NCBI GenBank assembly: GCA_964187785.1 | Contig: OZ076409.1 | Location: 45,696,001 to 45,760,000, forward strand | DNA length: 64,000 bases | From: Amphiscolops sp. MND2022 | Taxonomy: Eukaryota | Direction: 5' to 3' | In this document: piece by piece, positions 1-64,000 of the stretch | Position numbering within the stretch: position 1 is the first letter of the stretch | How the letters are laid out: each line of letters starts with the position of its first letter | Made by a program: the position numbers and the translations under genes | The notes under the pieces: generated by a model | What the model saw: the letters and a program-made list of their open reading frames with translations, nothing else | What the model was told of the DNA's origin: nothing | Databases searched by the model: none

Positions 1-1850
1 CTGTATTTTCATGTAAAGGTACTTGTCCGTAGGCATGTTTTAAATCGACTGATGAATACAAAACTTCGCCTTCTTGTCCTTCAATTTTTTCCGCTATCAT
101 GTCCATTAAATTTTCTAAGTTGGGCATTTGATATTTATTTTTTGCAATAGATTCGTTCAACGCTCTCGCGTCTAGGGCGATTTTGAATGACCCATCCTTT
201 TTCACAGTAACAACTACAGGTTGTATGAACACATCATCTTTTATAGTATCAACTCTTTCAATGTGCCCCTTCTCTAGTAAATTGTTGATCTCTCTGTCAA
301 CCTGTTCTTGTAACTGTATAACTGTACCGGGATGCGCCTGCCCTTTTGTTGAGTGACGCGCGCGCCTTCCTTCATGTCTATTTTAATTGAGTAATTACTT
401 ACACAACCGCGTCTTTCAAACAGATCAGGGAATTCCGCCTTTACTTGCTTTACTTCAGCACTTAGCTGGACCTCAGGTTTTGCTTTCTCTCTGACTACGC
501 AATTTATTGAATTCTCACCTTCCTCTGTTGAATGGACGATTTTGTATCGAAGAGCAGTTAGCCAATCACGGCCCACTTTTGGCCTTGTGCCTCTCCTTGC
601 TACCAGTACTCTTGCCTTTGTGACACTGATTCCGTTGACTTGCAAACTCACGAACATGTACCCCAGCGAGGGTAACTGCTTTCTGTTAAAATCAACATAT
701 CGCTCATTGTCAATCATTTCTCGCACCACTACTCGTTGTTTCCCCACAATTCTCTGAAGTTCATCTATTGGGAAAACTGACACTGATGATCCTGTATCAA
801 TGATTGCTTTAAATGCATTGGCGCACAACAATCCTTCGATCATAAATGGGTTCGTTCCTTCACCATTTACCTGTAACACCATCTCGTCGTCTTCCAGTTC
901 GCCTTCTTCCTCTTCTGACACGTAATTAATTCTTCTTGGTTCCTTTCGTTTATTTGTCATTCTTTGTTGCATGTCTCTTTTACGTTGTGGATATTTTTGG
1001 ATACAACATTTTTCCAGATGTCCCATTATTGAACAAAACTCGCATTGATGATTCTTAGCCAGGCATTTCTATAAATGTTCCAAATCAAAATTTTCGGCTC
1101 CACAACGATAACATTACCTTCGATTGGTTTTATCGACTGCGAATACCGGCTCACTTTTTGTCTTCCTTTGCTCCGCAGCGCTTGTACCCATCGATCGCTG
1201 TCTTTTTAGTCCTTCTTCATATGATACGGCATACTGTAAGGCATCTAACGGGTTTGCAAAGGGTTCTACGCACAATCTTTCTTGAACCTTCCTGTTATTC
1301 ATATTTAAAATGAATACATCGTGCACTAGAGTTTGGGTTATGTCTCCCAATTCGCATCTTGCTGCTTACATGTTTAACGCATGCGAGAATTGTTGCAACG
1401 ATTCCGTTGGCAATTGTTGTCGCGATAGAAAATGATTGTCTGTCCAATGTTCTGTTTCTCTCAATCCGAAAACAGCTTTCGCAATTTTCTAACATCTGAG
1501 TAGCTTGCAACGACCAAATTGATGTTTCTGTGTATTCGTTTCGGAGCATTTTCCGACCAGTTTCCCCCAATGATAGGAACATCATGCTCACCACTTTCTT
1601 GTTTGCTGCTTCATCTGCTATATCCCCCAGAAGTGACTTTACCTGGGATTTGCCTCATCCACCGTTCTAGTCAATTCGTTCAGTGATATGGAATACTTCG
1701 CCATCATTGCTACTTAAAACAGGTCAATCCATTTCTCCCATTATTGACTGCGATTTTGAAGCTTCATGCCAGAATAGAGGCAACCCAGCTAATAATGAAT
1801 TCGTTGAAGACGGGCTTGCTGACGATGACGAAGTTGATGCTCGCAGCGCC
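1..1850 (-). mobile_element. Degenerate Ty3/Gypsy LTR retrotransposon, 5' part (gag, aspartic protease, start of RT); runs off the window start
   Basis: Gag-like fragments (ERNRTLDR, DVFILNMNNRKVQERLC), Cys/His knuckle region (CYRCGAENF...CEFCSIMGHLEKCC), protease motif IIDTGS in ORF 274-1026, RT N-terminus FIQPVVVTVKKDGSFKIALDARALN...NKYQMPNL in 1-270; broken by stops and frameshifts. Confidence 0.9.
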
Positions 1851-2055
1851 GTTATAGTCTTGCGAAATACGAATTGTTGAATGTTGTAAAGAATGTATTA
1901 AGATTGATGCAGTATGTAAAATGTCGAAATGTAGATGTATTGTTAATGGCAACAGCAGCGTTTCCAATGAATATGTAATGGTCTATACTTCTTTTGACAT
2001 GTAATAATAACATGTTTACAAATATGTCTGTTTTGCAACGTTACACTCTATAACA
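1851..2055 (-). repeat. 5' LTR of the Gypsy element, followed by a PBS-like GGCGCTGCGAGC (1850-1839)
   Basis: Minus strand starts TGTTATAG at 2055 and ends CTATAAC at 1851 (short terminal inverted repeat), directly upstream of the gag region. Confidence 0.6.
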
Positions 2056-3566
2056 GTCACAAACAAGCATTCTCTGATTGAAGCTTACTTTAACATTGAT
2101 ACGAACTCTATTCACCGTTTAAGCATTTTTGTGTTCCAGACAGTGCTCTTTGAAATTATATTGACGGCGATCAAGGTTTCAAAAGATAATCATAATTATA
2201 AGAAGACGGGAATATAACCGGATTATTATTATTCAATTTACTGGTCGGCATCAATTTAAACGTTTTGGCACTTAAAAGTTTGGGACTGAAATATCTGCTT
2301 TTGCGAGACTGAATGTCTGAGTAAAATAGCAGTATTGGGACTGAAATGTCTTGGCACCATCGAGAAATCCGCAAAAAAATAGACGTCTCAAACTTTATTC
2401 CGAAGGAGGTTCCACACCTTCACATACGACGGTAGTATTTCAACCTTTACTCTGCTTCCAGACTTCATGCTAAGAATGAATCCATAGCCGTTTTGGGACA
2501 TTTCGTTCATTGATATCACTTCAATTGATTTTGAAATCTAGCTTCGATTTTTTTCCGAGCGCGAACGTCGATGAAAAACAGTCAAAATCATTTTGAAATG
2601 CACAAAAGGCACAGTGGCCCTCGATGTTTTGCGCTCATTGGAAGAAATTTAGAGAACCAGCGAACTAAGAATTGAAATTCCGCATACTAGGAGGCGCAAT
2701 AGTCATTAAAAACCTTTGAGAAAATAGGAACAGAACATACCTAAGCATCAGCGTAGAAATAGCTCAGGAAATATTCGCAATCAAATTCGCGGGGTCTCGC
2801 AATCAAATTCGAGATCAAATTAAGACGCCCGCTGAGCACCGGGACATTTTTTCCGCTCTTAAAATCTTTTAGCAATATCATTATTTTGGAGCTCGACGGT
2901 AACTTGGCAAACTACAAGAATCGCACGACAAACTCAGTAGAACAATTTTTGATACGATATTTTTGGGCTCAAATAGGGCACTTTTTGAACGTAATTCAAA
3001 TTCTTTCTTTGCAGAAATTTTCCGAGCAGCTAATTGTTTTGTTGTTAAAGTCGTGGTTATTCATATCCGAACAACATTGAAAAGTTGCACAAACCTGTCA
3101 AAAATGGTCCCAGGTTTCATGATGAACTAAAACCATCGAAAAAATTAAACTTGCGTGCCAAAGATAAAATACAGGAATTTCGACTTTTAGGCACTTTTTT
3201 GGGAGTTTTAAATCTCTACGTTTATAAAATGTTAAATGTGGTACAAAATTGTTTGTCGTTAAAGATAAGGCACATTCAGGTCGCACTGAACTATGTACTT
3301 AAGTGTGACAGTTGTCTATCCTCTATCACTCAGTGATTGTACATCCATGTTCATGTTCATTTGACTGTGCAGTTTTTATATTTCAGATACAAAAAATGTT
3401 TGTTACTGATGATATGTACTAACAATCGGAAGGCTTTTGAATAGAACACTTGTTTTCCTATTTTTGAACTGCACGAAACTAAGATTATATCAGTTGAATT
3501 CTATGGGTGCCACATTTGGGTATGACATTGGAACATGGCATATTTTGGAAAGATGATTTTTTCAAG

Positions 3567-3704
3567 GGAATAAGGAAACTACACGTGATTCTCCAAGACT
3601 GTCACAGGACAATACTCCACCCAACATGATGTGGGACGCTGAGGCCAATTATGGATTGCTTGGCGCAGATTTTGGCATGCAGAATCAGTTCTTACCACAA
3701 GGCA
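3567..3704 (+). CDS. Probable penultimate exon of an unidentified gene (NKETTRDSPRLSQDNTPPNMMWDAEANYGLLGADFGMQNQFLPQ)
   Basis: tttttcaAG acceptor and open frame; phase-1 donor after 3704 (GT) or 3701 (GC) joins in frame to 4027-4208. Confidence 0.45.
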
Positions 3705-4026
3705 GTGTTGTACTTTACATTCCGACAAAATTTACTTTGATTTGATTAGCAACTAAAGCACACTCATCATACAACTTGAGACACTCACTGGTACCACAAT
3801 TGGGCTTCCAAACTTATAACTCATTTTGGATATAAATGACTTAATTTCGTTCCACATTGAGAGAACATAGGTACAAATTACGAACAATTCCAATCATTAG
3901 TCGGTCATTAGTGCAACATAAACGTTTCGTTCCAACAGTCTATATACTAAGGTAGAAAACTCTATGGGATCATTCAAATAACATTTCTCAAGACCGTAAA
4001 TTGTACAACATTGCCTTGCCATCTAG

Positions 4027-4208
4027 GTGTTCAACTGCCCAATGGCGGTTTTCTTCAAATGCCCCCCATGCAAATGGCACCGGGACAACCGGGATTCCCG
4101 ATGCTCCCCAACTTCGGGATGCCGATGGTATACGGACAAGACGTGTTTTGTCCTTACATTCTGATGCCATCGGGAAACCCGCCGCAGATGAAGCCAGCTG
4201 CAAGGTGA
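4027..4208 (+). CDS. Probable last exon of an unidentified gene, Pro/Gln/Met/Gly-rich low-complexity C-terminus
   Basis: ctAG acceptor at 4025-4026; GC-richer than flanks; VQLPNGGFLQMPPMQMAPGQPGFPMLPNFGMPMV...AAR-stop. Confidence 0.55.
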
Positions 4209-4619
4209 CCCGAAACATCCCACATACGTACATGTAATTTATTGCTTCATCAAAAAAATTTAGCATTAGTTTCAATCAAATGGTTCAAAAAGCCTAAAAA
4301 AACGCAAAGTACTATTTATCTGAACAAAAAAATTCAGTCTCATTTGATTTTCGAGCTCAATTCCAAAACAAAAGGGTCAACAACACATCAAACCGCAAGA
4401 AGACAAATTCCAATTTTTCGAAACCCCTACGGAAATAAAAAAGACGCCCACTGAGCGCCAACATCGTTTCCGTTTTAAATTATTTTAGTGATGATACTTT
4501 CAGGGCTCGAGCATAACCGAAACATCACAAAAAATTTCGACGTTTTGGTCCTTCCTGTTCTAAAAAAAACAGTGTATTCCTTCATATAAAATATCCAAAA
4601 TGTAAACAAATATATGGAG

Positions 4620-4950
4620 GGCAGTGTAAAAACCTTATTATTAAAAAAATGGACAATACAAAATATTGTATAAAAAACAAATATTGAGCATTAAAATTTG
4701 ACTACTTGAAACGATATTCACTCCATCATTTCTGACTATACTGAGGTCTATCGATGTCATTAACAAATTTCTCATTAAAAAACATTTTCAACCTCTTTAC
4801 ATTTTCATACGTCTGATTTCCCAATTTCAGTTTTCCAGGCAACGCGTTCCACAAAGGTACTACTCTCTTGAAAAGGCTGTTTTTCAGCTGCTCACTATTG
4901 GCAAAACTATGATATGTTAAAATTAATGTTCTTTCATGTGTTTTCAGATT
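4620..4950 (-). mobile_element. 3' remnant of a non-LTR retrotransposon (CR1/L2-like ORF2 C-terminus)
   Basis: KNSLFKRVVPLWNALP resembles the FF.RVV..WN.LP motif at the end of CR1/L2-group ORF2. Confidence 0.6.
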
Positions 4951-5098
4951 TGCAGTGGCGATCTGAAGCCACGAAAAAGCGGGATCTGAAGCCGTGAAAA
5001 AGCGGGAAGTTCTTTCCAGGAACTTCATTTTTTTCTCAACTTTAGATTTCTTTGTGTTGAGCTCAATGAATAGTCATACGCACGGAAACGTTCAAAAA

Positions 5099-5449
5099 GG
5101 GAACGTTTATTTAGGCCCGATAAACTGAGACCCCATAATGAAATGTTATCTGAGGCCCGAAAATTCGTTCATTGAAATTATTATTATAAAGTAGTCAGCT
5201 ATATTCACATACCCCTAGTGCCCTAAATGCAGGAGCGAAGCGACGTGCCATATGGACATGCCTCAATGTTGCTACTTGGCGAAGGGAGCGAAGGGAGCGA
5301 AGAGACCGAGCCATACAACAAATATGCTAACCTCTTCAAATAAACCAAGTTAAATACATATTGGCTGATATAATATTATCTGACGCTAATAGTCACCGAA
5401 TTGATCGGGCCTCAAATTACACTAGCTTCGGGCCTCAAATATGCTACCC
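5099..5449. mobile_element. MITE with imperfect TIRs and 8-bp TSD
   Basis: TIRs GGGAACGTTTATTTAGGCCCGA / TCGGGCCTCAAATATGCTACCC; TTCAAAAA at 5091-5098 and 5450-5457; second copy inverted at 33072-33398. Confidence 0.85.
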
Positions 5450-6765
5450 TTCAAAAAGTGTACGAAATGGCATGAAACGGTAAAAAATTGGCATGTTGGC
5501 TGGCTATTTTTGAGCGCTTTTTCATTAGGAAAAAGTTCAGAAAACACCACAAATACATACTACGGACGTACTTTCATGATAGGCAAATTATGTTGAAGAA
5601 CCTTTATCTTTTCAAAGATACTTTGAATCGTTTTCGCAATTTGTAGAACTTTTGCGGTCACTTTTTGTGAAACGGATTGGAAAAAAAACTGACGAAAAGC
5701 CACAATAATGTCGCGTTTCATTTCATGAAGTGCCGACTAAAAATGGTAAACAAGAGTTTTCGGGTCACCAAACAGAAGCGATTGCGATACTAACAGCAAC
5801 GCGGGAGGAACCAAAGGCGGGGCGAAAAGCAAAACGAATAAGCGGGCAGACTCCGGAATGTGTAGCGAGTACGAGAATTCCCAGCCGAAGCAGGACGATT
5901 TCAACTTTTGCAACAACTGTCACCAGCCAGGGGGACACACGGCTGGCCAGTACTATAAAGTGGTACCCACTCACAGTGCAGTTTGTGATATTCTTTGAGC
6001 ACAGGGTTGGTGAAGAAGCACAGGATGATTAGCTCTTAGAAAATTCTTGAAAATCTCTTTGAAAATTTTTGTTAAGTGCTACTTTGATAGAGCTTTTTGC
6101 CTCCATCAATGGTGAAACTTTCATCAAAAGTCTCAAAGGTTTGGATAGCAATTTGGTAATTTTCAGCCAATGTTTTGCTAAATTTCGAATATTTTTAAAA
6201 TAAGGAATTTTGTCAAACACCTGGTGTTACAGAATGCCAACCCTGTGTGAAAACACGCCCCCCAATAACACCCACGCAGAGTAACAAGCACGAGCAATTA
6301 AGACAGCCCATTTAATTTGGACGGAAAAGAACTTCTGTCAGCTTTCCTATACTTGAATGTTTGGCTGTTCGTAGTACACTTTGCTCTGAGAACTTAGTTA
6401 CAAACTATAAATTGCACTGGAAAATATCTCTTGTGAATAAAAACACTCGGCTAAAATTAGCGCGCGTTAGATCAAAAGTGTTCACAATCCACTGCATTCA
6501 TATCACCTTCACTCCCGAGAAAATGTTTTTAAGAATTCACAAAAAATTTGAATAATATAAATATTTTTCGAAATCTGTAAGAAAAAGGAAAACTCAGTTT
6601 TATTCATAAAAAGTGCCGACAAAGAAACAGAAAAATTTGAATGAAATGACGAAATCTACCATTTCAACACTAATAATAGGATACCATCATAAAAAATCTA
6701 TTTTAGCACCAAAAGAAAAGACAGAAAAATAGAAATAGAGGTATCACCTACTGACAAGCAGATTC

Positions 6766-8145
6766 TCAAATTTGGCGCACAAGTTTCAAGATAAAGTCTT
6801 TATAATTTCTACCACATCTTATATTCATTTCGTAAACTGGCTGTACATCCCATTCAAGTTCTCTCAGTTTTCCATCCAACTTGGAGCTCATTTTGCGGGG
6901 CAAGCCATTACAACTCATTTCTCCAGGTTGTTCTTCTAACACCTCACAGAAATCCTCAAACAGAAAGGAACCATTCTCGGTTCTATACGCCAACTCTCCG
7001 GGTAACGCCGAGTAAATTATCCACGTATTTTCCTTTAAATTTGAATTGAATTGGGGGCGCTTAAACGTTTGAAGTGAAGGAAAATGTACTCTATTGGAGA
7101 AGTTATCCGTTTGATCTCCACTATTTGGAGGATAACCATTAGTTGAAAACCCAGCAGTTTTTGTCAATTTCCGGCAGAAATGAAGAAGAAACAATTTCTG
7201 AGTTTCTTCAAAACCTTCAGCCTCTTCAATTGTTCTAACAATGTCTTCAACTTTCAATTTACTCCCCGGCGATTCAGGAAGCTCATGGTCGACATAGCAA
7301 GCAATGAAATCTTCGTTTGTTGCGACATCTCGAAATCCGTGACTGCCAACTGCCACTATCAACTTATGAGAAGGGCTCATAGTTTTCGTTTTAGCGAACT
7401 GTCTCAGCTCTTCAATGATACGAAAGCTGTCGAGGTTGGTTAGCTCTAAATAAGAGAATCCCAGTCTTCGGGCAACTCGTTGTAGCCTTTCAGTGTCTTT
7501 TTCATGGCCAACACGATTGTCCAGAAACTTGTATTTATAATTATTGATAAATATTAGATAGCCAAGGCTATTTGTTTCATTTTCGCAAAATTTCGATAAA
7601 AGACTTGAAGAAGTTGGATAGTTACTTGAAGGATTCGACTTTGGGTGACAATCGGGAACAGATGTAATAACTGATGAAGCTGTGCTACTAGACTCGATTC
7701 CATCCGACAGCGCAATAACATCGTTTTTCGTAACTTCAAAAAGAGCTATAACTGCATCACTGATTTCTTCCGCAATTGAAATTTTGATGTTTCTCCATGA
7801 CTCAATTATTTCAAACAAGTCAAACAATTTTATTTTTCCCGAATTTTCCTCCCTCTTGGCTTTTAACCAGCGATTGAACAAGTCTCTTTTCTTGGTTTTC
7901 ATGTGTGAATGTATCAGCTCTTCGCGATGAAGCGGAGCAACAAAATTCAAAAGTTTGCGGAAAAAATTCAGAAGTTGGGTATCGGAGGCTTTTCTGAAGT
8001 AGCAAATATTTACACTGATGGTGACCAAATTTTTCCAGCGATCCTTTTTGACAGTTTCATCAATGTCCCACGTGTCTGCTATCTTCAAACATCTGCTCGC
8101 AGTGAATAGCAAATCGTTGGGCCCATCATCAAGAACATTCCTCAT
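6766..8145 (-). CDS. Caspase-family (peptidase C14A) protein, 459 aa, intronless, long N-terminal prodomain
   Basis: p20 motifs LIFINN, RVGHEKD (R.GT..D-like), VGSHG (catalytic His) and KLFLLHFCRK (catalytic Cys at the QACRG position); p10 motifs YSALPGELAYR, NGSFLFEDFCEVL and QP. Confidence 0.88.
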   Translation of the reverse strand: MRNVLDDGPNDLLFTASRCLKIADTWDIDETVKKDRWKNLVTISVNICYFRKASDTQLLNFFRKLLNFVAPLHREELIHSHMKTKKRDLFNRWLKAKREENSGKIKLFDLFEIIESWRNIKISIAEEISDAVIALFEVTKNDVIALSDGIESSSTASSVITSVPDCHPKSNPSSNYPTSSSLLSKFCENETNSLGYLIFINNYKYKFLDNRVGHEKDTERLQRVARRLGFSYLELTNLDSFRIIEELRQFAKTKTMSPSHKLIVAVGSHGFRDVATNEDFIACYVDHELPESPGSKLKVEDIVRTIEEAEGFEETQKLFLLHFCRKLTKTAGFSTNGYPPNSGDQTDNFSNRVHFPSLQTFKRPQFNSNLKENTWIIYSALPGELAYRTENGSFLFEDFCEVLEEQPGEMSCNGLPRKMSSKLDGKLRELEWDVQPVYEMNIRCGRNYKDFILKLVRQI

Positions 8146-9850
8146 ACTTTCTCAGAAATCAAATAAAACTCTGAAAATATCAGTCGATGTTGGAAGACCG
8201 TGCTGAAAATCCATTGAAAGCCCGAAAAGTTCGGCGGACCGCCAAGAAGAGGGTAGGAAAGGACAAATGGCCATTAAACCAATGAGTAAGCAGCAAAAGG
8301 TCAAGCTCCACACAAACATCTTCAACTACCTATCAGCCAACTGTACTGAACAGTAGATTTTTGTGATTGCGTACCTTATGGCTTAAGAGCAAATAACATT
8401 AAAATGAAATGTTTCATCTATCATAAATTCATTTTCACAACATTGGCTGAGTGAATAAATCTTGAAAAATTGCAAAAAAATTCTCGTCTGGTTCAGTTTC
8501 GTATTGTGATTATTCCAGCTTACACAACAAATTGATAAATTATTTTTTTTCCGAAAAGCTTCATCGTCGACTGCATGTACATCCTGATTCCCAAGTTCTG
8601 GGCCAATCAAATAATTCCAATCGGCTCACTTTTAGTCTTCGACTAGTCACTTGCCATCGACAAAAAGTTTTTTCGTGGGAAACGTGGATTTGTTCAACTC
8701 AGCTATTTAAAAAAATTGCCACAACAAAACCGCGTTTCTCATTTTAAACTACTCATAGAAGCTCTGATAACATCAAGTTAGCTAGAAGAATTTTGATAAG
8801 AAAGCGTTACTGTGTTCACGATCAATGTGAATCAGATTAAGAGCATGAACCTTCATTTTTTGATAAAACACAGAAAATGTTCAAAATGCAGCAAATATCC
8901 CTGTACGCTTTGGATAACGTTTTATAATTCTCTTTTTCGATCGTTCTATAGAAGAGATCCCACAAAAATGTAATTTTAAAATTTCGGATCCAGTAGAGGC
9001 CATTGAACGAATGCAATGCTTTTTGGCAATATTCGGCTTTCCTCAAAAACGTCCCTTACTCAAGTTTACTAAAGGAAAAGTTTGTTCAGTAGCTAATTCA
9101 TTGAGTGAAATTAGAGTCGCACTGACCAGCTTTTATGGACAAACGCACAAAGACTTGGCAGTCGAAAAAAATGCACAAAAAATGCACAAGTTATGCACAA
9201 ATTAGTAGTATTGGCCTCTCATGTATTCATGAAACTTCCCGAATGAATTTTACAGGATTTGACATTTCACTCTTTTAATTGGTGAGGGAAGAAAATCATT
9301 CTATCTTTTGATTGAAAATATTGCATTTAAATTGGCGATAAAAGAAAAAGAATCAAATATTGATGTAGAAAAATATTACTGATTGGACCTTAAATACACT
9401 AGCAAGCCACCCTGCCCAAAGGGCATTTATGCTTGCAACCAAAAATGCTGATTAAAAACTGATATTGATTCGACCACTGAACAAAAAAACAGTTTGAAAA
9501 CCAAAACCAGAGTTGGCAATCAAACCTTGCAGCATTCAGGGCGAAGCTAGTTTAATTTCACACACAAAAAGGTCGTTTAATTACGACATTCTCTTCGATT
9601 CTGTTAACGAAATTGGCTGGTGATTTTTTCATTCACAAAAAAAACGTTTCAAACCGACTAAAACACATCAGACTTTTTTGATTGGATGCGAAATACGGAT
9701 CGCTTCAGTTCGATGACGTAATTTGTTGTGTCTAATGAAATTCAAGCGCAAACATGACGTCAATAGCCGAGACAAAGTTTATCTTCTCCATTATATTATC
9801 ATGACGATGATTAATTTCGTTGTCTCTAATCTGCGATCATTGAGAAACAA

Positions 9851-10010
9851 AACAAGACGGGAACGTCTAAAGTCGGCGCTATATCTAAGACTCAAAAAGC
9901 GCAAAGATTTTAGGATATGCTCAGGACGCTTTTTAAATGGAAAAATCTGTTTCGAAACACCGTAAGGGTGCCTTTCGTGCTCGGAAAGTGCTTCAAAAGT
10001 TTGGATACAG
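9851..10010 (-). mobile_element. 3' fragment of a Helentron-like family B element
   Basis: Hairpin AGACG-GGAA-CGTCT plus subTIR AGTCGGCGC, as in full copies. Confidence 0.7.
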
Positions 10011-10062
10011 CGTGCTGAAACTAATGCGAGCGCTTTTTTCGATCCTACGCCTCCTCCTCAAT

Positions 10063-10737
10063 AAAATAGGCCGGGGCACTATCTGAAAGCAATAAACATT
10101 TTCCAATATTTTATCCCGCAAATAAAACAACCATTCACCACACACTTTATATAGTTTCAACAGATAATTTTTTGAATGATTTCATCTCACCGGAATATTC
10201 GCACATTCCGTCTTCTATATGGAAAATAGGCCCCTCCGGGGCACACTATTATTTCTGCTTTAATCTTTCATTAATAAAACAATCATATCTGGAATACCAA
10301 TACACTCCTGTTTAATCATTATTTAGCGCACAATTAATCACTGTACCAGTTTATACCCCCTTTAAATCTCGGACTAAAGCAAATATATCTACTAAGCGTA
10401 GACGAAGTTTCGCATTCGCAACTGAATGCAGGCGAAGCTCTCGGCGAAGGAATAATTAACACTCATTCGCTTCATCTCAATAACTCGGCGTACGAAAGCA
10501 TAATTACGAACATTCGCTCGCTTCATCTCAATGACGTCAGCGTACGAATGCATAATTACCATTCCATCGCACAAGAATTGAATTGTCGTCGGCAGCTTGA
10601 GAAATTTAATTCTCACGCTTATAGTCACTGCCGAACAAAATATCTGAATTATTCAGTATCATGCGAAGAATTTTACTGAAAAAAAAAGAAAAAAATCTTG
10701 AGGTTTCAATAATATTCCTGCTATCGCAGAAATGATT
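10063..10737 (-). mobile_element. Helentron-like non-autonomous element, family A (subTIR TATTTCTGC), with a 145-bp extension and a second degenerate 3' end
   Basis: Core 10223-10737 matches 32342-32884, 42962-43490 and 49876-50477; hairpin GCCCC-TCC-GGGGC next to the subTIR; 10078-10222 matches 49730-49875. Confidence 0.75.
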
Positions 10738-10739
10738 AA

Positions 10740-11250
10740 AAGCAATCGTGACCAAAGTTTTCCAAAGTTTCGGATTTTGTTTTATTAGGGCGATTGGAAG
10801 TCCTCAAGCCACATAAACTAAACAGTCTTTCAACAACAACAGATGAAGCCGGGCTAATTAAAATTTTCAAACCTTTATGTATAAATTCAGGATATTCGGA
10901 AAAATTAGAATTATTTGCCCAAAAAAATAACATCAACGCTTCAGTGAGTTTTGGAGCTTCTAAGAACGTGTCAAGAAACTCTTTCTAGTGACTCACTCGA
11001 TTCAAGTTTTCTTTTATTAGTGTGGCCCAAAACAAATTCGTCCAATTTTCTGCATTTTTTGCAATAGGTGTATCATTTTCAGTTGGAACATTTACAGGCA
11101 TACATGCATCAAAATACTGATGAACTTCAGCTAGTTTCCGCTCACTGAAAGGCAAACATACAACGTTCAATTTTTGATGTCATTCTGAGTAAATCGACAA
11201 TTTGACGCCCCGGGTCCATTCACACGCTTTCCGATAATTTATAATACAGG
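10740..11250 (-). mobile_element. hAT transposase C-terminal (dimerization domain) remnant
   Basis: LFFWANN...YPEF...KILISPASSVVVERLFSLCG...SETLEN resembles the hATC motif (PASS...ERLFS). Confidence 0.75.
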
Positions 11251-13229
11251 CAGCACTTGTCCGGTATTGTAGAATATAATGTGCAGTACTGTGATTAAGA
11301 AAACGTCCCCCGGACAATTTTAGGCTCGATTTTCTTGAAATCAGTTGTAAATTTTGAAAAACATCAGAAATAAAAGTTTCATCTAGTTTACCTTAGTATT
11401 TTAAAAAAAATTTGAAACAAAAATGGGAAAGTTACAAATAGTTGATTTTGAGCGAAATTTTTACTTTTTGCCGTTTCTCCAAGTTTTATGCTCAATTAAC
11501 TCTCCCAAACCTACTGAAATTATGGATACATTTTGATTTCAAAAATGATCAACCATTTTCGAGATATCATGCTCGAAAGGTAAAATTTTCGTCGATTTGC
11601 ATGGATTAAGATTAACGTTACGTTTCGCGGTGAAAAAGTGCAATTAATTTTTCATTTATAATGCTTTTGGAGCACAAAATACATAACTGAATTCTAGAGA
11701 ATCTGCAGAATCCGATGATTTTAAACGTTTAAAGAAAAAAATCAAAAACCTGCCCAAAACTGGGAAAATAGCAGAAGTGTTTTTTCTGTGTCTGAGAGTT
11801 CACTTGATGCGTTTCATGCTTCACATGTACACGAAGTCAAATTTTCGTTCAAAACAGTCGTGGATCAATCACAGACGTCAGTCAATAACAACAGTGCACG
11901 ATGAAGTGTCAACAAAGAGATCCGGACCGCTCAAACGGACGACACAACAGAAGCCACACCGACAGAGTGAACACTCAAACTAAAACTCTGTGAAACACTT
12001 TGCAATCTATACTCTGACGTTCTCTATCCAACTTTATTACTCTCATTCTCTCGCTCTTAATAATAAAATCTTTGCTTTCTCTTTTCAACTTTGAAATCAC
12101 CAAAAGGAGCGAACCCGCTAGACTGAAGATGCCTGTACGAAACTAAATTGAGTTCAACATAATTGAAGTTTTCTTTATTTCTTGAGTTTATGAAATAATA
12201 CCAAAATGATGCTCTATGACAATGCGCCAACAAAAATTGGGAGGTGATGCAGCAAGCCGACACGCCATTAAATCGACATGTCAACAATCCGACAGTAGAT
12301 ATAATAGCTAGCGAAAAGAACGGCACAATTCATTCAAGTTTGAATCCCAAGTTTGGAATGAACACTTTACCAATCAGATAATTCGTGTCCGCTTCTTGAC
12401 TCAATTTTCAATGGTCGGTTTGATGGGCTTGCTGCGCGCCTCTCCAAAATTGGAAGTTACAGCAAATAATATTGATAACGACGCTCAACGCATAGGGGGA
12501 CGATTTCTTAATCACAGTACTATATGTATTATCTTGTACCTTTAACTGAATACTCGAGTAACGGTACAAGCTACGGCAATACACGTCAAATCACTGAATG
12601 GAACATTAGTTTTTCATAACTATTTTTTTGCACCAGAGTTATCTCGCAGATCAACCAGTTCATTACTTCGTGTTAAGTGCTAGAAGTATGCAAGTTCGTT
12701 CGATTCTGGCTCAACGTAGACCTGTATTTTTCTCAGGCTTTGAGCATTTTCGGGCCAAATGGTCCACTAGATCCGTTACACAACGGATGGATTGGACACC
12801 GAATCAAACAGTTTACAAAATTATTCTTCTCTTTTACCAACGAATTAGTTCAAATTGTGTTGAACAGAGGTAGCATGCTAACACTTCAAAAACTTTTCAG
12901 TCTACTTTCTTGAACTAGTTAAATGTGTTTTTAAACGAGTCGTGGTCAACTGATGAGTACGCACGTTGTGAACAATGTTTGAACAAACCTTACCGATCAT
13001 CTTTAAAACATCTTGGAAAGTCAAACAATTACACAGATTCGAATCGTGGAGGTAAAACTGGTTAGGTAACACTGAATGAAATTTTTTGGCTGAAATGATC
13101 TTGTGAGGGTTCAAAAAAACGACAATAAATCAGGTGTATAGTCTAAATAATCCATGCAGTGTTGACTAATTCGATTAATTGGAGCTTGAGCGGAATGCGT
13201 CTGTTATTAAACCACTCTTTTCCAACTAT

Positions 13230-16200
13230 AGTTTTTCAACTCGAAACTCAAAAAACTCGACCATCTACCCGAGAATACCACTGATGAACAACTCATAACC
13301 GGTTTCACCAAACTCCATGATGAATACGATGACCTGACTGACAAATTCTCCAGAATGCAGAAATCTGCAACTGCCAACCGGCCGATCCAAACCATGGGAG
13401 TCTACAACGTGAACGACTGTCAACAAATTGTCAAAAGAACAATCGACGACTCCTCAGATGAAAAGCACGTACATTGCAGTAATTCTGATCCAGTTCTTTC
13501 CGACAAAGAAACAAATGATCAACAGCAATATCCTGGTGGATCACAGCTAAACACCAGTCTGCATCAACCAACTTCTTCCAAAGCACGAACATCGTCACAA
13601 GACACCCTCTCTCATCTTACTCGACCCAAATTGAAAATTGAACCGTACGATGGAGATCCCATGAAATGGAATTTGTGGTATGGTCTTTTTTTACAACCGT
13701 CATACACAACCAACCCATTTCTTTAGCAGAGAAAATGACATCTCCAGACTTTTACCACCGGAAAAGCAAATCAGGCTGTTTCAGCCTTTTCCTGCAAGAG
13801 CCAAATGTACCACGCAGCACTTGCAGAGCTACAACGCCGTTTCGGAAGACCTGAAATAATTGTGAATGAACTTCTTCACCTCCTCCAGAATTTTCGTCAA
13901 CCATCGATAGAGCAACTTCACACCTCTACAGAGTTTCCAACTTCCATCAATAATCCCGTGGAAAAACCAGTCGCAAGGTTTCACTAATGACCTGAATTCG
14001 ACACTTTACGTACAACTTGCCATTAACAAGCTGCCCCCTACTCAGAGTTTACAGTGGACACAGTACGCTGTGAGTAACGATTCACAACAACCAAGCCTCT
14101 TCCATTTCAACATTTGGATCAGACAGTTCGTACTCGCTTGTAATAACCTGCCTTTCAATCTCGACGATCGCCCGACTTCCAGCTCAATTTCGAAGAACCA
14201 GATATCAAGAGTAACACCAGTCAAACAACATCGAACTATATGCCCATTCGACAATTTGGATCATCACCCAGCGCATTGCTCCACCAAGGATGCAAGCCTT
14301 GAACAGAGACGCCAAATGGTATTAGACAAAAAACTTTGTCTCAATTGTTTAGGACAACACTTGAAGACTGATTGTAAACCACAACACTCTTGCCGTTCGT
14401 GCAGCCGCAAGCATCACTCATCTTTACACGACGACAACTGAAATAAATCTCGACAAACACTTGAACAAACCAAGGACAACAAATTCCAGACTGACAACAA
14501 AAACATTCGCTAGTAAGACGAAGCCCAATCAAAGTACTCAATTCGCAGATAGCTCCTCAACCGACAAAACAACGCCAGCCGCAAAAGCTAGCATCGGTGC
14601 CCCGTTGATGGTAGTACCTGTAACATTGGAAAATGACAATACTTTCGTTTGCACACACGCTTTCCTTGACACCGGCAGTACATGTAGCTGTCTAGTCTCC
14701 CATACTGCAAACAGTTTGAATTGCACTGTCAAAGAACCAGTCGTGAAACTCGAAATTGGAGGTTTTTAGAATCGAAAACCTTGGCAACAAAAAGAGTGTC
14801 TCTTCGGTTCAGAACAAAAAGTTCATCCCTTCGGTAACATCGCCGAATCCTTCAACCTCAGTCAAATTTTTGTCTTACCATCCTTCAACCTCGCCGATGT
14901 CGATACCCATTCTCTCAACGCCATATGTCAACAGAACCCAGTCTCTGGGGTTATTATCCGTTAAATCTCCACGGAATTATTTTCCTCAGCTACTACATAA
15001 CAAGATTGGACTTATCTTGGGACAAGATAACTTTGATCTTATAGCAGCTCGAAGAGTTTTCAAGGGCGATTCAAACGCCCATCGCGCTGTTCCAACCGAC
15101 ATAGGTTAGAATATTGACGGACCCCATGATAGCCGGTACCAACAATCCACCTTTTACGCCACAATGTTCCAATGTCTTGAACTGTCAACGAGGACCACGA
15201 CGATGATTTGTACAAACTTGTCCTATCGTTTTGGAGAATGGAAAGCTTGGGGATCAATCCTGAAGTTACCATGGCGAAAGATGAAAGACCTGAAAACTCT
15301 TCGCGACACAATTCGTTTCGTTGACAACCGATACGAAGTCGGAGTACTTTGGAAGCTGAACTCCCAAAACAATTTCGCCGCCGCTCATCAGAAAAACAAA
15401 AGAATGAAACAATGACTTATGCTTGATCCTGTCACATATGATCGATATTCCGCCATCATCGAGAAAGATCTTAGCTGTGGTTATATCCGCCGAATTCTCC
15501 ACGATGAAGTTCCATCAGCTGGATGGCTCCCACCAGAGCACGAAGTCCTTCACCCAAACAAACGGTTTTTCTGAACCACATGCTCTTAACTGGACCCGAT
15601 TTACTCGCCAACCTCCTTCGAATCATTCTGCGATTTCGCGAAAAAAGATACCCACTTTCCACTGACATTGGAGCAACGTACATGCAGGTATCGGTGCGCC
15701 CCGCAGACAGGAAATTCCTACAATTTCTATGAGTCGAAACTGAACCCCACTTTTTCGAATACCTTTTTCCGTCTTTGGAGCAAAATGCTCTCCAACATGC
15801 GCTATTTTTGCTGCGTAAACGTGTCGACGATCATTTTGACGAATATCCGCACGTTAAACCCATCGTTCGAGACGATTGTAACATGAATGATCTTTTCGTT
15901 TCTACCGACACGATTCAAGAAGCTATCAGTATCATCCAGGATTTGCGACTCGTCCATTCACGAGAAGGGTTTGATCTGACAAAATAGACTAGCAACTCTC
16001 CCGAAATTTCGAACGACATTCTGCCCGATCATCGCGCTTTGTCCTTCGATGAAATGGATTGGAAACTAGGAGTGGATTGGAAACTCGCCACAGACGAACT
16101 GGAATTTTCGCCTACCACGCTAATTAGTCAGTATCACGCCAAACCTACACAACGATCCCTCCACCGCGCAACATCCTCCGTGTTGGACTCCTCAGGAATC

Positions 16201-18730
16201 GCTGCACCCCTTACAATCCGTTTTCGCATAATCCAACAAACTATCTGGCGTCAAGGATTGAAATGGGACGACGAAACAACACACATCGTTTTACCCGATT
16301 TTTTTTTCGATACAATCGCTGAATTGCAAGAACTGTCTGCCGTCGCTATACCGACACGATTGTTTCCTGACAAATATCAGGCTCCATGTGTTCACCGACG
16401 CGTCTTATTCTGCACTCGCCGCTGTCGCACATTGCCTTTACCAACAATCGCTAACATCGCTGCGCGAAGTTTTTTCGTACTAGGCAAAGCCCGAATTGCG
16501 CCTTTCCAGCAACACACCATCGCCAAATTCGAACTACAAGCAGCCCTTTTGGGTTCGCGTCGCGCTAAGTTCATTCAACGCGATCAGCGTCTAACAATCA
16601 ACGCGATCCACATTTGGACAGACAGCACAACTGTCTTACAATGGATCTATGGATCTCATCAACGTCTACAAGTTTTTGTTGCCAATAGGGTAGCGGAAAA
16701 ACTCGAGAACACGCAAGCACATCACTAGAATCATTGTCCTGGTGAAAGGAAACCCGCTGATGATAGTACACGTGGAATTCCTTTTCGCGATTTTCACTAC
16801 GGTACTGTTTGGTTCCAAGGACCTGAGTTCTTGAAAAAACCAGCGTCAGACTGGCCACTCGACCCTGCTCACCCGCAAGCATGTCCAAAAGTGAGCGCGT
16901 CCTTCTCATCGGCCGGCCCAACAGCACAAGTAAATTCCTCTCCGGGAATTGGAGTCGCACAAGAAGCCACAGACGTGGCAACAGATGACGCCGCAGACGT
17001 AGGAACAGATGATGCCGCAGCCGTAGCCACAGCAGTAAAAATAGAAAACAGCAGCCGAAGTAGCCAACAGCGATGGTGCCACAAAGGCCACAGTAGTCGC
17101 CACTGTGTCACCATTGCCCGAAACTACTGCACATTTTACTGTTCCTGCTGACTGTGACACCAACACAGTTAATGACACTGATTTTGGTCAATTGCCATCA
17201 GCAATCGTACCTCTCTACCGGGAAATCTCCAACACTTTTCGACCAACTCCGCTCATCGCAACATGAATGTTTCGCGAACGAAAATAAATCTTTATGCAAT
17301 CACAACCTCATCTCGTCAAAAAGCCGCCTACGACGTTTGAAACCCTTCCTTGACTCAACACAATCCCTTCGCGCTGAAGGTCGTTTACGAAAATCGCTCT
17401 TCGACTACTGTCTGAAACATCCTATGATACTGGATGGACAGCACCACATAGTTCACCTTTTCATCACTTTTACTCACAACAGCAATGGTCATACCCGCCA
17501 GAAACAAACTCAATATATTCTGCTCGAATTTTGAACACCGGGTCCATAATAAAGAAAATCATTCGCCGCTGTTATGATTACAGACGTGAATACGTTTAGG
17601 CTGCATACCCAGAAACGTCAAATCTCCCTACGTACCTGTTTCCTGCCAAGCAAACCATTCCCTTCCAGCAAACTGGACTGGACGTCCCTTCGCTTCAAAA
17701 ACACCTTCGCAAACTTACGACAAACGCTACGGTTTGATTTTAACCTACCTGGCCACTCGAGCAGTACACACAGAAACGTGCCGTAATTTATCCCTCGATG
17801 CAACCATGACCGCTTTATGTCGTTTTTTCGCACGCCGTGGCCAACCACACTTGTTAATTTCTGTAAATGGTACGAATTTCACCGCTTCAGAAAAAGAATT
17901 GTTGAAACTTTTCCATCAACCATCTCTGCAAGATTTCTTCGGTCAACGAGAAATTCATTGGATCTTCAACCCACCGGAAGCGCCTCTGGTTCCCACCGAT
18001 TTCGGGGGCCTCTGAGAACGACTCATTCGTTCTTGCAAAGAGGCATTTCACGCCATTTCGGGCAGCAAGGCTCTAACAGATGACACGTTTCACACCCTGC
18101 TAACCGAAAAGGAACATTTCATGAGCTATCAACCTTTGACAGCTGTCTTCGACTGTGGAGACATTGAGCCACTAACCCCAATCATTTTTTGCTGGGGAGA
18201 GCCTACAGCAACGTTCCACTCAGCTCAGCCTATCAGTCTCCTTTATCAATCACTTAACAGTGGAAGTATCCTCAGCAACTTGCTGACCATCTATGGAACA
18301 GTCTTCAAAAAGTTCTATTCCTCCTTAAGTCCGAGACAAAAAATGGACAGCCGTCTCAAAACCACTGAAAAAAGGTTCAGTCGTCTGAATTTTACAGAAA
18401 TTTACTCCTCGAGGCCCTTGGCCGTTGGGCCGTATTAATTCTCCTGTCTCTCACGGCAAAGAAGTTTTCAGGTCAGCACAGACAATACAAAGTCCGAACA
18501 CCGAGAGGAGAACAAGTAATTCCAGCTATCCGATTGTCTGCTCTGCAAACTAGTGAATGAAAGATGGTAAAGATCATCTATTCACAGAGAGGTAATGAAA
18601 GAATCCAATCGTATCTAGATATGAACTTAATTTTCTTGAACTGATTATTTAGATATCAAACGTTTTTCTAAGCAGTTTTTTCCTTCATTCCCCCATTTTT
18701 TTAATTAAGTTTTTGCAAACTGAGGCTGGG
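13230..18730 (+). mobile_element. Degenerate BEL/Pao LTR retrotransposon internal region, 5' truncated
   Basis: Gag KLKIEPYDGDPMKW, three Cys/His knuckles (CPFDNLDHHPAHC, CLNCLGQHLKTDC, CRSCSRKHHSSLH), protease AFLDTGS, RT LLTGPDLL, RNase H WTDST/FVANRV, integrase ATRAVH and RRGQP..LIS.NGTNF; many frameshifts. Confidence 0.95.
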
Positions 18731-19080
18731 TGTAAACTCTTCGGATTTCAACGATGAATCACGACATGAACGAACTTAAAAACCCAATCAAGAACAACTA
18801 CTTGAACTCAATCTGGATTTGAAAACTAGCTCTAAACTGACGAACTATTTTTTCAATGATTTACCATTTTGAGAAAACTTGATGAAATTGAACTATATTG
18901 AATAAGGATTCCATTGAATAGAAAAAGATAGACCCAGATTGATTGGAACGATCTATCCTTTCTTTACCGTTTCTTTTGCAATGGAATATCCAGCCCTACC
19001 AATCAATCTGGGCCGCTCTAAACGAGCCAACAGCAAGTGAAAGATAATCTAAAGTCAAAGATGTTCCAAAATTTTAAACA
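18731..19080 (+). repeat. 3' LTR of the BEL/Pao element
   Basis: TGTAAA...TTTAAACA termini after purine-rich GAGGCTGGG; homologous to 57010-57251, which precedes a PBS in the second copy. Confidence 0.85.
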
Positions 19081-20176
19081 GGCAGTCATGCCTAATTTCC
19101 GCATCTTTTCTGAATTCCCAACCACTGATTCGATAGTGTTTTCAAGAACTTTGAGGAAATGGCCACAAAAGTAAACCTTAATGCGCAAGAAGTTGAAAAA
19201 AAATAAATGCTGATTCATATCGAAAATTGGTTCAACAGATTCGGTTTCAAAAAATTCAATCGGGTATTGTTGAAAAATCTGTTTAAAAGATTTGACACAA
19301 CATCTCTGCTTAAGAGGGCGTTTTCTCAATAGATCTGCGAGCGTTAAAATCAAATTGAGCGTTGGTTCAAAAACTGGTTTAATTGTCAAAAACTTTCAAT
19401 GTGTTTGTTAAAGAAAGATTAGGTTTGATTTAACTGGATATTGTTCTCAAGGGTACATTTATGTAGTCTTGGATATAGTTTTTCCGATACTGTTTCAGTT
19501 TGAAAAAACTTGAAATAACAAGAAAGTAGTCTGAACCATTAAAACAGTCCTTGAATCCCTTCAATACTTCTTTTTTTCGTAAAGTATATTTCTCACCTCT
19601 AGATTTATATAAAACTCGATGAAGCAAAAAGCAGCATATTTAGTCACTTTTTGTAACAACGTACCCGATTATTACAGTGGAAAGTTAAAGTTTTCTTCTG
19701 TCTCAAAACACAGACCTCATATTCGGTATGCAAATTATTGGAAACACTTTTCAATTTAAGGCACAGCTTGCGTTTCAGAAGGAGTTAACAAGTATATAAG
19801 GCTCTTGTGGCGGAATAGACTGTCAGTAACTATTCTTGCTGGAAACAACGGCGAAATAGCACAGCTGAAAAGCAGTGTCTGAGTTTTGTCACCCCCGCGC
19901 CAGTTTTTCGCCTTGATGGCTAGTTCAGCGAGTTCTCCAAAACCTTCTCCAAAAAAAATTGTCGCAAGTGTAATCAGTTAAATCGGACGAATTCAAGCAC
20001 CGAAATGCAAACCCTCAAAAACTAGAGGTATGAAAGAAAAAAGCACTCCATTAACAAGATCAATTCAATAGACATTTAGGAAAAACAAGGCATGTATAGA
20101 AATAAATAGCATTATATTGAACAAAAATTAAAGACTTGCAACGAAGGTTTTGTATACGACACAAAACAGCCAGTTC

Positions 20177-20281
20177 TCACATCGCAACTGTTAGAGCATG
20201 GCATATACAGCTGGACAGGAAGTATCTCTGTTTATTGAGGTCTCCTTCTTGAGAAATTGACTGAGCAGCTTCTGCCAAGGG
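20177..20281 (-). CDS. MED14: MED14 coding exon 13 (probable last exon)
   Basis: tatttttAG acceptor; phase-0 frame PLAEAAQ...VAM-stop. Weak similarity; another frame is also open. Confidence 0.55.
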   Translation of the reverse strand, partial: PLAEAAQSISQEGDLNKQRYFLSSCICHALTVAM

Positions 20282-20681
20282 CTAAAAATATCAAAAATTG
20301 ATTTTCACGACGACTTCGTGTCTCCAATTTGTAGAATCAAAACACAAAAAAACTTGTCATATAATAAACACATTAAGTATGACTCTGTATACCATCGTTA
20401 TCTTGAACGAAACATTTTTTCGAGCAGAAAAACGTACGAATAAAAACCAAGTGATAAAAATCGCCACCTTCCGGGGTCAGTAATATTTTCGAAACTGCAA
20501 AAATTCCATGTCAAAAACTATATTTATAATTTCCAAGATAGTTTTCCCGGATTCATCTCATATTATGAAAACGTCCACGAGTTAACTTTTCAATTCCTTA
20601 CATTGCACTACAATTTTCACATCAGAAGGCCACTTTTTGTTCAATTTGTTTCTAATTACGTAGTAAGCAATCCAAAAAATG

Positions 20682-21268
20682 ACAAGACGGGAACGTCTAA
20701 AGTCGGCGCCATATCCAAGGCTCAAAAAGCGCAAAGTTTTTAAAATTGTAGAAGGGGGGACTCTTTGGGCTTTTTGCAAAAACCAGTTTGTTGCAAAATA
20801 TTAAAAAATGAAGGAGCGACCCTTCGGAGACATTGAAAAATTTCGTTTTTTTTTTAAATTTCCAAAAAAAACGAAAAATGAGAATTTTTAACAGTCTCAT
20901 AGTGCCGAAAAATGTAAAAGGGGGTTCTTTAGGCTTTTTCAACATCCATTCAGGTGCAAAACACCAAAAAAATTAGAAGGGGGGACCTTTTGAAGACTTT
21001 AAAAAATTTCGAAAAAAAGTTTCACAAAGCCGAAAAAAGGGGCGGGGAAAGTCTCATAGCGCCGAAAAATTGGAAGGGGGGCCCTTCTGGTTTTTGCATT
21101 TCAAGGTAAAGGCATTTGGATGCGTTCAAAATCAAGTACTGAGTACTTTTGGTAAAAGTGAATCTTTCACAAAAAGTGGTATATACGCGATGAGTGAAAA
21201 GTCTGACGAAAAAAAACTAGCCACTGTAATAGTCGGGCTCTTTTCACTAGAAAAGCGCCGACTAAAAA
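20682..21268 (-). mobile_element. Helentron-like non-autonomous element, family B (subTIR AGTCGGCGC), full length
   Basis: Minus strand: TTTTT-AGTCGGCGC with adjacent inverted copy at the 5' end; GCGCCGACT, hairpin AGACG-TTCC-CGTCT and T-rich tail at the 3' end; no TSD. Confidence 0.8.
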
Positions 21269-21494
21269 TGGTCCAACTTTAGTTGGTACTGTAGAATTCT
21301 AGAAAATATACTTTTGATTCATGCTTTCCGAAGAATTGATTTTCTTTGGAACACACGGCGTGAGAATTATTCAGTAAAGTTTTATTTTCTGATTTTATAT
21401 GGGCAATTATAGGCAAGCGCAAGTCACTTCCTAAATTCTAAGTTTTATTTGATCGATATTTTCAGACAATTAAGATAACAGGAAGAGTAGTAAC

Positions 21495-21649
21495 CTGGTC
21501 GAATAAACAATTGCTAATGGCCGGATTGATCACTTTTGATTTCCAGTTGTAACTCAGGGGAAGGTCTAGCTTCCTGCCAGAAGCTTTGCACTCACACACG
21601 AGGAATAAGACCACCGAGTCCGACTGTGATCTCCGAATGCCGGTCACAC
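21495..21649 (-). CDS. MED14: MED14 coding exon 12
   Basis: GVTGIRRSQSDSVVLFLVCECK...LDLPLSYNW resembles the MED14 C-terminal region; AG/GT sites and phases 1/0 fit neighbours. Confidence 0.7.
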
Positions 21650-22036
21650 CTACACATGACAACGAGAATTGAAATGACATACTTCGAAACCAAGCCAATT
21701 TAATGCAAAATAATTACAAAAATGGTATGTTAAAATTTATATATTCAATCAGTGTCTCCCAGAGAGTAACTCAGCGGCGATTAAGGATGGTTAATCCTAT
21801 GAATTATGAACGGAAAAAGGAAAAGTAAGCAGGAGTATGATTTTGTATTTGATGAATTTAGAAAAATAGGCTACAATTTAAGCGGCCAACATTTGAAAAA
21901 CTTGCATAGCTTGAAGTGGTTTAGTATCATTTCACCCCACATTCATTTCACTTCACGTTCATTTCACCCCACGTTCATTTAACCACACGTTCATTTCACC
22001 CCCACGATAATTTCACCCCATCTTCATTTGGCATAA

Positions 22037-22663
22037 CGACAACTCATATCAAGCGACAGCTCATACCAAATCGAGAAGGCGACAACTCATCAATTGTGAA
22101 AAAGCGACAACTCATCAATATCAGCATGAAGGTGACTTGTTTTAATAATGACGTCACCGCTAGTTGAGTCAGTCAATGCAACACTTTTGCATCCTGCCAC
22201 ATCACATCGCCAAGATTTCATTCCACTTTTGTTGACTCTGTAGTAGTTGTAGTAAAATCCGTCGTGCACCAGTTCCTTAACTCCGCGTTGAGACAAAACA
22301 AAATTCAGTGGAATTTTCAATTTGGAAAAGAAATTTAGTTCCAATAGTTCGAAACTATTACTTTTTGGAAAGTTAAAACTGGAATGGCTTCAGAAAAATG
22401 GCGGAGAGTGTATATACACCTTACCAATTTTCTACCTGTTCGCGCAATTACCACTTCCGGATTTTGAAATAGGTTAGTTAATTCAACGTTCATTTGGTGT
22501 AATAGTGGTAATAGCCACTAATTCGTGATCAAATTGACTGAGACGCTCTTTGAGCGATGATTTATTTGATTGAAAATTAGCATCAGTTAACACCTGATAT
22601 GAGTTTTCAATTTCAATATATGATATGAGTTGTCGCGTTTTCAAATTGATATGAGTTGTCGCC
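22037..22663 (-). mobile_element. MULE-like deletion derivative with a FLYWCH zinc-finger remnant
   Basis: Inverted arrays of CGACAACTCAT / ATGAGTTGTCG; ORF 22090-22344 reads SQRG...LVHDGFYY...WRC...C...HLH (FLYWCH pattern). Confidence 0.75.
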
Positions 22664-22728
22664 GTACGGTTCATTTCAACCCTGATTTAAATTATCAAAT
22701 GCGTCTCAGATTAATGACTATTGCCACA

Positions 22729-24614
22729 CAGGGTTGCTTCAAAAACGTATAAAAGAATTTTTATACGTTCAAAACGTTTTAAACGTTTAAAAACCGTTTT
22801 AAAACACATTCGAAGATTGAAAAACTTTATTCCGAAAAAGAACTTTTATTTAACAATCTCATGCAAAATGCAAGTTTCCGGACTCTTTCCGGATCCAGTC
22901 AATCCCGAATATCGGAATGCACGTATCCCATGGACGAGAACAGCCTTTCCAGTCCAGCAGATGATGGCGCCATAGCAATAAACTCTTCAATTAGTTGGCC
23001 TAATCGTGCTGGAATGTTGCCGAGAAGTACCTGAGCCTTAACAAAGTTGCTCAGTTTGACTGACTCAAACTTCTTGAATTCCTCAAGGAATTTCGATTTT
23101 CCTCTGCCGATAAAAGTTAGAAAGTCATGTTTTTCACCAGGGCGATTGTTGTCAATCCAATTCTCAGCCCTTTGGAGCTCGGACTGGGTTAACTTCTCGC
23201 CTCCATACTTTGGATGAAGCACATTAGCGGCGAACCAAACATCGGGCAACGATCTTTCATACCTCGTTTCGGCGCTAGCCAACCATTCCCTTTGCTCCGA
23301 CGACCTGTAGTTTTCCAACAACGTTTTCCAGATGTCTACACCGTCCGCAATGCAGACATTATTACCCTGGATAGTATCAAGGGCTTCTGCGACTGGCTGC
23401 AGACACTTTTTTGCATCTTCAATTTGTTGAAAAATACACAAATCCTTTATTGTTTTTGCAATTGATTTTCCAGGACCATTGAAATACTCCGGATGCTCTT
23501 CCACAATTTTGCGCAATTTTTGCCACCCAGTTACAAACAAATCCAGAAGCTTAACGGAAGAATTCCAGCGAACCATACTTGGCAACTGAGGTTTCTGGAT
23601 ACCTTCTTGTTCTATCCATGCTTTCGGCTGGTGGCAATTCCGAAAAGTCTTTGCAACTTCCACAACTTTGTTAATCAAGGACAAGGGAACAAGGTCCTTT
23701 GCCAAAAGATTCAACTGATGCGCCTAACATCCATATTGCTCTACGCCCAGAACCTCTTTGACACGTTTCCGCATGGAGTTCATGTTCTCAGCATTGTCAG
23801 TGACTACAGCGCATACCTTAATTCCGTAGTTCTCTTTAGCCTTTTCAATGTGTTGCAATGCAATTTGGCACAAGTTTTCACCGGTATGTTTTTGATCTTC
23901 GGTGTCAATGATATCGACGATGTACACGTTATCATCCACTTGAACGGATGAGGCAACAATAGGGTCATTTGCAACATTCGACCAGCCATCCAAACAGAAC
24001 GTGGCAAACTTCCCATTAGTGTTTTTCTTTGCATTGTCCTGTAACTCCCCACAGACAGTGTCCAATAAATAGTTTGAAATTCGCATGCACATGGGTGGTT
24101 TGTATCCGGGATGAAGTTGAGAAACCAGGCTCTTGAAGGTGTCCGATTTTACTGCTTTAAAGGGAAAATTGTTTGCATAGAAGAACTTTGCTACCCCGAT
24201 ATCGAATTGTTCTTGCTGTGATTTAGATGTTTTCACCACAAAAGGTTCCATTTTACGCTGTTTAGGCGCAGTTGCGTCATCCTGGGCTGTTTTGGCATGA
24301 AATTTTGAATAATGCGTCTTCATCCGCTCCACCAAAGCGGCGAATTCACAACCACAGTCTTTGCATTTTGCTTTCCCGGTGTTCGTTTTCTCAAATTGAG
24401 TCCAAATTTGGTCTAGCGGTCTGCCCTTATTCATGACTACCTGAAAATGAACACTATTGGTACAGCTATTTCTTAGAAACGCGCACTTACAATTGTCTAT
24501 GATACACACAACTGTTTTAAAACATTACTAAGAAATGGCCTTGTTTTAAAACGGTTTTAAAACAGTGTTTTAAAACTGTTGAAAAACACCCCGTTTTAAA
24601 ACAGAGCAACCCTG
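22729..24614 (-). mobile_element. hAT DNA transposon, full length, with TIRs and 8-bp TSD
   Basis: TIRs CAGGGTTGCT / AGCAACCCTG; perfect TSD TTGCCACA at 22721-22728 and 24615-24622. Confidence 0.95.
22827..24434 (-). pseudogene. hAT transposase (BED finger, DUF659-type DDE core, hATC) with two in-frame stops
   Basis: W..F...AKCKDC...H BED finger, DGWSN, VTDNAENM, YGC*AHQLNL (TAG at 23724), PSSAGLERLFSSMG, IRD*LDPE (TGA at 22899); one frame throughout. Confidence 0.9.
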
Positions 24615-24868
24615 TTGCCACAGAATGTCAATCTAATAGAAAAGCGTCTTGAATCTAATTACCAATTAGATAAGCAAAGATGCTTGCAATGTGAGCCACA
24701 AAATCGGAACCGAAAAGTTTCACTCATCAGAATTGTAAAATTTCTGGACAAAGCGGTGAATTTTTTCAAACAATCAAGATCTTCAATTATGGATGCTACG
24801 AATCTTTAGCAAAAAAGTTCCTATTCCGTTTTTCTACAAAAAAATTCCTTCAGGCAAGAAGCACCATC

Positions 24869-25280
24869 GGCTCTTTTCTGTTCCCCCCCCCACCACCAAA
24901 ATTTTTGAAAATAACTTTCCTTAAAAACATTATACTATCCTAATTAAAAGTGGAAGCTTCTTTCATAACAGGAAGTTAACTTCCATTAGAGTAGTTTTCC
25001 GCTTGAACAAAACATTGTTCACACATTTTGACTATAATTATGTTCGTAATAAGTGTCTAATGAAGACTCAAAACAGGAAGCTGTTGATTTCTTTAACAAA
25101 AATGCGTAACTACATAGGGAAAAAGTGTGAACAAAGTTTGTATCTGAATCATAAACTGTCACCCTGAGAACAAATTTAAAACTGAAGCTTTCTTGTTTGT
25201 ATCCAAGTCTATTTGTTATAAGATTTTCACTCATTTTCGAAAAAAAAATTTTGGTGGTGGGGGGGGGGCAGAAAAGAGCC
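24869..25280. mobile_element. MITE with ~35-bp TIRs, GG termini and 8-bp TSD
   Basis: GGCTCTTTTCTG..CCCCCCCCCACCACCAAAATTTTT and its inverse; TSD GCACCATC / GCGCCATC. Confidence 0.85.
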
Positions 25281-25930
25281 GCGCCATCAAATCAAAACTT
25301 ACTCAAAGACAGTAGGCATCAAAGTTTAATTGTTAATTGGTTAATTAAGGTTATACGCTTTTGTATAATTACTATGTATTATGGTGTGTGGTGCATTATT
25401 CAATGGTGTGAAATGAATGTGGGGTGAAATGAAGGTGGGTCAAAATGATATGGGGTGAAATGAACGCACACCCTTGAAGTAGCTTGCATGACAGAAAATT
25501 CAATATTCAAAAACGATACACGTAATGAGTGAAGCATGCGTTTGAGATAAATGTAAGTGACACGAGACACTTGAATTCGCAGAAAATGATAATACTGACA
25601 GGAAGAATAATACACACTAGGGTACTAAAAAGCTGAAGACCCTCAATTTGGCTGACGAAAATTTTCAATTTAATAATTTTACGAAAAGGTCTCTGAAGTA
25701 AAAGTCTCAAATTTTGATCCGAATTACAACGGTTCTTTTCGTTTTGAAATCAAACAAACTAAAAATGTTATGAAGCTTATTCTTTAGCTTTTTTGGTACC
25801 CTAGTGTACTTCATATACTGAAAATGTAAAATGATAGGAAAAGCTAACAGTTTGCTCAAAAATGAATTTCGGTCAAGAAACTCTAGGAGACTGTATCTTG
25901 ATTGATGCCTTCATGTAGTGAAACACTTAC

Positions 25931-26269
25931 CAATTTTAGTGACAGAGACATTGCTAATCTGCTCTAATGGAAGAACCCATAAAACTTTCACAGTCCAGCG
26001 ATGTCTTTCGGAAGAGTTCAACTCAAATCGCAGAATGGACGCACAGTCGGATATGACATGGGGAGGTAGCAGGAGGAAGGTGCACCAAGCCAAGAACAAA
26101 GACGCTCTGAAAGGTTGCACGGCTATTTTCTGTTGAAAGTACCTCTGTAGCAGGGCAACGTCATCTGGTGACAACAGAGACAATGAATCCGAAGAGAGTG
26201 AAGTGACATCTTCACCGTCCATGTTGGACGATCTCAGCTTGGGTGACTGTTCAAATTTCATTGTCATCC
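25931..26269 (-). CDS. MED14: MED14 coding exon 11
   Basis: LLQRYFQQKIAVQPFRASLFLAWCTFLLLPPHVISDCASILRFEL resembles MED14 [45 protein letters not shown]; tttcAG / GTaagt. Confidence 0.9.
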
Positions 26270-26363
26270 CTGAAATACACAGAAAGTGGTATGCTGAAAG
26301 AATGCGACTTAGTTATATGGAATTTAAACTTTCGTTGTCTCTGATCTGCGATCGTTGAGAAAC

Positions 26364-26673
26364 AAAACAAGACGAGAACGTCTAAAGTCGGCGCTATATC
26401 TAAGACATCTCAGACTCAAAAAGTGCAAAGTTTTTTAAATATACCCAGGACGTATTTATGAAAAGCTCAGAAAACAGTTTCGAGACGCCCAAAGGGTGCC
26501 TTTCATGCTCGATAAGACTCGGTAACCACTTTTTCCCCAACTGGGAAAAACATTTAAAAAAAAACCTTTGGGACTTATTGACATATATTCTGTTGCAAAC
26601 TATCAAAAAACCGGAAAATGTCACTGTAAGAGACGGGCATTTTCCCTTTAAAAGAAAATGCGCCGACTAAAAA
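26364..26673 (-). mobile_element. Short Helentron-like family B element
   Basis: Both termini present (hairpin plus AGTCGGCGC; GCGCCGACTAAAAA). Confidence 0.75.
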
Positions 26674-26934
26674 CCGCTAAGATTGAACGTCTCAGAATTT
26701 CATCGTGAGCAGTAATTTAACATTTAGAAAACCCAATTTCACGACCAAAATAATTGAAATAGACGTTTCTCCAATTTTGACCATACTTTGGCCCCATTCG
26801 GATACTTTTTGCACTGGAATTTTTTAGAAGTTTCTCAAAAACCATCCCTGAGCATAAGTAAAAGACTTAGCGCTTTTTGAGCCGTAAGATGGCCGCCAAC
26901 TTTAGACGGTGCCATTTTGTTGAAGCAAACTCAC

Positions 26935-27582
26935 CCATGAAATCAGAAGAAATTCCGAAAATGAAGACAATTCCTGACAGGTTATCAAGTTTTAAAGTAT
27001 GTCCATCGTGCGGTGAAACGTCTTTAAGCTGATTCAAAACGTCCCACTTGATGAAAGTCCACGTTAGGTAGAGTTCCAAAATTGACAGGTTCTCAAAGCC
27101 GTCTTCACTGCCGTTGCATACTACACACCTCTCCAGAATTTTGGCAAATGTTTTATAAGTCATTTTGATTGGACTGTTCGGTAAAAATGAAGCAGCAGAG
27201 TTATCTGAGTGGCTATCCTGAGTCACAAACTTCGGCGAATTCATAGATTTTGATGAGTCCTGCAAAGACTTTCCTGAGCCTAAGAAGGAGTCCGATTCTG
27301 AGCCCCCAGGGCAAAGAGGAAATGCCGAAAAGTCATTCGAAGAGTTAAGGGATACGTTCATATGACTACTGTCCATAGAAAGGGTGTTGAAAGGTTCCGG
27401 AGACAACATCGTAGGATTTGGAATTGAACCCATCATGGAATCAGAAAATACGTTCATGCCAATCGAAGGTGTTGATGCAAAACGAGAAGTTGATATCCTG
27501 GAAGCAGATAGAACAAACCAGTGTAGATGATCCAACTTCTGGGGACAGTAAACTGATTTGGAAACTGAGCGAGGAATGTCTT
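26935..27582 (-). CDS. MED14: MED14 coding exon 10 (includes Ser/Pro-rich region)
   Basis: tttcAG / GTgagt; phases 1/1; open frame matching ORF 26867-27535. Confidence 0.8.
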
Positions 27583-27674
27583 CTGAAACATCAAATCAGT
27601 AACAAATGAGGAAAACTATACAAAATCATTAGGAAGAGCAGAAACTACAATTCCAAAGGAAGAAAGAAACTTAC

Positions 27675-28181
27675 CAGAATGTTGACTCACAGCACCATCT
27701 GATAACAAGACACTATCTTCAATGAATTCGATTTCCAAAACAAAAATGAAGCGAAAAACCAAGGAAAGCTTGGTTAGACTCCGAGCAATGATGTTGGTTG
27801 AAGTGTGGCATAAATCAGTGGGGCGATTGCAAAAAGAGACACCAACTTGTATTTGTTTGTTCAGAGATGTTATCAAGCTGAGAGGTCGACTTGTGATGTG
27901 CAGCGAATACATCAAATCTAGTATATGGGTCTCTGACCTTTGATACTCAGCATTGACTAGAGATTCAAACACAGGCCCCACATGAGGATTTCTGGATTCC
28001 ATTTTAGAACAAGGGGGAAACTTCGTTCCAAATGTAATTCTGGATTTAACCACGTCTGGGGAAACCGTCTGTTGACAACTTTTGTCCAGCAGAAATGACT
28101 GAAACGTTATTGTAAAGCAATGCCCAGGTCCATACGCCAATACGAGCTTCTCAACGTCGTAACATACAATTTCGATCCACG
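27675..28181 (-). CDS. MED14: MED14 coding exon 9
   Basis: EIVCYDVEKLVLAYG resembles EVRVYNYRKLILCYG; LLSDGAVS resembles AIRDGAYS; AG / GTaagt. Confidence 0.88.
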
Positions 28182-28529
28182 CTAAAAAAGAGACTTTGAA
28201 TCAGTGAAGACTCACGATCCACGTGCTTCAAGTACTTTGTTTTTTGGTAGGGGTCACTTTTATATATTCTGACAACTAAAATTATTTCCGTCTAATACTT
28301 TTCAGCATGAGGCCCATACTTTTCATATCTGAACTCAACTGAAGATGTCACAATGTTTAAACACAATGAATCTAACGACCCATTCCCACACTCTCGAAAT
28401 CTTGAAATCAACCGGACCTGTAACTAATACCCCGGCGCAATCGGGACATCCGGTTCACCGCTTGATTTATTTCACAACAGGATTGAAGGGAGAAATGAAC
28501 ATATTCATTTTATATGAAGGATGACTCAC

Positions 28530-28847
28530 GTTTTTCGCAACTGAATCCTTCGTTCAAGCGCTCAATGTATTCTTTAACGTAAAGATATTCATCGTATAAC
28601 TTGAGCATGTGCTTCCACTGAACTTCGAATTTGTTGAGAGGAACAAGGAAGAAGCTTCTGTTAGACCATCTGTTGAGCTCAAGAAAGGACTGCAGATGAG
28701 ACACTTTTTTTGATCCTTTCAAAGCACCAACACACGTGATATAAGTGATGCCCAAAACTCCTCTGAAGTTGCGTTGAACACGAGGTCGAATTTCAACAGA
28801 TAAAATGCACTTTTTGAACGTTGCTTCACTGCTCTCTCGCACCGATC
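28530..28847 (-). CDS. MED14: MED14 coding exon 8
   Basis: ttttcgcAG / GTgagt; QWKHMLKLYD resembles DWNSIARLYE; phases fit. Confidence 0.8.
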
Positions 28848-28914
28848 CTGCGAAAATAATAACATCGAAAATTAGTGTAGAACCTTGCGAAAAAAATTGG
28901 TGATTCATAAGAAA

Positions 28915-29120
28915 GAATGGACCTGGACAATAGACTCAAACCCACGCACTCCTGCTTCTCAGACCTCTTTAAGAAATTCGAGTTAAACTCTAGGCGAAGA
29001 AGTGGCAGTTAGAAGTTACAACTTACAGAAATGCTTATTTATAGACTATGCATTCGTTCGCTGGTCTTTGAAAAAAGCCACTATAGTCGGCATTTTCTAA
29101 CGAAAAGCGCCGACTAAAAA
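28915..29120 (-). mobile_element. 5' part of a family B element with a degenerate tRNA-like cassette
   Basis: AGTCGGCATTTTC...GAAAAGCGCCGACTAAAAA terminus; minus strand TCTGAGAAGCAGGAGTGCGTGGGTTTGAGTC resembles the cassette at 51170-51241. Confidence 0.65.
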
Positions 29121-30041
29121 CATTCGAAAAATTCTACAAGTTTAAAACGCCTTCGATTCTTCTCTGAAAATGATGACTTGGAGTAACGCAACTTGACTGC
29201 TACTAGAATTGACGAAGAAAACAGGTCGATAATAAGTCATAAGTAAAAAATCATTATTACGGCTTTCATAACATTTCAGTTTACGGAAAAATACAGGAGC
29301 ATTCTGAAATATTGAACCTCTTGGACAGTTTTCTAGGCAAATATCAAATGTCTCAGACTCTAGGGTAGCTAAAAAAGTAAATAGGGTATCAATTGAAAAG
29401 TAATTTGACAAGCTTTCACGCAGAAGTTTGTTTATTCTCAATCTTATAACCAAAGAAGTCTCAAACCTGTGGTACAGATAGAGCAAATATTTCTTTAAAT
29501 CGTAAAAAATCAGTTGATCTCAAATTTCCAAAATATTGAGGATTCATAAAAGCACAATATTGCGTGTTTTTCGGAGTACTCTGGAACGATTCAGCGCAAA
29601 TTCAGCCCCGGAAGACCTCGAAAATGTACAAATTTAGCGGAAAAATAGTTGTTCGGACCTGTAAACCACAGCTGCATGGAAAACTATCGAAACGAGCTGA
29701 AAGATACACCAGAGCCGCATATGCGGTAAAGGAGTCAGCTTAGGTCTTTTTCCTTCTGACTGGCTCGAATCCCAGTCATAATGGTGTACGTATCATTTTT
29801 TTTGTGTAAGTACAACCAGAAGGGAAAGGTTTACAAGAAAACCTTAATGTTTGCCACATAAATCGGGTGAAAAGAATCAGTTTCGCCGAACAAAATTAAA
29901 TCAAGTTCGGCAAAAATGGGCTAAACTGGTGGAATATCAATTTCTCTGACGAAAACGATGATTTAGTTACGACCTAGTCGTCTGATACTTTTCAGAATAC
30001 CGCCTGATTTTGGTTTTCGTCCATTAGTTACACCAAAACTC

Positions 30042-30528
30042 AACAAGCCGGAAACGGCCCAAGTCGGCGCCATATCTGAGGCTCAAAAATAGCAAAAGGA
30101 CTTCAAAGTGCCAAAAAAATTTCGAAATATGTTTGAAGTTTCTGGTAAGTCGAATAGTGCCGAAAAATGTAAAAAAGGGGGGGGCTTTGCGATTATTCGA
30201 ACATCCATTCTGTTGCAAAATAGAAAAAAATGAAGGGGGACCGTTTGGAGACATTAAAATTTGCGAAAAAAAGTCACACAAAGCCGAAAGAACATGCAAA
30301 AAAATGTGGTAAACGGGGAGACTCGAACCCACGTCCTTCTGCTTGGCAGACCTCAAAAAATCCTAATTAACATCTATGCCAAGTGCCAGTAGAAGTAGTG
30401 TGGCAGTTAGTGTTAGTGCAAGCCAGCTTATAAAGCTTATCTGTCACTTTGTTGGTCTTAAAAAAAAAGAAAAAAAAGAAAAGTCACCGCTATAGTCTGC
30501 GTTTCCTACGAAGAGCACCGACTAAAAA
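30042..30528 (-). mobile_element. Helentron-like family B element carrying a tRNA-derived cassette
   Basis: Hairpin GCCG-GAAA-CGGC plus AGTCGGCGC at one end, CCGACTAAAAA at the other; homologous to 55384-56004. Confidence 0.8.
30307..30387 (-). pseudogene. tRNA-derived sequence (Gly-GCC-like) with A and B boxes
   Basis: TGGCATAGATG A-box-like, CTGCCAA loop, GGTTCGAGTCT B box, T7 run downstream; cloverleaf degenerate and an internal T6 run is present. Confidence 0.6.
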
Positions 30529-30953
30529 TGCCGGCAAAAAACTGATCAGATCGAATGGCGAAATATAGATTTCTCCCATTGAAAACAGAGTTAACGCTGA
30601 TGTTTACATCGACTGTTTGAAAGAACAAGGTTCTACCCTTTCTGAATCTCCATGAAGTTGTTCAACAGGACAACACATCAGTCCATACAACTGAAAAACG
30701 ATGGTTTTTTTTCGAGAATGCTTTTACATTACTGGGAAACTGGCCCCTCAACCTCAGGATTTAATTATCCGGATTTTCACTGAAGAAGAATTTCACCGAT
30801 GTCCATACTTCTACACCTTATGCATCTATTGCGAGACGAATGCAAGGAATTTTGAAAAATAAAGGATACCCGACGAAGTATCAGACTTTTATTAAAGTTT
30901 TCTTTCACGTTTTTTCGTTTTAAACATTTAAAAAACTGAAATGATTTAAAAAC

Positions 30954-31734
30954 TAGACTTATAACCGGACACAAATTTACCGGATTCCGTATTATTCGGC
31001 ATTTTTCTACCGGATATTGACCGGATACCGGATATTTAGATTAACCGGATACCGGATAGTTAATACATTTTTTTGCCAAACTTTTTCTTCTTTATGTGAC
31101 GTTATGTTTTTGCTTTCAGAGTTTATGGATAAAATGACCGAAAAAATTTGGAACATTTTTACGGCCCAAACCGACCATAAGGCAAAATGCAATCAGCCGG
31201 GCTGTGGTGTTATGCTGAAACGGGGAACAAACCCATCGAATTATTCAACAACCCAGGCAACATTTTAAGATCCGCGTTTCAAAAACAGGTTCGTTAGTGA
31301 CCCGATGATGACTTCCATCAAGAATCTGATTGCTGATAGCAAAATTCAAGAAGATACCAGCCAAAACCAATCGAAGTAGCAGTAACTAATAGCAGTAATT
31401 TTTGGGATGTGTGGGGCACAAAAAGAAAATGTTGGAAACCTAGACACCGAAATGTCGTTGTACATAAGCCACCCAAAACGTGATGTCTCTCGATCCTCTG
31501 GACAACTAGCGAAACGAAAACAGCAACGTTCTGTCGAACCGAAGAAACAGGCTGAAACTTGAAATATCGGAGAAGTTGGTTTTCCTCCATGACAATCTTG
31601 GTTTTGTAAAAACCTTATAGATTGTTTTATTGTATAATTGTGTTTTTTAAGTGTCCGGGTTTTTTTACTGCCGGATACCGGATACATAATTGAGATTTTG
31701 CCGGATACCGGAACCGGATTCCGGTTAAACTCTA
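30954..31734 (+). mobile_element. Internally deleted hAT element with CCGGATA subterminal repeats
   Basis: Termini TAGACTTATAACCGG / CCGGTTAAACTCTA; TSD TTAAAAAC / TTAGAAAC; BED remnant IWNIF...AKCNQPGC and a DPRFK motif. Confidence 0.8.
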
Positions 31735-32341
31735 TTAGAAACCTTGGTGAAATGGCAAAAAGTTCAGAAGTCTCAGTGCCGGAAAAAAATCAAAGGACCC
31801 CTTTGTCTCATAGTTTTGTTGCAGATCAAACGAAAATAAATACTCAAAGAGGACCATTCGGCTGCTGTTTCAATCTTACGCGTAAACTCCAATAAGTAAG
31901 TATATCACACGGCGTGAACTTTGTGACCTGGAAAGAATGCACCTACTAAACGGTGAAGGGTTCGCGTTTTGGTACGCAGCATGAAAACCTGAACCACCAC
32001 ATTCAAAAATTCATATTAAAAAATCTTTGAAATTATAATTACCTTCAAGTCATAGAATCAAATCTAGAAAATCCGACAGCTACTAGAAAGTGCATCACCA
32101 CTGATGCTGTCTGTCATATCGCGTAGTCTCATTTACACAAAAAAAGGAAAACCATTCACAGAAAAGATAAAACCAACACATTAGAACTTTCTACAGTGCC
32201 ATTCAGACTTTTGACACCGCTAATAAGAGATTTAGTAAATGAGCGGCCGAACAATATTTTTCCAACAAATTCATTAGTGATTCAAACCGAGGGCAAGTAA
32301 TAAAATGATTACGTACCAAATGACATAAAAGCAAATAACCT

Positions 32342-32884
32342 AAAAATAGACCCCTGCGGGGAACATTACTATTTCTGCTTTAATCTTTCATTAATATTAT
32401 TACACTGCATTGTTTTAAAACCAAGATGATATTGTTTTAATACCAAAAGTATAAATCAGTGCTTTTTTAAATAATAGAATCATATCTGGAATACCAATAC
32501 TCATGCTCAATCATTATTTAGCGTACAATTAATCACTGTAAAGTTTACACCCCTTCTTCTCGGACTAAAGAAAATATGTACAACTACTAAGCGTAGACAA
32601 AGTTTCGCATTCGCAATTGAATGCAGGCGAAGCTTTCAACGAACAAATAATTAAGACTCATTCGCTTCAGCTCAATGACGTCAGCGTACGAATGCATAAT
32701 TAACACTCGCTCGTTCCATCGCACGAGAATTGAAATTTCGTCGGCAGCTTGAGAAATTTAATTCTCACGCTTAGTCACTGTCGAACAAATATCTGAATTA
32801 TTCAGTATCGTGCGAAAAATTGTACTGAAAAAAAGTAGACATCTTGAGATTTCAATAATATTTCTGCTACCGCAGCAATAATAA
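32342..32884 (-). mobile_element. Helentron-like family A element
   Basis: CCCC-TGC-GGGG hairpin plus TATTTCTGCTTTA; internal sequence homologous to other family A copies. Confidence 0.75.
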
Positions 32885-33071
32885 AAACTAATTTCATTTA
32901 TCATAATCTTATCATTTTCACAACAAAACTGTAAGACTCGGCAATCCTCCTTCGAGGGCACTTTGCGCCGATACAGGTCAACTTTTGTCAAAACTCACCG
33001 CTGATAATGGGACGTCGCTCCGCTTCCTTTCAACATTTAGGTCACCATATGTAGACGAAGTTGATCTATTC

Positions 33072-33398
33072 GGGTAGCATATTTGAGGCCCGAAACTAGT
33101 GTAATTTGAGGCCCGATCAATTTGGTGACTATTAGCGTCAGATAATATTATATCAGCCAATATGTATTTAACTTGATTTATTTGAAGAGGTTAGCATATT
33201 TGTTGTATGGCTCGGTCGCTCCGCTCCCTTCGCCAAGTAGCAACATTTAGGCATGGTCATATGGCACGTCGCTTCGCTCCTGCATTTAGGGCACTAGGGG
33301 TATGTGAATATAGCTGACTACGTTATAATAATAAGTTCGATGAACAAATTTTCGGGCCTCAGATAACATTTCATTATCGGGCCTACATAAACGTTCCC
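33072..33398. mobile_element. MITE, inverted copy of 5099-5449
   Basis: Same TIRs and core; TSD ATCTATTC / ATTTATTC. Confidence 0.85.
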
Positions 33399-33871
33399 AT
33401 TTATTCCTATCGTGGTAAGAATTACGTTATAGTAACTTGATTGAACATGCGCAATGATGAGCTTTGGCTAATCAGATTCAGTACCTTTGAGAGAAAATGA
33501 ACATTTATGTTTGATTAAATTAATTTTGTTTCTATGTTATTTGTTCTTATGCTATTTGGGAATCTATCAATAGAATTTTTAAAATCAAAACTTCCTCAAA
33601 GTATACACAGGGTTTTAAAACTCACTCAGTATGAAAGAATCCAGTCCTTTTCCTTGCAAAAACTAATTATCATTGAATTTTAAAACATACTCGAAGTCAA
33701 ACATTTATTTGAAGAAAAACGTTTTCAGCGAAATACCGAATTTGAGATTAGCGGCATAGCGTTAGCAAAAAAATAGCAATGGCAGGACCCTGGTGCCATG
33801 GCACCTTTACTTTGGTTCCAAAATTTCACGTTCTTACCAGTTAATTTATCGTATTTACCGTTGTAGATATG

Positions 33872-34954
33872 TTTTTTAGTCGGCGCATTTTAGTAGCAAA
33901 TGAGCCCGACTATTACAGTGGGTAGTTTTTTTAGACACGAAAGGTCCACTTTTTTGTTCATTTGTTCAACAACCTCAAACCTCAACAACTTCAAACCTCA
34001 ACAACTCCAACCTCAGAAGCGCGTCCAAAACGAAAAGAAAAAACAAAACAGACGTCCACAACCTCGAAAACACACTAAAGATCCCACCTTAGCCCCACTT
34101 TTTTTCGGCACTATGCGACTTTTTTTTGAAGTTTTTTGGATTGCACCAGAGGGTCCCCCTTCATTTGTTTCGATATTTTGCAACACAATGGATGTCAAAA
34201 AATTGCAAAGGGTCCCCCCTTTTACATTTTTCGGCACTGTGACACTGTTCAAAAATCTCATTTTAAAAATTTTTTGGGAAATTTTTTCATGTCTCCAAAG
34301 GGTCCCCCCTTCAATTTTTTAAATTTTTTGCAACCAGCTGGAGTTTCACAAAGCCTGAAGGGTCCCCCTTTTAAATTTTGAGTCTTAGATATGGCGCCGA
34401 CTTTGGCCGTTCTCGGCTTGTTTTTAGTCGGCGCATTTTAGTAGAAAATGTGCCCGACTATTACAGTGGGTAGTTTTTTTTTAGACACGAAAGGTCCACT
34501 TTTCTGTTCATTTGTTCAACAACCTCAAACTTCAACAACTTCAAACCTCAACAACTCCAACCTCAGAAGCACGTCCAAAACGAAAAGAAAAAACAAAACA
34601 GACGTCCACAACCTCGAAAACACACCTTAGCCCCACTTTTTTTCAGCACTTTTTTGAAGTTTTTTGGATTGCACCAGAGGGTCCCCCCTTCATTTGTTTC
34701 AATATTTTGCAACACAATGGATGTCAAAAAATCGCAAAGGGTCCCCCCTTTTACATTTTTTGGCACTGTGACACTGTTCAAAAATTTCATAAAAAAAAAT
34801 TCTTGGGAAATTTTTTCATGTCTCCAAAGGGTCCCTCCTTCAATTTTTTTTCAAATTTTTTGCAACCAGCTGGAGTTTCACAAAGCCCGAAGGGTCCCCC
34901 TTTTAAATTTTGAGCCTTAGATATGGCGCCGACTTTGGCCGTTCTCGGCTTGTT
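33872..34954 (+). mobile_element. Two head-to-tail family B elements (junction 34420/34421)
   Basis: Each unit starts TTTTTAGTCGGCGC and ends GCGCCGACTTTGGCCGTTCTCGGCTTG. Confidence 0.85.
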
Positions 34955-35016
34955 CATTTCTAAAGTCTGCCAACAAAGATCGAAATGAAAAGGTTTCACA
35001 CTATTGTATAACTAAC

Positions 35017-35509
35017 CTAAATTATAAGTGGGCATTTTAGTTACATAAAAACAGGGCGCTCCGTCACACAAAGAGGCAACAACTTCAGCATCTGGCAGGC
35101 AGTACTTTAACGCATCTTTTACAGAATTGGCGAGAAACCTCATGAGACAAGAAGAAACAGTCTCACGTAAACCCGGAAGAGCTGCCCCGACATTCCGTTC
35201 AGTAGCAAACTTCTGGTCTGAGTACGATGACTTTTTCATCAGACTGCCCAACTCATATTCAGACTCGTAGGACGCTTGCGAACAAAGATCTGTGTTCAGA
35301 GGCACTAAAGCTGCAATTTGAACTGTTTTGTAGTCAGGTTCACTAGAGTTTGAATTGACACCTGTATTGGGTTGAAATAGTTGCATCATGTAATACTTGG
35401 GTTTCAGATAACCATCCACTGATTCAACGCAGACTACAACAAAGGACTGCGAATTGTTCTCCAGTTGAACAAATATTTTTGAGTCTGGCAAACTGGTGTA
35501 TGGATGAGA
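35017..35509 (-). CDS. MED14: MED14 coding exon 7
   Basis: SHPYTSLPDSKIFVQL...FVVV...PKYYMM resembles THPIGNLSKNKLFIKL...YIVV...YKYYFM; ttttAG / GTtagt. Confidence 0.88.
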
Positions 35510-36706
35510 CTAAAACAACATCAAGATAACAAATATCAAATATTTTGAGTAGTAGTATTGCATCAAATTGGAAATCTATTGCTCAACTCGAAACAAAATA
35601 ATAACCGAGCATTGACTACACAAATATCTAATGATTTGAAACCGAAATCGTATCATGAAACTCAAAAGGTATTCACACAAGAACTAAGAAAGAGAGTCAA
35701 AGAATTTTCAATTTACAAACTCGACAAGTGCGTCGAAACATTACCCCGAAGATCGAATCTTTTGGTTGAGTGAGGACCTTTTGGTACGATCTCGATCAAG
35801 TAAAAGACTAAAAGATCAAGTACAAGACTAAAAGACTAGACATTTCGGTGTCCGAATCAGTAAGTCTTGTAGGGGATGTCTCCATGAGTTAGAAGGAAGT
35901 AAAATCTCATTTCCGAGGCAGAGCCGTGAACAGTGCATGAGATCTTTGTTTCGTGTCAGCCGAGGTTCGCCAAAGTTGCTCAATTAGACGATGCATGTGA
36001 TTAAATCCCCGGGAGTCTAGATAACAGCGGGTCTCACCAATAAAACAAGCTGCAATACCTGCAAAAGGATTGGGAGTGTAACCCACCTCTGCTCCTCCTC
36101 CCAGTAACAAACTTGCGGAAAAAACATTTTGTCATTAAACTAATTGGAGAATAGCACCCTACTCGTAGGGAGGCTTTCTCAACGGACAGGCAAGTCTGAA
36201 TTAGGAAAACGTTATAAAAACAAACCTCTTTCGCTATCAGATTTTCTCTTCTGTCTGTAATTGAGATACAAATTGAGGTGCAAACAAATGTGACACTATG
36301 GTCGATGCTTGCTTTCTAATAAAAACGCTTCTCCTTGTCAAGCAAGAGACTTGCCCGTAATGAAAAGTATGACCTGAACTACTCAAACGTTGATGCTCGT
36401 CTAACTGGGCTGAAACGCGGACTCAGTAAAAGGTACTCATAAGGGAGTACATGGTACTTTTTTCTGTAGACTTTGGTTTTTGACGCACTGATTGACGTCG
36501 CTTGAATGTTGGAATCGTTTGAGGCGTCTATAATATAACCGGCGGTTCAAGTCGTAAAATTCTGTGTTTACTGTTCCTGATGATTAGCACTGAAAACTTT
36601 GAAGGTCAATGGTTATAGGCCCCTAAATGGGCACTGGAACACATCCCGAAAACAATTAACTAGACTTTTTCAGCCAATTTTGGAACGGATAATATTAATA
36701 GCTTAC

Positions 36707-37087
36707 CTTGCTGACAGCGAAGCTAGGATTTTCCACGATAGAGCAAGACAATCCGTAAAGACTGTTATGAATCCTTTGTAGAAGGAAATTCTTACGAATG
36801 CTGTCAAGTTTCTGGATGTAATTAGTATTTTCCTTATTCAAAGAAATTTCCAGTTCTATGCAAGATTGTGATGTCAGCTTTGGACATCTGACAACAAACA
36901 TGCCAGTTTTAGGCTGCACTGAAACTTTGATTATCTCACAGTCGTCCAAAGGATGCAGCGTTTGGATTGATAGATTCGGAACTGATTCGTTGTATGTTGT
37001 GGGAAAAGTGGGACTATTCTTGGAGAGAAATTGTTGCAAAGCCACCAGAGCATCTTGAGATCTGACGTGAATAGTATTGGACAGCAG
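36707..37087 (-). CDS. MED14: MED14 coding exon 6
   Basis: LLSNTIHVRSQDAL...VSVQPKTGMF resembles LLIDSVHARAHQKL...IFVDLHSGMF; AG / GTaagc. Confidence 0.9.
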
Positions 37088-37353
37088 CTAGAAAAGCAAA
37101 ACAACTTGAGGTCAGTGATGCCCACTTGAACTGCAAGCTTAAACTTGGTTATGTGTTAAATAATTGAGTAAAATAACTAAAATTTGAGGTAAACCAAACA
37201 ATGAAGGTTAACACTGTTATTTTTTTGATTTTATATTTGTCTTCAGTCAACGCAATACGATTTGTCTTTCAGAATATTTTTTTTCAACTCAAATGTCCCA
37301 CTGTTGATTGGAGCTTCTGCGCTGTTGCTCATTGCGAGAATGTTCAAGATTAG

Positions 37354-37572
37354 ATCTTCTCTCTGATCAAAGAGACGATATAGAGTTTATATGAAAGTGG
37401 CACCGGATATTTTCCACCCTAATATTATTTTATTTTAGCAACATTATTTTTAGAGAACCATATCTTCTCTCTGATCAAAGAGACGATATAGAGTTTATAT
37501 GAAAATGGCACCGGGATATTTTCCATCCTAATATTATTTTATTTTAGCAACATTATTTTTAGAGAACCATAT
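37354..37572. repeat. Tandem duplication, 2 x ~108 bp
   Basis: ATCTTCTCTCTGATCAAAGAGACG...TTTAGAGAACCAT occurs twice back to back with few differences. Confidence 0.9.
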
Positions 37573-37724
37573 ATGAGAGCATCGTCTGGTCGGAAAAATT
37601 GGATATCCGCGCTACAACCAAGTTCCAATTTACGCAGAAATATTAAAAACTTCGGATTTCTCATCTAAGAAACTATATTTTGTCATTAACAGCCGTGGGC
37701 ATTCATAACGATCATGACAATTAG

Positions 37725-38064
37725 GGTTCTAGGACAATACGCCCAAGGAAATTACGCCCAAACGGAATTTACGCCCAAGGAAATTAGGCTATTCAAAGGG
37801 CATAGCAGCGATTTTTTTAAGGTTATTATTTGAAGAGGCATAAATATTTGTTGTATGGCTCGGTCGCTTCGCTCCCTTCGCCAAGTAGCAACATTGAGGC
37901 ATGGCCATATGGCACGTCACTCCGCTTCGCTTCGCTCCTGCATTCAGTGCACTAGGGTATGTGTGCATAGATGATTACATTATCGTAATTTACTTGTGCG
38001 TAATTTACGTTTGGGCGTAATGTCCGCTTTGGGTGTAATGTCATTGGGTGTAATGTCCGGACAC
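37725..38064. mobile_element. MITE with 9-bp TSD (MULE-like)
   Basis: TIRs GGTTCTAGGACAATACGCCC / GGGTGTAATGTCCGGACACC with subterminal TTACGCCCAA repeats; GACAATTAG at 37716-37724 and 38065-38073. Confidence 0.8.
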
Positions 38065-38449
38065 CGACAATTAGAACTCTATAGAATGTATTTTTTTATT
38101 TCCTAATTTCGAGCACAATTTTTTCGAAGACGTTCAAATATCTCCACGAATACACATGCTACGAACCTATTTTTTCGCCATTCACGACTATCTTTTGAAT
38201 TTAAAATTGGAACACGGCTGAATTTCACAAAAAACGCGGTTATAAAAAAGGACACGAGACTTAATTCTTCTTACCAATATGGGCGGAAAATCGAAAATTT
38301 TCTTTTAAGTGCTTGCGTTTGATTCAGTTTAAAATCCGGTTCTCCGAGATAAAATTGGCCTTGTTAATCAGACTATAGTTGGAAGTAGGCAGAGGAAATA
38401 AATACACGACTTTCTTTGGTTTAGCAATCCAAATGAAAATTTGACTCAC

Positions 38450-38694
38450 TGTCGGAATATTAAGGGTCTTCGGATTGATGAAGCCAGTAGCGTTAACTCC
38501 GTCTTCGCGAATTTTTGGGAAATGAGACACTGCGAAGAGTCCAGTGTTTTCTTCGAGATTGATACTAATGCTAAACGTCGACAAAGAGTCTTTATCAATT
38601 GATTTCTCTAAAGGGATTACTCTGCCCAAGATTCGCTTCATGTCCTTCCAGTAGAAAAATGTCAGGTGACTTCCAGCCTTGTACGTTTCCACAC
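38450..38694 (-). CDS. MED14: MED14 coding exon 5
   Basis: VETYKAGSHLTFFYW resembles VERYHAGKCLSLSVW; cAG / GTgagt. Confidence 0.9.
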
Positions 38695-38850
38695 CTGGGT
38701 ACAATCAAATGATCATTTGAAGCACCTTTTCACGAATTGAGTCATCTAGTGTTTTGTGCAGTGACAACATATTCGAGTTCATTACATATAAGATACTTTA
38801 CAATCACTAGACAGCGATATTTTCAATTTCTAACTTCAATTGAACTTTTC

Positions 38851-39302
38851 GGACCATGTTTCTCATTTCCTCCAGGTACACCTTGTTTCTTACCTCCCCC
38901 CCCCCCCACAACACGAAAACAACTATTACGCTTGAAAAAACTCCTTGTGCGAATGAAAAACTGATGTGGCTACAAATACTTCGAGGATTGTCTCGAGTTG
39001 CTTCGACACTTGCAGCAAAAAATTAACCGAGTTTTCAGTATTTTATCTACCAAAAATCAAAAATGCGCATCTGGAACTAGCTACAATTGTACAGGAAAGT
39101 CCCTATTTTAACGCAAAATTTTCCCAGAGTAGAATATAATGGACTACTTTCAACTGAGTCATTGTAAAAGATAGTATTATGTCGACATCAATTTTATTGG
39201 ACCGAAATTTCAGCGCAAGCAATGTCGACATAATGGTATTTGAACCTTATTCCTTATTTCCCTCAACCGGTCGCTTGGAGGGGCAAATGAGAAACATGGT
39301 CC
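38851..39302. mobile_element. MITE with 18-bp perfect TIR and 8-bp TSD
   Basis: GGACCATGTTTCTCATTT / AAATGAGAAACATGGTCC; AACTTTTC on both sides. Confidence 0.88.
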
Positions 39303-39455
39303 AACTTTTCAACCGTTTCCAATGAAGGGCCTCCAATGAAGGTCAATCAAATGATATTTTCCCCATTGTTCATACTTCAGTGAGATTCCACGCATATTTG
39401 ATCTTCTACATCTTTTCAAGATACCGATTCAAAAAAATAAGGTGTATTGTCTAAC

Positions 39456-39814
39456 CAATGAAAGCATTGCGTTGTTCCAACACTGAGCAGAGAAGTTGTG
39501 AATGCAATATTTCCAATCGGAGATATTGGCAAAACTTGTGTAGGTAGTGATAAACATGGGACAATTGGAACTCCTTGGAATTCAATTTGCTTTGGATCAA
39601 CCCTACCAAGTAATTCTTCTGTAACTCATGTACAAGAGGTCGCCCCTCGCCAACGTTGTCGTCTCGAATGAGAAACTCAATGTTCAAAACTCGCCAAGGA
39701 AGGGATGACTCAACACCGAACAAGGTCAAAGTTACGTTGAATTCATCCTCAACGTGGAAAGTAACTCTTCCGTTCTTGATTGTGAAGCGCCGGAATTCTT
39801 TAGGAATATTAGAG
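39456..39814 (-). CDS. MED14: MED14 coding exon 4
   Basis: IKNGRVTFHVEDEFNVTLTL...PWRVL...GEGRPLVH...LHKFCQYLRLEILHSQ, typical of the Med14 N-terminal domain. Confidence 0.95.
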
Positions 39815-40099
39815 CTAAAAATAATCAAAGACGACTTCACACAAAAAGATAATTTTTTTGAATGGTCATATTTTGAAGAAGCACAGAACAGTTCACATTA
39901 AATGTCGAACTCTCAAAAACTCAAACGTAGTACACAATCTTTACAACGTTCAACGAAAGGATTTCGCACAGGTTCCACCTATCAAACTAATATTGGACTT
40001 ACGTAATATTATGGGCATTGTCTCATATTTCTGTATTTCAAAGTCGCTACTCTCGATAGCGACTTGAACTGAAATGAAAAACCTACATAAGTGACTTAC

Positions 40100-40280
40100 T
40101 CGAAGAGTACTGAAGGTATCACTTCGTTGAGCTTCGACAGTGCAGCCGACTGCTCTGACTTGGTGGCGCTCTTCGGGGGAATAACTTTGTCGCGGATGAT
40201 TCCAGGCAACCGAGGGTAGGAGCCAGTGGATAGTACATCAACTGCATGTGGAATGTAAAATGTAGGCAGCTTAGCGTTTG
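40100..40280 (-). CDS. MED14: MED14 coding exon 3 (absent from the ORF track)
   Basis: Manual translation [34 protein letters not shown] resembles [34 protein letters not shown]; ttttAG / GTaagt. Confidence 0.95.
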
Positions 40281-41950
40281 CTAAAACAGCAAAACTCTAA
40301 ATATAACTGTTCATTTTCCTAATCGCCAACCTCGAAATAGCAAGTTTGCGCTTTCCTCAAAGGCCCAAATATGAACTGAATTCAAATTTTGACTATGAGA
40401 AATTTCGAACTTCAATAGTCGCGCATTGCTAAAATAATACAAGAGGAGGTTTCATCTAACTTTTGTGATTGCAGGATGCTAAAAGTTTTAACGAAGACCG
40501 TCAATGAGTATGACAAAAAACTTTCCGCTATCCATTATTTGAAAAATATAGGCGGAAAATAATTTGAAAAATTAACCCGCTGAGCACCGGGATAGTAACC
40601 GCCCTAAACTACTTTAGCGACAACACTTGCACAAAAAGTTTGAAAACTTTGAAAATTTGATACCTCTTGGTTCAGTCATAGTTTCAAAAGTTCGAATATC
40701 TCCACAAATATACAAGCTACGAACTTTTTTTCAAGTTGAAGTATAGAACTTTTATTTTTGAGTGAAAATTGGAACACAGCAAAATTTGGAAAAATGATCT
40801 CTGAATATCAGAATTGTTTCTTTACGATTCATATCCCGGCAACCAAGTTCCCAGATCTTGCGACTTGCATTAATAACCAATCACAGTGAGTTATTATAAA
40901 TAGTTTTAGACTTTTCTCATATTACACCAAGTGATAATTAGTTACACTGTATGACTAAAATTCACTAATTTATAAATGAATACTCATTAAAAGTGAAATT
41001 TAATCAAACTTTGACTAACTTACACATTACTAAATTAGCTTCTTTGCTGCACCACTACACTAATGGATTACTACAGTCTTTGACAAATTCACAGTAATTG
41101 ACTATTTTACCTAAAATACTATTCACACCAAGTGATCACTTTCCACTTTTGCGGGACATGTATCGTAATGTTTTCGTTGTCAAGACTAGTGCGCCATGGT
41201 GGCTTCAAAATAGCATGTTTACATGACGTTTGGTCAGTCAGTAACAAAATTCAGGAAAACTGTCAGATTAGATTGATAATTAACACAGAGGCGAAGCCGT
41301 GGTTCGCAAACACTTGCGAAGAAAGTTGCGAACTTTTGAAAAAAAAATAAGCAATATCATACGGAGAACCAAGGGTAAAATGACATTAAAATTTCATCAA
41401 ATTTACAGCGTCAAAAAATACCCGAAGGGATACGCATGAATCTCGAAAACCATTCTTCCACAACTGGAAACAGCAGAAAACCCATCTTTCTCAACCGAAA
41501 ACCTTTAAAAAAAAACAGAAACTTGAGGATTTTTTTCGAAATTTTTCGACAAAATTTTTTGAAGAAGGTCTCGGGTAAGTCGCATAGTGCACAAAAACCT
41601 TGAGCAGTCCTTCATGATGGCAAAACGTTTCGTTCCTAGTAAAAATTGAGGGCGGCTTCGATGAAAAGAAATTAGAAAAAAAGTCGCATAAAAAAGCCGG
41701 CCTTTGAAAACAAACAAAAATCGGATATAGCGTGCTGGGCCTGAGGAAACCTAATTTTATCACAAAAATTATTCCTTTTGAAAAATCTCACAAAGCCGAA
41801 AAAGACAGTTTGGAGTTTTTCGAAACATTTTCGAGAAAAAAAAGGAAATTTCAGTCTCAGTGCCGAAAAATCTGAAAGGGACGCTTTAAAATTTTTTAAT
41901 ATTCGTTGTTGCAAAAAAATCAAAAAATTGAAGGGAGGACACTTTGGGGA

Positions 41951-44900
41951 TGTGTTGACCCTAGTCCTGGGATAACTCGTTTATTTCAATTGGTCTAGAT
42001 GTAGATACCAGACTTTCTGGGTTGATTTCGTTCACTTCCGGAATCACAGTATCAGGCACTTTGCCCGACAGCGAGTCTATTTTTGAAGATAGATTTTCGA
42101 TCATTTTAAGGATTTCCCTCTGTCCCGTTTCAGGGTCTTTTATCCTCCTGCTAACAGATTTCTCAATATTCTCAGAGATCTCAGAGAAATCTCTGTCAGA
42201 GATACTCGGGACGTTCTGTTTTTAAACTTGTAGCTTCGGGTTCGCCTATCGAGCTTGTCAGAGAGTCTCTCCTAGCTTTCCTCCTAGATGTTCTTTCGGG
42301 CATTTTGAGTTCAGAATTCCAAAAATCTGGTCTTTTGGTCTAGAAATTTCTACGAAGTAGTGAAGAAGATGAAGATTCCCAAGTTTATTGATTATCAGAA
42401 CAGACAGTAAAAGTTTCGCAAAAATACAATTATCGACTGAAATTAATTTTAATTCACCAGATATCTATACCTTTTCGCTCGCGAGAGCGGGGGAAAATAT
42501 GCTCACCTTTCAGCCCGGCGTCCTTCCAAGGCAGGGAAACCGGAAGTTCAGTTCAGCTTTGTCGAACTCAGACTCTGTTTGTTTGTTCATGCTTCCCAAG
42601 GAAAGCACGCGTCCACTTCCTGTCTGAGTTGCGACTCCGCTTCCCTTCGCCTCCAAATACCACCTTTTCCAGACGCCGGAACTGAACTTGACAGTGAAAG
42701 TTTGGGAGTGAATCATCAAATTACAGCTGATGAAAGAAAATACAAATTGAGTGGAATAACACTAAAGATTTACAGAGGACAAAATGTCTCTTGATTTAAC
42801 TTTGTAACTCTACAAATACTGCACAAAATTATGATTTGCTTGGAAACAATGGAATTTTAGGGTATAAACAACGAAAATTACCGAGTGATCCAATCCTGGT
42901 CCCAGGCCAAGGGTCAGGCCATTCAACAATTAAACGTGGTTTACATGAGAAATAGCATTATAAAAAATAGGCCCCTCCGGGGCTCAGTACTATTTCTGCT
43001 TTATTCTTTATTTCTTGAAACAAAAAAATCATTAATAAATGAATCATATCTGGAATACCAATACACTCCTGTTTAATCATTACTTAGAGCACAATTAATC
43101 ACTGTACAAGTTTACACCGCCTTTAATTCTTCTCGGACTAAAGAAAATATAACTACTAAGCGTAGACGAGTTTCGCATCGCATTTGAATGCAGGCGAAGC
43201 TCTCAACGAACGAATAATTAACACTCATTCGCTTCATCTCAATAACTCGGGGCAACGAAAGCACAATTAGGAACATTTGCTCGCTTCATCTCAATGACGT
43301 CAGCATACGAATGAATAATTACCACTCGCTCGTTCCATCGCACTAGAATTGAATTGTCTTCGGCAGCTCTCTCGCTTACATTCACTACCGAACAAAACAT
43401 CTGAATTATTCAGATCGTCCGAAAAATTGTTCTGAAAAAAAGTACACGTTTCCAGATTTCAATAATATTCCTGCTAAAGCAGAAATATTAATTACATGCG
43501 ATCAACAATCGTCATTCGTTATCATGAGTATTAAGCTTCAGATTCATTAGGGAAAGAAGGATTATTAATAGCATCAACGTTCCCAATTTCTACAATGGAT
43601 TTTATTAAATTTTCATTCCAGGCCGCGTTCTGGGCCGCAGTAAATGACAGACTTTCTGGGTTGATTTCGTTCACTTCCGGAATCACAGTATCAGGCACTT
43701 TGCCCGACAGCGAGTCTATTTTTGAAGATAGATTTTCGATCATTTAAAGGATTTCCCTCTGTCCCGTTTCAGGGTCTTTTATCCTCCTGCTAACAGATTT
43801 CTCAATATTCTCAGAGATCTCAGAGAAATCTCTGTCAGAGATACTCGGGACGTTCTGTTTTTAAACTTGTAGCTTCGGGTTCGCCTATCGAGCTTGTCAG
43901 AGAGTCTCTCCTAGCTTTCCTCCTAGATGTTCTTTCGGGCATTTTGAGTTCAGAATTCCAAAAATCTGGTCTTTTGGTCTAGAAATTTCTACGAAGTAGT
44001 GAAGAAGATGAAGATTCCCAAGTTTATTGATTATCAGAACAGACAGTAAAAGTTTCGCAAAAATACAATTATCGACTGAAATTAATTTTAATTCACCAGA
44101 TATCTATACCTTTTCGCTCGCGAGAGCGGGGGAAAATATGCTCACCTTTCAGCCCGGCGTCCTTCCAAGGCAGGGAAACCGGAAGTTCAGTTCAGCTTTG
44201 TCGAACTCAGACTCTGTTTGTTTGTTCATGCTTCCCAAGGAAAGCACGCGTCCACTTCCTGTCTGAGTTGCGACTCCGCTTCCCTTCGCCTCCAAATACC
44301 ACTTTTTCCAGACGCCGGAACTGAACTTGACAGTGAAAGTTTGGGAGTGAATCATCAAATTACAGCTGATGAAAGAAAATACAAATTGAGTGGAATAACA
44401 CTAAAGATTTACAGAGGACAAAATGTCTCTTGATTTAACTTTGTAACTCTACAAATACTGCACAAAATTATGATTTGCTTGGAAACAATGGAATTTTAGG
44501 GTATAAACAACGAAAATTACCGAGTGATCCAATCCTGGTCCCAGGCCAAGGGTCAGGCCATTCAACAATTAAACGTGGTTTACATGAGAAATAGCATTAT
44601 AAAAAATAGGCCCCTCCGGGGCTCAGTACTATTTCTGCTTTATTCTTTATTTCTTGAAACAAAAAAATCATTAATAAATGAATCATATCTGGAATACCAA
44701 TACACTCCTGTTTAATCATTACTTAGAGCACAATTAATCACTGTACAAGTTTACACCGCCTTTAATTCTTCTCGGACTAAAGAAAATATAACTACTAAGC
44801 GTAGACGAGTTTCGCATCGCATTTGAATGCAGGCGAAGCTCTCAACGAACGAATAATTAACACTCATTCGCTTCATCTCAATAACTCGGGGCAACGAAAG

Positions 44901-47487
44901 CACAATTAGGAACATTTGCTCGCTTCATCTCAATGACGTCAGCATACGAATGGATAATTACCACTCGCTCGTTCCATCGCACTAGAATTGAATTGTCTTC
45001 GGCAGCTCTCTCGCTTACACTCACTGCCGAACAAAACATCTGAATTATTCAGATCGTCCGAAAAATTGTTCTGAAAAAAAGTACACGTTTCCAGATTTCA
45101 ATAATATTCCTGCTAAAGCAGAAATATTAATTACATGCGATCAACAATCGTCATTCGTTATCATGAGTATTAAGCTTCAGATTCATTAGGGAAAGAAGGA
45201 TTATTAATAGCATCAACGTTCCCAATTTCTACAATGGATTTTATTAAATTTTCATTCCAGGCCGCGTTCTGGGCCGCAGTAAATGACAGACTTTCTGGGT
45301 TGATTTCGTTCACTTCCGGAATCACAGTATCAGGCACTTTGCCCGACAGCGAGTCTATTTTTGAAGATAGATTTTCGATCATTTTAAGGATTTCCCTCTG
45401 TCCCGTTTCAGGGTCTTTTATCCTCCTGCTAACAGATTTCTCAATATTCTCAGAGATCTCAGAGAAATCTCTGTCAGAGATACTCGGGACGTTCTGTTTT
45501 TAAACTTGTAGCTTCGGGTTCGCCTATCGAGCTTGTCAGAGAGTCTCTTCTAGCTTTCCTCCTAGATGTTCTTTCGGGCATTTTGAGTTCAGAATTCCAA
45601 AAATCTGGTCTTTTGGTCTAGAAATTTCTACGAAGTAGTGAAGAAGATGAAGATTCCCAAGTTTATTGATTATCAGAACAGACAGTAAAAGTTTCGCAAA
45701 AATACAATTATCGACTGAAATTAATTTTAATTCACCAGATATCTATACCTTTTCGCTCGCGAGAGCGGGGAAAAATATGCTCACCTTTCAGCCCGGCGTC
45801 CTTCCAAGGCAGGGAAACCGGAAGTTCAGTTCAGCTTTGTCGAACTCAGACTCTGTTTGTTTGTTCATGCTTCCCAAGGAAAGCACGCGTCCACTTCCTG
45901 TCTGAGTTGCGACTCCGCTTCCCTTCGCCTCCAAATACCACTTTTTCCAGACGCCGGAACTGAACTTGACAGTGAAAGTTTGGGAGTGAATCATCAAATT
46001 ACAGCTGATGAAAGAAAATACAAATTGAGTGGAATAACACTAAAGATTTACAGAGGACAAAATGTCTCTTGATTTAACTTTGTAACTCTACAAATACTGC
46101 ACAAAATTATGATTTGCTTGGAAACAATGGAATTTTAGGGTATAAACAACTAAAATTACCGAGTGATCCAATCCTGGTCCCAGGCCAAGGGTCAGGCCAT
46201 TCAACAATTAAACGTGGTTTACATGAGAAATAGCATTATAAAAAATAGGCCCCTCCGGGGCTCAGTACTATTTCTGCTTTATTCTTTATTTTTTGAAACA
46301 AAAAAATCATTAATAAATGAATCATATCTGGAATACCAATACACTCCTGTTTAATCATTACTTAGAGCACAATTAATCACTGTACAAGTTTACACCGCCT
46401 TTAATTCTTCTCGGACTAAAGAAAATATAACTACTAAGCGTAGACGAGTTTCGCATCGCATTTGAATGCAGGCGAAGCTCTCAACGAACGAATAATTAAC
46501 ACTCATTCGCTTCATCTCAATAACTCGGGGCAACGAAAGCACAATTAGGAACATTTGCTCGCTTCATCTCAATGACGTCAGCATACGAATGGATAATTAC
46601 CACTCGCTCGTTCCATCGCACTAGAATTGAATTGTCTTCGGCAGCTCTCTCGCTTACACTCACTGCCGAACAAAACATCTGAATTATTCAGATCGTCCGA
46701 AAAATTGTTCTGAAAAAAAGTACACGTTTTCAGATTTCAATAATATTCCTGCTAAAGCAGAAATATTAATTACATGCGATCAACAATCGTCATTCGTTAT
46801 CATGAGTATTAAGCTTCAGATTCATTAGGGAAAGAAGGATTATTAATAGCATCAACGTTCCCAATTTCTACAATGGATTTTATTAAATTTTCATTCCAGG
46901 CCGCGTTCTGGGCCGCAGTAAATGACATTTCAAAAATCACCACGAATATTTAGTTAGTAAAACAATTACATGTATAGCATCGTTTCAATCGTTTTTCTAA
47001 GGCATTAACAGGTTTACATGTACTCAACGATAACGCGTTTATTATTAGAGAAAAGCGCACAGCACATTTTATTCTGAGGCCGCTTGCCAGGCCGGCGTCT
47101 CGCTGCTCAAATTTGAGACCAGGCTGCCAGGCCGCGGTTCTGCCATTTAATTTCTCAGGCCGCTTGCTAGGCCGTGTGATTCGATTGTTTTCACTTATAT
47201 AGCACTGTTTTAATACTATTAACGGCAAAATACCTTCATATTGGTTGGTACACTATATGTATGTATGTATATAATTCTATATAATTATATGAATATTGGT
47301 ATGTAATTCCTCTTGATTATAATATTATTTTAGCGCCGTTATTTCAGATTATTCAACATGAAATAGTAACATATATCACAAAACGGTTGCATGTTGATTT
47401 TGTTTTCTCTCCTTCATTTCCCATTTTGTTCTTCGTAGACTGGGTTCTTTGCGTTGCAATACTCACAGCTTATCTGGGGCTGTGACA
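41951..47487 (-). mobile_element. Probable solo LTR (TGT...ACA, 5-bp TSD) enlarged by nested insertion and triplication
   Basis: Begins TGTGTTGACCC, ends GGGGCTGTGACA; GGGGA at 41946-41950 and 47488-47492. Confidence 0.65.
42008..46927. repeat. Tandem triplication, 3 x 1639 bp, nearly identical; each unit holds a family A element (42962-43490, 44601-45129, 46240-46768)
   Basis: ORF track repeats at 42388/44027/45666 (period 1639); only scattered single-base differences. Confidence 0.97.
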
Positions 47488-47600
47488 GGGGACATTAAAA
47501 AATTTTCAAAAAAAGTCTCACAAAGCCGAAAGAGGGGAGTATCATAGTTCCGGAAAAAAGCGAAAACCTTCTGCTTCGAAACAATTGTAAAAAAAATTAG

Positions 47601-47673
47601 TGCATACGCGCAGGTTCGAACACGAACACTCTGGGTTGAAAAGCAAGCATCTTACCACTAGACCACGAACGGC
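47601..47673 (-). pseudogene. tRNA-derived sequence (Glu-TTC-like), 73 nt
   Basis: TGGTCTAGTGG A box, TTTTCAA loop, GTTCGAACC B box, T-run shortly downstream; acceptor stem does not pair. Confidence 0.65.
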
Positions 47674-48344
47674 TGAATTTTGCGACTTGCGGGCTGAAAC
47701 GAGAGTTGTCGCGCGGAAAAAAAGCACCCGCACTTTCTAAAAACACTTGCTTATCGCAAGTGTAAAAAGTTCAAGAGAATGAAATACCTTAAAGCTTACT
47801 TCTTGTTTACAGAACTATTTTCGAGCAAAATCACGCAAACTGTTTCAACCAGAGCTGTCAAGGTTTTGTGATCAACAGAAATCAAATTACTTTGCAACAG
47901 AAGCAGTTGAAGGAAAACAAGAGGCGGCCTCCTCAGGTTCACAATGAATCATTGACATACACTCAAGCTGTTTTTGAGAAAATTAGACTGAAAAATCTAA
48001 CAATGTGGAAAGGGGACGGATCCTTTTCTCAACTGAAAACATCATAAAACCAAAAAAATTAGCTTTCGAGAAACAAAACATTTTTCGAAGTTGCGCCAAA
48101 AGTAGTCACAGGGAAGTAATTGGAGTGAGCATTAACTGCATACAAAAATCTAATTTAGCTCAGCGACAATATCAGCTGTAGGCGCCAATACACTGTCCAA
48201 GGAAAATTTGAGAGCTTTGAATATAAATTTGAGAGGCTACGTGATTGACAGCAAAGTGACAATATGAAGCAAAATGACAGCAAATAATCTGCCAACACCC
48301 CCCGCCAAAAAAAAACGATTTAAAACTTTGGTTAGATTATCCAC

Positions 48345-48531
48345 CTAGGTCTTCTCTGGCCATGGTGTGCAATCTGTTGGCTGTCATGACGAAGAAGTTG
48401 GCTTGATTATCCAGAAATTCAGTCACGTGAGCAGACCGGTCAACTTTGGCTGCACCACTCACCCATTTGGCCAAAGCAAACACACGCACAAACATTTGCC
48501 TCGTTTTGATGCACCATTTACACAGCTCAAC
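48345..48531 (-). CDS. MED14: MED14 coding exon 2 (absent from the ORF track)
   Basis: Manual translation TRQMFVRVFALAKW...FLDNQANFFVMTANRL resembles TRQLFVRLLALVKW...FLDQQAILFVDTADRL. Confidence 0.95.
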
Positions 48532-49479
48532 CTAAACAAAAAGAATGATTGAATTAAAAAATTGACATTTCATTGGGAAGTATCTAGGACCGAATGTAGA
48601 CAACGTTAGCCAGTGATTTCTCCCAATAGATTGTTGTTGATAGTTCGGGGTTGTGAGCAGGGTTGGCAGAACGTGTATTTTCGAAAATAACAAACAGTTC
48701 TTCAACGTTTTTTACTTCTAGCTGTCACCGCAACTTGCCTTAAGAAAATCAGAGTCTCAAAAACATGCATTCCAAGCCAGGTGGAGAGGAAGTCGCGTTC
48801 CCTTCAAGCCTCTGGGTACAAATCAGCAAAACTTTTTCCGGTGAAAAAATAAATAACATGGTAAAAGCGTGCCAAAATTGGTTAAAACGTGCCATTATTA
48901 GATGGTAAAAACGTGCCATTATTAGATTTTTCAATAATAGATCGACTTGTCTGAACTATTCAAGGCTAATAGCATCAAATTTGTTTGGAATTTTTTAAAT
49001 GACAAAGCTGAACTACATGTATTACCTTCAACAATAAGAAATACGTATTACGAGTACAGACTTGTTTCATTAAAAACAATAGTGAACTTGAAGATAAACA
49101 AATATTGTTGACAATGGATTAAGCAGTCCGCGCGTTCAAAGTATTCCTTGAATTCTTCAGCATTAAAAAGTTTCAAAGGAAATGTTTAAAGATTTTGACG
49201 GATCAAATACCAAATCAAAACTTCAACGTATTTTTTATCAGTGACTAGGAAAGAATCAACAAAACGAGAACGTCTTAAAACGGCACCCCGCTTACGGGTC
49301 AAAAAGCGCAAACTCTTGGGAAGCCAGCGACTGAAAAGTGCTAAGTGGCAGGACTTTGGCGTGAATGTTTGATCAAAAAGTTTACAATTCAGTATGATAT
49401 CTTTTATTTGACAAAAAACTCGCCAATGTAGAAATCGGTCTTTTTTTGAAGAGAACGCTGACTAAAACTATATATGTAC

Positions 49480-49728
49480 CTTCCTTTCCACATCTGGTTT
49501 CCTCGGGAGAAGTTCAGCTAAAACAATAAGTTCGTGATACGCAGTTTGGACTGCTCTTTCGATTATGACGGATAATTTGATAGCATCTTGTTGCTGGTGA
49601 GTGGGCACAATTTGATTGGCTGCTGTCGACATCAATGACCCCTTCTGACCATCAAGCATGGGCGATGGCATTGAAGCAGGTGCAATATTATTAGGAGTAC
49701 TACTGATAGGGACCATCATAGATGCCAT
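49480..49728 (-). CDS. MED14: MED14 (Mediator of RNA polymerase II transcription subunit 14) coding exon 1
   Basis: AYHELIVLAELLPRKPDVERK resembles AYSELMVLTDLLPRKSDVERK; ATG 6 nt after a TTTCAG acceptor; AAG/GTac donor. Confidence 0.93.
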
Positions 49729-49875
49729 TACTATCTGAAAGCAATAAATATTTTCCAATATTTTATCCCGCAAATAAAACAACCATTCAGCACACACTTT
49801 ATATAGTTTCAACGGATAATTTTTTTGAATGATTTCATCTCACCGGAATATTCGCACATTCCGTCTTCTATATGG

Positions 49876-50477
49876 AAAATAGGCGCCTCCGGGGCACACA
49901 TTTCTGCTTTAATCTTTCATTATTAATAGAATCATATCTGGAATACCAATACTCTCCTGTTTAATCATTATTTAGCGCACAATTAGGCACTGTTACATTT
50001 TATACCGCCTTGAAATCTGTTACATGTAAATATCATCAAGTATTTCTTTCTACAATCAATTTGACTAGAATCAATTCAGTCTTTTAGTAGTAATAGTAGT
50101 AAATCTCGGACTAAAGCAAATATAACTAAGCCTAGACGAAGTTTCACATTCGCAACTGAATGCAGGCGAAGCTCTCCGCGAAAGTATAATCAACACTCAT
50201 TCGCTTCATCTCAATAACTCGGCGCAACGAAAGCACAATTACGAACATTCGCTCGCTTCATCTCCATGACGTCAGCTTACGAATGCATAATTACCACTCG
50301 CTCGTTCCATCGCACGAGAATTGAATTGTCGTCGGCAGCTAGAAAAATTTAATTCTTACGCTTATAGTCACTGCCGAACAAAACATCTGAATTATTCAAT
50401 ATCCTGCCAAGAATTGTACTGAAAAAAGTAGACATTTTGAGATTTCAATGATGTTCCTGCTAAAGCAGAAATAATAA
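49876..50477 (-). mobile_element. Helentron-like family A element just upstream of MED14
   Basis: ATTTCTGCTTTA / TAAAGCAGAAAT subTIRs, GC hairpin, shared core. Confidence 0.8.
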
Positions 50478-50705
50478 AAAGGAAACCTAATCCTTCAACG
50501 GCTTTTTTACACCGAATTTTGTCATGTTCCATAATATGTTCTACTAAAAAATCAAGTTTGCAGCACTTGTATTTATCAAAATAATCGGGCTTTTTTGTAG
50601 AAAAGTTTATAGAAAAAAGTGCCACGAAACATTATGTCAATATAAAGAAGAGCTTCGATATTCACGCTGACAAAAATTGTGGGGTCGAGACAAAAACCAT
50701 AGTTG

Positions 50706-51369
50706 AAACGAGCCAAGTCGCCGCCCCGCTCAAGTTTCGAAAAACCCAAGTTTCTTAAATATGCAAAGGTCACTATTGTTGAAATTTTATCAATTTCTCA
50801 ATGCCGAAAAATACCCTAAGGGATACGTATAAGACTCTCAGAAACCATTTTCTCAAACTGGAAACACAAAAACTTTTTGAAAAAAATCTGATTTTTTTAT
50901 TTTGGATAGTCTCATAGTCCCGAAAAGATTTTTTCAGAGTCACCCAGTGTCAAAAAATACCTCATGTTATTTCCACAATTATTGAGAAAACTCTCATGCG
51001 TTTCACAGTACCAAAAAATTCCTCTCAGCAAACCTCAAAAACAAAAATTTGGGAAAACGTTTTCTCACAAAATATTTTAACTAACTCTTCAATGAGTCGC
51101 ATAGTGCCGAAAAATTCTAAAGGAGGGACCTTTTTGTGTCCTCCCTACATTTGCAAACAAACAAACTTTTGGTTTAGTGGGAAACTCGAACCCACGTACT
51201 CCTGTTTCTCAGACATTGCGTTAACCACTAGGCCAAGTGGCAATGAGAAGTTTGCCAAATCGAATAACTCGTAGAACTGTTTTGACTGGTTCAAGTGTAT
51301 AGAAAAAAAAACTGAAGAAAAGCTATGACTATAGTCGACTCTTTTCTAAAGAAAAGCTCCGACTAAAAA
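50706..51369 (-). mobile_element. Family B-related element with tRNA-derived cassette
   Basis: AGTCGACTCTTTTC...GAAAAGCTCCGACTAAAAA terminus; shared internal subrepeats. Confidence 0.65.
51170..51241 (-). pseudogene. tRNA-derived sequence with A and B boxes
   Basis: TGGCCTAGTGG A box, CTGAGAA loop, GGTTCGAGTTT B box; ~72 nt. Confidence 0.65.
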
Positions 51370-51788
51370 TAGGCGTGGCACGGTAATATTTCTGCTTTAT
51401 TTAGGATACAACAATCATTAGCTTCAAAGTGCTATAATAAAATCATACAATGTATTGTAATTCCTAAACCTCATTTACATTCAAAAGTTTGCTCTCTAAA
51501 GTAAGTAACCATTTCATCAATTAGCGAATATTTTCCGTTGCCACATTTCCGAACTCTACGTTTGGTTCATTTTTGACGAAAAAAAATTGTTTTCCAATTG
51601 AGCATTCAAACTAGAAACTCGTACAAAAACTTGTACTGAACAAATAAGATTTGTCACATAAATCATTCAGCATGCCCAGAAGTGTCAACCTTTTGCCTCT
51701 ACACCAGCGTGGTATAATTTTGAAGGAAACTGTTTCCGAATATTTTTTGTGAGTTAGAAAAACGTACGAAACAGAACGTTTGCATTGG

Positions 51789-52914
51789 AAACAAGACAGG
51801 AACGTCTCAAGTCGGCGCTATATCTAAGGCTCAAAAAGCGCAAAACATTTTATTTGGAAAAAAAATTTCTTTCGGAAAATGTCGCACAGTGCCGAAAAAT
51901 GTAAAAGGGGGACCCTTTTTGATTTATAAACACGCATTCTGTAGCAAAATAACAAAAAACTCAAAGGGGGACCCTTTGGAGACATTAAAAAAATTTCGAA
52001 AAAAAAGTCACACAGTGCGGAAAAAAATCTAAAGGGAGGACCCCTCAGTCCCGTCCGGGCTTGTAGGTAACGTTTAAAAAGTAAAAAACCAAAGGGGGAT
52101 CCTTTGGAATAATTTACATGCGTTTCCCTGGTATTTAGTTTCCTTTAGTTGAACGTTAACGTTCGTCGCTTCGAGTCTGTCTTAAATAAAAACAAGCCGG
52201 GACCGGCCCAAGTCGGCGCCATATCCAAGGCTCAAAAATAGCAAAAAGACTTCCAAGTGTCAAGTATTCGTTTACAGTAGTCGAAACTCGAAAATTTTTC
52301 GAAAATTTTTTTTTTGAAAAAATTACATACTAAAAAAATGGACCGAGTGGCGCGCCGGGGCTCGCTACCGCGAGCCCCTGGCGCGCTAACGTCTCACAAT
52401 GCCGAAAAACTGAAAAGGGGGACCCTTTGAGGTTTTTCAACATCCATTCTGTCGCAAAACATGAAAAAATTGAAGAAAAAATTTTTTTTATTTTCGGGAG
52501 AAAATCTCACAATGCCGAAAAAAACTGAAAGGAGGAACCCTTTGGGATTTTCCAACATCCATTCTGTCGCAAAACATCAAAAAAAATGCAGGGGGGACCC
52601 TTTGCGGAAAAAAAATTTCGAAAAAAAAATCCGAAAAAAATGTCTCGCAGTGCCGAAAAAAAATGAAAGGTATGATATGTTACGCGGAAAAACAGGTAAA
52701 TTCATTTTGGTCCAGTTCGCTAGGCCAAATGGTGCTATTTGACACCATAATATTTTGTAGAACTTTTAAGAACTATTTTGGTCAGTTCGTGTGGATTGAA
52801 AAAAAAAAAAGAAAAGTCACTATAATAGTCGCGTTTCACTTCATGAAGCGCCGACTAAAAAACGAGTGACTGTAATAGGCGGGCTCTTTTCTTAGGAAAA
52901 GCGCCGACTAAAAA
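51789..52914 (-). mobile_element. Family B element with a second family B copy (52188-52861) nested inside
   Basis: Two 3' ends (51789, 52188) and two 5' ends (52861, 52914) in nested order. Confidence 0.75.
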
Positions 52915-53207
52915 CCAAGTAACCATAATTCTTACTAAGTCTTTATATAGTTAAAGAACCGCTGTTTAAAATAACTTCATATCCCACGTGCAACAAATAT
53001 GTGATTCAAAATACTAAAAGCAGTTTCCAAAATCTATTCGTGATTTCCAAATTGTCATTCGATTTGAAATCAACAAATTTCATTAAAAACCGCGATGCTT
53101 CAAACCAATAAAATGCTATTACAATATCAAAAACTGATCGCGATAAAGATTTCTTTCTCCAGTCAAACAAAAACAATCAAAAATAGTTATCATATTATTG
53201 CAAAGAA

Positions 53208-53777
53208 TCAATCAGCTTTATCATGTAATAATAGTTTACTGTTGTTTCTCACAATTTCATCGTCCGACTGACTAGCTTCTATAATTTCGACATTTTGTAA
53301 AACTGTTATCGGAAACTTATTCAAATGGTCGCCAGTTGCACCTCTGAAAGAAACGGTGTTGGCGGATATCTCATCAGCTGGAGATACAGTCGAGGAGGAA
53401 GGATCCTTTGTCTCAGAATTTGCAGCAGCGTTCAAAATAAGACAGGCGTCTTTCTCAGTTTGGATGTGGTATGCAGACAAATCGACAGTACTATTTTCTG
53501 TGAACAAAGGAGCTTGCCCAGCTTCTGATTGGTTGAGTTTCTCCAACGATGCACTTATGATAGGTTTCTCGGGAACAGTGGAAGGAGGCACTGCATTGGA
53601 TATGTCCATAGATAGAGAAGTTCTTGAGATTCTGAAATACTGTTCTGATTTCGACATTGACTGATCTTGTAGAGAGAGTTTAGGTTGGCCTGATTTGTCA
53701 GCCGTAGTCGGACTGTGGTTGGATGAATTAGCTGATTTTGATAGATTCGACTGAACGTCGCAATGCTCTTTGACAAT
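53208..53777 (-). CDS. TAPT1: TAPT1 last exon (Ser-rich tail)
   Basis: gtttAG acceptor, phase 0; IVKEH follows QSCK (cf. KSCQYVKE); open to the stop at 53208. Confidence 0.75.
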   Translation of the reverse strand: MVKEHCDVQSNLSKSANSSNHSPTTADKSGQPKLSLQDQSMSKSEQYFRISRTSLSMDISNAVPPSTVPEKPIISASLEKLNQSEAGQAPLFTENSTVDLSAYHIQTEKDACLILNAAANSETKDPSSSTVSPADEISANTVSFRGATGDHLNKFPITVLQNVEIIEASQSDDEIVRNNSKLLLHDKAD

Positions 53778-54755
53778 CTAAACACGAACTATATTCTTGT
53801 GAATCAGCCAAGGAGACAAGTAAAATGAAAATCAAGAGCGTCTCCGATAAAGGGACTACTATGCATTCACAGAATAAGGATTCGATTTCAGGGCTGTCAA
53901 AAACACGGCGTGAATTGCCGCGCAAAATAGCGCATGTTTCAATGTTTTTTTAGCGTGTAAACCAGGGAGCTTGATGCATTTTTCAAAATTAAGTCGCTCC
54001 TATTTGTCATATAATTCTAATATTATTGCCATAAGAAGGGCGCTTTACAAAAAGGCTCTAAAAGGAGAAGGTAGCATTGATGTTTCAGGAGGATCGAAAA
54101 AAACATCAATTCTTTCACACCATATTCCAAATACAAAAATTCGTGATTAAGTCTTAAAGTGAAACATCGCTAATGGTTTTAGTGGGTAATTTAACGAGTA
54201 AAAAGCATTTAATTTACTGCGAAAAACGGTACATTCTTCGGTGGATTTTCCACAGCCGACTTCGATAAACGCAACAGAAGTCTTAAATTTTCCTCAAGTA
54301 CATCTTCAGTGAGTTAAACTCAAAAGCCGCAATTACCTTTTACAATCATTGATTTGAAACTACATGTAACGCCAAATACGAAATACTCTTTCGTATAACT
54401 TAGAATAACTTACAGTAGTTGGCTTCGGTGTCCGGACATCACGTCCAAGCACATTGCGCCCAAAAGAAGACCGAGTCATACAACATTTTTCAAAAATTGG
54501 GCGTCATGTCCTAGAACTGTTGACTGCATTAAAGAAAAATTAAGTAATGTATTAAATGGAACCAAGGATAAGTTGCCAGAAACCGTTCCGTTTCGATGAA
54601 CGGAGAGCGATATCATGGAAGGTCGCGTCGGGGGAGAATGAACAAAGTCCAGCACGAGGGGTAGATTTTCAACAAATGAATATGGGTTCAACTTTATCGC
54701 GAGTGTTCAATGGATACGGCATCCTAAATCTATTGGTGACGCACTGGACACTAAC

Positions 54756-55006
54756 CTTACAAGATTGCTTCAAGATGTACATGCTAGTCAGTGTTTTGAT
54801 GATGAAGCTCACTGGAATGATGACCGTCAAACTGGCGAAAGATGACCAAAAGTTGGAGAACAGCGTCTGATCGAAAGTTTTGAAGAGAACACAGATCAAT
54901 GGAATCGGGTTCTGACCCATCTTGCGTGCAACTACGTCACAGTGCTCTGATACCGCCTCTTTCCGTTTACTCATTACCATGTCAATGGCTAAACTCAGTC
55001 GATACT
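54756..55006 (-). CDS. TAPT1: TAPT1 penultimate exon
   Basis: EYRLSLAIDMV...DVVARKMGQNPIPL resembles YRASLAFDLV...DSVARRMGFIPLPL. Confidence 0.92.
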
Positions 55007-55383
55007 CTACAATAAACAAACCAGTGCATTAACTTTGCTTGAGTTTGAGGAACGGCAAAAAACCGAGTGAGAGAAATTTGCAAAAGACATTTATGCATTA
55101 ATTATAACTCTGGACTATTTGACAAGACAATGATACCAAAACGCGAAAATCGGTGTCACTCAACTGATTTTAAACATAACTACCTTTCAAAAATCTTGAC
55201 TGACCGCCAGAAACGTTTGAAAAAAAAGCACAAGAAAAACGGTTGTAAAGTTTTGACTTTGATGTTGAAAAAAAAAACAAAAAAACTGGTCGATATCTAA
55301 TTAATACTCATTAAAAAAATTCGGTCGTAAATATTTCAGTCAACAAGCGTCTCAAAAACGTTGAGCACAACCGAGCAGACCTC

Positions 55384-56004
55384 TTTTTAGTCGGCGCTTT
55401 TCGAAGAAAAACGCAGACTATAGTAGTGACTTCTTTTTTTTAAGACCAACGAACTGACAGATTTTATAAAGAGTTATAAATAGCGGAGCTGACTTCACTG
55501 CACTAACAGTAACTGCAACGCTAGCCATCACTGCTGGCACTTGGCATAGAGGTTAATTAAGCTTTTTGACTCGTCTATGGGGACCGTGCGAAGCGAAACT
55601 ATGTTGGTCTGCAACCAATTAAGCTTTTTGAGGTCTGCCAAGCAGAAGGACGTGGGTTCGAGTCCCGTCCTTGATCAAATTTTTTATGCAGGTTTTTTTC
55701 GGCTTTGTGAGACTTTTTTCGCAAATTTTTTTAATGTCTCCAAAGGGTCCACACTTCATTTTTTTTCTATTTTGCATAAGAATGGATGTTCAAAACCTCC
55801 CAAAGGGCCCCTTTTACAATTTTTCGGCACTATGCGACTTACCGAAGACCAAAAAATTTCGAAAAAAAAATTTAAAAAAAATTCGGATTTTTTTAAATTT
55901 TTCCTCACGCGGGTACTGTAAAAGAGAATACTTGACACTTTGAAGTCCTTTTGCTATTTTTGAGCCTTAGATATGGCGCCGACTTGGGCCGTTCCCGGCT
56001 TGTT
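55384..56004 (+). mobile_element. Family B element with tRNA-derived cassette (A box 55542-55552, B box 55655-55665)
   Basis: TTTTTAGTCGGCGC start; GCGCCGACTT-GGGCCG-TTCC-CGGCTT end; TGGCATAGAGG and GGTTCGAGTCC. Confidence 0.8.
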
Positions 56005-56550
56005 GTTGGAAGTAGCGGCAAATCCACTCTAGAACAATGGAAAACTGGTGTTTTCTGACCTCTCCGATATTCAATTCCGAAATATTGAACGATGCTTAGA
56101 TCCGATCCCCCACCCTTCTTGCCGGCAAGGCACAGAAAACTGAAAAACGCTAAATCTGAATGATTGATGTCGCATTTTAAGTCATATCAAAAAACTCTGC
56201 CCGGTTCAATTTGAATTTATACGAGCTAAATTTCAAGCCCAACATTTGACTGGCAAGATTTTTTAAAAATGCTCTACAAACGAAAATTTAACGTTATATC
56301 CGAAGTAATTATATATACATTAATATCAGAAAACGCAATTAGAAAAGACCAATTTGGAAACATTTGAAAATTTCGGTCCCACGCGGGATTCGATCCCACG
56401 TCTACATAAGAATAGCTTGAACTAAAAACAAAGTCAAACTAGAAAACAACGCCGCTCTGTAAAGCTTTGCTCTCAGGCGCTAATTTTTTGACTGGGTGAG
56501 CACTTGGCTATCGCAAGCTTGATGAGGTAGAGAACGGATGAAATATTAAC

Positions 56551-56876
56551 CAGAATATACATCAGCAGGTATCTCGTTGAACTTGGCAATGAAACAATGC
56601 TTGACCCAGTCCACAATAACTTCGGCCACGAGAACAAGCAACAATTCAGGCAACAGCTGACCAAAGTACACGACATCCCAGTTCAGTTCACGCAAGTTTC
56701 TCACAGATACCACCAGAAGCAGAACTAGCAAATGAAGCCTTTCTCTGACGTCAGCACATGTCAGTTGATATAAATTGTTTTTGTCAAACTTCTTGAACAC
56801 AGTTCCTTTCAATTCGGCAAAATTGTTGGACATCATGATGATCAAAAGTGACTTATTGTGGGAATTAAACGCCACA
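56551..56876 (-). CDS. TAPT1: TAPT1 (transmembrane anterior posterior transformation 1, DUF747/Emp65 family) internal exon; upstream exons lie outside the window
   Basis: VAFNSHNKSLLIIMMSNNFAELKGTVFKKFDKNNLYQLTCADVRER...EVIVDWVKHCFIAKFNEI, the family's conserved core. Confidence 0.96.
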
Positions 56877-57009
56877 CTGAAACAAAATTTAGTATTTGTC
56901 ATGTGAGATACAGTTTCAGTGAAACATGATCTGAGCTGCGTTGAAATAATAAATTCAATCATATATTCAAAAACAATACATTTTTGGAAATGATATTGCA
57001 TATCGCTGG

Positions 57010-57251
57010 TAAGTTTGACATCAATGAACGTACGTCAAATCTTAATCAAAAACTACCACTTGAACTCATTCTGAATTTGAAAATTAGCTCTAAACTGACG
57101 AACTATTTATTCAATGATTTACCACTTTGAGAAAACTTGATGAAATTGAACTATATTGAATAAAGATTACATTGAATAGAAAAAACCGCTCTAAACGACC
57201 CAAGAGCAAGTGAAAGATAATCTAAAGGCAAAGACGCTTAAAGATTTTATA
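57010..57251 (+). repeat. 5' LTR of the second BEL/Pao element
   Basis: Homologous to 18731-19080 with an internal deletion; immediately followed by a PBS. Confidence 0.8.
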
Positions 57252-57260
57252 TGGCGCCCA
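57252..57260 (+). promoter_or_regulatory. Primer-binding site TGGCGCCCA (tRNA-Lys type)
   Basis: Directly follows the LTR; matches the start of the tRNA-Lys PBS TGGCGCCCAAC. Confidence 0.7.
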
Positions 57261-60200
57261 CTAAAGAATCGACTCGCTTTTAAATGGGATCAACCGAGCC
57301 AACTATGAACAACGGCTAACTCAATTTGCAATCGCATAAAGTATTAGGAATCGTTTTGCTTCTTTGGGGGTTAAGATTAGAATATCAAATCAGTATCTAC
57401 TAGTTTCAAATTAAGATAATCTACCCAACGATTATTCTCAGGGTTTGATTCTTATACTGCCTTTTGATAATCCGACACCTTCAACCTTCCAATAGCCGAC
57501 AAATTGCTGCCGAAAGTTTCAAATTGGAGTAATCTCTAGCTAGATTCATCTCAGGATTTGTCTATTCCTTCAATTGGCCATTTACTCTTCCAAATTGAGC
57601 ATCAACTTCCAGCTCTCGTTCTAGTAGTTGTCTGCAATCTCCTAATTTGCGATCTACCATACCTTCTAAAGGTAACCAGCAAAAAAACTTCGCTCCCACA
57701 GCGTAATTTCCATATCGCCAAAGCTACTCGTCTCTTCAGCAGAATATACAAAGCCCTTGATGAAGAAAATGTCGGTTTTGATATCAGCTCCTTGAACGAC
57801 GAACTGAAGAAAATCCTCATAGATGTCGAAAACAAATTTCACCAAAATCCATAATGAATACGATGACCTGACAGACAAATTCTCCAGAATGCAGAAATCG
57901 ACAGCTGCCAACCGGCCGATCCAAACCATGGGAGTCTACAACGTGAACAACTGTCAACAAATTGTCAATAGAACAATCGACGACTCCTCAGATGAACAGC
58001 ACGTACATTGCAGTAATTCTCCCTTTCTCATCATCTTACTCGACCCAAATTGAAAATTGAACCGTACGATGGAGATCCCACGAAATGGAATTTGTGGTAT
58101 GGTCTTTTTGCAACCGCCATACACAACCAACCCATTTCTTTAGCAGAGAAAATGACATCTCCAGACTCTTACCACCGGAATAGCAAATCAGGCTGTTTCA
58201 GGCTTTTCCTGCAAGAGCCAAATGTACGACGCAGCACTTGCAGAGCTACAACGCCGGTTCGGAAGACCTGAAATATTTGTGAATGAATTTCTTCACCTCC
58301 TCCAGAATTTTCGTCAACCATCGATACAGCAACGTCACACTTTCACGGAGTTTTCAACTTTCATCAACAATCTCGTGGAAACTTTCCAGTCGCTAGGTTT
58401 CACCAATGACCTGAATTCGACACTTTACGTACAATTTGCCGTTAACAAGCTTCGGCCTACTTAGAGATTACAGTGGACAACAGTACGCTGTGAGTAACAA
58501 TATAGAACAACCAAGCCTCATCCATTTCAACATTTGGATCAGACAATTCGCACTTGCTTGTGATAACATGCCTTTCAATCTCGACGATCACCAGACTTCC
58601 AGCTCAATTTCGAAGAACCAGCTGTCAAGAGTAACACCAGTCAAACAACATCGACCTCTCTGCCCATTCGACAATTTGGATCATCACCCAGCGCATTGCT
58701 CCACCTACAAGAAGGCAAGCCTTGAACAGAGACGCCGAATGGTTTTAGACAAAAAACTTTGTCTCAATTATTTAGGACAACATTTGAAGACTGATTGTAA
58801 ATCACAACACCCTTGCCGTCCGTGCAGCCGCAAGCATCAGTCATCTTTACACGACGACAACTAGAATAAACCTCGACAAACACCTGAACAAACGAAGGAC
58901 AACATAAATTCCAGACTGACAACAAAAACATTCGCTAGTAAGACGATCCCCAATCAAAGTACTCAAGTTGCAGATAGCTCCTCAACCGACAAAACAACCA
59001 GCCGCAAAAGCAAGCATCGATGCCCTGTTGATGGTAGTACCTGTAACATTGGAAAGTGACAATACCTTCGTTTACACATACGCTTTCCTTGACACCGGCA
59101 GTACATGTAGCAATCTAGTCTCCAAAATTGCAAACAGTTTGAATTGCACTGTCAACGAACCACCCGTGAAACTCGAGATTGGAGGTTTTTAGAACCGAAA
59201 ACCTTGACAACAAAAAGAGTGTCTCTTGGATTTCATCCTTTCGGTAACATCGCCGAATCCTTCAGCCTCAGTCAAATTTTTGTCTTACCATCCTTCAACC
59301 TCGCCGATGTCGATACCCATTCTCTCAACGCCCAGTCACTGGGATTATTATCCGTTAAATCTCAACAGAATTAAGTTCCCTTAGCTACTGCATAACCAGA
59401 TTGGACTTATCTTGGGACAAGATAACTTTGATCTTATAACAGCTCGAACAGTTTTCAAGGGAGATTCAAACGCCGCTCGCGCTGTTCTAACCGACATAGG
59501 TTAGACTATTGGCGGTCCCCATGATAGCCGGTACCAACAATCCACCTTTTACGCCACAACGTTCCAATGTCTTAAACTTTCAACGAGGACCACGACGATG
59601 AAGATTTGTACAAACTTGTCGCGTCGTTTCGGAGAATGGAAAGCTTCGGGATCAATCCCGAAGTTACCATGTCCAAAGATGAAAGACATGCCCCGAAAAC
59701 TCTTCGCGACACCATTCGTTTCGTTGACAACCGATACGAAGTCGGATTGTTTTGGAAGCCGAACGCTGAACTCCCAAACAAAGCTGAAGGATTTGTCTAT
59801 TCCTTCAATTGGCCATTTACTCTTCCAAATTGAGCATCAACTTCCAGCTCTCGTTCTAGTAGTTGTCTGCAATCTCCTAATTTGCGATCTACCATACCTT
59901 CTAAAGGTAACCAGCAAAAAAACTTCGCTCCCACAGCGTAATTTCCATATCGCCAAAGCTACTCGTCTCTTCAGCAGAATATACAAAGCCCTTGATGAAG
60001 AAAATGTCGGTTTTGATATCAGCTCCTTGAACGACGAACTGAAGAAAATCCTCACAGATGTCGAAAACCAATTTCACCAAAATCCATAATGAATACGATG
60101 ACCTGACAGACAAATTCTCCAGAATGCAGAAATCGACAGCTGCCAACCGGCCGATCCAAACCATGGGAGTCTACAACGTGAACAACTGTCAACAAATTGT

Positions 60201-63200
60201 CAATAGAACAATCGACGACTCCTCAGATGAACAGCACGTACATTGCAGTAATTCTCCCTTTCTCATCATCTTACTCGACCCAAATTGAAAATTGAACCGT
60301 ACGATGGAGATCCCACGAAATGGAATTTGTGGTATGGTCTTTTTGCAACCGCCATACACAACCAACCCATTTCTTTAGCAGAGAAAATGACATCTCCAGA
60401 CTCTTACCACCGGAATAGCAAATCAGGCTGTTTCAGGCTTTTCCTGCAAGAGCCAAATGTACGACGCAGCACTTGCAGAGCTACAACGCCGGTTCGGAAG
60501 ACCTGAAATATTTGTGAATGAATTTCTTCACCTCCTCCAGAATTTTCGTCAACCATCGATACAGCAACGTCACACTTTCACGGAGTTTTCAACTTTCATC
60601 AACAATCTCGTGGAAACTTTCCAGTCGCTAGGTTTCACCAATGACCTGAATTCGACACTTTACGTACAATTTGCCGTTAACAAGCTTCGGCCTACTTAGA
60701 GATTACAGTGGACAACAGTACGCTGTGAGTAACAATATAGAACAACCAAGCCTCATCCATTTCAACATTTGGATCAGACAATTCGCACTTGCTTGTGATA
60801 ACATGCCTTTCAATCTCGACGATCACCAGACTTCCACCTCAATTTCGAAGAACCAGCTGTCAAGAGTAACACCAGTCAAACAACATCGACCTCTCTGCCC
60901 ATTCGACAATTTGGATCATCACCCAGCGCATTGCTCCACCTACAAGAAGGCAAGCCTTGAACAGAGACGCCGAATGGTTTTAGACAAAAAACTTTCTCTA
61001 AATTATTTAGGACAACATTTGAAGACTGATTGTAAATCACAACACCCTTGCCGTTCGTGCAGCCGCAAGCATCAGTCATCTTTACACGACGACAACTAGA
61101 ATAAACCTCGACAAACACCTGAACAAACGAAGGACAACATAAATTCCAGACTGACAACAAAAACATTCGCTAGTAAGACGATCCCCAATCAAAGTACTCA
61201 AGTTGCAGATAGCTCCTCAACCGACAAAACAACCAGCCGCAAAAGCAAGCATCGATGCCCTGTTGATGGTAGTACCTGTAACATTGGAAAGTGACAATAC
61301 CTTCGTTTACACATACGCTTTCCTTGACACCGGCAGTACATGTAGCAATCTAGTCTCCAAAATTGCAAACAGTTTGAATTGCACTGTCAACGAACCACCC
61401 GTGAAACTCGAGATTGGAGGTTTTTAGAACCGAAAACCTTGACAACAAAAAGAGTGTCTCTTGGATTTCATCCTTTCGGTAACATCGCCGAATCCTTCAG
61501 CCTCAGTCAAATTTTTGTCTTACCATCCTTCAACCTCGCCGATGTCGATACCCATTCTCTCAACGCCCAGTCACTGGGATTATTATCCGTTAAATCTCAA
61601 CAGAATTAAGTTCCCTTAGCTACTGCATAACCAGATTGGACTTATCTTGGGACAAGATAACTTTGATCTTATAACAGCTCGAACAGTTTTCAAGGGAGAT
61701 TCAAACGCCGCTCGCGCTGTTCTAACCGACATAGGTTAGACTATTGGCGGTCCCCATGATAGCCGGTACCAACAATCCACCTTTTACGCCACAACGTTCC
61801 AATGTCTTAAACTTTCAACGAGGACCACGACGATGAAGATTTGTACAAACTTGTCGCGTCGTTTCGGAGAATGGAAAGCTTCGGGATCAATCCCGAAGTT
61901 ACCATGTCCAAAGATGAAAGACATGCCCCGAAAACTCTTCGCGACACCATTCGTTTCGTTGACAACCGATACGAAGTCGGATTGTTTTGGAAGCCGAACG
62001 CTGAACTCCCAAACAATTTCGCTGCCGCCCTTCAACAATACAAAAGATCGGAACAACGACTCATGCACAATCCTGTCACACATGATCTACATTCCGCCAC
62101 CATCGAGAAAGATCTTCGCTGTGGATATATCCGCCGAACTCCCCACAATGAAGTTCCATCAACTGGATGGCTGCTACCAGAACACGGAGTCCTTCACCCA
62201 AACAAACCCGGGAAACTCCGACGAGTTTCTAACGCCCGAGCTAAATACAAAGTAGTTTGTCTCAACGACATGCTTTTAACTGGACCCGACTTACTCGCCA
62301 ACCTCCTTGGAATCATTCTGCGATTTCGCGAAAAAATACCCATTTTCCGCTGACATTGAAGCAATGTACATGCAGGTATCGGTGCGCCCCGCAGACAGGA
62401 AATTCCTACGATTTCTCTGGGGCGAAACTGATTTTTTTTCGAATAACTTCATTTCGTCTTTGGAGCAAAATGCTCTCCAACTTGCGCTATTTTTGCTCTT
62501 CAAACCTGTGCCGACGATCATTTTGACAAATATCCGCACGTTAAACGCATCGTTCGAGACAATTTTCACATGGATGATCTTTTCTTTTCTACCGACACGA
62601 TTCAAGAAGCTATCAGTATCATCCACTCGCCCTTTCACGAGGAGGTTTTAATCTGACAAAAAGGATTAGCAACTCGCCCGAAATTTTGAACGACGTCCCG
62701 CCCGAACATCGCGCTTTGTCCCCCGATGAAATCCGTCGCGCGCCAAAACCCCAAAAAGTCCTCGGAGTGGATTGCAAACTCTCCACAGACGAACTGGAAT
62801 TTTCGCCTACCAAGCTAATTAGCCAGTTTCAAGCCAAACCCACACAACGATCCCTTCTCCGCGCAACTTCCTCCGTGTTTGACCCTTTAGGAATCGCCGC
62901 ACCCGTTACAATCCGTTTTCGCATAATCCAACAAACGATCTGGCGTAAAGGTTTAAAATGGGACGACGAAATAACCCCCGCCGTTTCGCCCGAATTTTTC
63001 GACACAATCGCTGAATTGCAAGAACTGTCTGCCGTCGCTATACCGAGACGATTGTTTCCCGACGAATATCACGATATCACGCTCCATGTGTTCACTGACG
63101 CGTCCTATTCCGCCACTCGCCGCTATCGCATACTTCGTTTATCGCCAATCGCCAACATCGCCGCGCTAAGTTTGTTTCGTACTAGGCAAAGCCCGAGTTG

Positions 63201-64000
63201 CGCCTTTGCAGCAACAAACCATCACCAAACTCGAACTACCAGAAGCCCTTTTGGGTTCGCGTTTCGCTAACTTCCATTCAACGCGATCAGCGTCTAACAA
63301 TCAACGCGATCCACATTTGGACAGACAGCACAACTGTCTTACAATGGATCTATGGATCTCATCAACGTCTACAAGTTTTTGTTGCCAATAGGGTAGCGGA
63401 AAAACTCGAGAACACGCAAGCACATCATTGGAATCATTGTCCTGGTGAATGGAACCCCGCTGATGATGGTACACGCGGAATACCTTTTCGCGATTTTCAC
63501 TACAGTACTCGTTGGTTCCAAGGACCTGAGTTCTTGAAAAAATCAGCATCAGACTGGCCACTCAACCCTGCTCACCCGCAAGCATGTGCAAAAGTGAGCG
63601 CGTCCTTCTCATCAATTCGCACAAGAAGCCACAGACGTAGCCACAGATGACGCCGCAAACGTCGCAACAGATGATGCCGCAGCCGTAGCCACAGAAGAAA
63701 AAACAGCAGCAGAAGTAGCCACAGAAGAAGAAACAGCAGCAGAAGTAGCCACAAGAAGAAACAGAAGTAGCCAAGAGCGATGAAGGAAAACCCGGTGCCA
63801 GAAAGGCCACAGTAGTCGACACTGTGTCACTGTTGCCCAAAACTACTGCACGTATTACTGTCCCTGCTCACTATGACGCCAACACAACGAAGGAGACTCA
63901 TTTTGGTCAATTGCCATCATCAATTATACTTCTTTACCAGGACATCTCTTCGAGATCGTTTTTCCTCGTGAAAAAAATCAGTTCGAGTCACAGCTTTTGT
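57261..64000 (+). mobile_element. Degenerate BEL/Pao retrotransposon, same family as 13230-19080, antisense in a TAPT1 intron; runs off the window end
   Basis: Gag, knuckles, AFLDTGS, KPGKLRRV, CLNDMLLTGPDLL, ADIEAMYMQV, VFDPLG, VFTDAS, WTDST, NPADDGTRG. Confidence 0.95.
57553..62015. repeat. Tandem duplication, period 2235 bp, inside the BEL/Pao element
   Basis: ORFs repeat at 57823/60058 and 58050/60285; junction filler at 59781-59787. Confidence 0.96.

Follow-up and report, generated by a model that had tools for sequence, protein, structure and literature searches.

The window, by which we mean the whole 64,000-nucleotide stretch of Amphiscolops sp. MND2022 DNA analysed, carries non-autonomous Helentrons of the HINE/DINE-1 type in and around the MED14 gene; copies run to tens of thousands, many of them intronic. 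Five of the window copies contain a tRNA-like block, here termed a cassette:

20682..21267, minus strand: family-A HINE without a cassette.
26367..26672, minus strand: short family-A HINE without a cassette.
28915..29120, minus strand: 5′ fragment of a family-A HINE with a decayed cassette; subTIR and inverted repeat at about 29083-29115, B box 28932-28942 with C56>T.
30044..30528, minus strand: complete family-A HINE, subfamily A1, with T5, subTIR and inverted repeat, cassette, central repeats, 3′ subTIR and hairpin.
30307..30387, minus strand: A1 tRNA-like cassette; the A box (30371-30381) lacks one G, a T6 run lies between it and the B box (30319-30329), and T7 follows.
33874..34970, plus strand: two tandem family-A HINEs without a cassette.
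41293..41802, minus strand: 3′ portion of family B, including the 3′ subTIR and hairpin; it may belong to the 47768 copy as its far end or be an independent fragment.
47488..47768, minus strand: 5′ part of a family-B HINE; subTIR ACACTTGCG at 47755-47763 with inverted repeat.
47601..47672, minus strand: family-B tRNA-like cassette; A box 47655-47665, B box 47612-47622 with core intact, T8 at 47589-47596.
50705..51369, minus strand: family-A HINE, subfamily A2, with a degenerate 3′ end.
51170..51241, minus strand: A2 tRNA-like cassette, not followed by a T-run; its A box is at 51225-51235 and its B box, with C61>T, at 51182-51192.
52191..52860, minus strand: family-A HINE of a separate subfamily, with an A-box-like remnant at 52717-52727 and no B box.
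55385..56002, plus strand: complete family-A HINE, subfamily A1.
55536..55680, plus strand: A1 cassette with its A box at 55542-55552 and its B box at 55655-55665, split by a 47-nt insert at 55570-55616 and bearing a 15-nt duplication at 55555 and 55617.

All five blocks reside in HINEs, as the original prediction held: the window elements display a 5′ subTIR with an inverted repeat, a 3′ subTIR with a hairpin, and T-rich targets without a TSD, and the class is further supported by TSD-less empty sites, by RepHel-endonuclease partners with the same ends and by the absence of free SINEs among the cassette matches. The two predicted families with different subTIRs are likewise real, the family-A subTIR AGTCGGCGC being present in four of the five cassette copies and the family-B subTIR ACACTTGCG in one. 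SubTIRs of 11-15 bp near both ends and a palindrome or inverted repeat at the 5′ end are seen in families A, B, C and D, of which C and D were found via their B boxes, D being defined from copies within the sequences examined. Consensus comparison uncovered conserved ends with unrelated flanks in 30 A1, 25 A2, 25 B and 12 C copies; the 3′ hairpin is visible in the consensus ends and is also recovered by a hairpin scan. Flank repeats of 4-6 nt, seen in 3 of 77 complete copies, are at chance level, that is, there is no TSD, and empty paralogous sites identify the insertion target as T-rich sequence, again without one. De novo structural scans recovered families A, B, D and one further family, and missed C. 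From family membership, we infer that these HINEs spread by rolling-circle transposition.

The blocks lie 91-147 nt inside the 5′ subTIR in the orientation of the element, with T-runs after three of them (30307, 47601 and 55536), all as predicted. Scored against the type-2 Pol III promoter consensus, several of their A and B boxes, four pairs of which had been called recognisable, are damaged: C56 of the B box is lost at 28915 and C61 at 51170, the block at 30307 has lost one G of its A box and has T6 between the boxes, and in that at 55536 the 47-nt insert and 15-nt duplication lie between the boxes. The consensuses of A2, B, C and the autonomous B copies show an A and a B box at tRNA spacing followed by a T-run; A1 is interrupted by T6 between its boxes, and A3 lacks an A box. 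Of 107 copies, 93 retain an intact B-box core and 71 the A box; the family-B B box has T at position 52, its core being intact. Strict B boxes number 20 in 599,600 evenly spaced bases versus 0-5 in 10 shuffles. The suggested covariance-model check bore out the tRNA likeness in part: tRNA ranks first in Rfam for the two window blocks scanned individually (19.1 bits, E 0.064, and 14.9 bits, E 0.92) and for the autonomous-copy cassette (21.3 bits, E 0.03), with alignments nearly gap-free over model positions 8-63 or 1-71, but all three scores fall below the tRNA gathering score of 29. Over the whole window, Rfam gave no tRNA match at E<=1 and default ARAGORN 0 tRNAs; relaxed ARAGORN calls (37-205) were discarded as noise. 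None of the five blocks folds better than its shuffles, and the cassettes examined have neither the cloverleaf nor the above-threshold covariance score of tRNA genes. The genome tRNA search gave about 118,000 rough first-look candidates.

The cassettes had been described as different, with distinct GCC and GAG anticodon loops. However, an alignment shows the 28915, 30307, 51170 and 55536 blocks to be one sequence, and outside the boxes the A1, A2 and A3 cassettes score z 4.3-10 to each other; judged by this alignment, the four window blocks are descendants of one cassette, GCC and GAG being diverged letters of the same stretch. The 47601 block of family B alone is unrelated to the other window blocks (z<=2.1). 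Families C and D bear other cassettes, antisense in C and near the 3′ end in D; the predicted element-sense orientation and equivalent position hold for A and B, but not for these. By sequence comparison, unrelated cassettes number at least three (A, B and C). Parent tRNAs are tentative because no cassette exceeds the host-to-host background, which reaches z 6.5 in a comparison with eight host tRNAs (Lys, two Arg, Pro, Leu, two Glu and one CGG type) where the best cassette score is z 4-5.5; the family-B cassette comes closest, weakly, to host tRNA-Glu(TTC). Potential donors are plentiful in the genome, namely tRNAs in long tandem arrays and a true tRNA SINE (two strict matches), whose head cassette C weakly resembles (z about 4) and which does not match cassettes A or B (z<=1.9).

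Searches with the cassette alone (B and A2, 30 matches each) gave 0 of 60 free SINE copies, contradicting the counter-proposal that cassettes occur mostly as free SINEs with their own TSDs. The 5′-end motif is kept in 27 of 30 B and 25 of 30 A2 matches, and the remaining eight have internal element sequence upstream; conserved element sequence thus precedes the cassette in 60 of 60, in place of a tRNA head at the element 5′ end. Neither a LINE-type or simple-repeat tail nor a TSD was found in these elements, and the cassette position is constant across copies of one subfamily.

The five copies originally singled out do have cassettes, but seven cassette-less family-A elements had been left out; the window has 11 family-A elements, of which 4 bear the cassette. 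Family A gives 10 cassette matches versus 54 3′ ends across 599,600 evenly spaced bases, and most of its subfamilies lack the cassette. Subfamilies with an A box only or a B box only have amplified as well, among them the B-box-only A3 (B core intact in 15 of 15), and one small cluster has C61 changed in its own consensus. The fifth HINE family has the cassette in 0 of 6 copies; four of the five families found have such a block in at least one subfamily, a count biased upward because C and D were found via B boxes. Cassette copies in the genome are estimated roughly at about 30,000, the 14 "B" matches in the even sample that represent a tRNA-Pro array having been removed beforehand.

For families A and B, the autonomous Rep/Helicase elements sharing these subTIRs, for which a search had been proposed, do exist: Helitron_like_N, PIF1 and AP-endonuclease domains sit between family-A ends (in a 2304-aa open frame) and likewise between family-B ends. 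In young (~99% alike) autonomous family-B copies, all three visible 5′ ends bear the cassette; its A and B boxes are perfect, T8 serves as terminator and another B box lies 100 nt further on; autonomous family-A 5′ ends have it in 0 of 5. Among 25 stretches examined of 152 Rep matches, none has a Rep partner with family-C or -D ends, and around other autonomous families A+B pairs (9 in 479,701 bases versus 2-6 shuffled) are not above shuffle level. Set aside were an A+B pair preceding a 2545-aa Helentron frame, which is within shuffle expectation; a cassette directly preceding one autonomous family-A copy, part of the HINE into which that copy inserted; and three metagenome matches to the family-B 5′ end, unrelated GC-rich DNA alike only over a 20-21 nt pattern.

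Variation at box sites is 0.69 times the element mean, and it is significantly lower in a stratified count taking sites as independent (OR 0.71, p 0.005). The boxes, whose greater conservation had been proposed for testing, are somewhat less variable, but site permutation is non-significant (p 0.075 versus all other sites, 0.15 versus the rest of the cassette), the 5′ terminus being significantly conserved (p 0.0002). In family-A subfamily consensuses, the conserved block reaches well beyond the B box, and box decay is close to neutral. In one seawater metatranscriptome (share 0.05), 58 of 70 contigs are <95% alike and none spans the stretch; it shows neither expression nor strand.

We lean towards regarding the blocks as tRNA-derived A/B-box sequence within HINEs, probably copied by enzyme-coding Helentrons with matching ends, and as captured cargo unneeded for transposition. 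The cassette appears dispensable because it is absent from 7 of 11 window family-A elements, from all five autonomous family-A 5′ ends and from the fifth family, and because single-box subfamilies and the C61-changed cluster exist. Each cassette would have entered one source element once, through insertion of a tRNA-derived SINE or capture beside a tRNA gene, and would then ride subfamily expansion and decay by A-box loss, B-box loss or an internal T-run. Some copies, best those of families B and C, are predicted to bind TFIIIC or make a 70-90-nt Pol III RNA ending at the T-run, too short for a transposition intermediate. Of the proposal of a hybrid element class, the spread of A/B-box sequence and the class anatomy stand, but the cassette-less subfamilies and autonomous 5′ ends of family A, the amplified single-box subfamilies and the non-significant box trend do not support a distinct functional class. 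Counting against cargo, unrelated blocks in four of five HINE families are a lot for random capture; so do the intact B cores (93 of 107), the box variation of 0.69 times the mean and the perfect boxes of the young autonomous family B.

These observations bear on another reading, possible though doubtful, in which the cassette is a selected module, helpful but non-essential: TFIIIC on the B box, whether or not short Pol III transcripts are made, would keep the element end open or unsilenced and raise rolling-circle transposition. B boxes alone recruit TFIIIC and can serve as barriers. TFIIIC is reported on Alu (PMC7014570). Repeated captures from unrelated sources, the cassette with its duplicated B box in all three young autonomous family-B 5′ ends, the 15 intact cores of the amplified B-box-only subfamily and the lower box variation (OR 0.71) argue for it; however, the site permutation is non-significant, the conserved family-A block is larger than the B box, orientation and position vary, most family-A lineages lack the cassette, and other autonomous families have no A+B pairs above shuffle level (9 versus 2-6). 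Tentatively, Helentrons of this lineage might on several independent occasions have taken up tRNA-type Pol III/TFIIIC modules because they aid transposition or escape from silencing, seeding some 30,000 candidate TFIIIC sites. That the host retains the boxes as dispersed insulators or small-RNA sources is improbable: the tens of thousands of copies, many intronic, and the slight box conservation would suit it, but boxes are damaged in three of the four family-A window copies with unbroken spacing, their decay is close to neutral, and families B and C are young. Still less probable is that free SINEs inserted separately into each element, or that the elements are SINEs, as the true tRNA SINE (two strict matches) and the weak likeness of cassette C to its head might suggest; none of 60 matches is free, the position is the same within each subfamily, there is no tail or TSD, upstream sequence is conserved and the head is unlike A or B (z<=1.9). 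This reading is already contradicted in families A and B. A chance tRNA likeness would fit the Rfam scores below cut-off, the missing cloverleaf and the lack of a clear parent tRNA (best z 4-5.5 versus background up to 6.5), but is the least credible of all given boxes at tRNA spacing with T-runs in several families, near gap-free Rfam alignments and 20 B boxes versus 0-5 shuffled.

If Pol III promoters indeed recur in DNA elements that move by rolling circle, among them a young autonomous family, this would point to a second use for them, such as TFIIIC-based chromatin opening or a barrier. The explanation given for Pol III promoters in mobile elements (SINEs, Cassandra, Helenus) is that these elements require an RNA copy; were the module selected, these HINEs would be a DNA-transposon counterpart of SINEs and TRIMp3, with a Pol III promoter in an element needing no RNA copy. 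Even as cargo, tens of thousands of tRNA-like matches could mislead tRNA annotation, and the blocks could get these HINEs filed as SINEs.

Like described HINE/DINE-1 elements (PMC4067079, PMC2374699, PMC7492417), those studied here combine a 5′ subTIR and nearby inverted repeat, central repeats, a 3′ subTIR with hairpin, T-rich targets without a TSD, an endonuclease-encoding autonomous partner with the same ends, and tandem and nested copies. Unlike them, they bear tRNA-like blocks in four families, in one also in the autonomous form: Yang and Barbash 2008 (PMC2374699) describe DINE-1 as having neither a Pol III promoter nor tRNA likeness, and the word tRNA is absent from Thomas et al. 2014 (PMC4067079) and from the oyster Cg_HINE/Pearl paper (PMC7492417). 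Searches of freely readable papers, with Repbase, Dfam, subscription journals and supplementary files outside their scope, found no Helitron or Helentron with a tRNA-derived block and gave no support for Pol III boxes in bivalve Pearl elements. With tRNA-derived SINEs (SINE2), the elements share A/B boxes at tRNA spacing in a high-copy short repeat; unlike in SINE2, the block is internal, 90-150 nt from the end and sometimes antisense, with no LINE-type tail or TSD. The closest analogue is found among LTR elements, in Helenus and Cassandra, which with Ajax represent TRIMp3 (Kojima 2024, PMC10886601, which makes no mention of Helitrons): there too a small-RNA-derived Pol III promoter, proposed to stem from a SINE insertion, sits in a non-SINE element that has kept the boxes and lost the tRNA fold. 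The HINEs have subTIR/hairpin ends and no TSD in place of the LTRs, PBS, PPT and 4-5-bp TSD of TRIMp3, and their predicted transcript ends just after the cassette; TRIMp3, as LTR retroelements with TSDs, depend on an RNA copy, whereas HINEs move as DNA.

The tRNA-like blocks belong, as fixed components, to HINE subfamilies (HINEs being non-autonomous Helentrons of the DINE-1 type) and to the autonomous, enzyme-coding Helentrons of family B. All five blocks originally predicted in the window were recovered, in the orientation of their elements and 91-147 nt inside the 5' subTIR: four in family A (at 28915, 30307, 51170 and 55536) and one in family B (47601). The claim that these are different cassettes holds for 47601, which is unrelated outside the boxes, but not for the other four, which represent one cassette in varied states of decay; in the long cassette forms the GCC/GAG stretch falls outside the anticodon position. 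For the 47601 block, the nearest host sequence is tRNA-Glu(TTC), a weak match (z 4.6 for the autonomous copy and 2.6 for the HINE). ARAGORN called no tRNA gene in the window, the Rfam tRNA model was the top match to three blocks scanned singly at 14.9-21.3 bits against a cut-off of 29, and none of the five blocks folded more stably than shuffles; hence, these are tRNA-like relics rather than tRNA genes. Strict B boxes are over-represented across 60 evenly spaced 10-kb stretches of the genome (20 versus 0-5 in shuffles). Two window sites that belong to none of the described families, 56385-56400 and 29762-29772, carry isolated near matches to the B box. The cassette beginning at 55536 carries a 47-nt insert (55570-55616), flanked by a 15-nt target duplication and lacking a second copy among the loci collected, which may be a truncated retro-insertion.

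The window (G000:C1:45696001-45760000 of the 1.07-Gb host genome) also contains many repeats, a frame with a caspase domain, and exons of both MED14 and a DUF747 gene. Within MED14 a 1639-bp unit is present three times at 99% identity (42001-46900), flanked by two family-B fragments; this is either a recent tandem duplication or an assembly artefact. Decayed LTR-retroelement frames, which we take to be Bel/Pao-like and Gypsy-like, and a remnant of a DUF659 hAT-like transposase occupy 13232-18438, 57553-64000, 274-1068 and 22899-24524. A fifth HINE family of about 540 nt, with the subTIR ATTTCTGCT and a hairpin at its 3' end, has no tRNA-like block and is present in the window at these positions:

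10218-10740, fifth-family HINE
32338-32890, fifth-family HINE
42959-43495, fifth-family HINE
44598-45134, fifth-family HINE
46237-46773, fifth-family HINE
49867-50480, fifth-family HINE

Own-genome searches yielded 30 full-length loci for subfamily A1, 25 for A2 and 25 for family B, all with unrelated flanks (the 7607, 2578 and 2212 first-look candidates, respectively, are not copy numbers). Their consensus ends match those of DINE-1/HINE elements in the relevant part of PMC4067079, the flanks are T-rich with a repeat of 4-6 nt in only 3 of 77 complete copies, and empty paralogous sites displayed no target duplication. The HINE/Helentron affiliation is borne out by all four features tested, including the ends, a T-rich target without duplication and autonomous partners. 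The original prediction had itself named the contrary outcome, namely cassettes occurring mostly as free SINEs; a cassette-only search found none among 60 loci (the best 30 of about 470 candidates for each of two queries), 52 of which kept the 5'-end motif and the other eight internal element sequence. A true tRNA SINE exists separately in the genome; neither cassette A nor cassette B matches it. Class features tested for SINEs, tRNA genes and TRIMp3 placed the elements in none of these.

The anticipated Rep/Helicase elements with the same subTIRs were found between both family-A and family-B ends, on inspecting about 20 kb around 25 of the 152 matches to PF14214 (Helitron_like_N); they code for Rep, PIF1 and AP-endonuclease domains. 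One family-A Helentron retains an open frame of 2304 aa, and five copies of family B, with fragmented frames, match one another at about 99% across up to 10 kb. The cassette lies about 95 nt inside all three young family-B copies whose 5' end is in view; its B box is perfect, it has a T8 run, and 100 nt further there is a second B-box half. Therefore, the family-B HINE likely inherited it from its autonomous parent. It was seen at none of five family-A autonomous 5' ends. At L148:4532-5509 and L131:5360-10000 (stretches of the host genome), autonomous family B bears a ubiquitin C-terminal hydrolase (UCH) domain ahead of Rep, and autonomous family A shows a weak JAB/MPN match. The stretch G000:C1:71.6-76.5 Mb is densely packed with Helentron-like frames, about 2375 aa long and many of them unbroken.

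Cassettes occur in 4 of the 11 family-A elements in the window; in 599,600 evenly spaced bases, a pattern search found B boxes at 3 of 36 family-A 5' ends, and BLAST recovered 10 family-A cassettes versus 54 3' ends. Among the amplified subfamilies are some with both boxes, some with the B box alone, some with just a remnant of the A box and some with neither; in A1 the boxes are separated by a T6 run that would likely stop Pol III. Tracing other B boxes led to a second B-box block in family A unrelated to the first (A4) and to two further families, in which the position and orientation predicted from the window do not hold: C (290 nt, copies 95-97% alike, 3' hairpin common with B) has an antisense cassette, and D (about 290 nt) has it close to the 3' end. 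The same sample holds 19 HINE cassettes, excluding 14 tRNA-Pro array, three SINE and two family-F matches; this implies roughly 30,000 genome-wide, as an order of magnitude only because matches cluster.

Family F (L301, L303-L315) has a block that resembles Glu(TTC) and is related to the cassette of family B (z 5-7), followed by a hairpin. Its 3' end is fixed and its 5' extent varies, no target duplication is obvious, ARAGORN calls one copy tRNA-Glu, and two blocks lie face to face in L301. A near-perfect, MITE-like palindrome of about 230 nt (L147 ~3600-3830; G000:C4 near 55,486,200) has a tRNA-type B box in each arm and an A box at its centre; a perfect one resembling it (L155:9780-10000) has a B box at its centre. 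Very long tandem tRNA arrays, listed as Lys, Arg, Arg, Pro and Glu, many units having mutated anticodons, lie at G000:C7:5.22-5.34 Mb, C8:47.9 Mb, C9:57.54-57.57 Mb, C6:55.0 Mb and C5:31.5 Mb.

We propose that tRNA-derived sequence was captured several times, conceivably from a SINE insertion or the host's long tRNA arrays, and that matching RepHel proteins would spread the HINEs by rolling circle; section 15 of PMC4067079 proposes host-sequence capture by HINEs. On balance we lean towards the cassettes being dispensable cargo. A selected TFIIIC/Pol III role, to which the number of apparently independent captures and the condition of the autonomous family-B cassette point, is a tentative and rather less probable reading. 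Of 107 copies, 93 retain an intact B core and 71 an intact A box. Mismatches outside CpG stand at 4.0% in boxes versus 5.2% elsewhere, all rates being biased low since the copies are top-scoring matches, and a stratified count on such copies gives an odds ratio of 0.71 (p 0.005). With sites as the unit, neither the boxes overall (p 0.075) nor their comparison with the rest of the cassette (p 0.15) is significant; the 5' terminus is significantly conserved (p 0.0002). Boxes and other positions do not differ among top-scoring family-B copies, and in the comparison of family-A subfamilies, conservation covers a broader block than the B box. The blocks in HINEs are real and repeated, in a known kind of element, and their function is putative.

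Such blocks are apparently undescribed in Helentrons: literature searches found no report of them, although Repbase, Dfam and supplements, outside their scope, could hold one. The comparison also covered PMC7492417, PMC8010984 and PMC10294476. Unlike the cassette-bearing HINEs, DINE-1 is stated by Yang and Barbash (PMC2374699) to lack Pol III and tRNA features; the closest analogue is TRIMp3 (PMC10886601).

Follow-up and report, generated by a model that had tools for sequence, protein, structure and literature searches.

The window, a stretch of 64 kb of acoel DNA that was analysed as a whole, contains on its minus strand a gene whose open reading frame starts at 49728. Profile matches to Pfam Med14 on three exons and to RM6_Med14 on one identify this gene as MED14, and MED14 of Convolutriloba macropyga, the only homologue returned for the core exon (one of 197 candidates, 67% identity), is collinear with it over 49722–21495; this match places the host among the acoels. 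The tests described here draw on the window itself, this single homologue and published work. The same assignment, made by an earlier sequence-only reading, is thus upheld. MED14 is an essential gene. Its ATG is the first in its frame, and the C. macropyga protein carries an N-terminal extension of similar length; because its N-terminal 45 residues show no significant similarity to those of MED14 here (p=0.15), it is the similar position alone that suggests an old ATG. A homologue search with exon 1 returned none among 34 candidates, which is weak evidence. Elsewhere on the minus strand, a stop-free frame of 461 codons at 6769–8151 encodes a caspase domain (Peptidase_C14, E 1e-18), and the last mapped MED14 intron holds a hAT-like transposase remnant at 22902–24524, with a DUF659 match below the cut-off. 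The coding features next to the site of interest are the following.

49480–49728, minus strand: first coding exon of MED14 (83 codons), with the donor of intron 1 at 49479; from Pfam and homologue comparison
53208–57034, minus strand: 3' exons of TAPT1 (DUF747), the gene upstream on the same strand, with its stop ~3.5 kb before the MED14 ATG; from a profile match

Upstream of the MED14 ATG lies a copy of a repeat family, termed family A, which is represented in the window by six full copies (four independent insertions, as three copies belong to one tandem triplication) and one 3' fragment. The five independent insertions and fragments (10223, 32343, 42964–46775, 49876 and 51365) all lie on the minus strand, for which chance gives 1 in 16. 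The copies were delimited by sequence comparison.

49876–50484, minus strand: family A copy beside MED14, of HINE/DINE-1 type, with 5' subTIR at 50461–50472, 3' subTIR at 49900–49911, hairpin at 49883–49897 and a private insert of ~88 nt at 50013–50106
10223–10745, minus strand: family A copy at 10 kb, with 3' subTIR at 10251–10262 and intact hairpin at 10230–10242
32343–32892, minus strand: independent family A copy in MED14 intron 7, with an unrelated 3' flank; used as outgroup
42964–46775, minus strand: three family A copies (42964–43497, 44603–45136 and 46242–46775) in a 1639-nt tandem triplication in MED14 intron 2, counted as one independent insertion
51365–51399, minus strand: isolated, degenerate family A 3' end with subTIR, collapsed hairpin and T-run

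The anatomy of family A points to a non-autonomous Helentron of the DINE-1/HINE type. A perfect 12-nt inverted pair (50461–50472 and 49900–49911), found also in the three copies at 43–46 kb, constitutes the subTIRs; the motif has 11 matches against 1.0 expected, and the 5' subTIR is degenerate at 10 and 32 kb. A partial inverted repeat at the 5' end forms a stem of 7–12 bp in all three copies folded (z of -3.0 for the 46-kb copy, and of -0.7 and -1.4 for the remaining two), and the 3' subTIR is followed by a stem-loop with a G+C stem of 4–5 bp in four of four full copies folded. These 3' stems are shorter than the 7–11-nt stems described for DINE-1 (PMC2374699), and fall within the 5–10-bp palindromes given for mite HINEs in the available text (PMC4067079). 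The copies further contain central tandem repeats of 51–52 nt, no stop-free frame above 113 codons and hence no coding capacity, and T-runs at every 3' end and at three of the four independent 5' ends; no target duplication was seen at the insertions. A canonical Helitron (HLE1; 5' TC, 3' hairpin with CTRR, A-T target), as defined in the accessible part of PMC11417382, was rejected, the ends being T-runs with subTIRs. The rolling-circle character proposed by the sequence-only reading therefore stands in its Helentron-derivative form, on the evidence of the subTIRs, 3' hairpin, central repeats and T-rich ends.

As far as the available parts of the sources describe them (PMC2374699, PMC4067079, PMC11417382), DINE-1/DNAREP1 elements and HINEs of the HLE2 group share with family A subTIRs of 12–13 nt, a partial inverted repeat by the 5' subTIR, central tandem repeats, a stem-loop directly behind the 3' subTIR, terminal T-runs on either side and a non-coding body, and in both no target duplication has been seen. 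Family A differs from them in its acoel host, in its unrelated primary sequence and in having no GTCY microsatellite, and the window yielded neither an autonomous partner nor an empty site. Specifically, no autonomous RepHel partner was apparent within the window, and no paralogous empty site for the 10-kb insertion was found there, the neighbouring repeat of a second family aligning to 26330–26511 only up to 9983. A limited literature search, judged by title and start of abstract, returned no HINE family from an acoel. The family A pattern matched nine loci in metagenome contigs, with matches of 19–23 nt only that were judged to be chance. Two private inserts, at 50013–50106 (~88 nt, flanked by 6-nt direct repeats) and 32380–32475 (~77 nt), have no source in the window and look like further filler DNA.

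Several other repeats occupy the window. Tandem duplications are found at 42001–46927 (1639 nt, three units, 99.3–99.6% identical), 57553–62016 (2229 nt, two units, 99.7%), 33873–34954 (~550 nt, two units, 92%) and 37354–37572 (109 nt, two units, 97%), and reflect recent duplication or an under-collapsed assembly. The array at 42001–46927, in MED14 intron 2, carries a family A copy together with a remnant of a coiled-coil-like open reading frame; its origin as a rolling-circle product was rejected, as the unit starts ~150 nt outside the 5' end of the element. A second and more abundant repeat family (9815–9983, 20682–21270, 26330–26680, 30042–30528, 33873–34954, 51789–52917 and 55384–56007) has a 9-nt inverted motif at its ends (17 matches) and is probably another HINE-type family. 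The 10-kb family A locus and the 51.4-kb fragment both lie near copies of it. At 13297–18435 and 57837–63948 are two decayed copies of an LTR element, 85–95% identical, which from motifs in the translations we take to be Bel/Pao-like; the stretch 1–1654 is presumably a Gypsy-like remnant.

The sequence between the family A copy and the MED14 ATG occurs a second time in the window. A BLAST search of the window against itself matched 10078–10369 to 49730–50018 with 93% identity, and alignment of 49730–49875 with 10078–10222 (146 and 145 nt) gave 142 matches, three substitutions and one one-base indel, with differences at 49826, 49814, 49790 and 49749 on the MED14 side. The near-identity claimed earlier for these two stretches is confirmed by both methods. 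The two copies lie 39.7 kb apart on the same strand, the 10-kb site being ~11 kb past the last MED14 exon found. They are the only two in the 64-kb window, where no third was detected at word size 7; the segment pattern had no match in viral and prokaryote contigs, and an Rfam scan of 48000–54000 had none. The features that define the arrangement are given below.

49730–49875, minus strand: shared segment, 146 nt; inferred native 5' flank of MED14 (outron or 5' UTR intron, possibly core promoter) and inferred donor
10078–10222, minus strand: copy of the segment, 145 nt, between two element termini; inferred recipient
49730–49734, minus strand: ATAGT, a 5-nt microhomology between the bases before the MED14 ATG and those before the hairpin at 10 kb, where the shared sequence ends
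10063–10079, minus strand: second terminus, a duplicate of the element end without 2 nt before and 5 nt within the hairpin, without subTIR, and ending in a T-run

At 10 kb the order is element body, intact terminus, segment, ATAGT, second terminus and unique flank. The segment was said to adjoin the 3' hairpin of a family A element at both sites; it does adjoin the element end, at the terminal T-run, 7 nt past the hairpin and not at the hairpin itself. The second degenerate hairpin terminus reported at 10 kb is likewise real, in that its alignment score is reached, among 10,662 windows, only there and at the six full family A termini; its 3' hairpin arm is gone and it has no fold, which refines its description. 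The duplicated terminus flanks the segment at 10 kb only, with the microhomology at the junction. The four positions after the second terminus (10059–10062) and after ATAGT (49726–49729) match at three, which is probably chance.

On the MED14 side the shared sequence stops 1 nt before the ATG. It includes, as claimed by the sequence-only reading and borne out by the minus-strand positions, the motif TTTCAG at 49740–49735, 6 nt before the ATG at 49728–49726, together with five of the six intervening nucleotides. Splice motifs were scored with an acceptor matrix built from 15 inferred acceptors, 11 from MED14 introns by spliced comparison with the homologue and four from TAPT1 picked by frame. 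Three motifs are predicted.

49735–49740, minus strand: TTTCAG, acceptor-like, with 6 nt between it and the ATG; at 3.98 bits among the highest-scoring 1.6% of AGs in the window
49837–49843, minus strand: donor-like GT in the segment, which with the acceptor would frame a 109-nt intron; from its matrix score
49797–49805, minus strand: TATA-box match in the segment, in conflict with the 109-nt intron in the same transcript; 0.037 expected per 145 nt

The AG at 49735 exceeds the leave-one-out median of 3.19 bits and ranks above most of the ~6,900 other AGs in the window. An equally strong AG lies within 15 nt of 31 of 2,025 ATG triplets; seven other AGs reach at least 4 bits in 49729–53200, two of them in the element's own 5' end, and the acceptor motif alone is thus not rare. 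The donor-like GT at 49843 scores 4.13 bits against a leave-one-out median of 2.53 for 13 inferred donors (top 0.8% of GTs), is the best donor score between 49736 and 53200, and has an expectation of 0.046 in 110 nt. With the 109-nt intron, an upstream ATG at 49859 would open an overlapping out-of-frame frame of 16 codons, and the TATA match at 49805 suggests a third option, an unspliced or short-outron start. The motifs were found after several looks, and either the donor-like GT or the TATA match is probably a chance occurrence. Branch-point-like matches in the segment are weak. The ideas of Inr and branch-point consensus used here are general knowledge. The four differences between the segment copies leave the acceptor-like and donor-like sites untouched. 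We consider it likely that the AG at 49735 functions as a native 3' splice site, serving either a short 5' UTR intron or spliced-leader trans-splicing, a process carried over here from what is described for a relative or a possible host species. At 50280 a private change gives rise to a GTAAG, which scores below 2.5 bits and was rejected as a donor. The 5' end of family A has a strong acceptor-like site of its own at 50457–50460 on the minus strand (6.3 and 4.75 bits), by which family A copies in sense introns could be exonised or trans-spliced.

The segment copies are far more alike than the element bodies beside them. The bodies at 10 kb and at MED14 differ in 45 of 512 columns and the segments in three of 145 (Fisher p=0.0036), and any window of 145 columns in the body has at least six differences; once the variable first 120 columns are left out, the difference is less marked (p=0.034). 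Of the 45 body differences, 23 are private to the MED14 copy, 11 are private to the 10-kb copy and 11 are unpolarised, a borderline asymmetry (p=0.058), and no polarity can be assigned to the three segment substitutions. In a tree of family A from which two of the three near-identical tandem copies were left out, the terminal branches measure 0.034 for the 10-kb copy and 0.070 for the MED14 copy, which are grouped as sisters with 69% bootstrap. Seven sites support this grouping, against five and one for the others, and the two bodies have a 3' deletion in common; the five sites that group the 10-kb copy with the 32-kb copy form mosaic patterns in its 5' part. The 10-kb copy lacks the private changes of the MED14 copy up to the last 9 nt of the element. 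Taken together, the divergences would make the segment copy the youngest event (0.021 in total), preceded by the insertion at 10 kb, with the MED14 insertion the oldest, an order for which constraint is unneeded. The element beside MED14 has changed more than the 10-kb body, and nothing in its sequence suggests that the element itself is now functional.

Joint copying of body and segment followed by neutral drift predicts 13–15 substitutions in the segment, and three are seen (p=0.0013 and 0.0002); if the MED14 segment were fully constrained, 4.9 would be expected (p=0.28). Both a neutral exapted composite and a simple read-through are disfavoured by this deficit, unless the MED14 segment is almost fully constrained. 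In the first of these, one of the two origins offered by the sequence-only reading, a composite of body, segment and second terminus would have been made elsewhere and inserted before MED14, and deletion of the second terminus and the native leader would have left the element's AG as the acceptor. A Helentron-derived composite would then have replaced the MED14 leader, supplying the donor-like site, the acceptor and perhaps the start-codon bases. The end of the shared sequence 1 nt before the ATG, where selection would halt such a deletion, speaks for it, as does the 9-nt stretch ending in the MED14 ATG, which exactly matches the pre-hairpin bases of the 32-kb copy. Apart from the substitution deficit, it is opposed by the lack of a hairpin remnant in the first MED14 codons, where the score is reached by 34% of windows and such a remnant was rejected. 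The segment is carried by two of the four independent full family A copies in the window; three other independent copies are without it. It has no structure beyond that of shuffled sequences (z -0.3 to -1.2) and no second element end, a folded element of its own was rejected, and it also carries a donor-like site at intron spacing. The account takes three steps, among them a deletion at an essential gene that leaves the animal viable, and it calls for coincidences as well: the composite has to be made elsewhere, and the deletion must have one endpoint no more than 5 nt from the AG and the other at the ATG. Two narrow literature searches for an earlier case of an outron or acceptor exapted from such an element returned one paper and none. 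Given the excess of expected over observed substitutions and the extra deletion at an essential gene, exaptation of the acceptor is disfavoured, and we regard it as very improbable.

The second origin proposed earlier was read-through transduction, in which the transposase would have started at the 5' end of the MED14-side copy, run past the hairpin and on through 145 nt of native flank, returned by slippage at ATAGT and stopped at the re-copied hairpin. The whole unit would have integrated in a T-run at a distance of 40 kb, and strong purifying selection at MED14 would explain why the segment has diverged so little. The shared sequence begins exactly at the element 5' end and T-runs frame the 10-kb unit, the sister grouping of the bodies (by sites, bootstrap and common 3' deletion) agrees with it, and under full constraint the three substitutions do not depart from expectation. 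In the parts of the reports that are available, Helraiser is shown to bypass its hairpin (PMC4778049), and the same has been proposed for DINE-1 (PMC4067079). The account nevertheless requires 145 non-coding bases to be almost wholly constrained, predicts that body and flank have diverged equally where 45/512 and 3/145 are observed (p=0.004; 0.034 without the first 120 columns), predicts equal terminal branches where 0.034 and 0.070 are measured, and gives no reason for the second terminus. The likeness to Helraiser lies in the capture of the hairpin-side flank and the precise 5' end. Helraiser, the one reconstructed Helitron tested in this way, is, however, an HLE1 element whose read-through ends are cryptic downstream sites and not a duplicated terminus, and in the available text it shows no local hopping, its 701 re-transpositions being not clustered near donors (PMC4778049). 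Helentrons may differ from Helraiser. The direction of the earlier proposal, with MED14 flank copied outwards, is retained; plain read-through fits the body and segment divergences and the branch lengths worse than a repair-type templated insertion does, and appears unlikely.

Two other accounts were weighed. An older joint duplication of element and flank, by either route, could have been followed by gene conversion of the segment only, or conversion could have run inward from 10 kb to the MED14 leader. The sister grouping of the bodies is compatible with this, and the mosaic sites shared with the 32-kb copy suggest exchange among copies; the tract would, however, need an endpoint no more than 9 nt from the element end, and conversion in the inward direction accounts neither for the second terminus nor for the fact that it coincides with the end of the tract. 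Conversion is accordingly judged quite improbable. Alternatively, reads of another MED14 haplotype might have been joined into the 10-kb locus via the repeat. Alleles may differ by as much as the 2% seen here, the window has three near-identical tandem duplications, and one acoel assembly has been described as under-collapsed (PMC9911081). Wrongly joined reads would not, however, produce a junction with microhomology and a terminus that has two deletions of its own, followed by unique flank, and such an artefact seems highly unlikely. Capture of an outron ending at the AG from an RNA template was also rejected, since it requires a chance match between the exon and the 5 nt that follow.

With moderate confidence, we favour the explanation that the native 5' flank of MED14 was copied recently into the resident 10-kb element by homology-primed gap-filling; the splice signal of the gene was then probably not acquired from the transposon. 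A non-autonomous Helentron of family A would first have inserted into a T-run ~150 nt upstream of the ATG, where it may have been tolerated because the splice signals lie downstream of the site. At 10 kb, a younger member of this subfamily would later have inserted. A break or stalled fork at the 3' end of that copy would then have led to invasion of the 91%-identical copy beside MED14, with synthesis extending ~145 nt into the MED14 flank and returning to the home template at ATAGT before the hairpin. Re-copying of the terminus with two small slips would yield the observed element, flank and second terminus. A transposase nick at the element end could have begun the repair. The 10-kb locus is taken as the recipient because the duplicated end around the insert marks it as such; this copy is inert, with no gene downstream.

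The gap-filling explanation leaves the position of the junction unexplained, its location 1 nt from the ATG being a 5–10% coincidence. ATAGT is not singled out as a return point, as the first 300 nt of the flank offer 18 microhomologies of at least 5 nt at which a return would have retained the hairpin. The 9-nt match of the MED14 ATG region to the 32-kb copy can be read as extra microhomology or as a sign of element origin.

The proposed mechanism is a known, ordinary kind of repeat-driven duplication. In the available text of the studies concerned, most captures present in single copy in animal DNA transposons are reported to stem from gap-filling, with a bias to cis sequence and with microhomology (PMC8277862), a filler-DNA model is given for insect Helitrons (PMC6544945), and DINE-1 copies are placed at duplication breakpoints in Drosophila (PMC2211543, PMC1904467). 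Single-copy Pack-TIRs and Helitron filler DNA, as portrayed there, resemble the present case in that nearby cis sequence is found in a resident copy, with microhomology at the junction and a single derived copy. They differ in that the donor here is flanked by the same element, so one junction lies in long homology, and in that the insert, which is not internal to the element, is placed at its 3' end and comes with a doubled terminus. In the Drosophila DNAREP1 duplications, which include the repeated first exon of hydra, gene 5' sequence and an adjacent DINE-1-type element are likewise duplicated, the repeat is common to parental and new breakpoints, and, in the portions of the reports available, recombination and transposition are left unresolved there too. 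Those copies include coding exons, some of them expressed, whereas the MED14 copy stops before the ATG.

If the exaptation account were true, a transposon would have rebuilt the leader of an essential gene, and an acoel housekeeping gene present in single copy would owe its trans-splice or 5' UTR acceptor to that transposon. On the best reading, two copies of a Helentron derivative bridged the repair-driven copying of a gene 5' flank, and the doubled terminus left by repair copying would mimic rolling-circle read-through. This calls for caution with counts of 'captured' flanks or exapted splice sites that are based on shared sequence alone. The copy also delimits 145 nt, pressed up against repeats, that may make up the complete functional leader of a housekeeping gene in an acoel.
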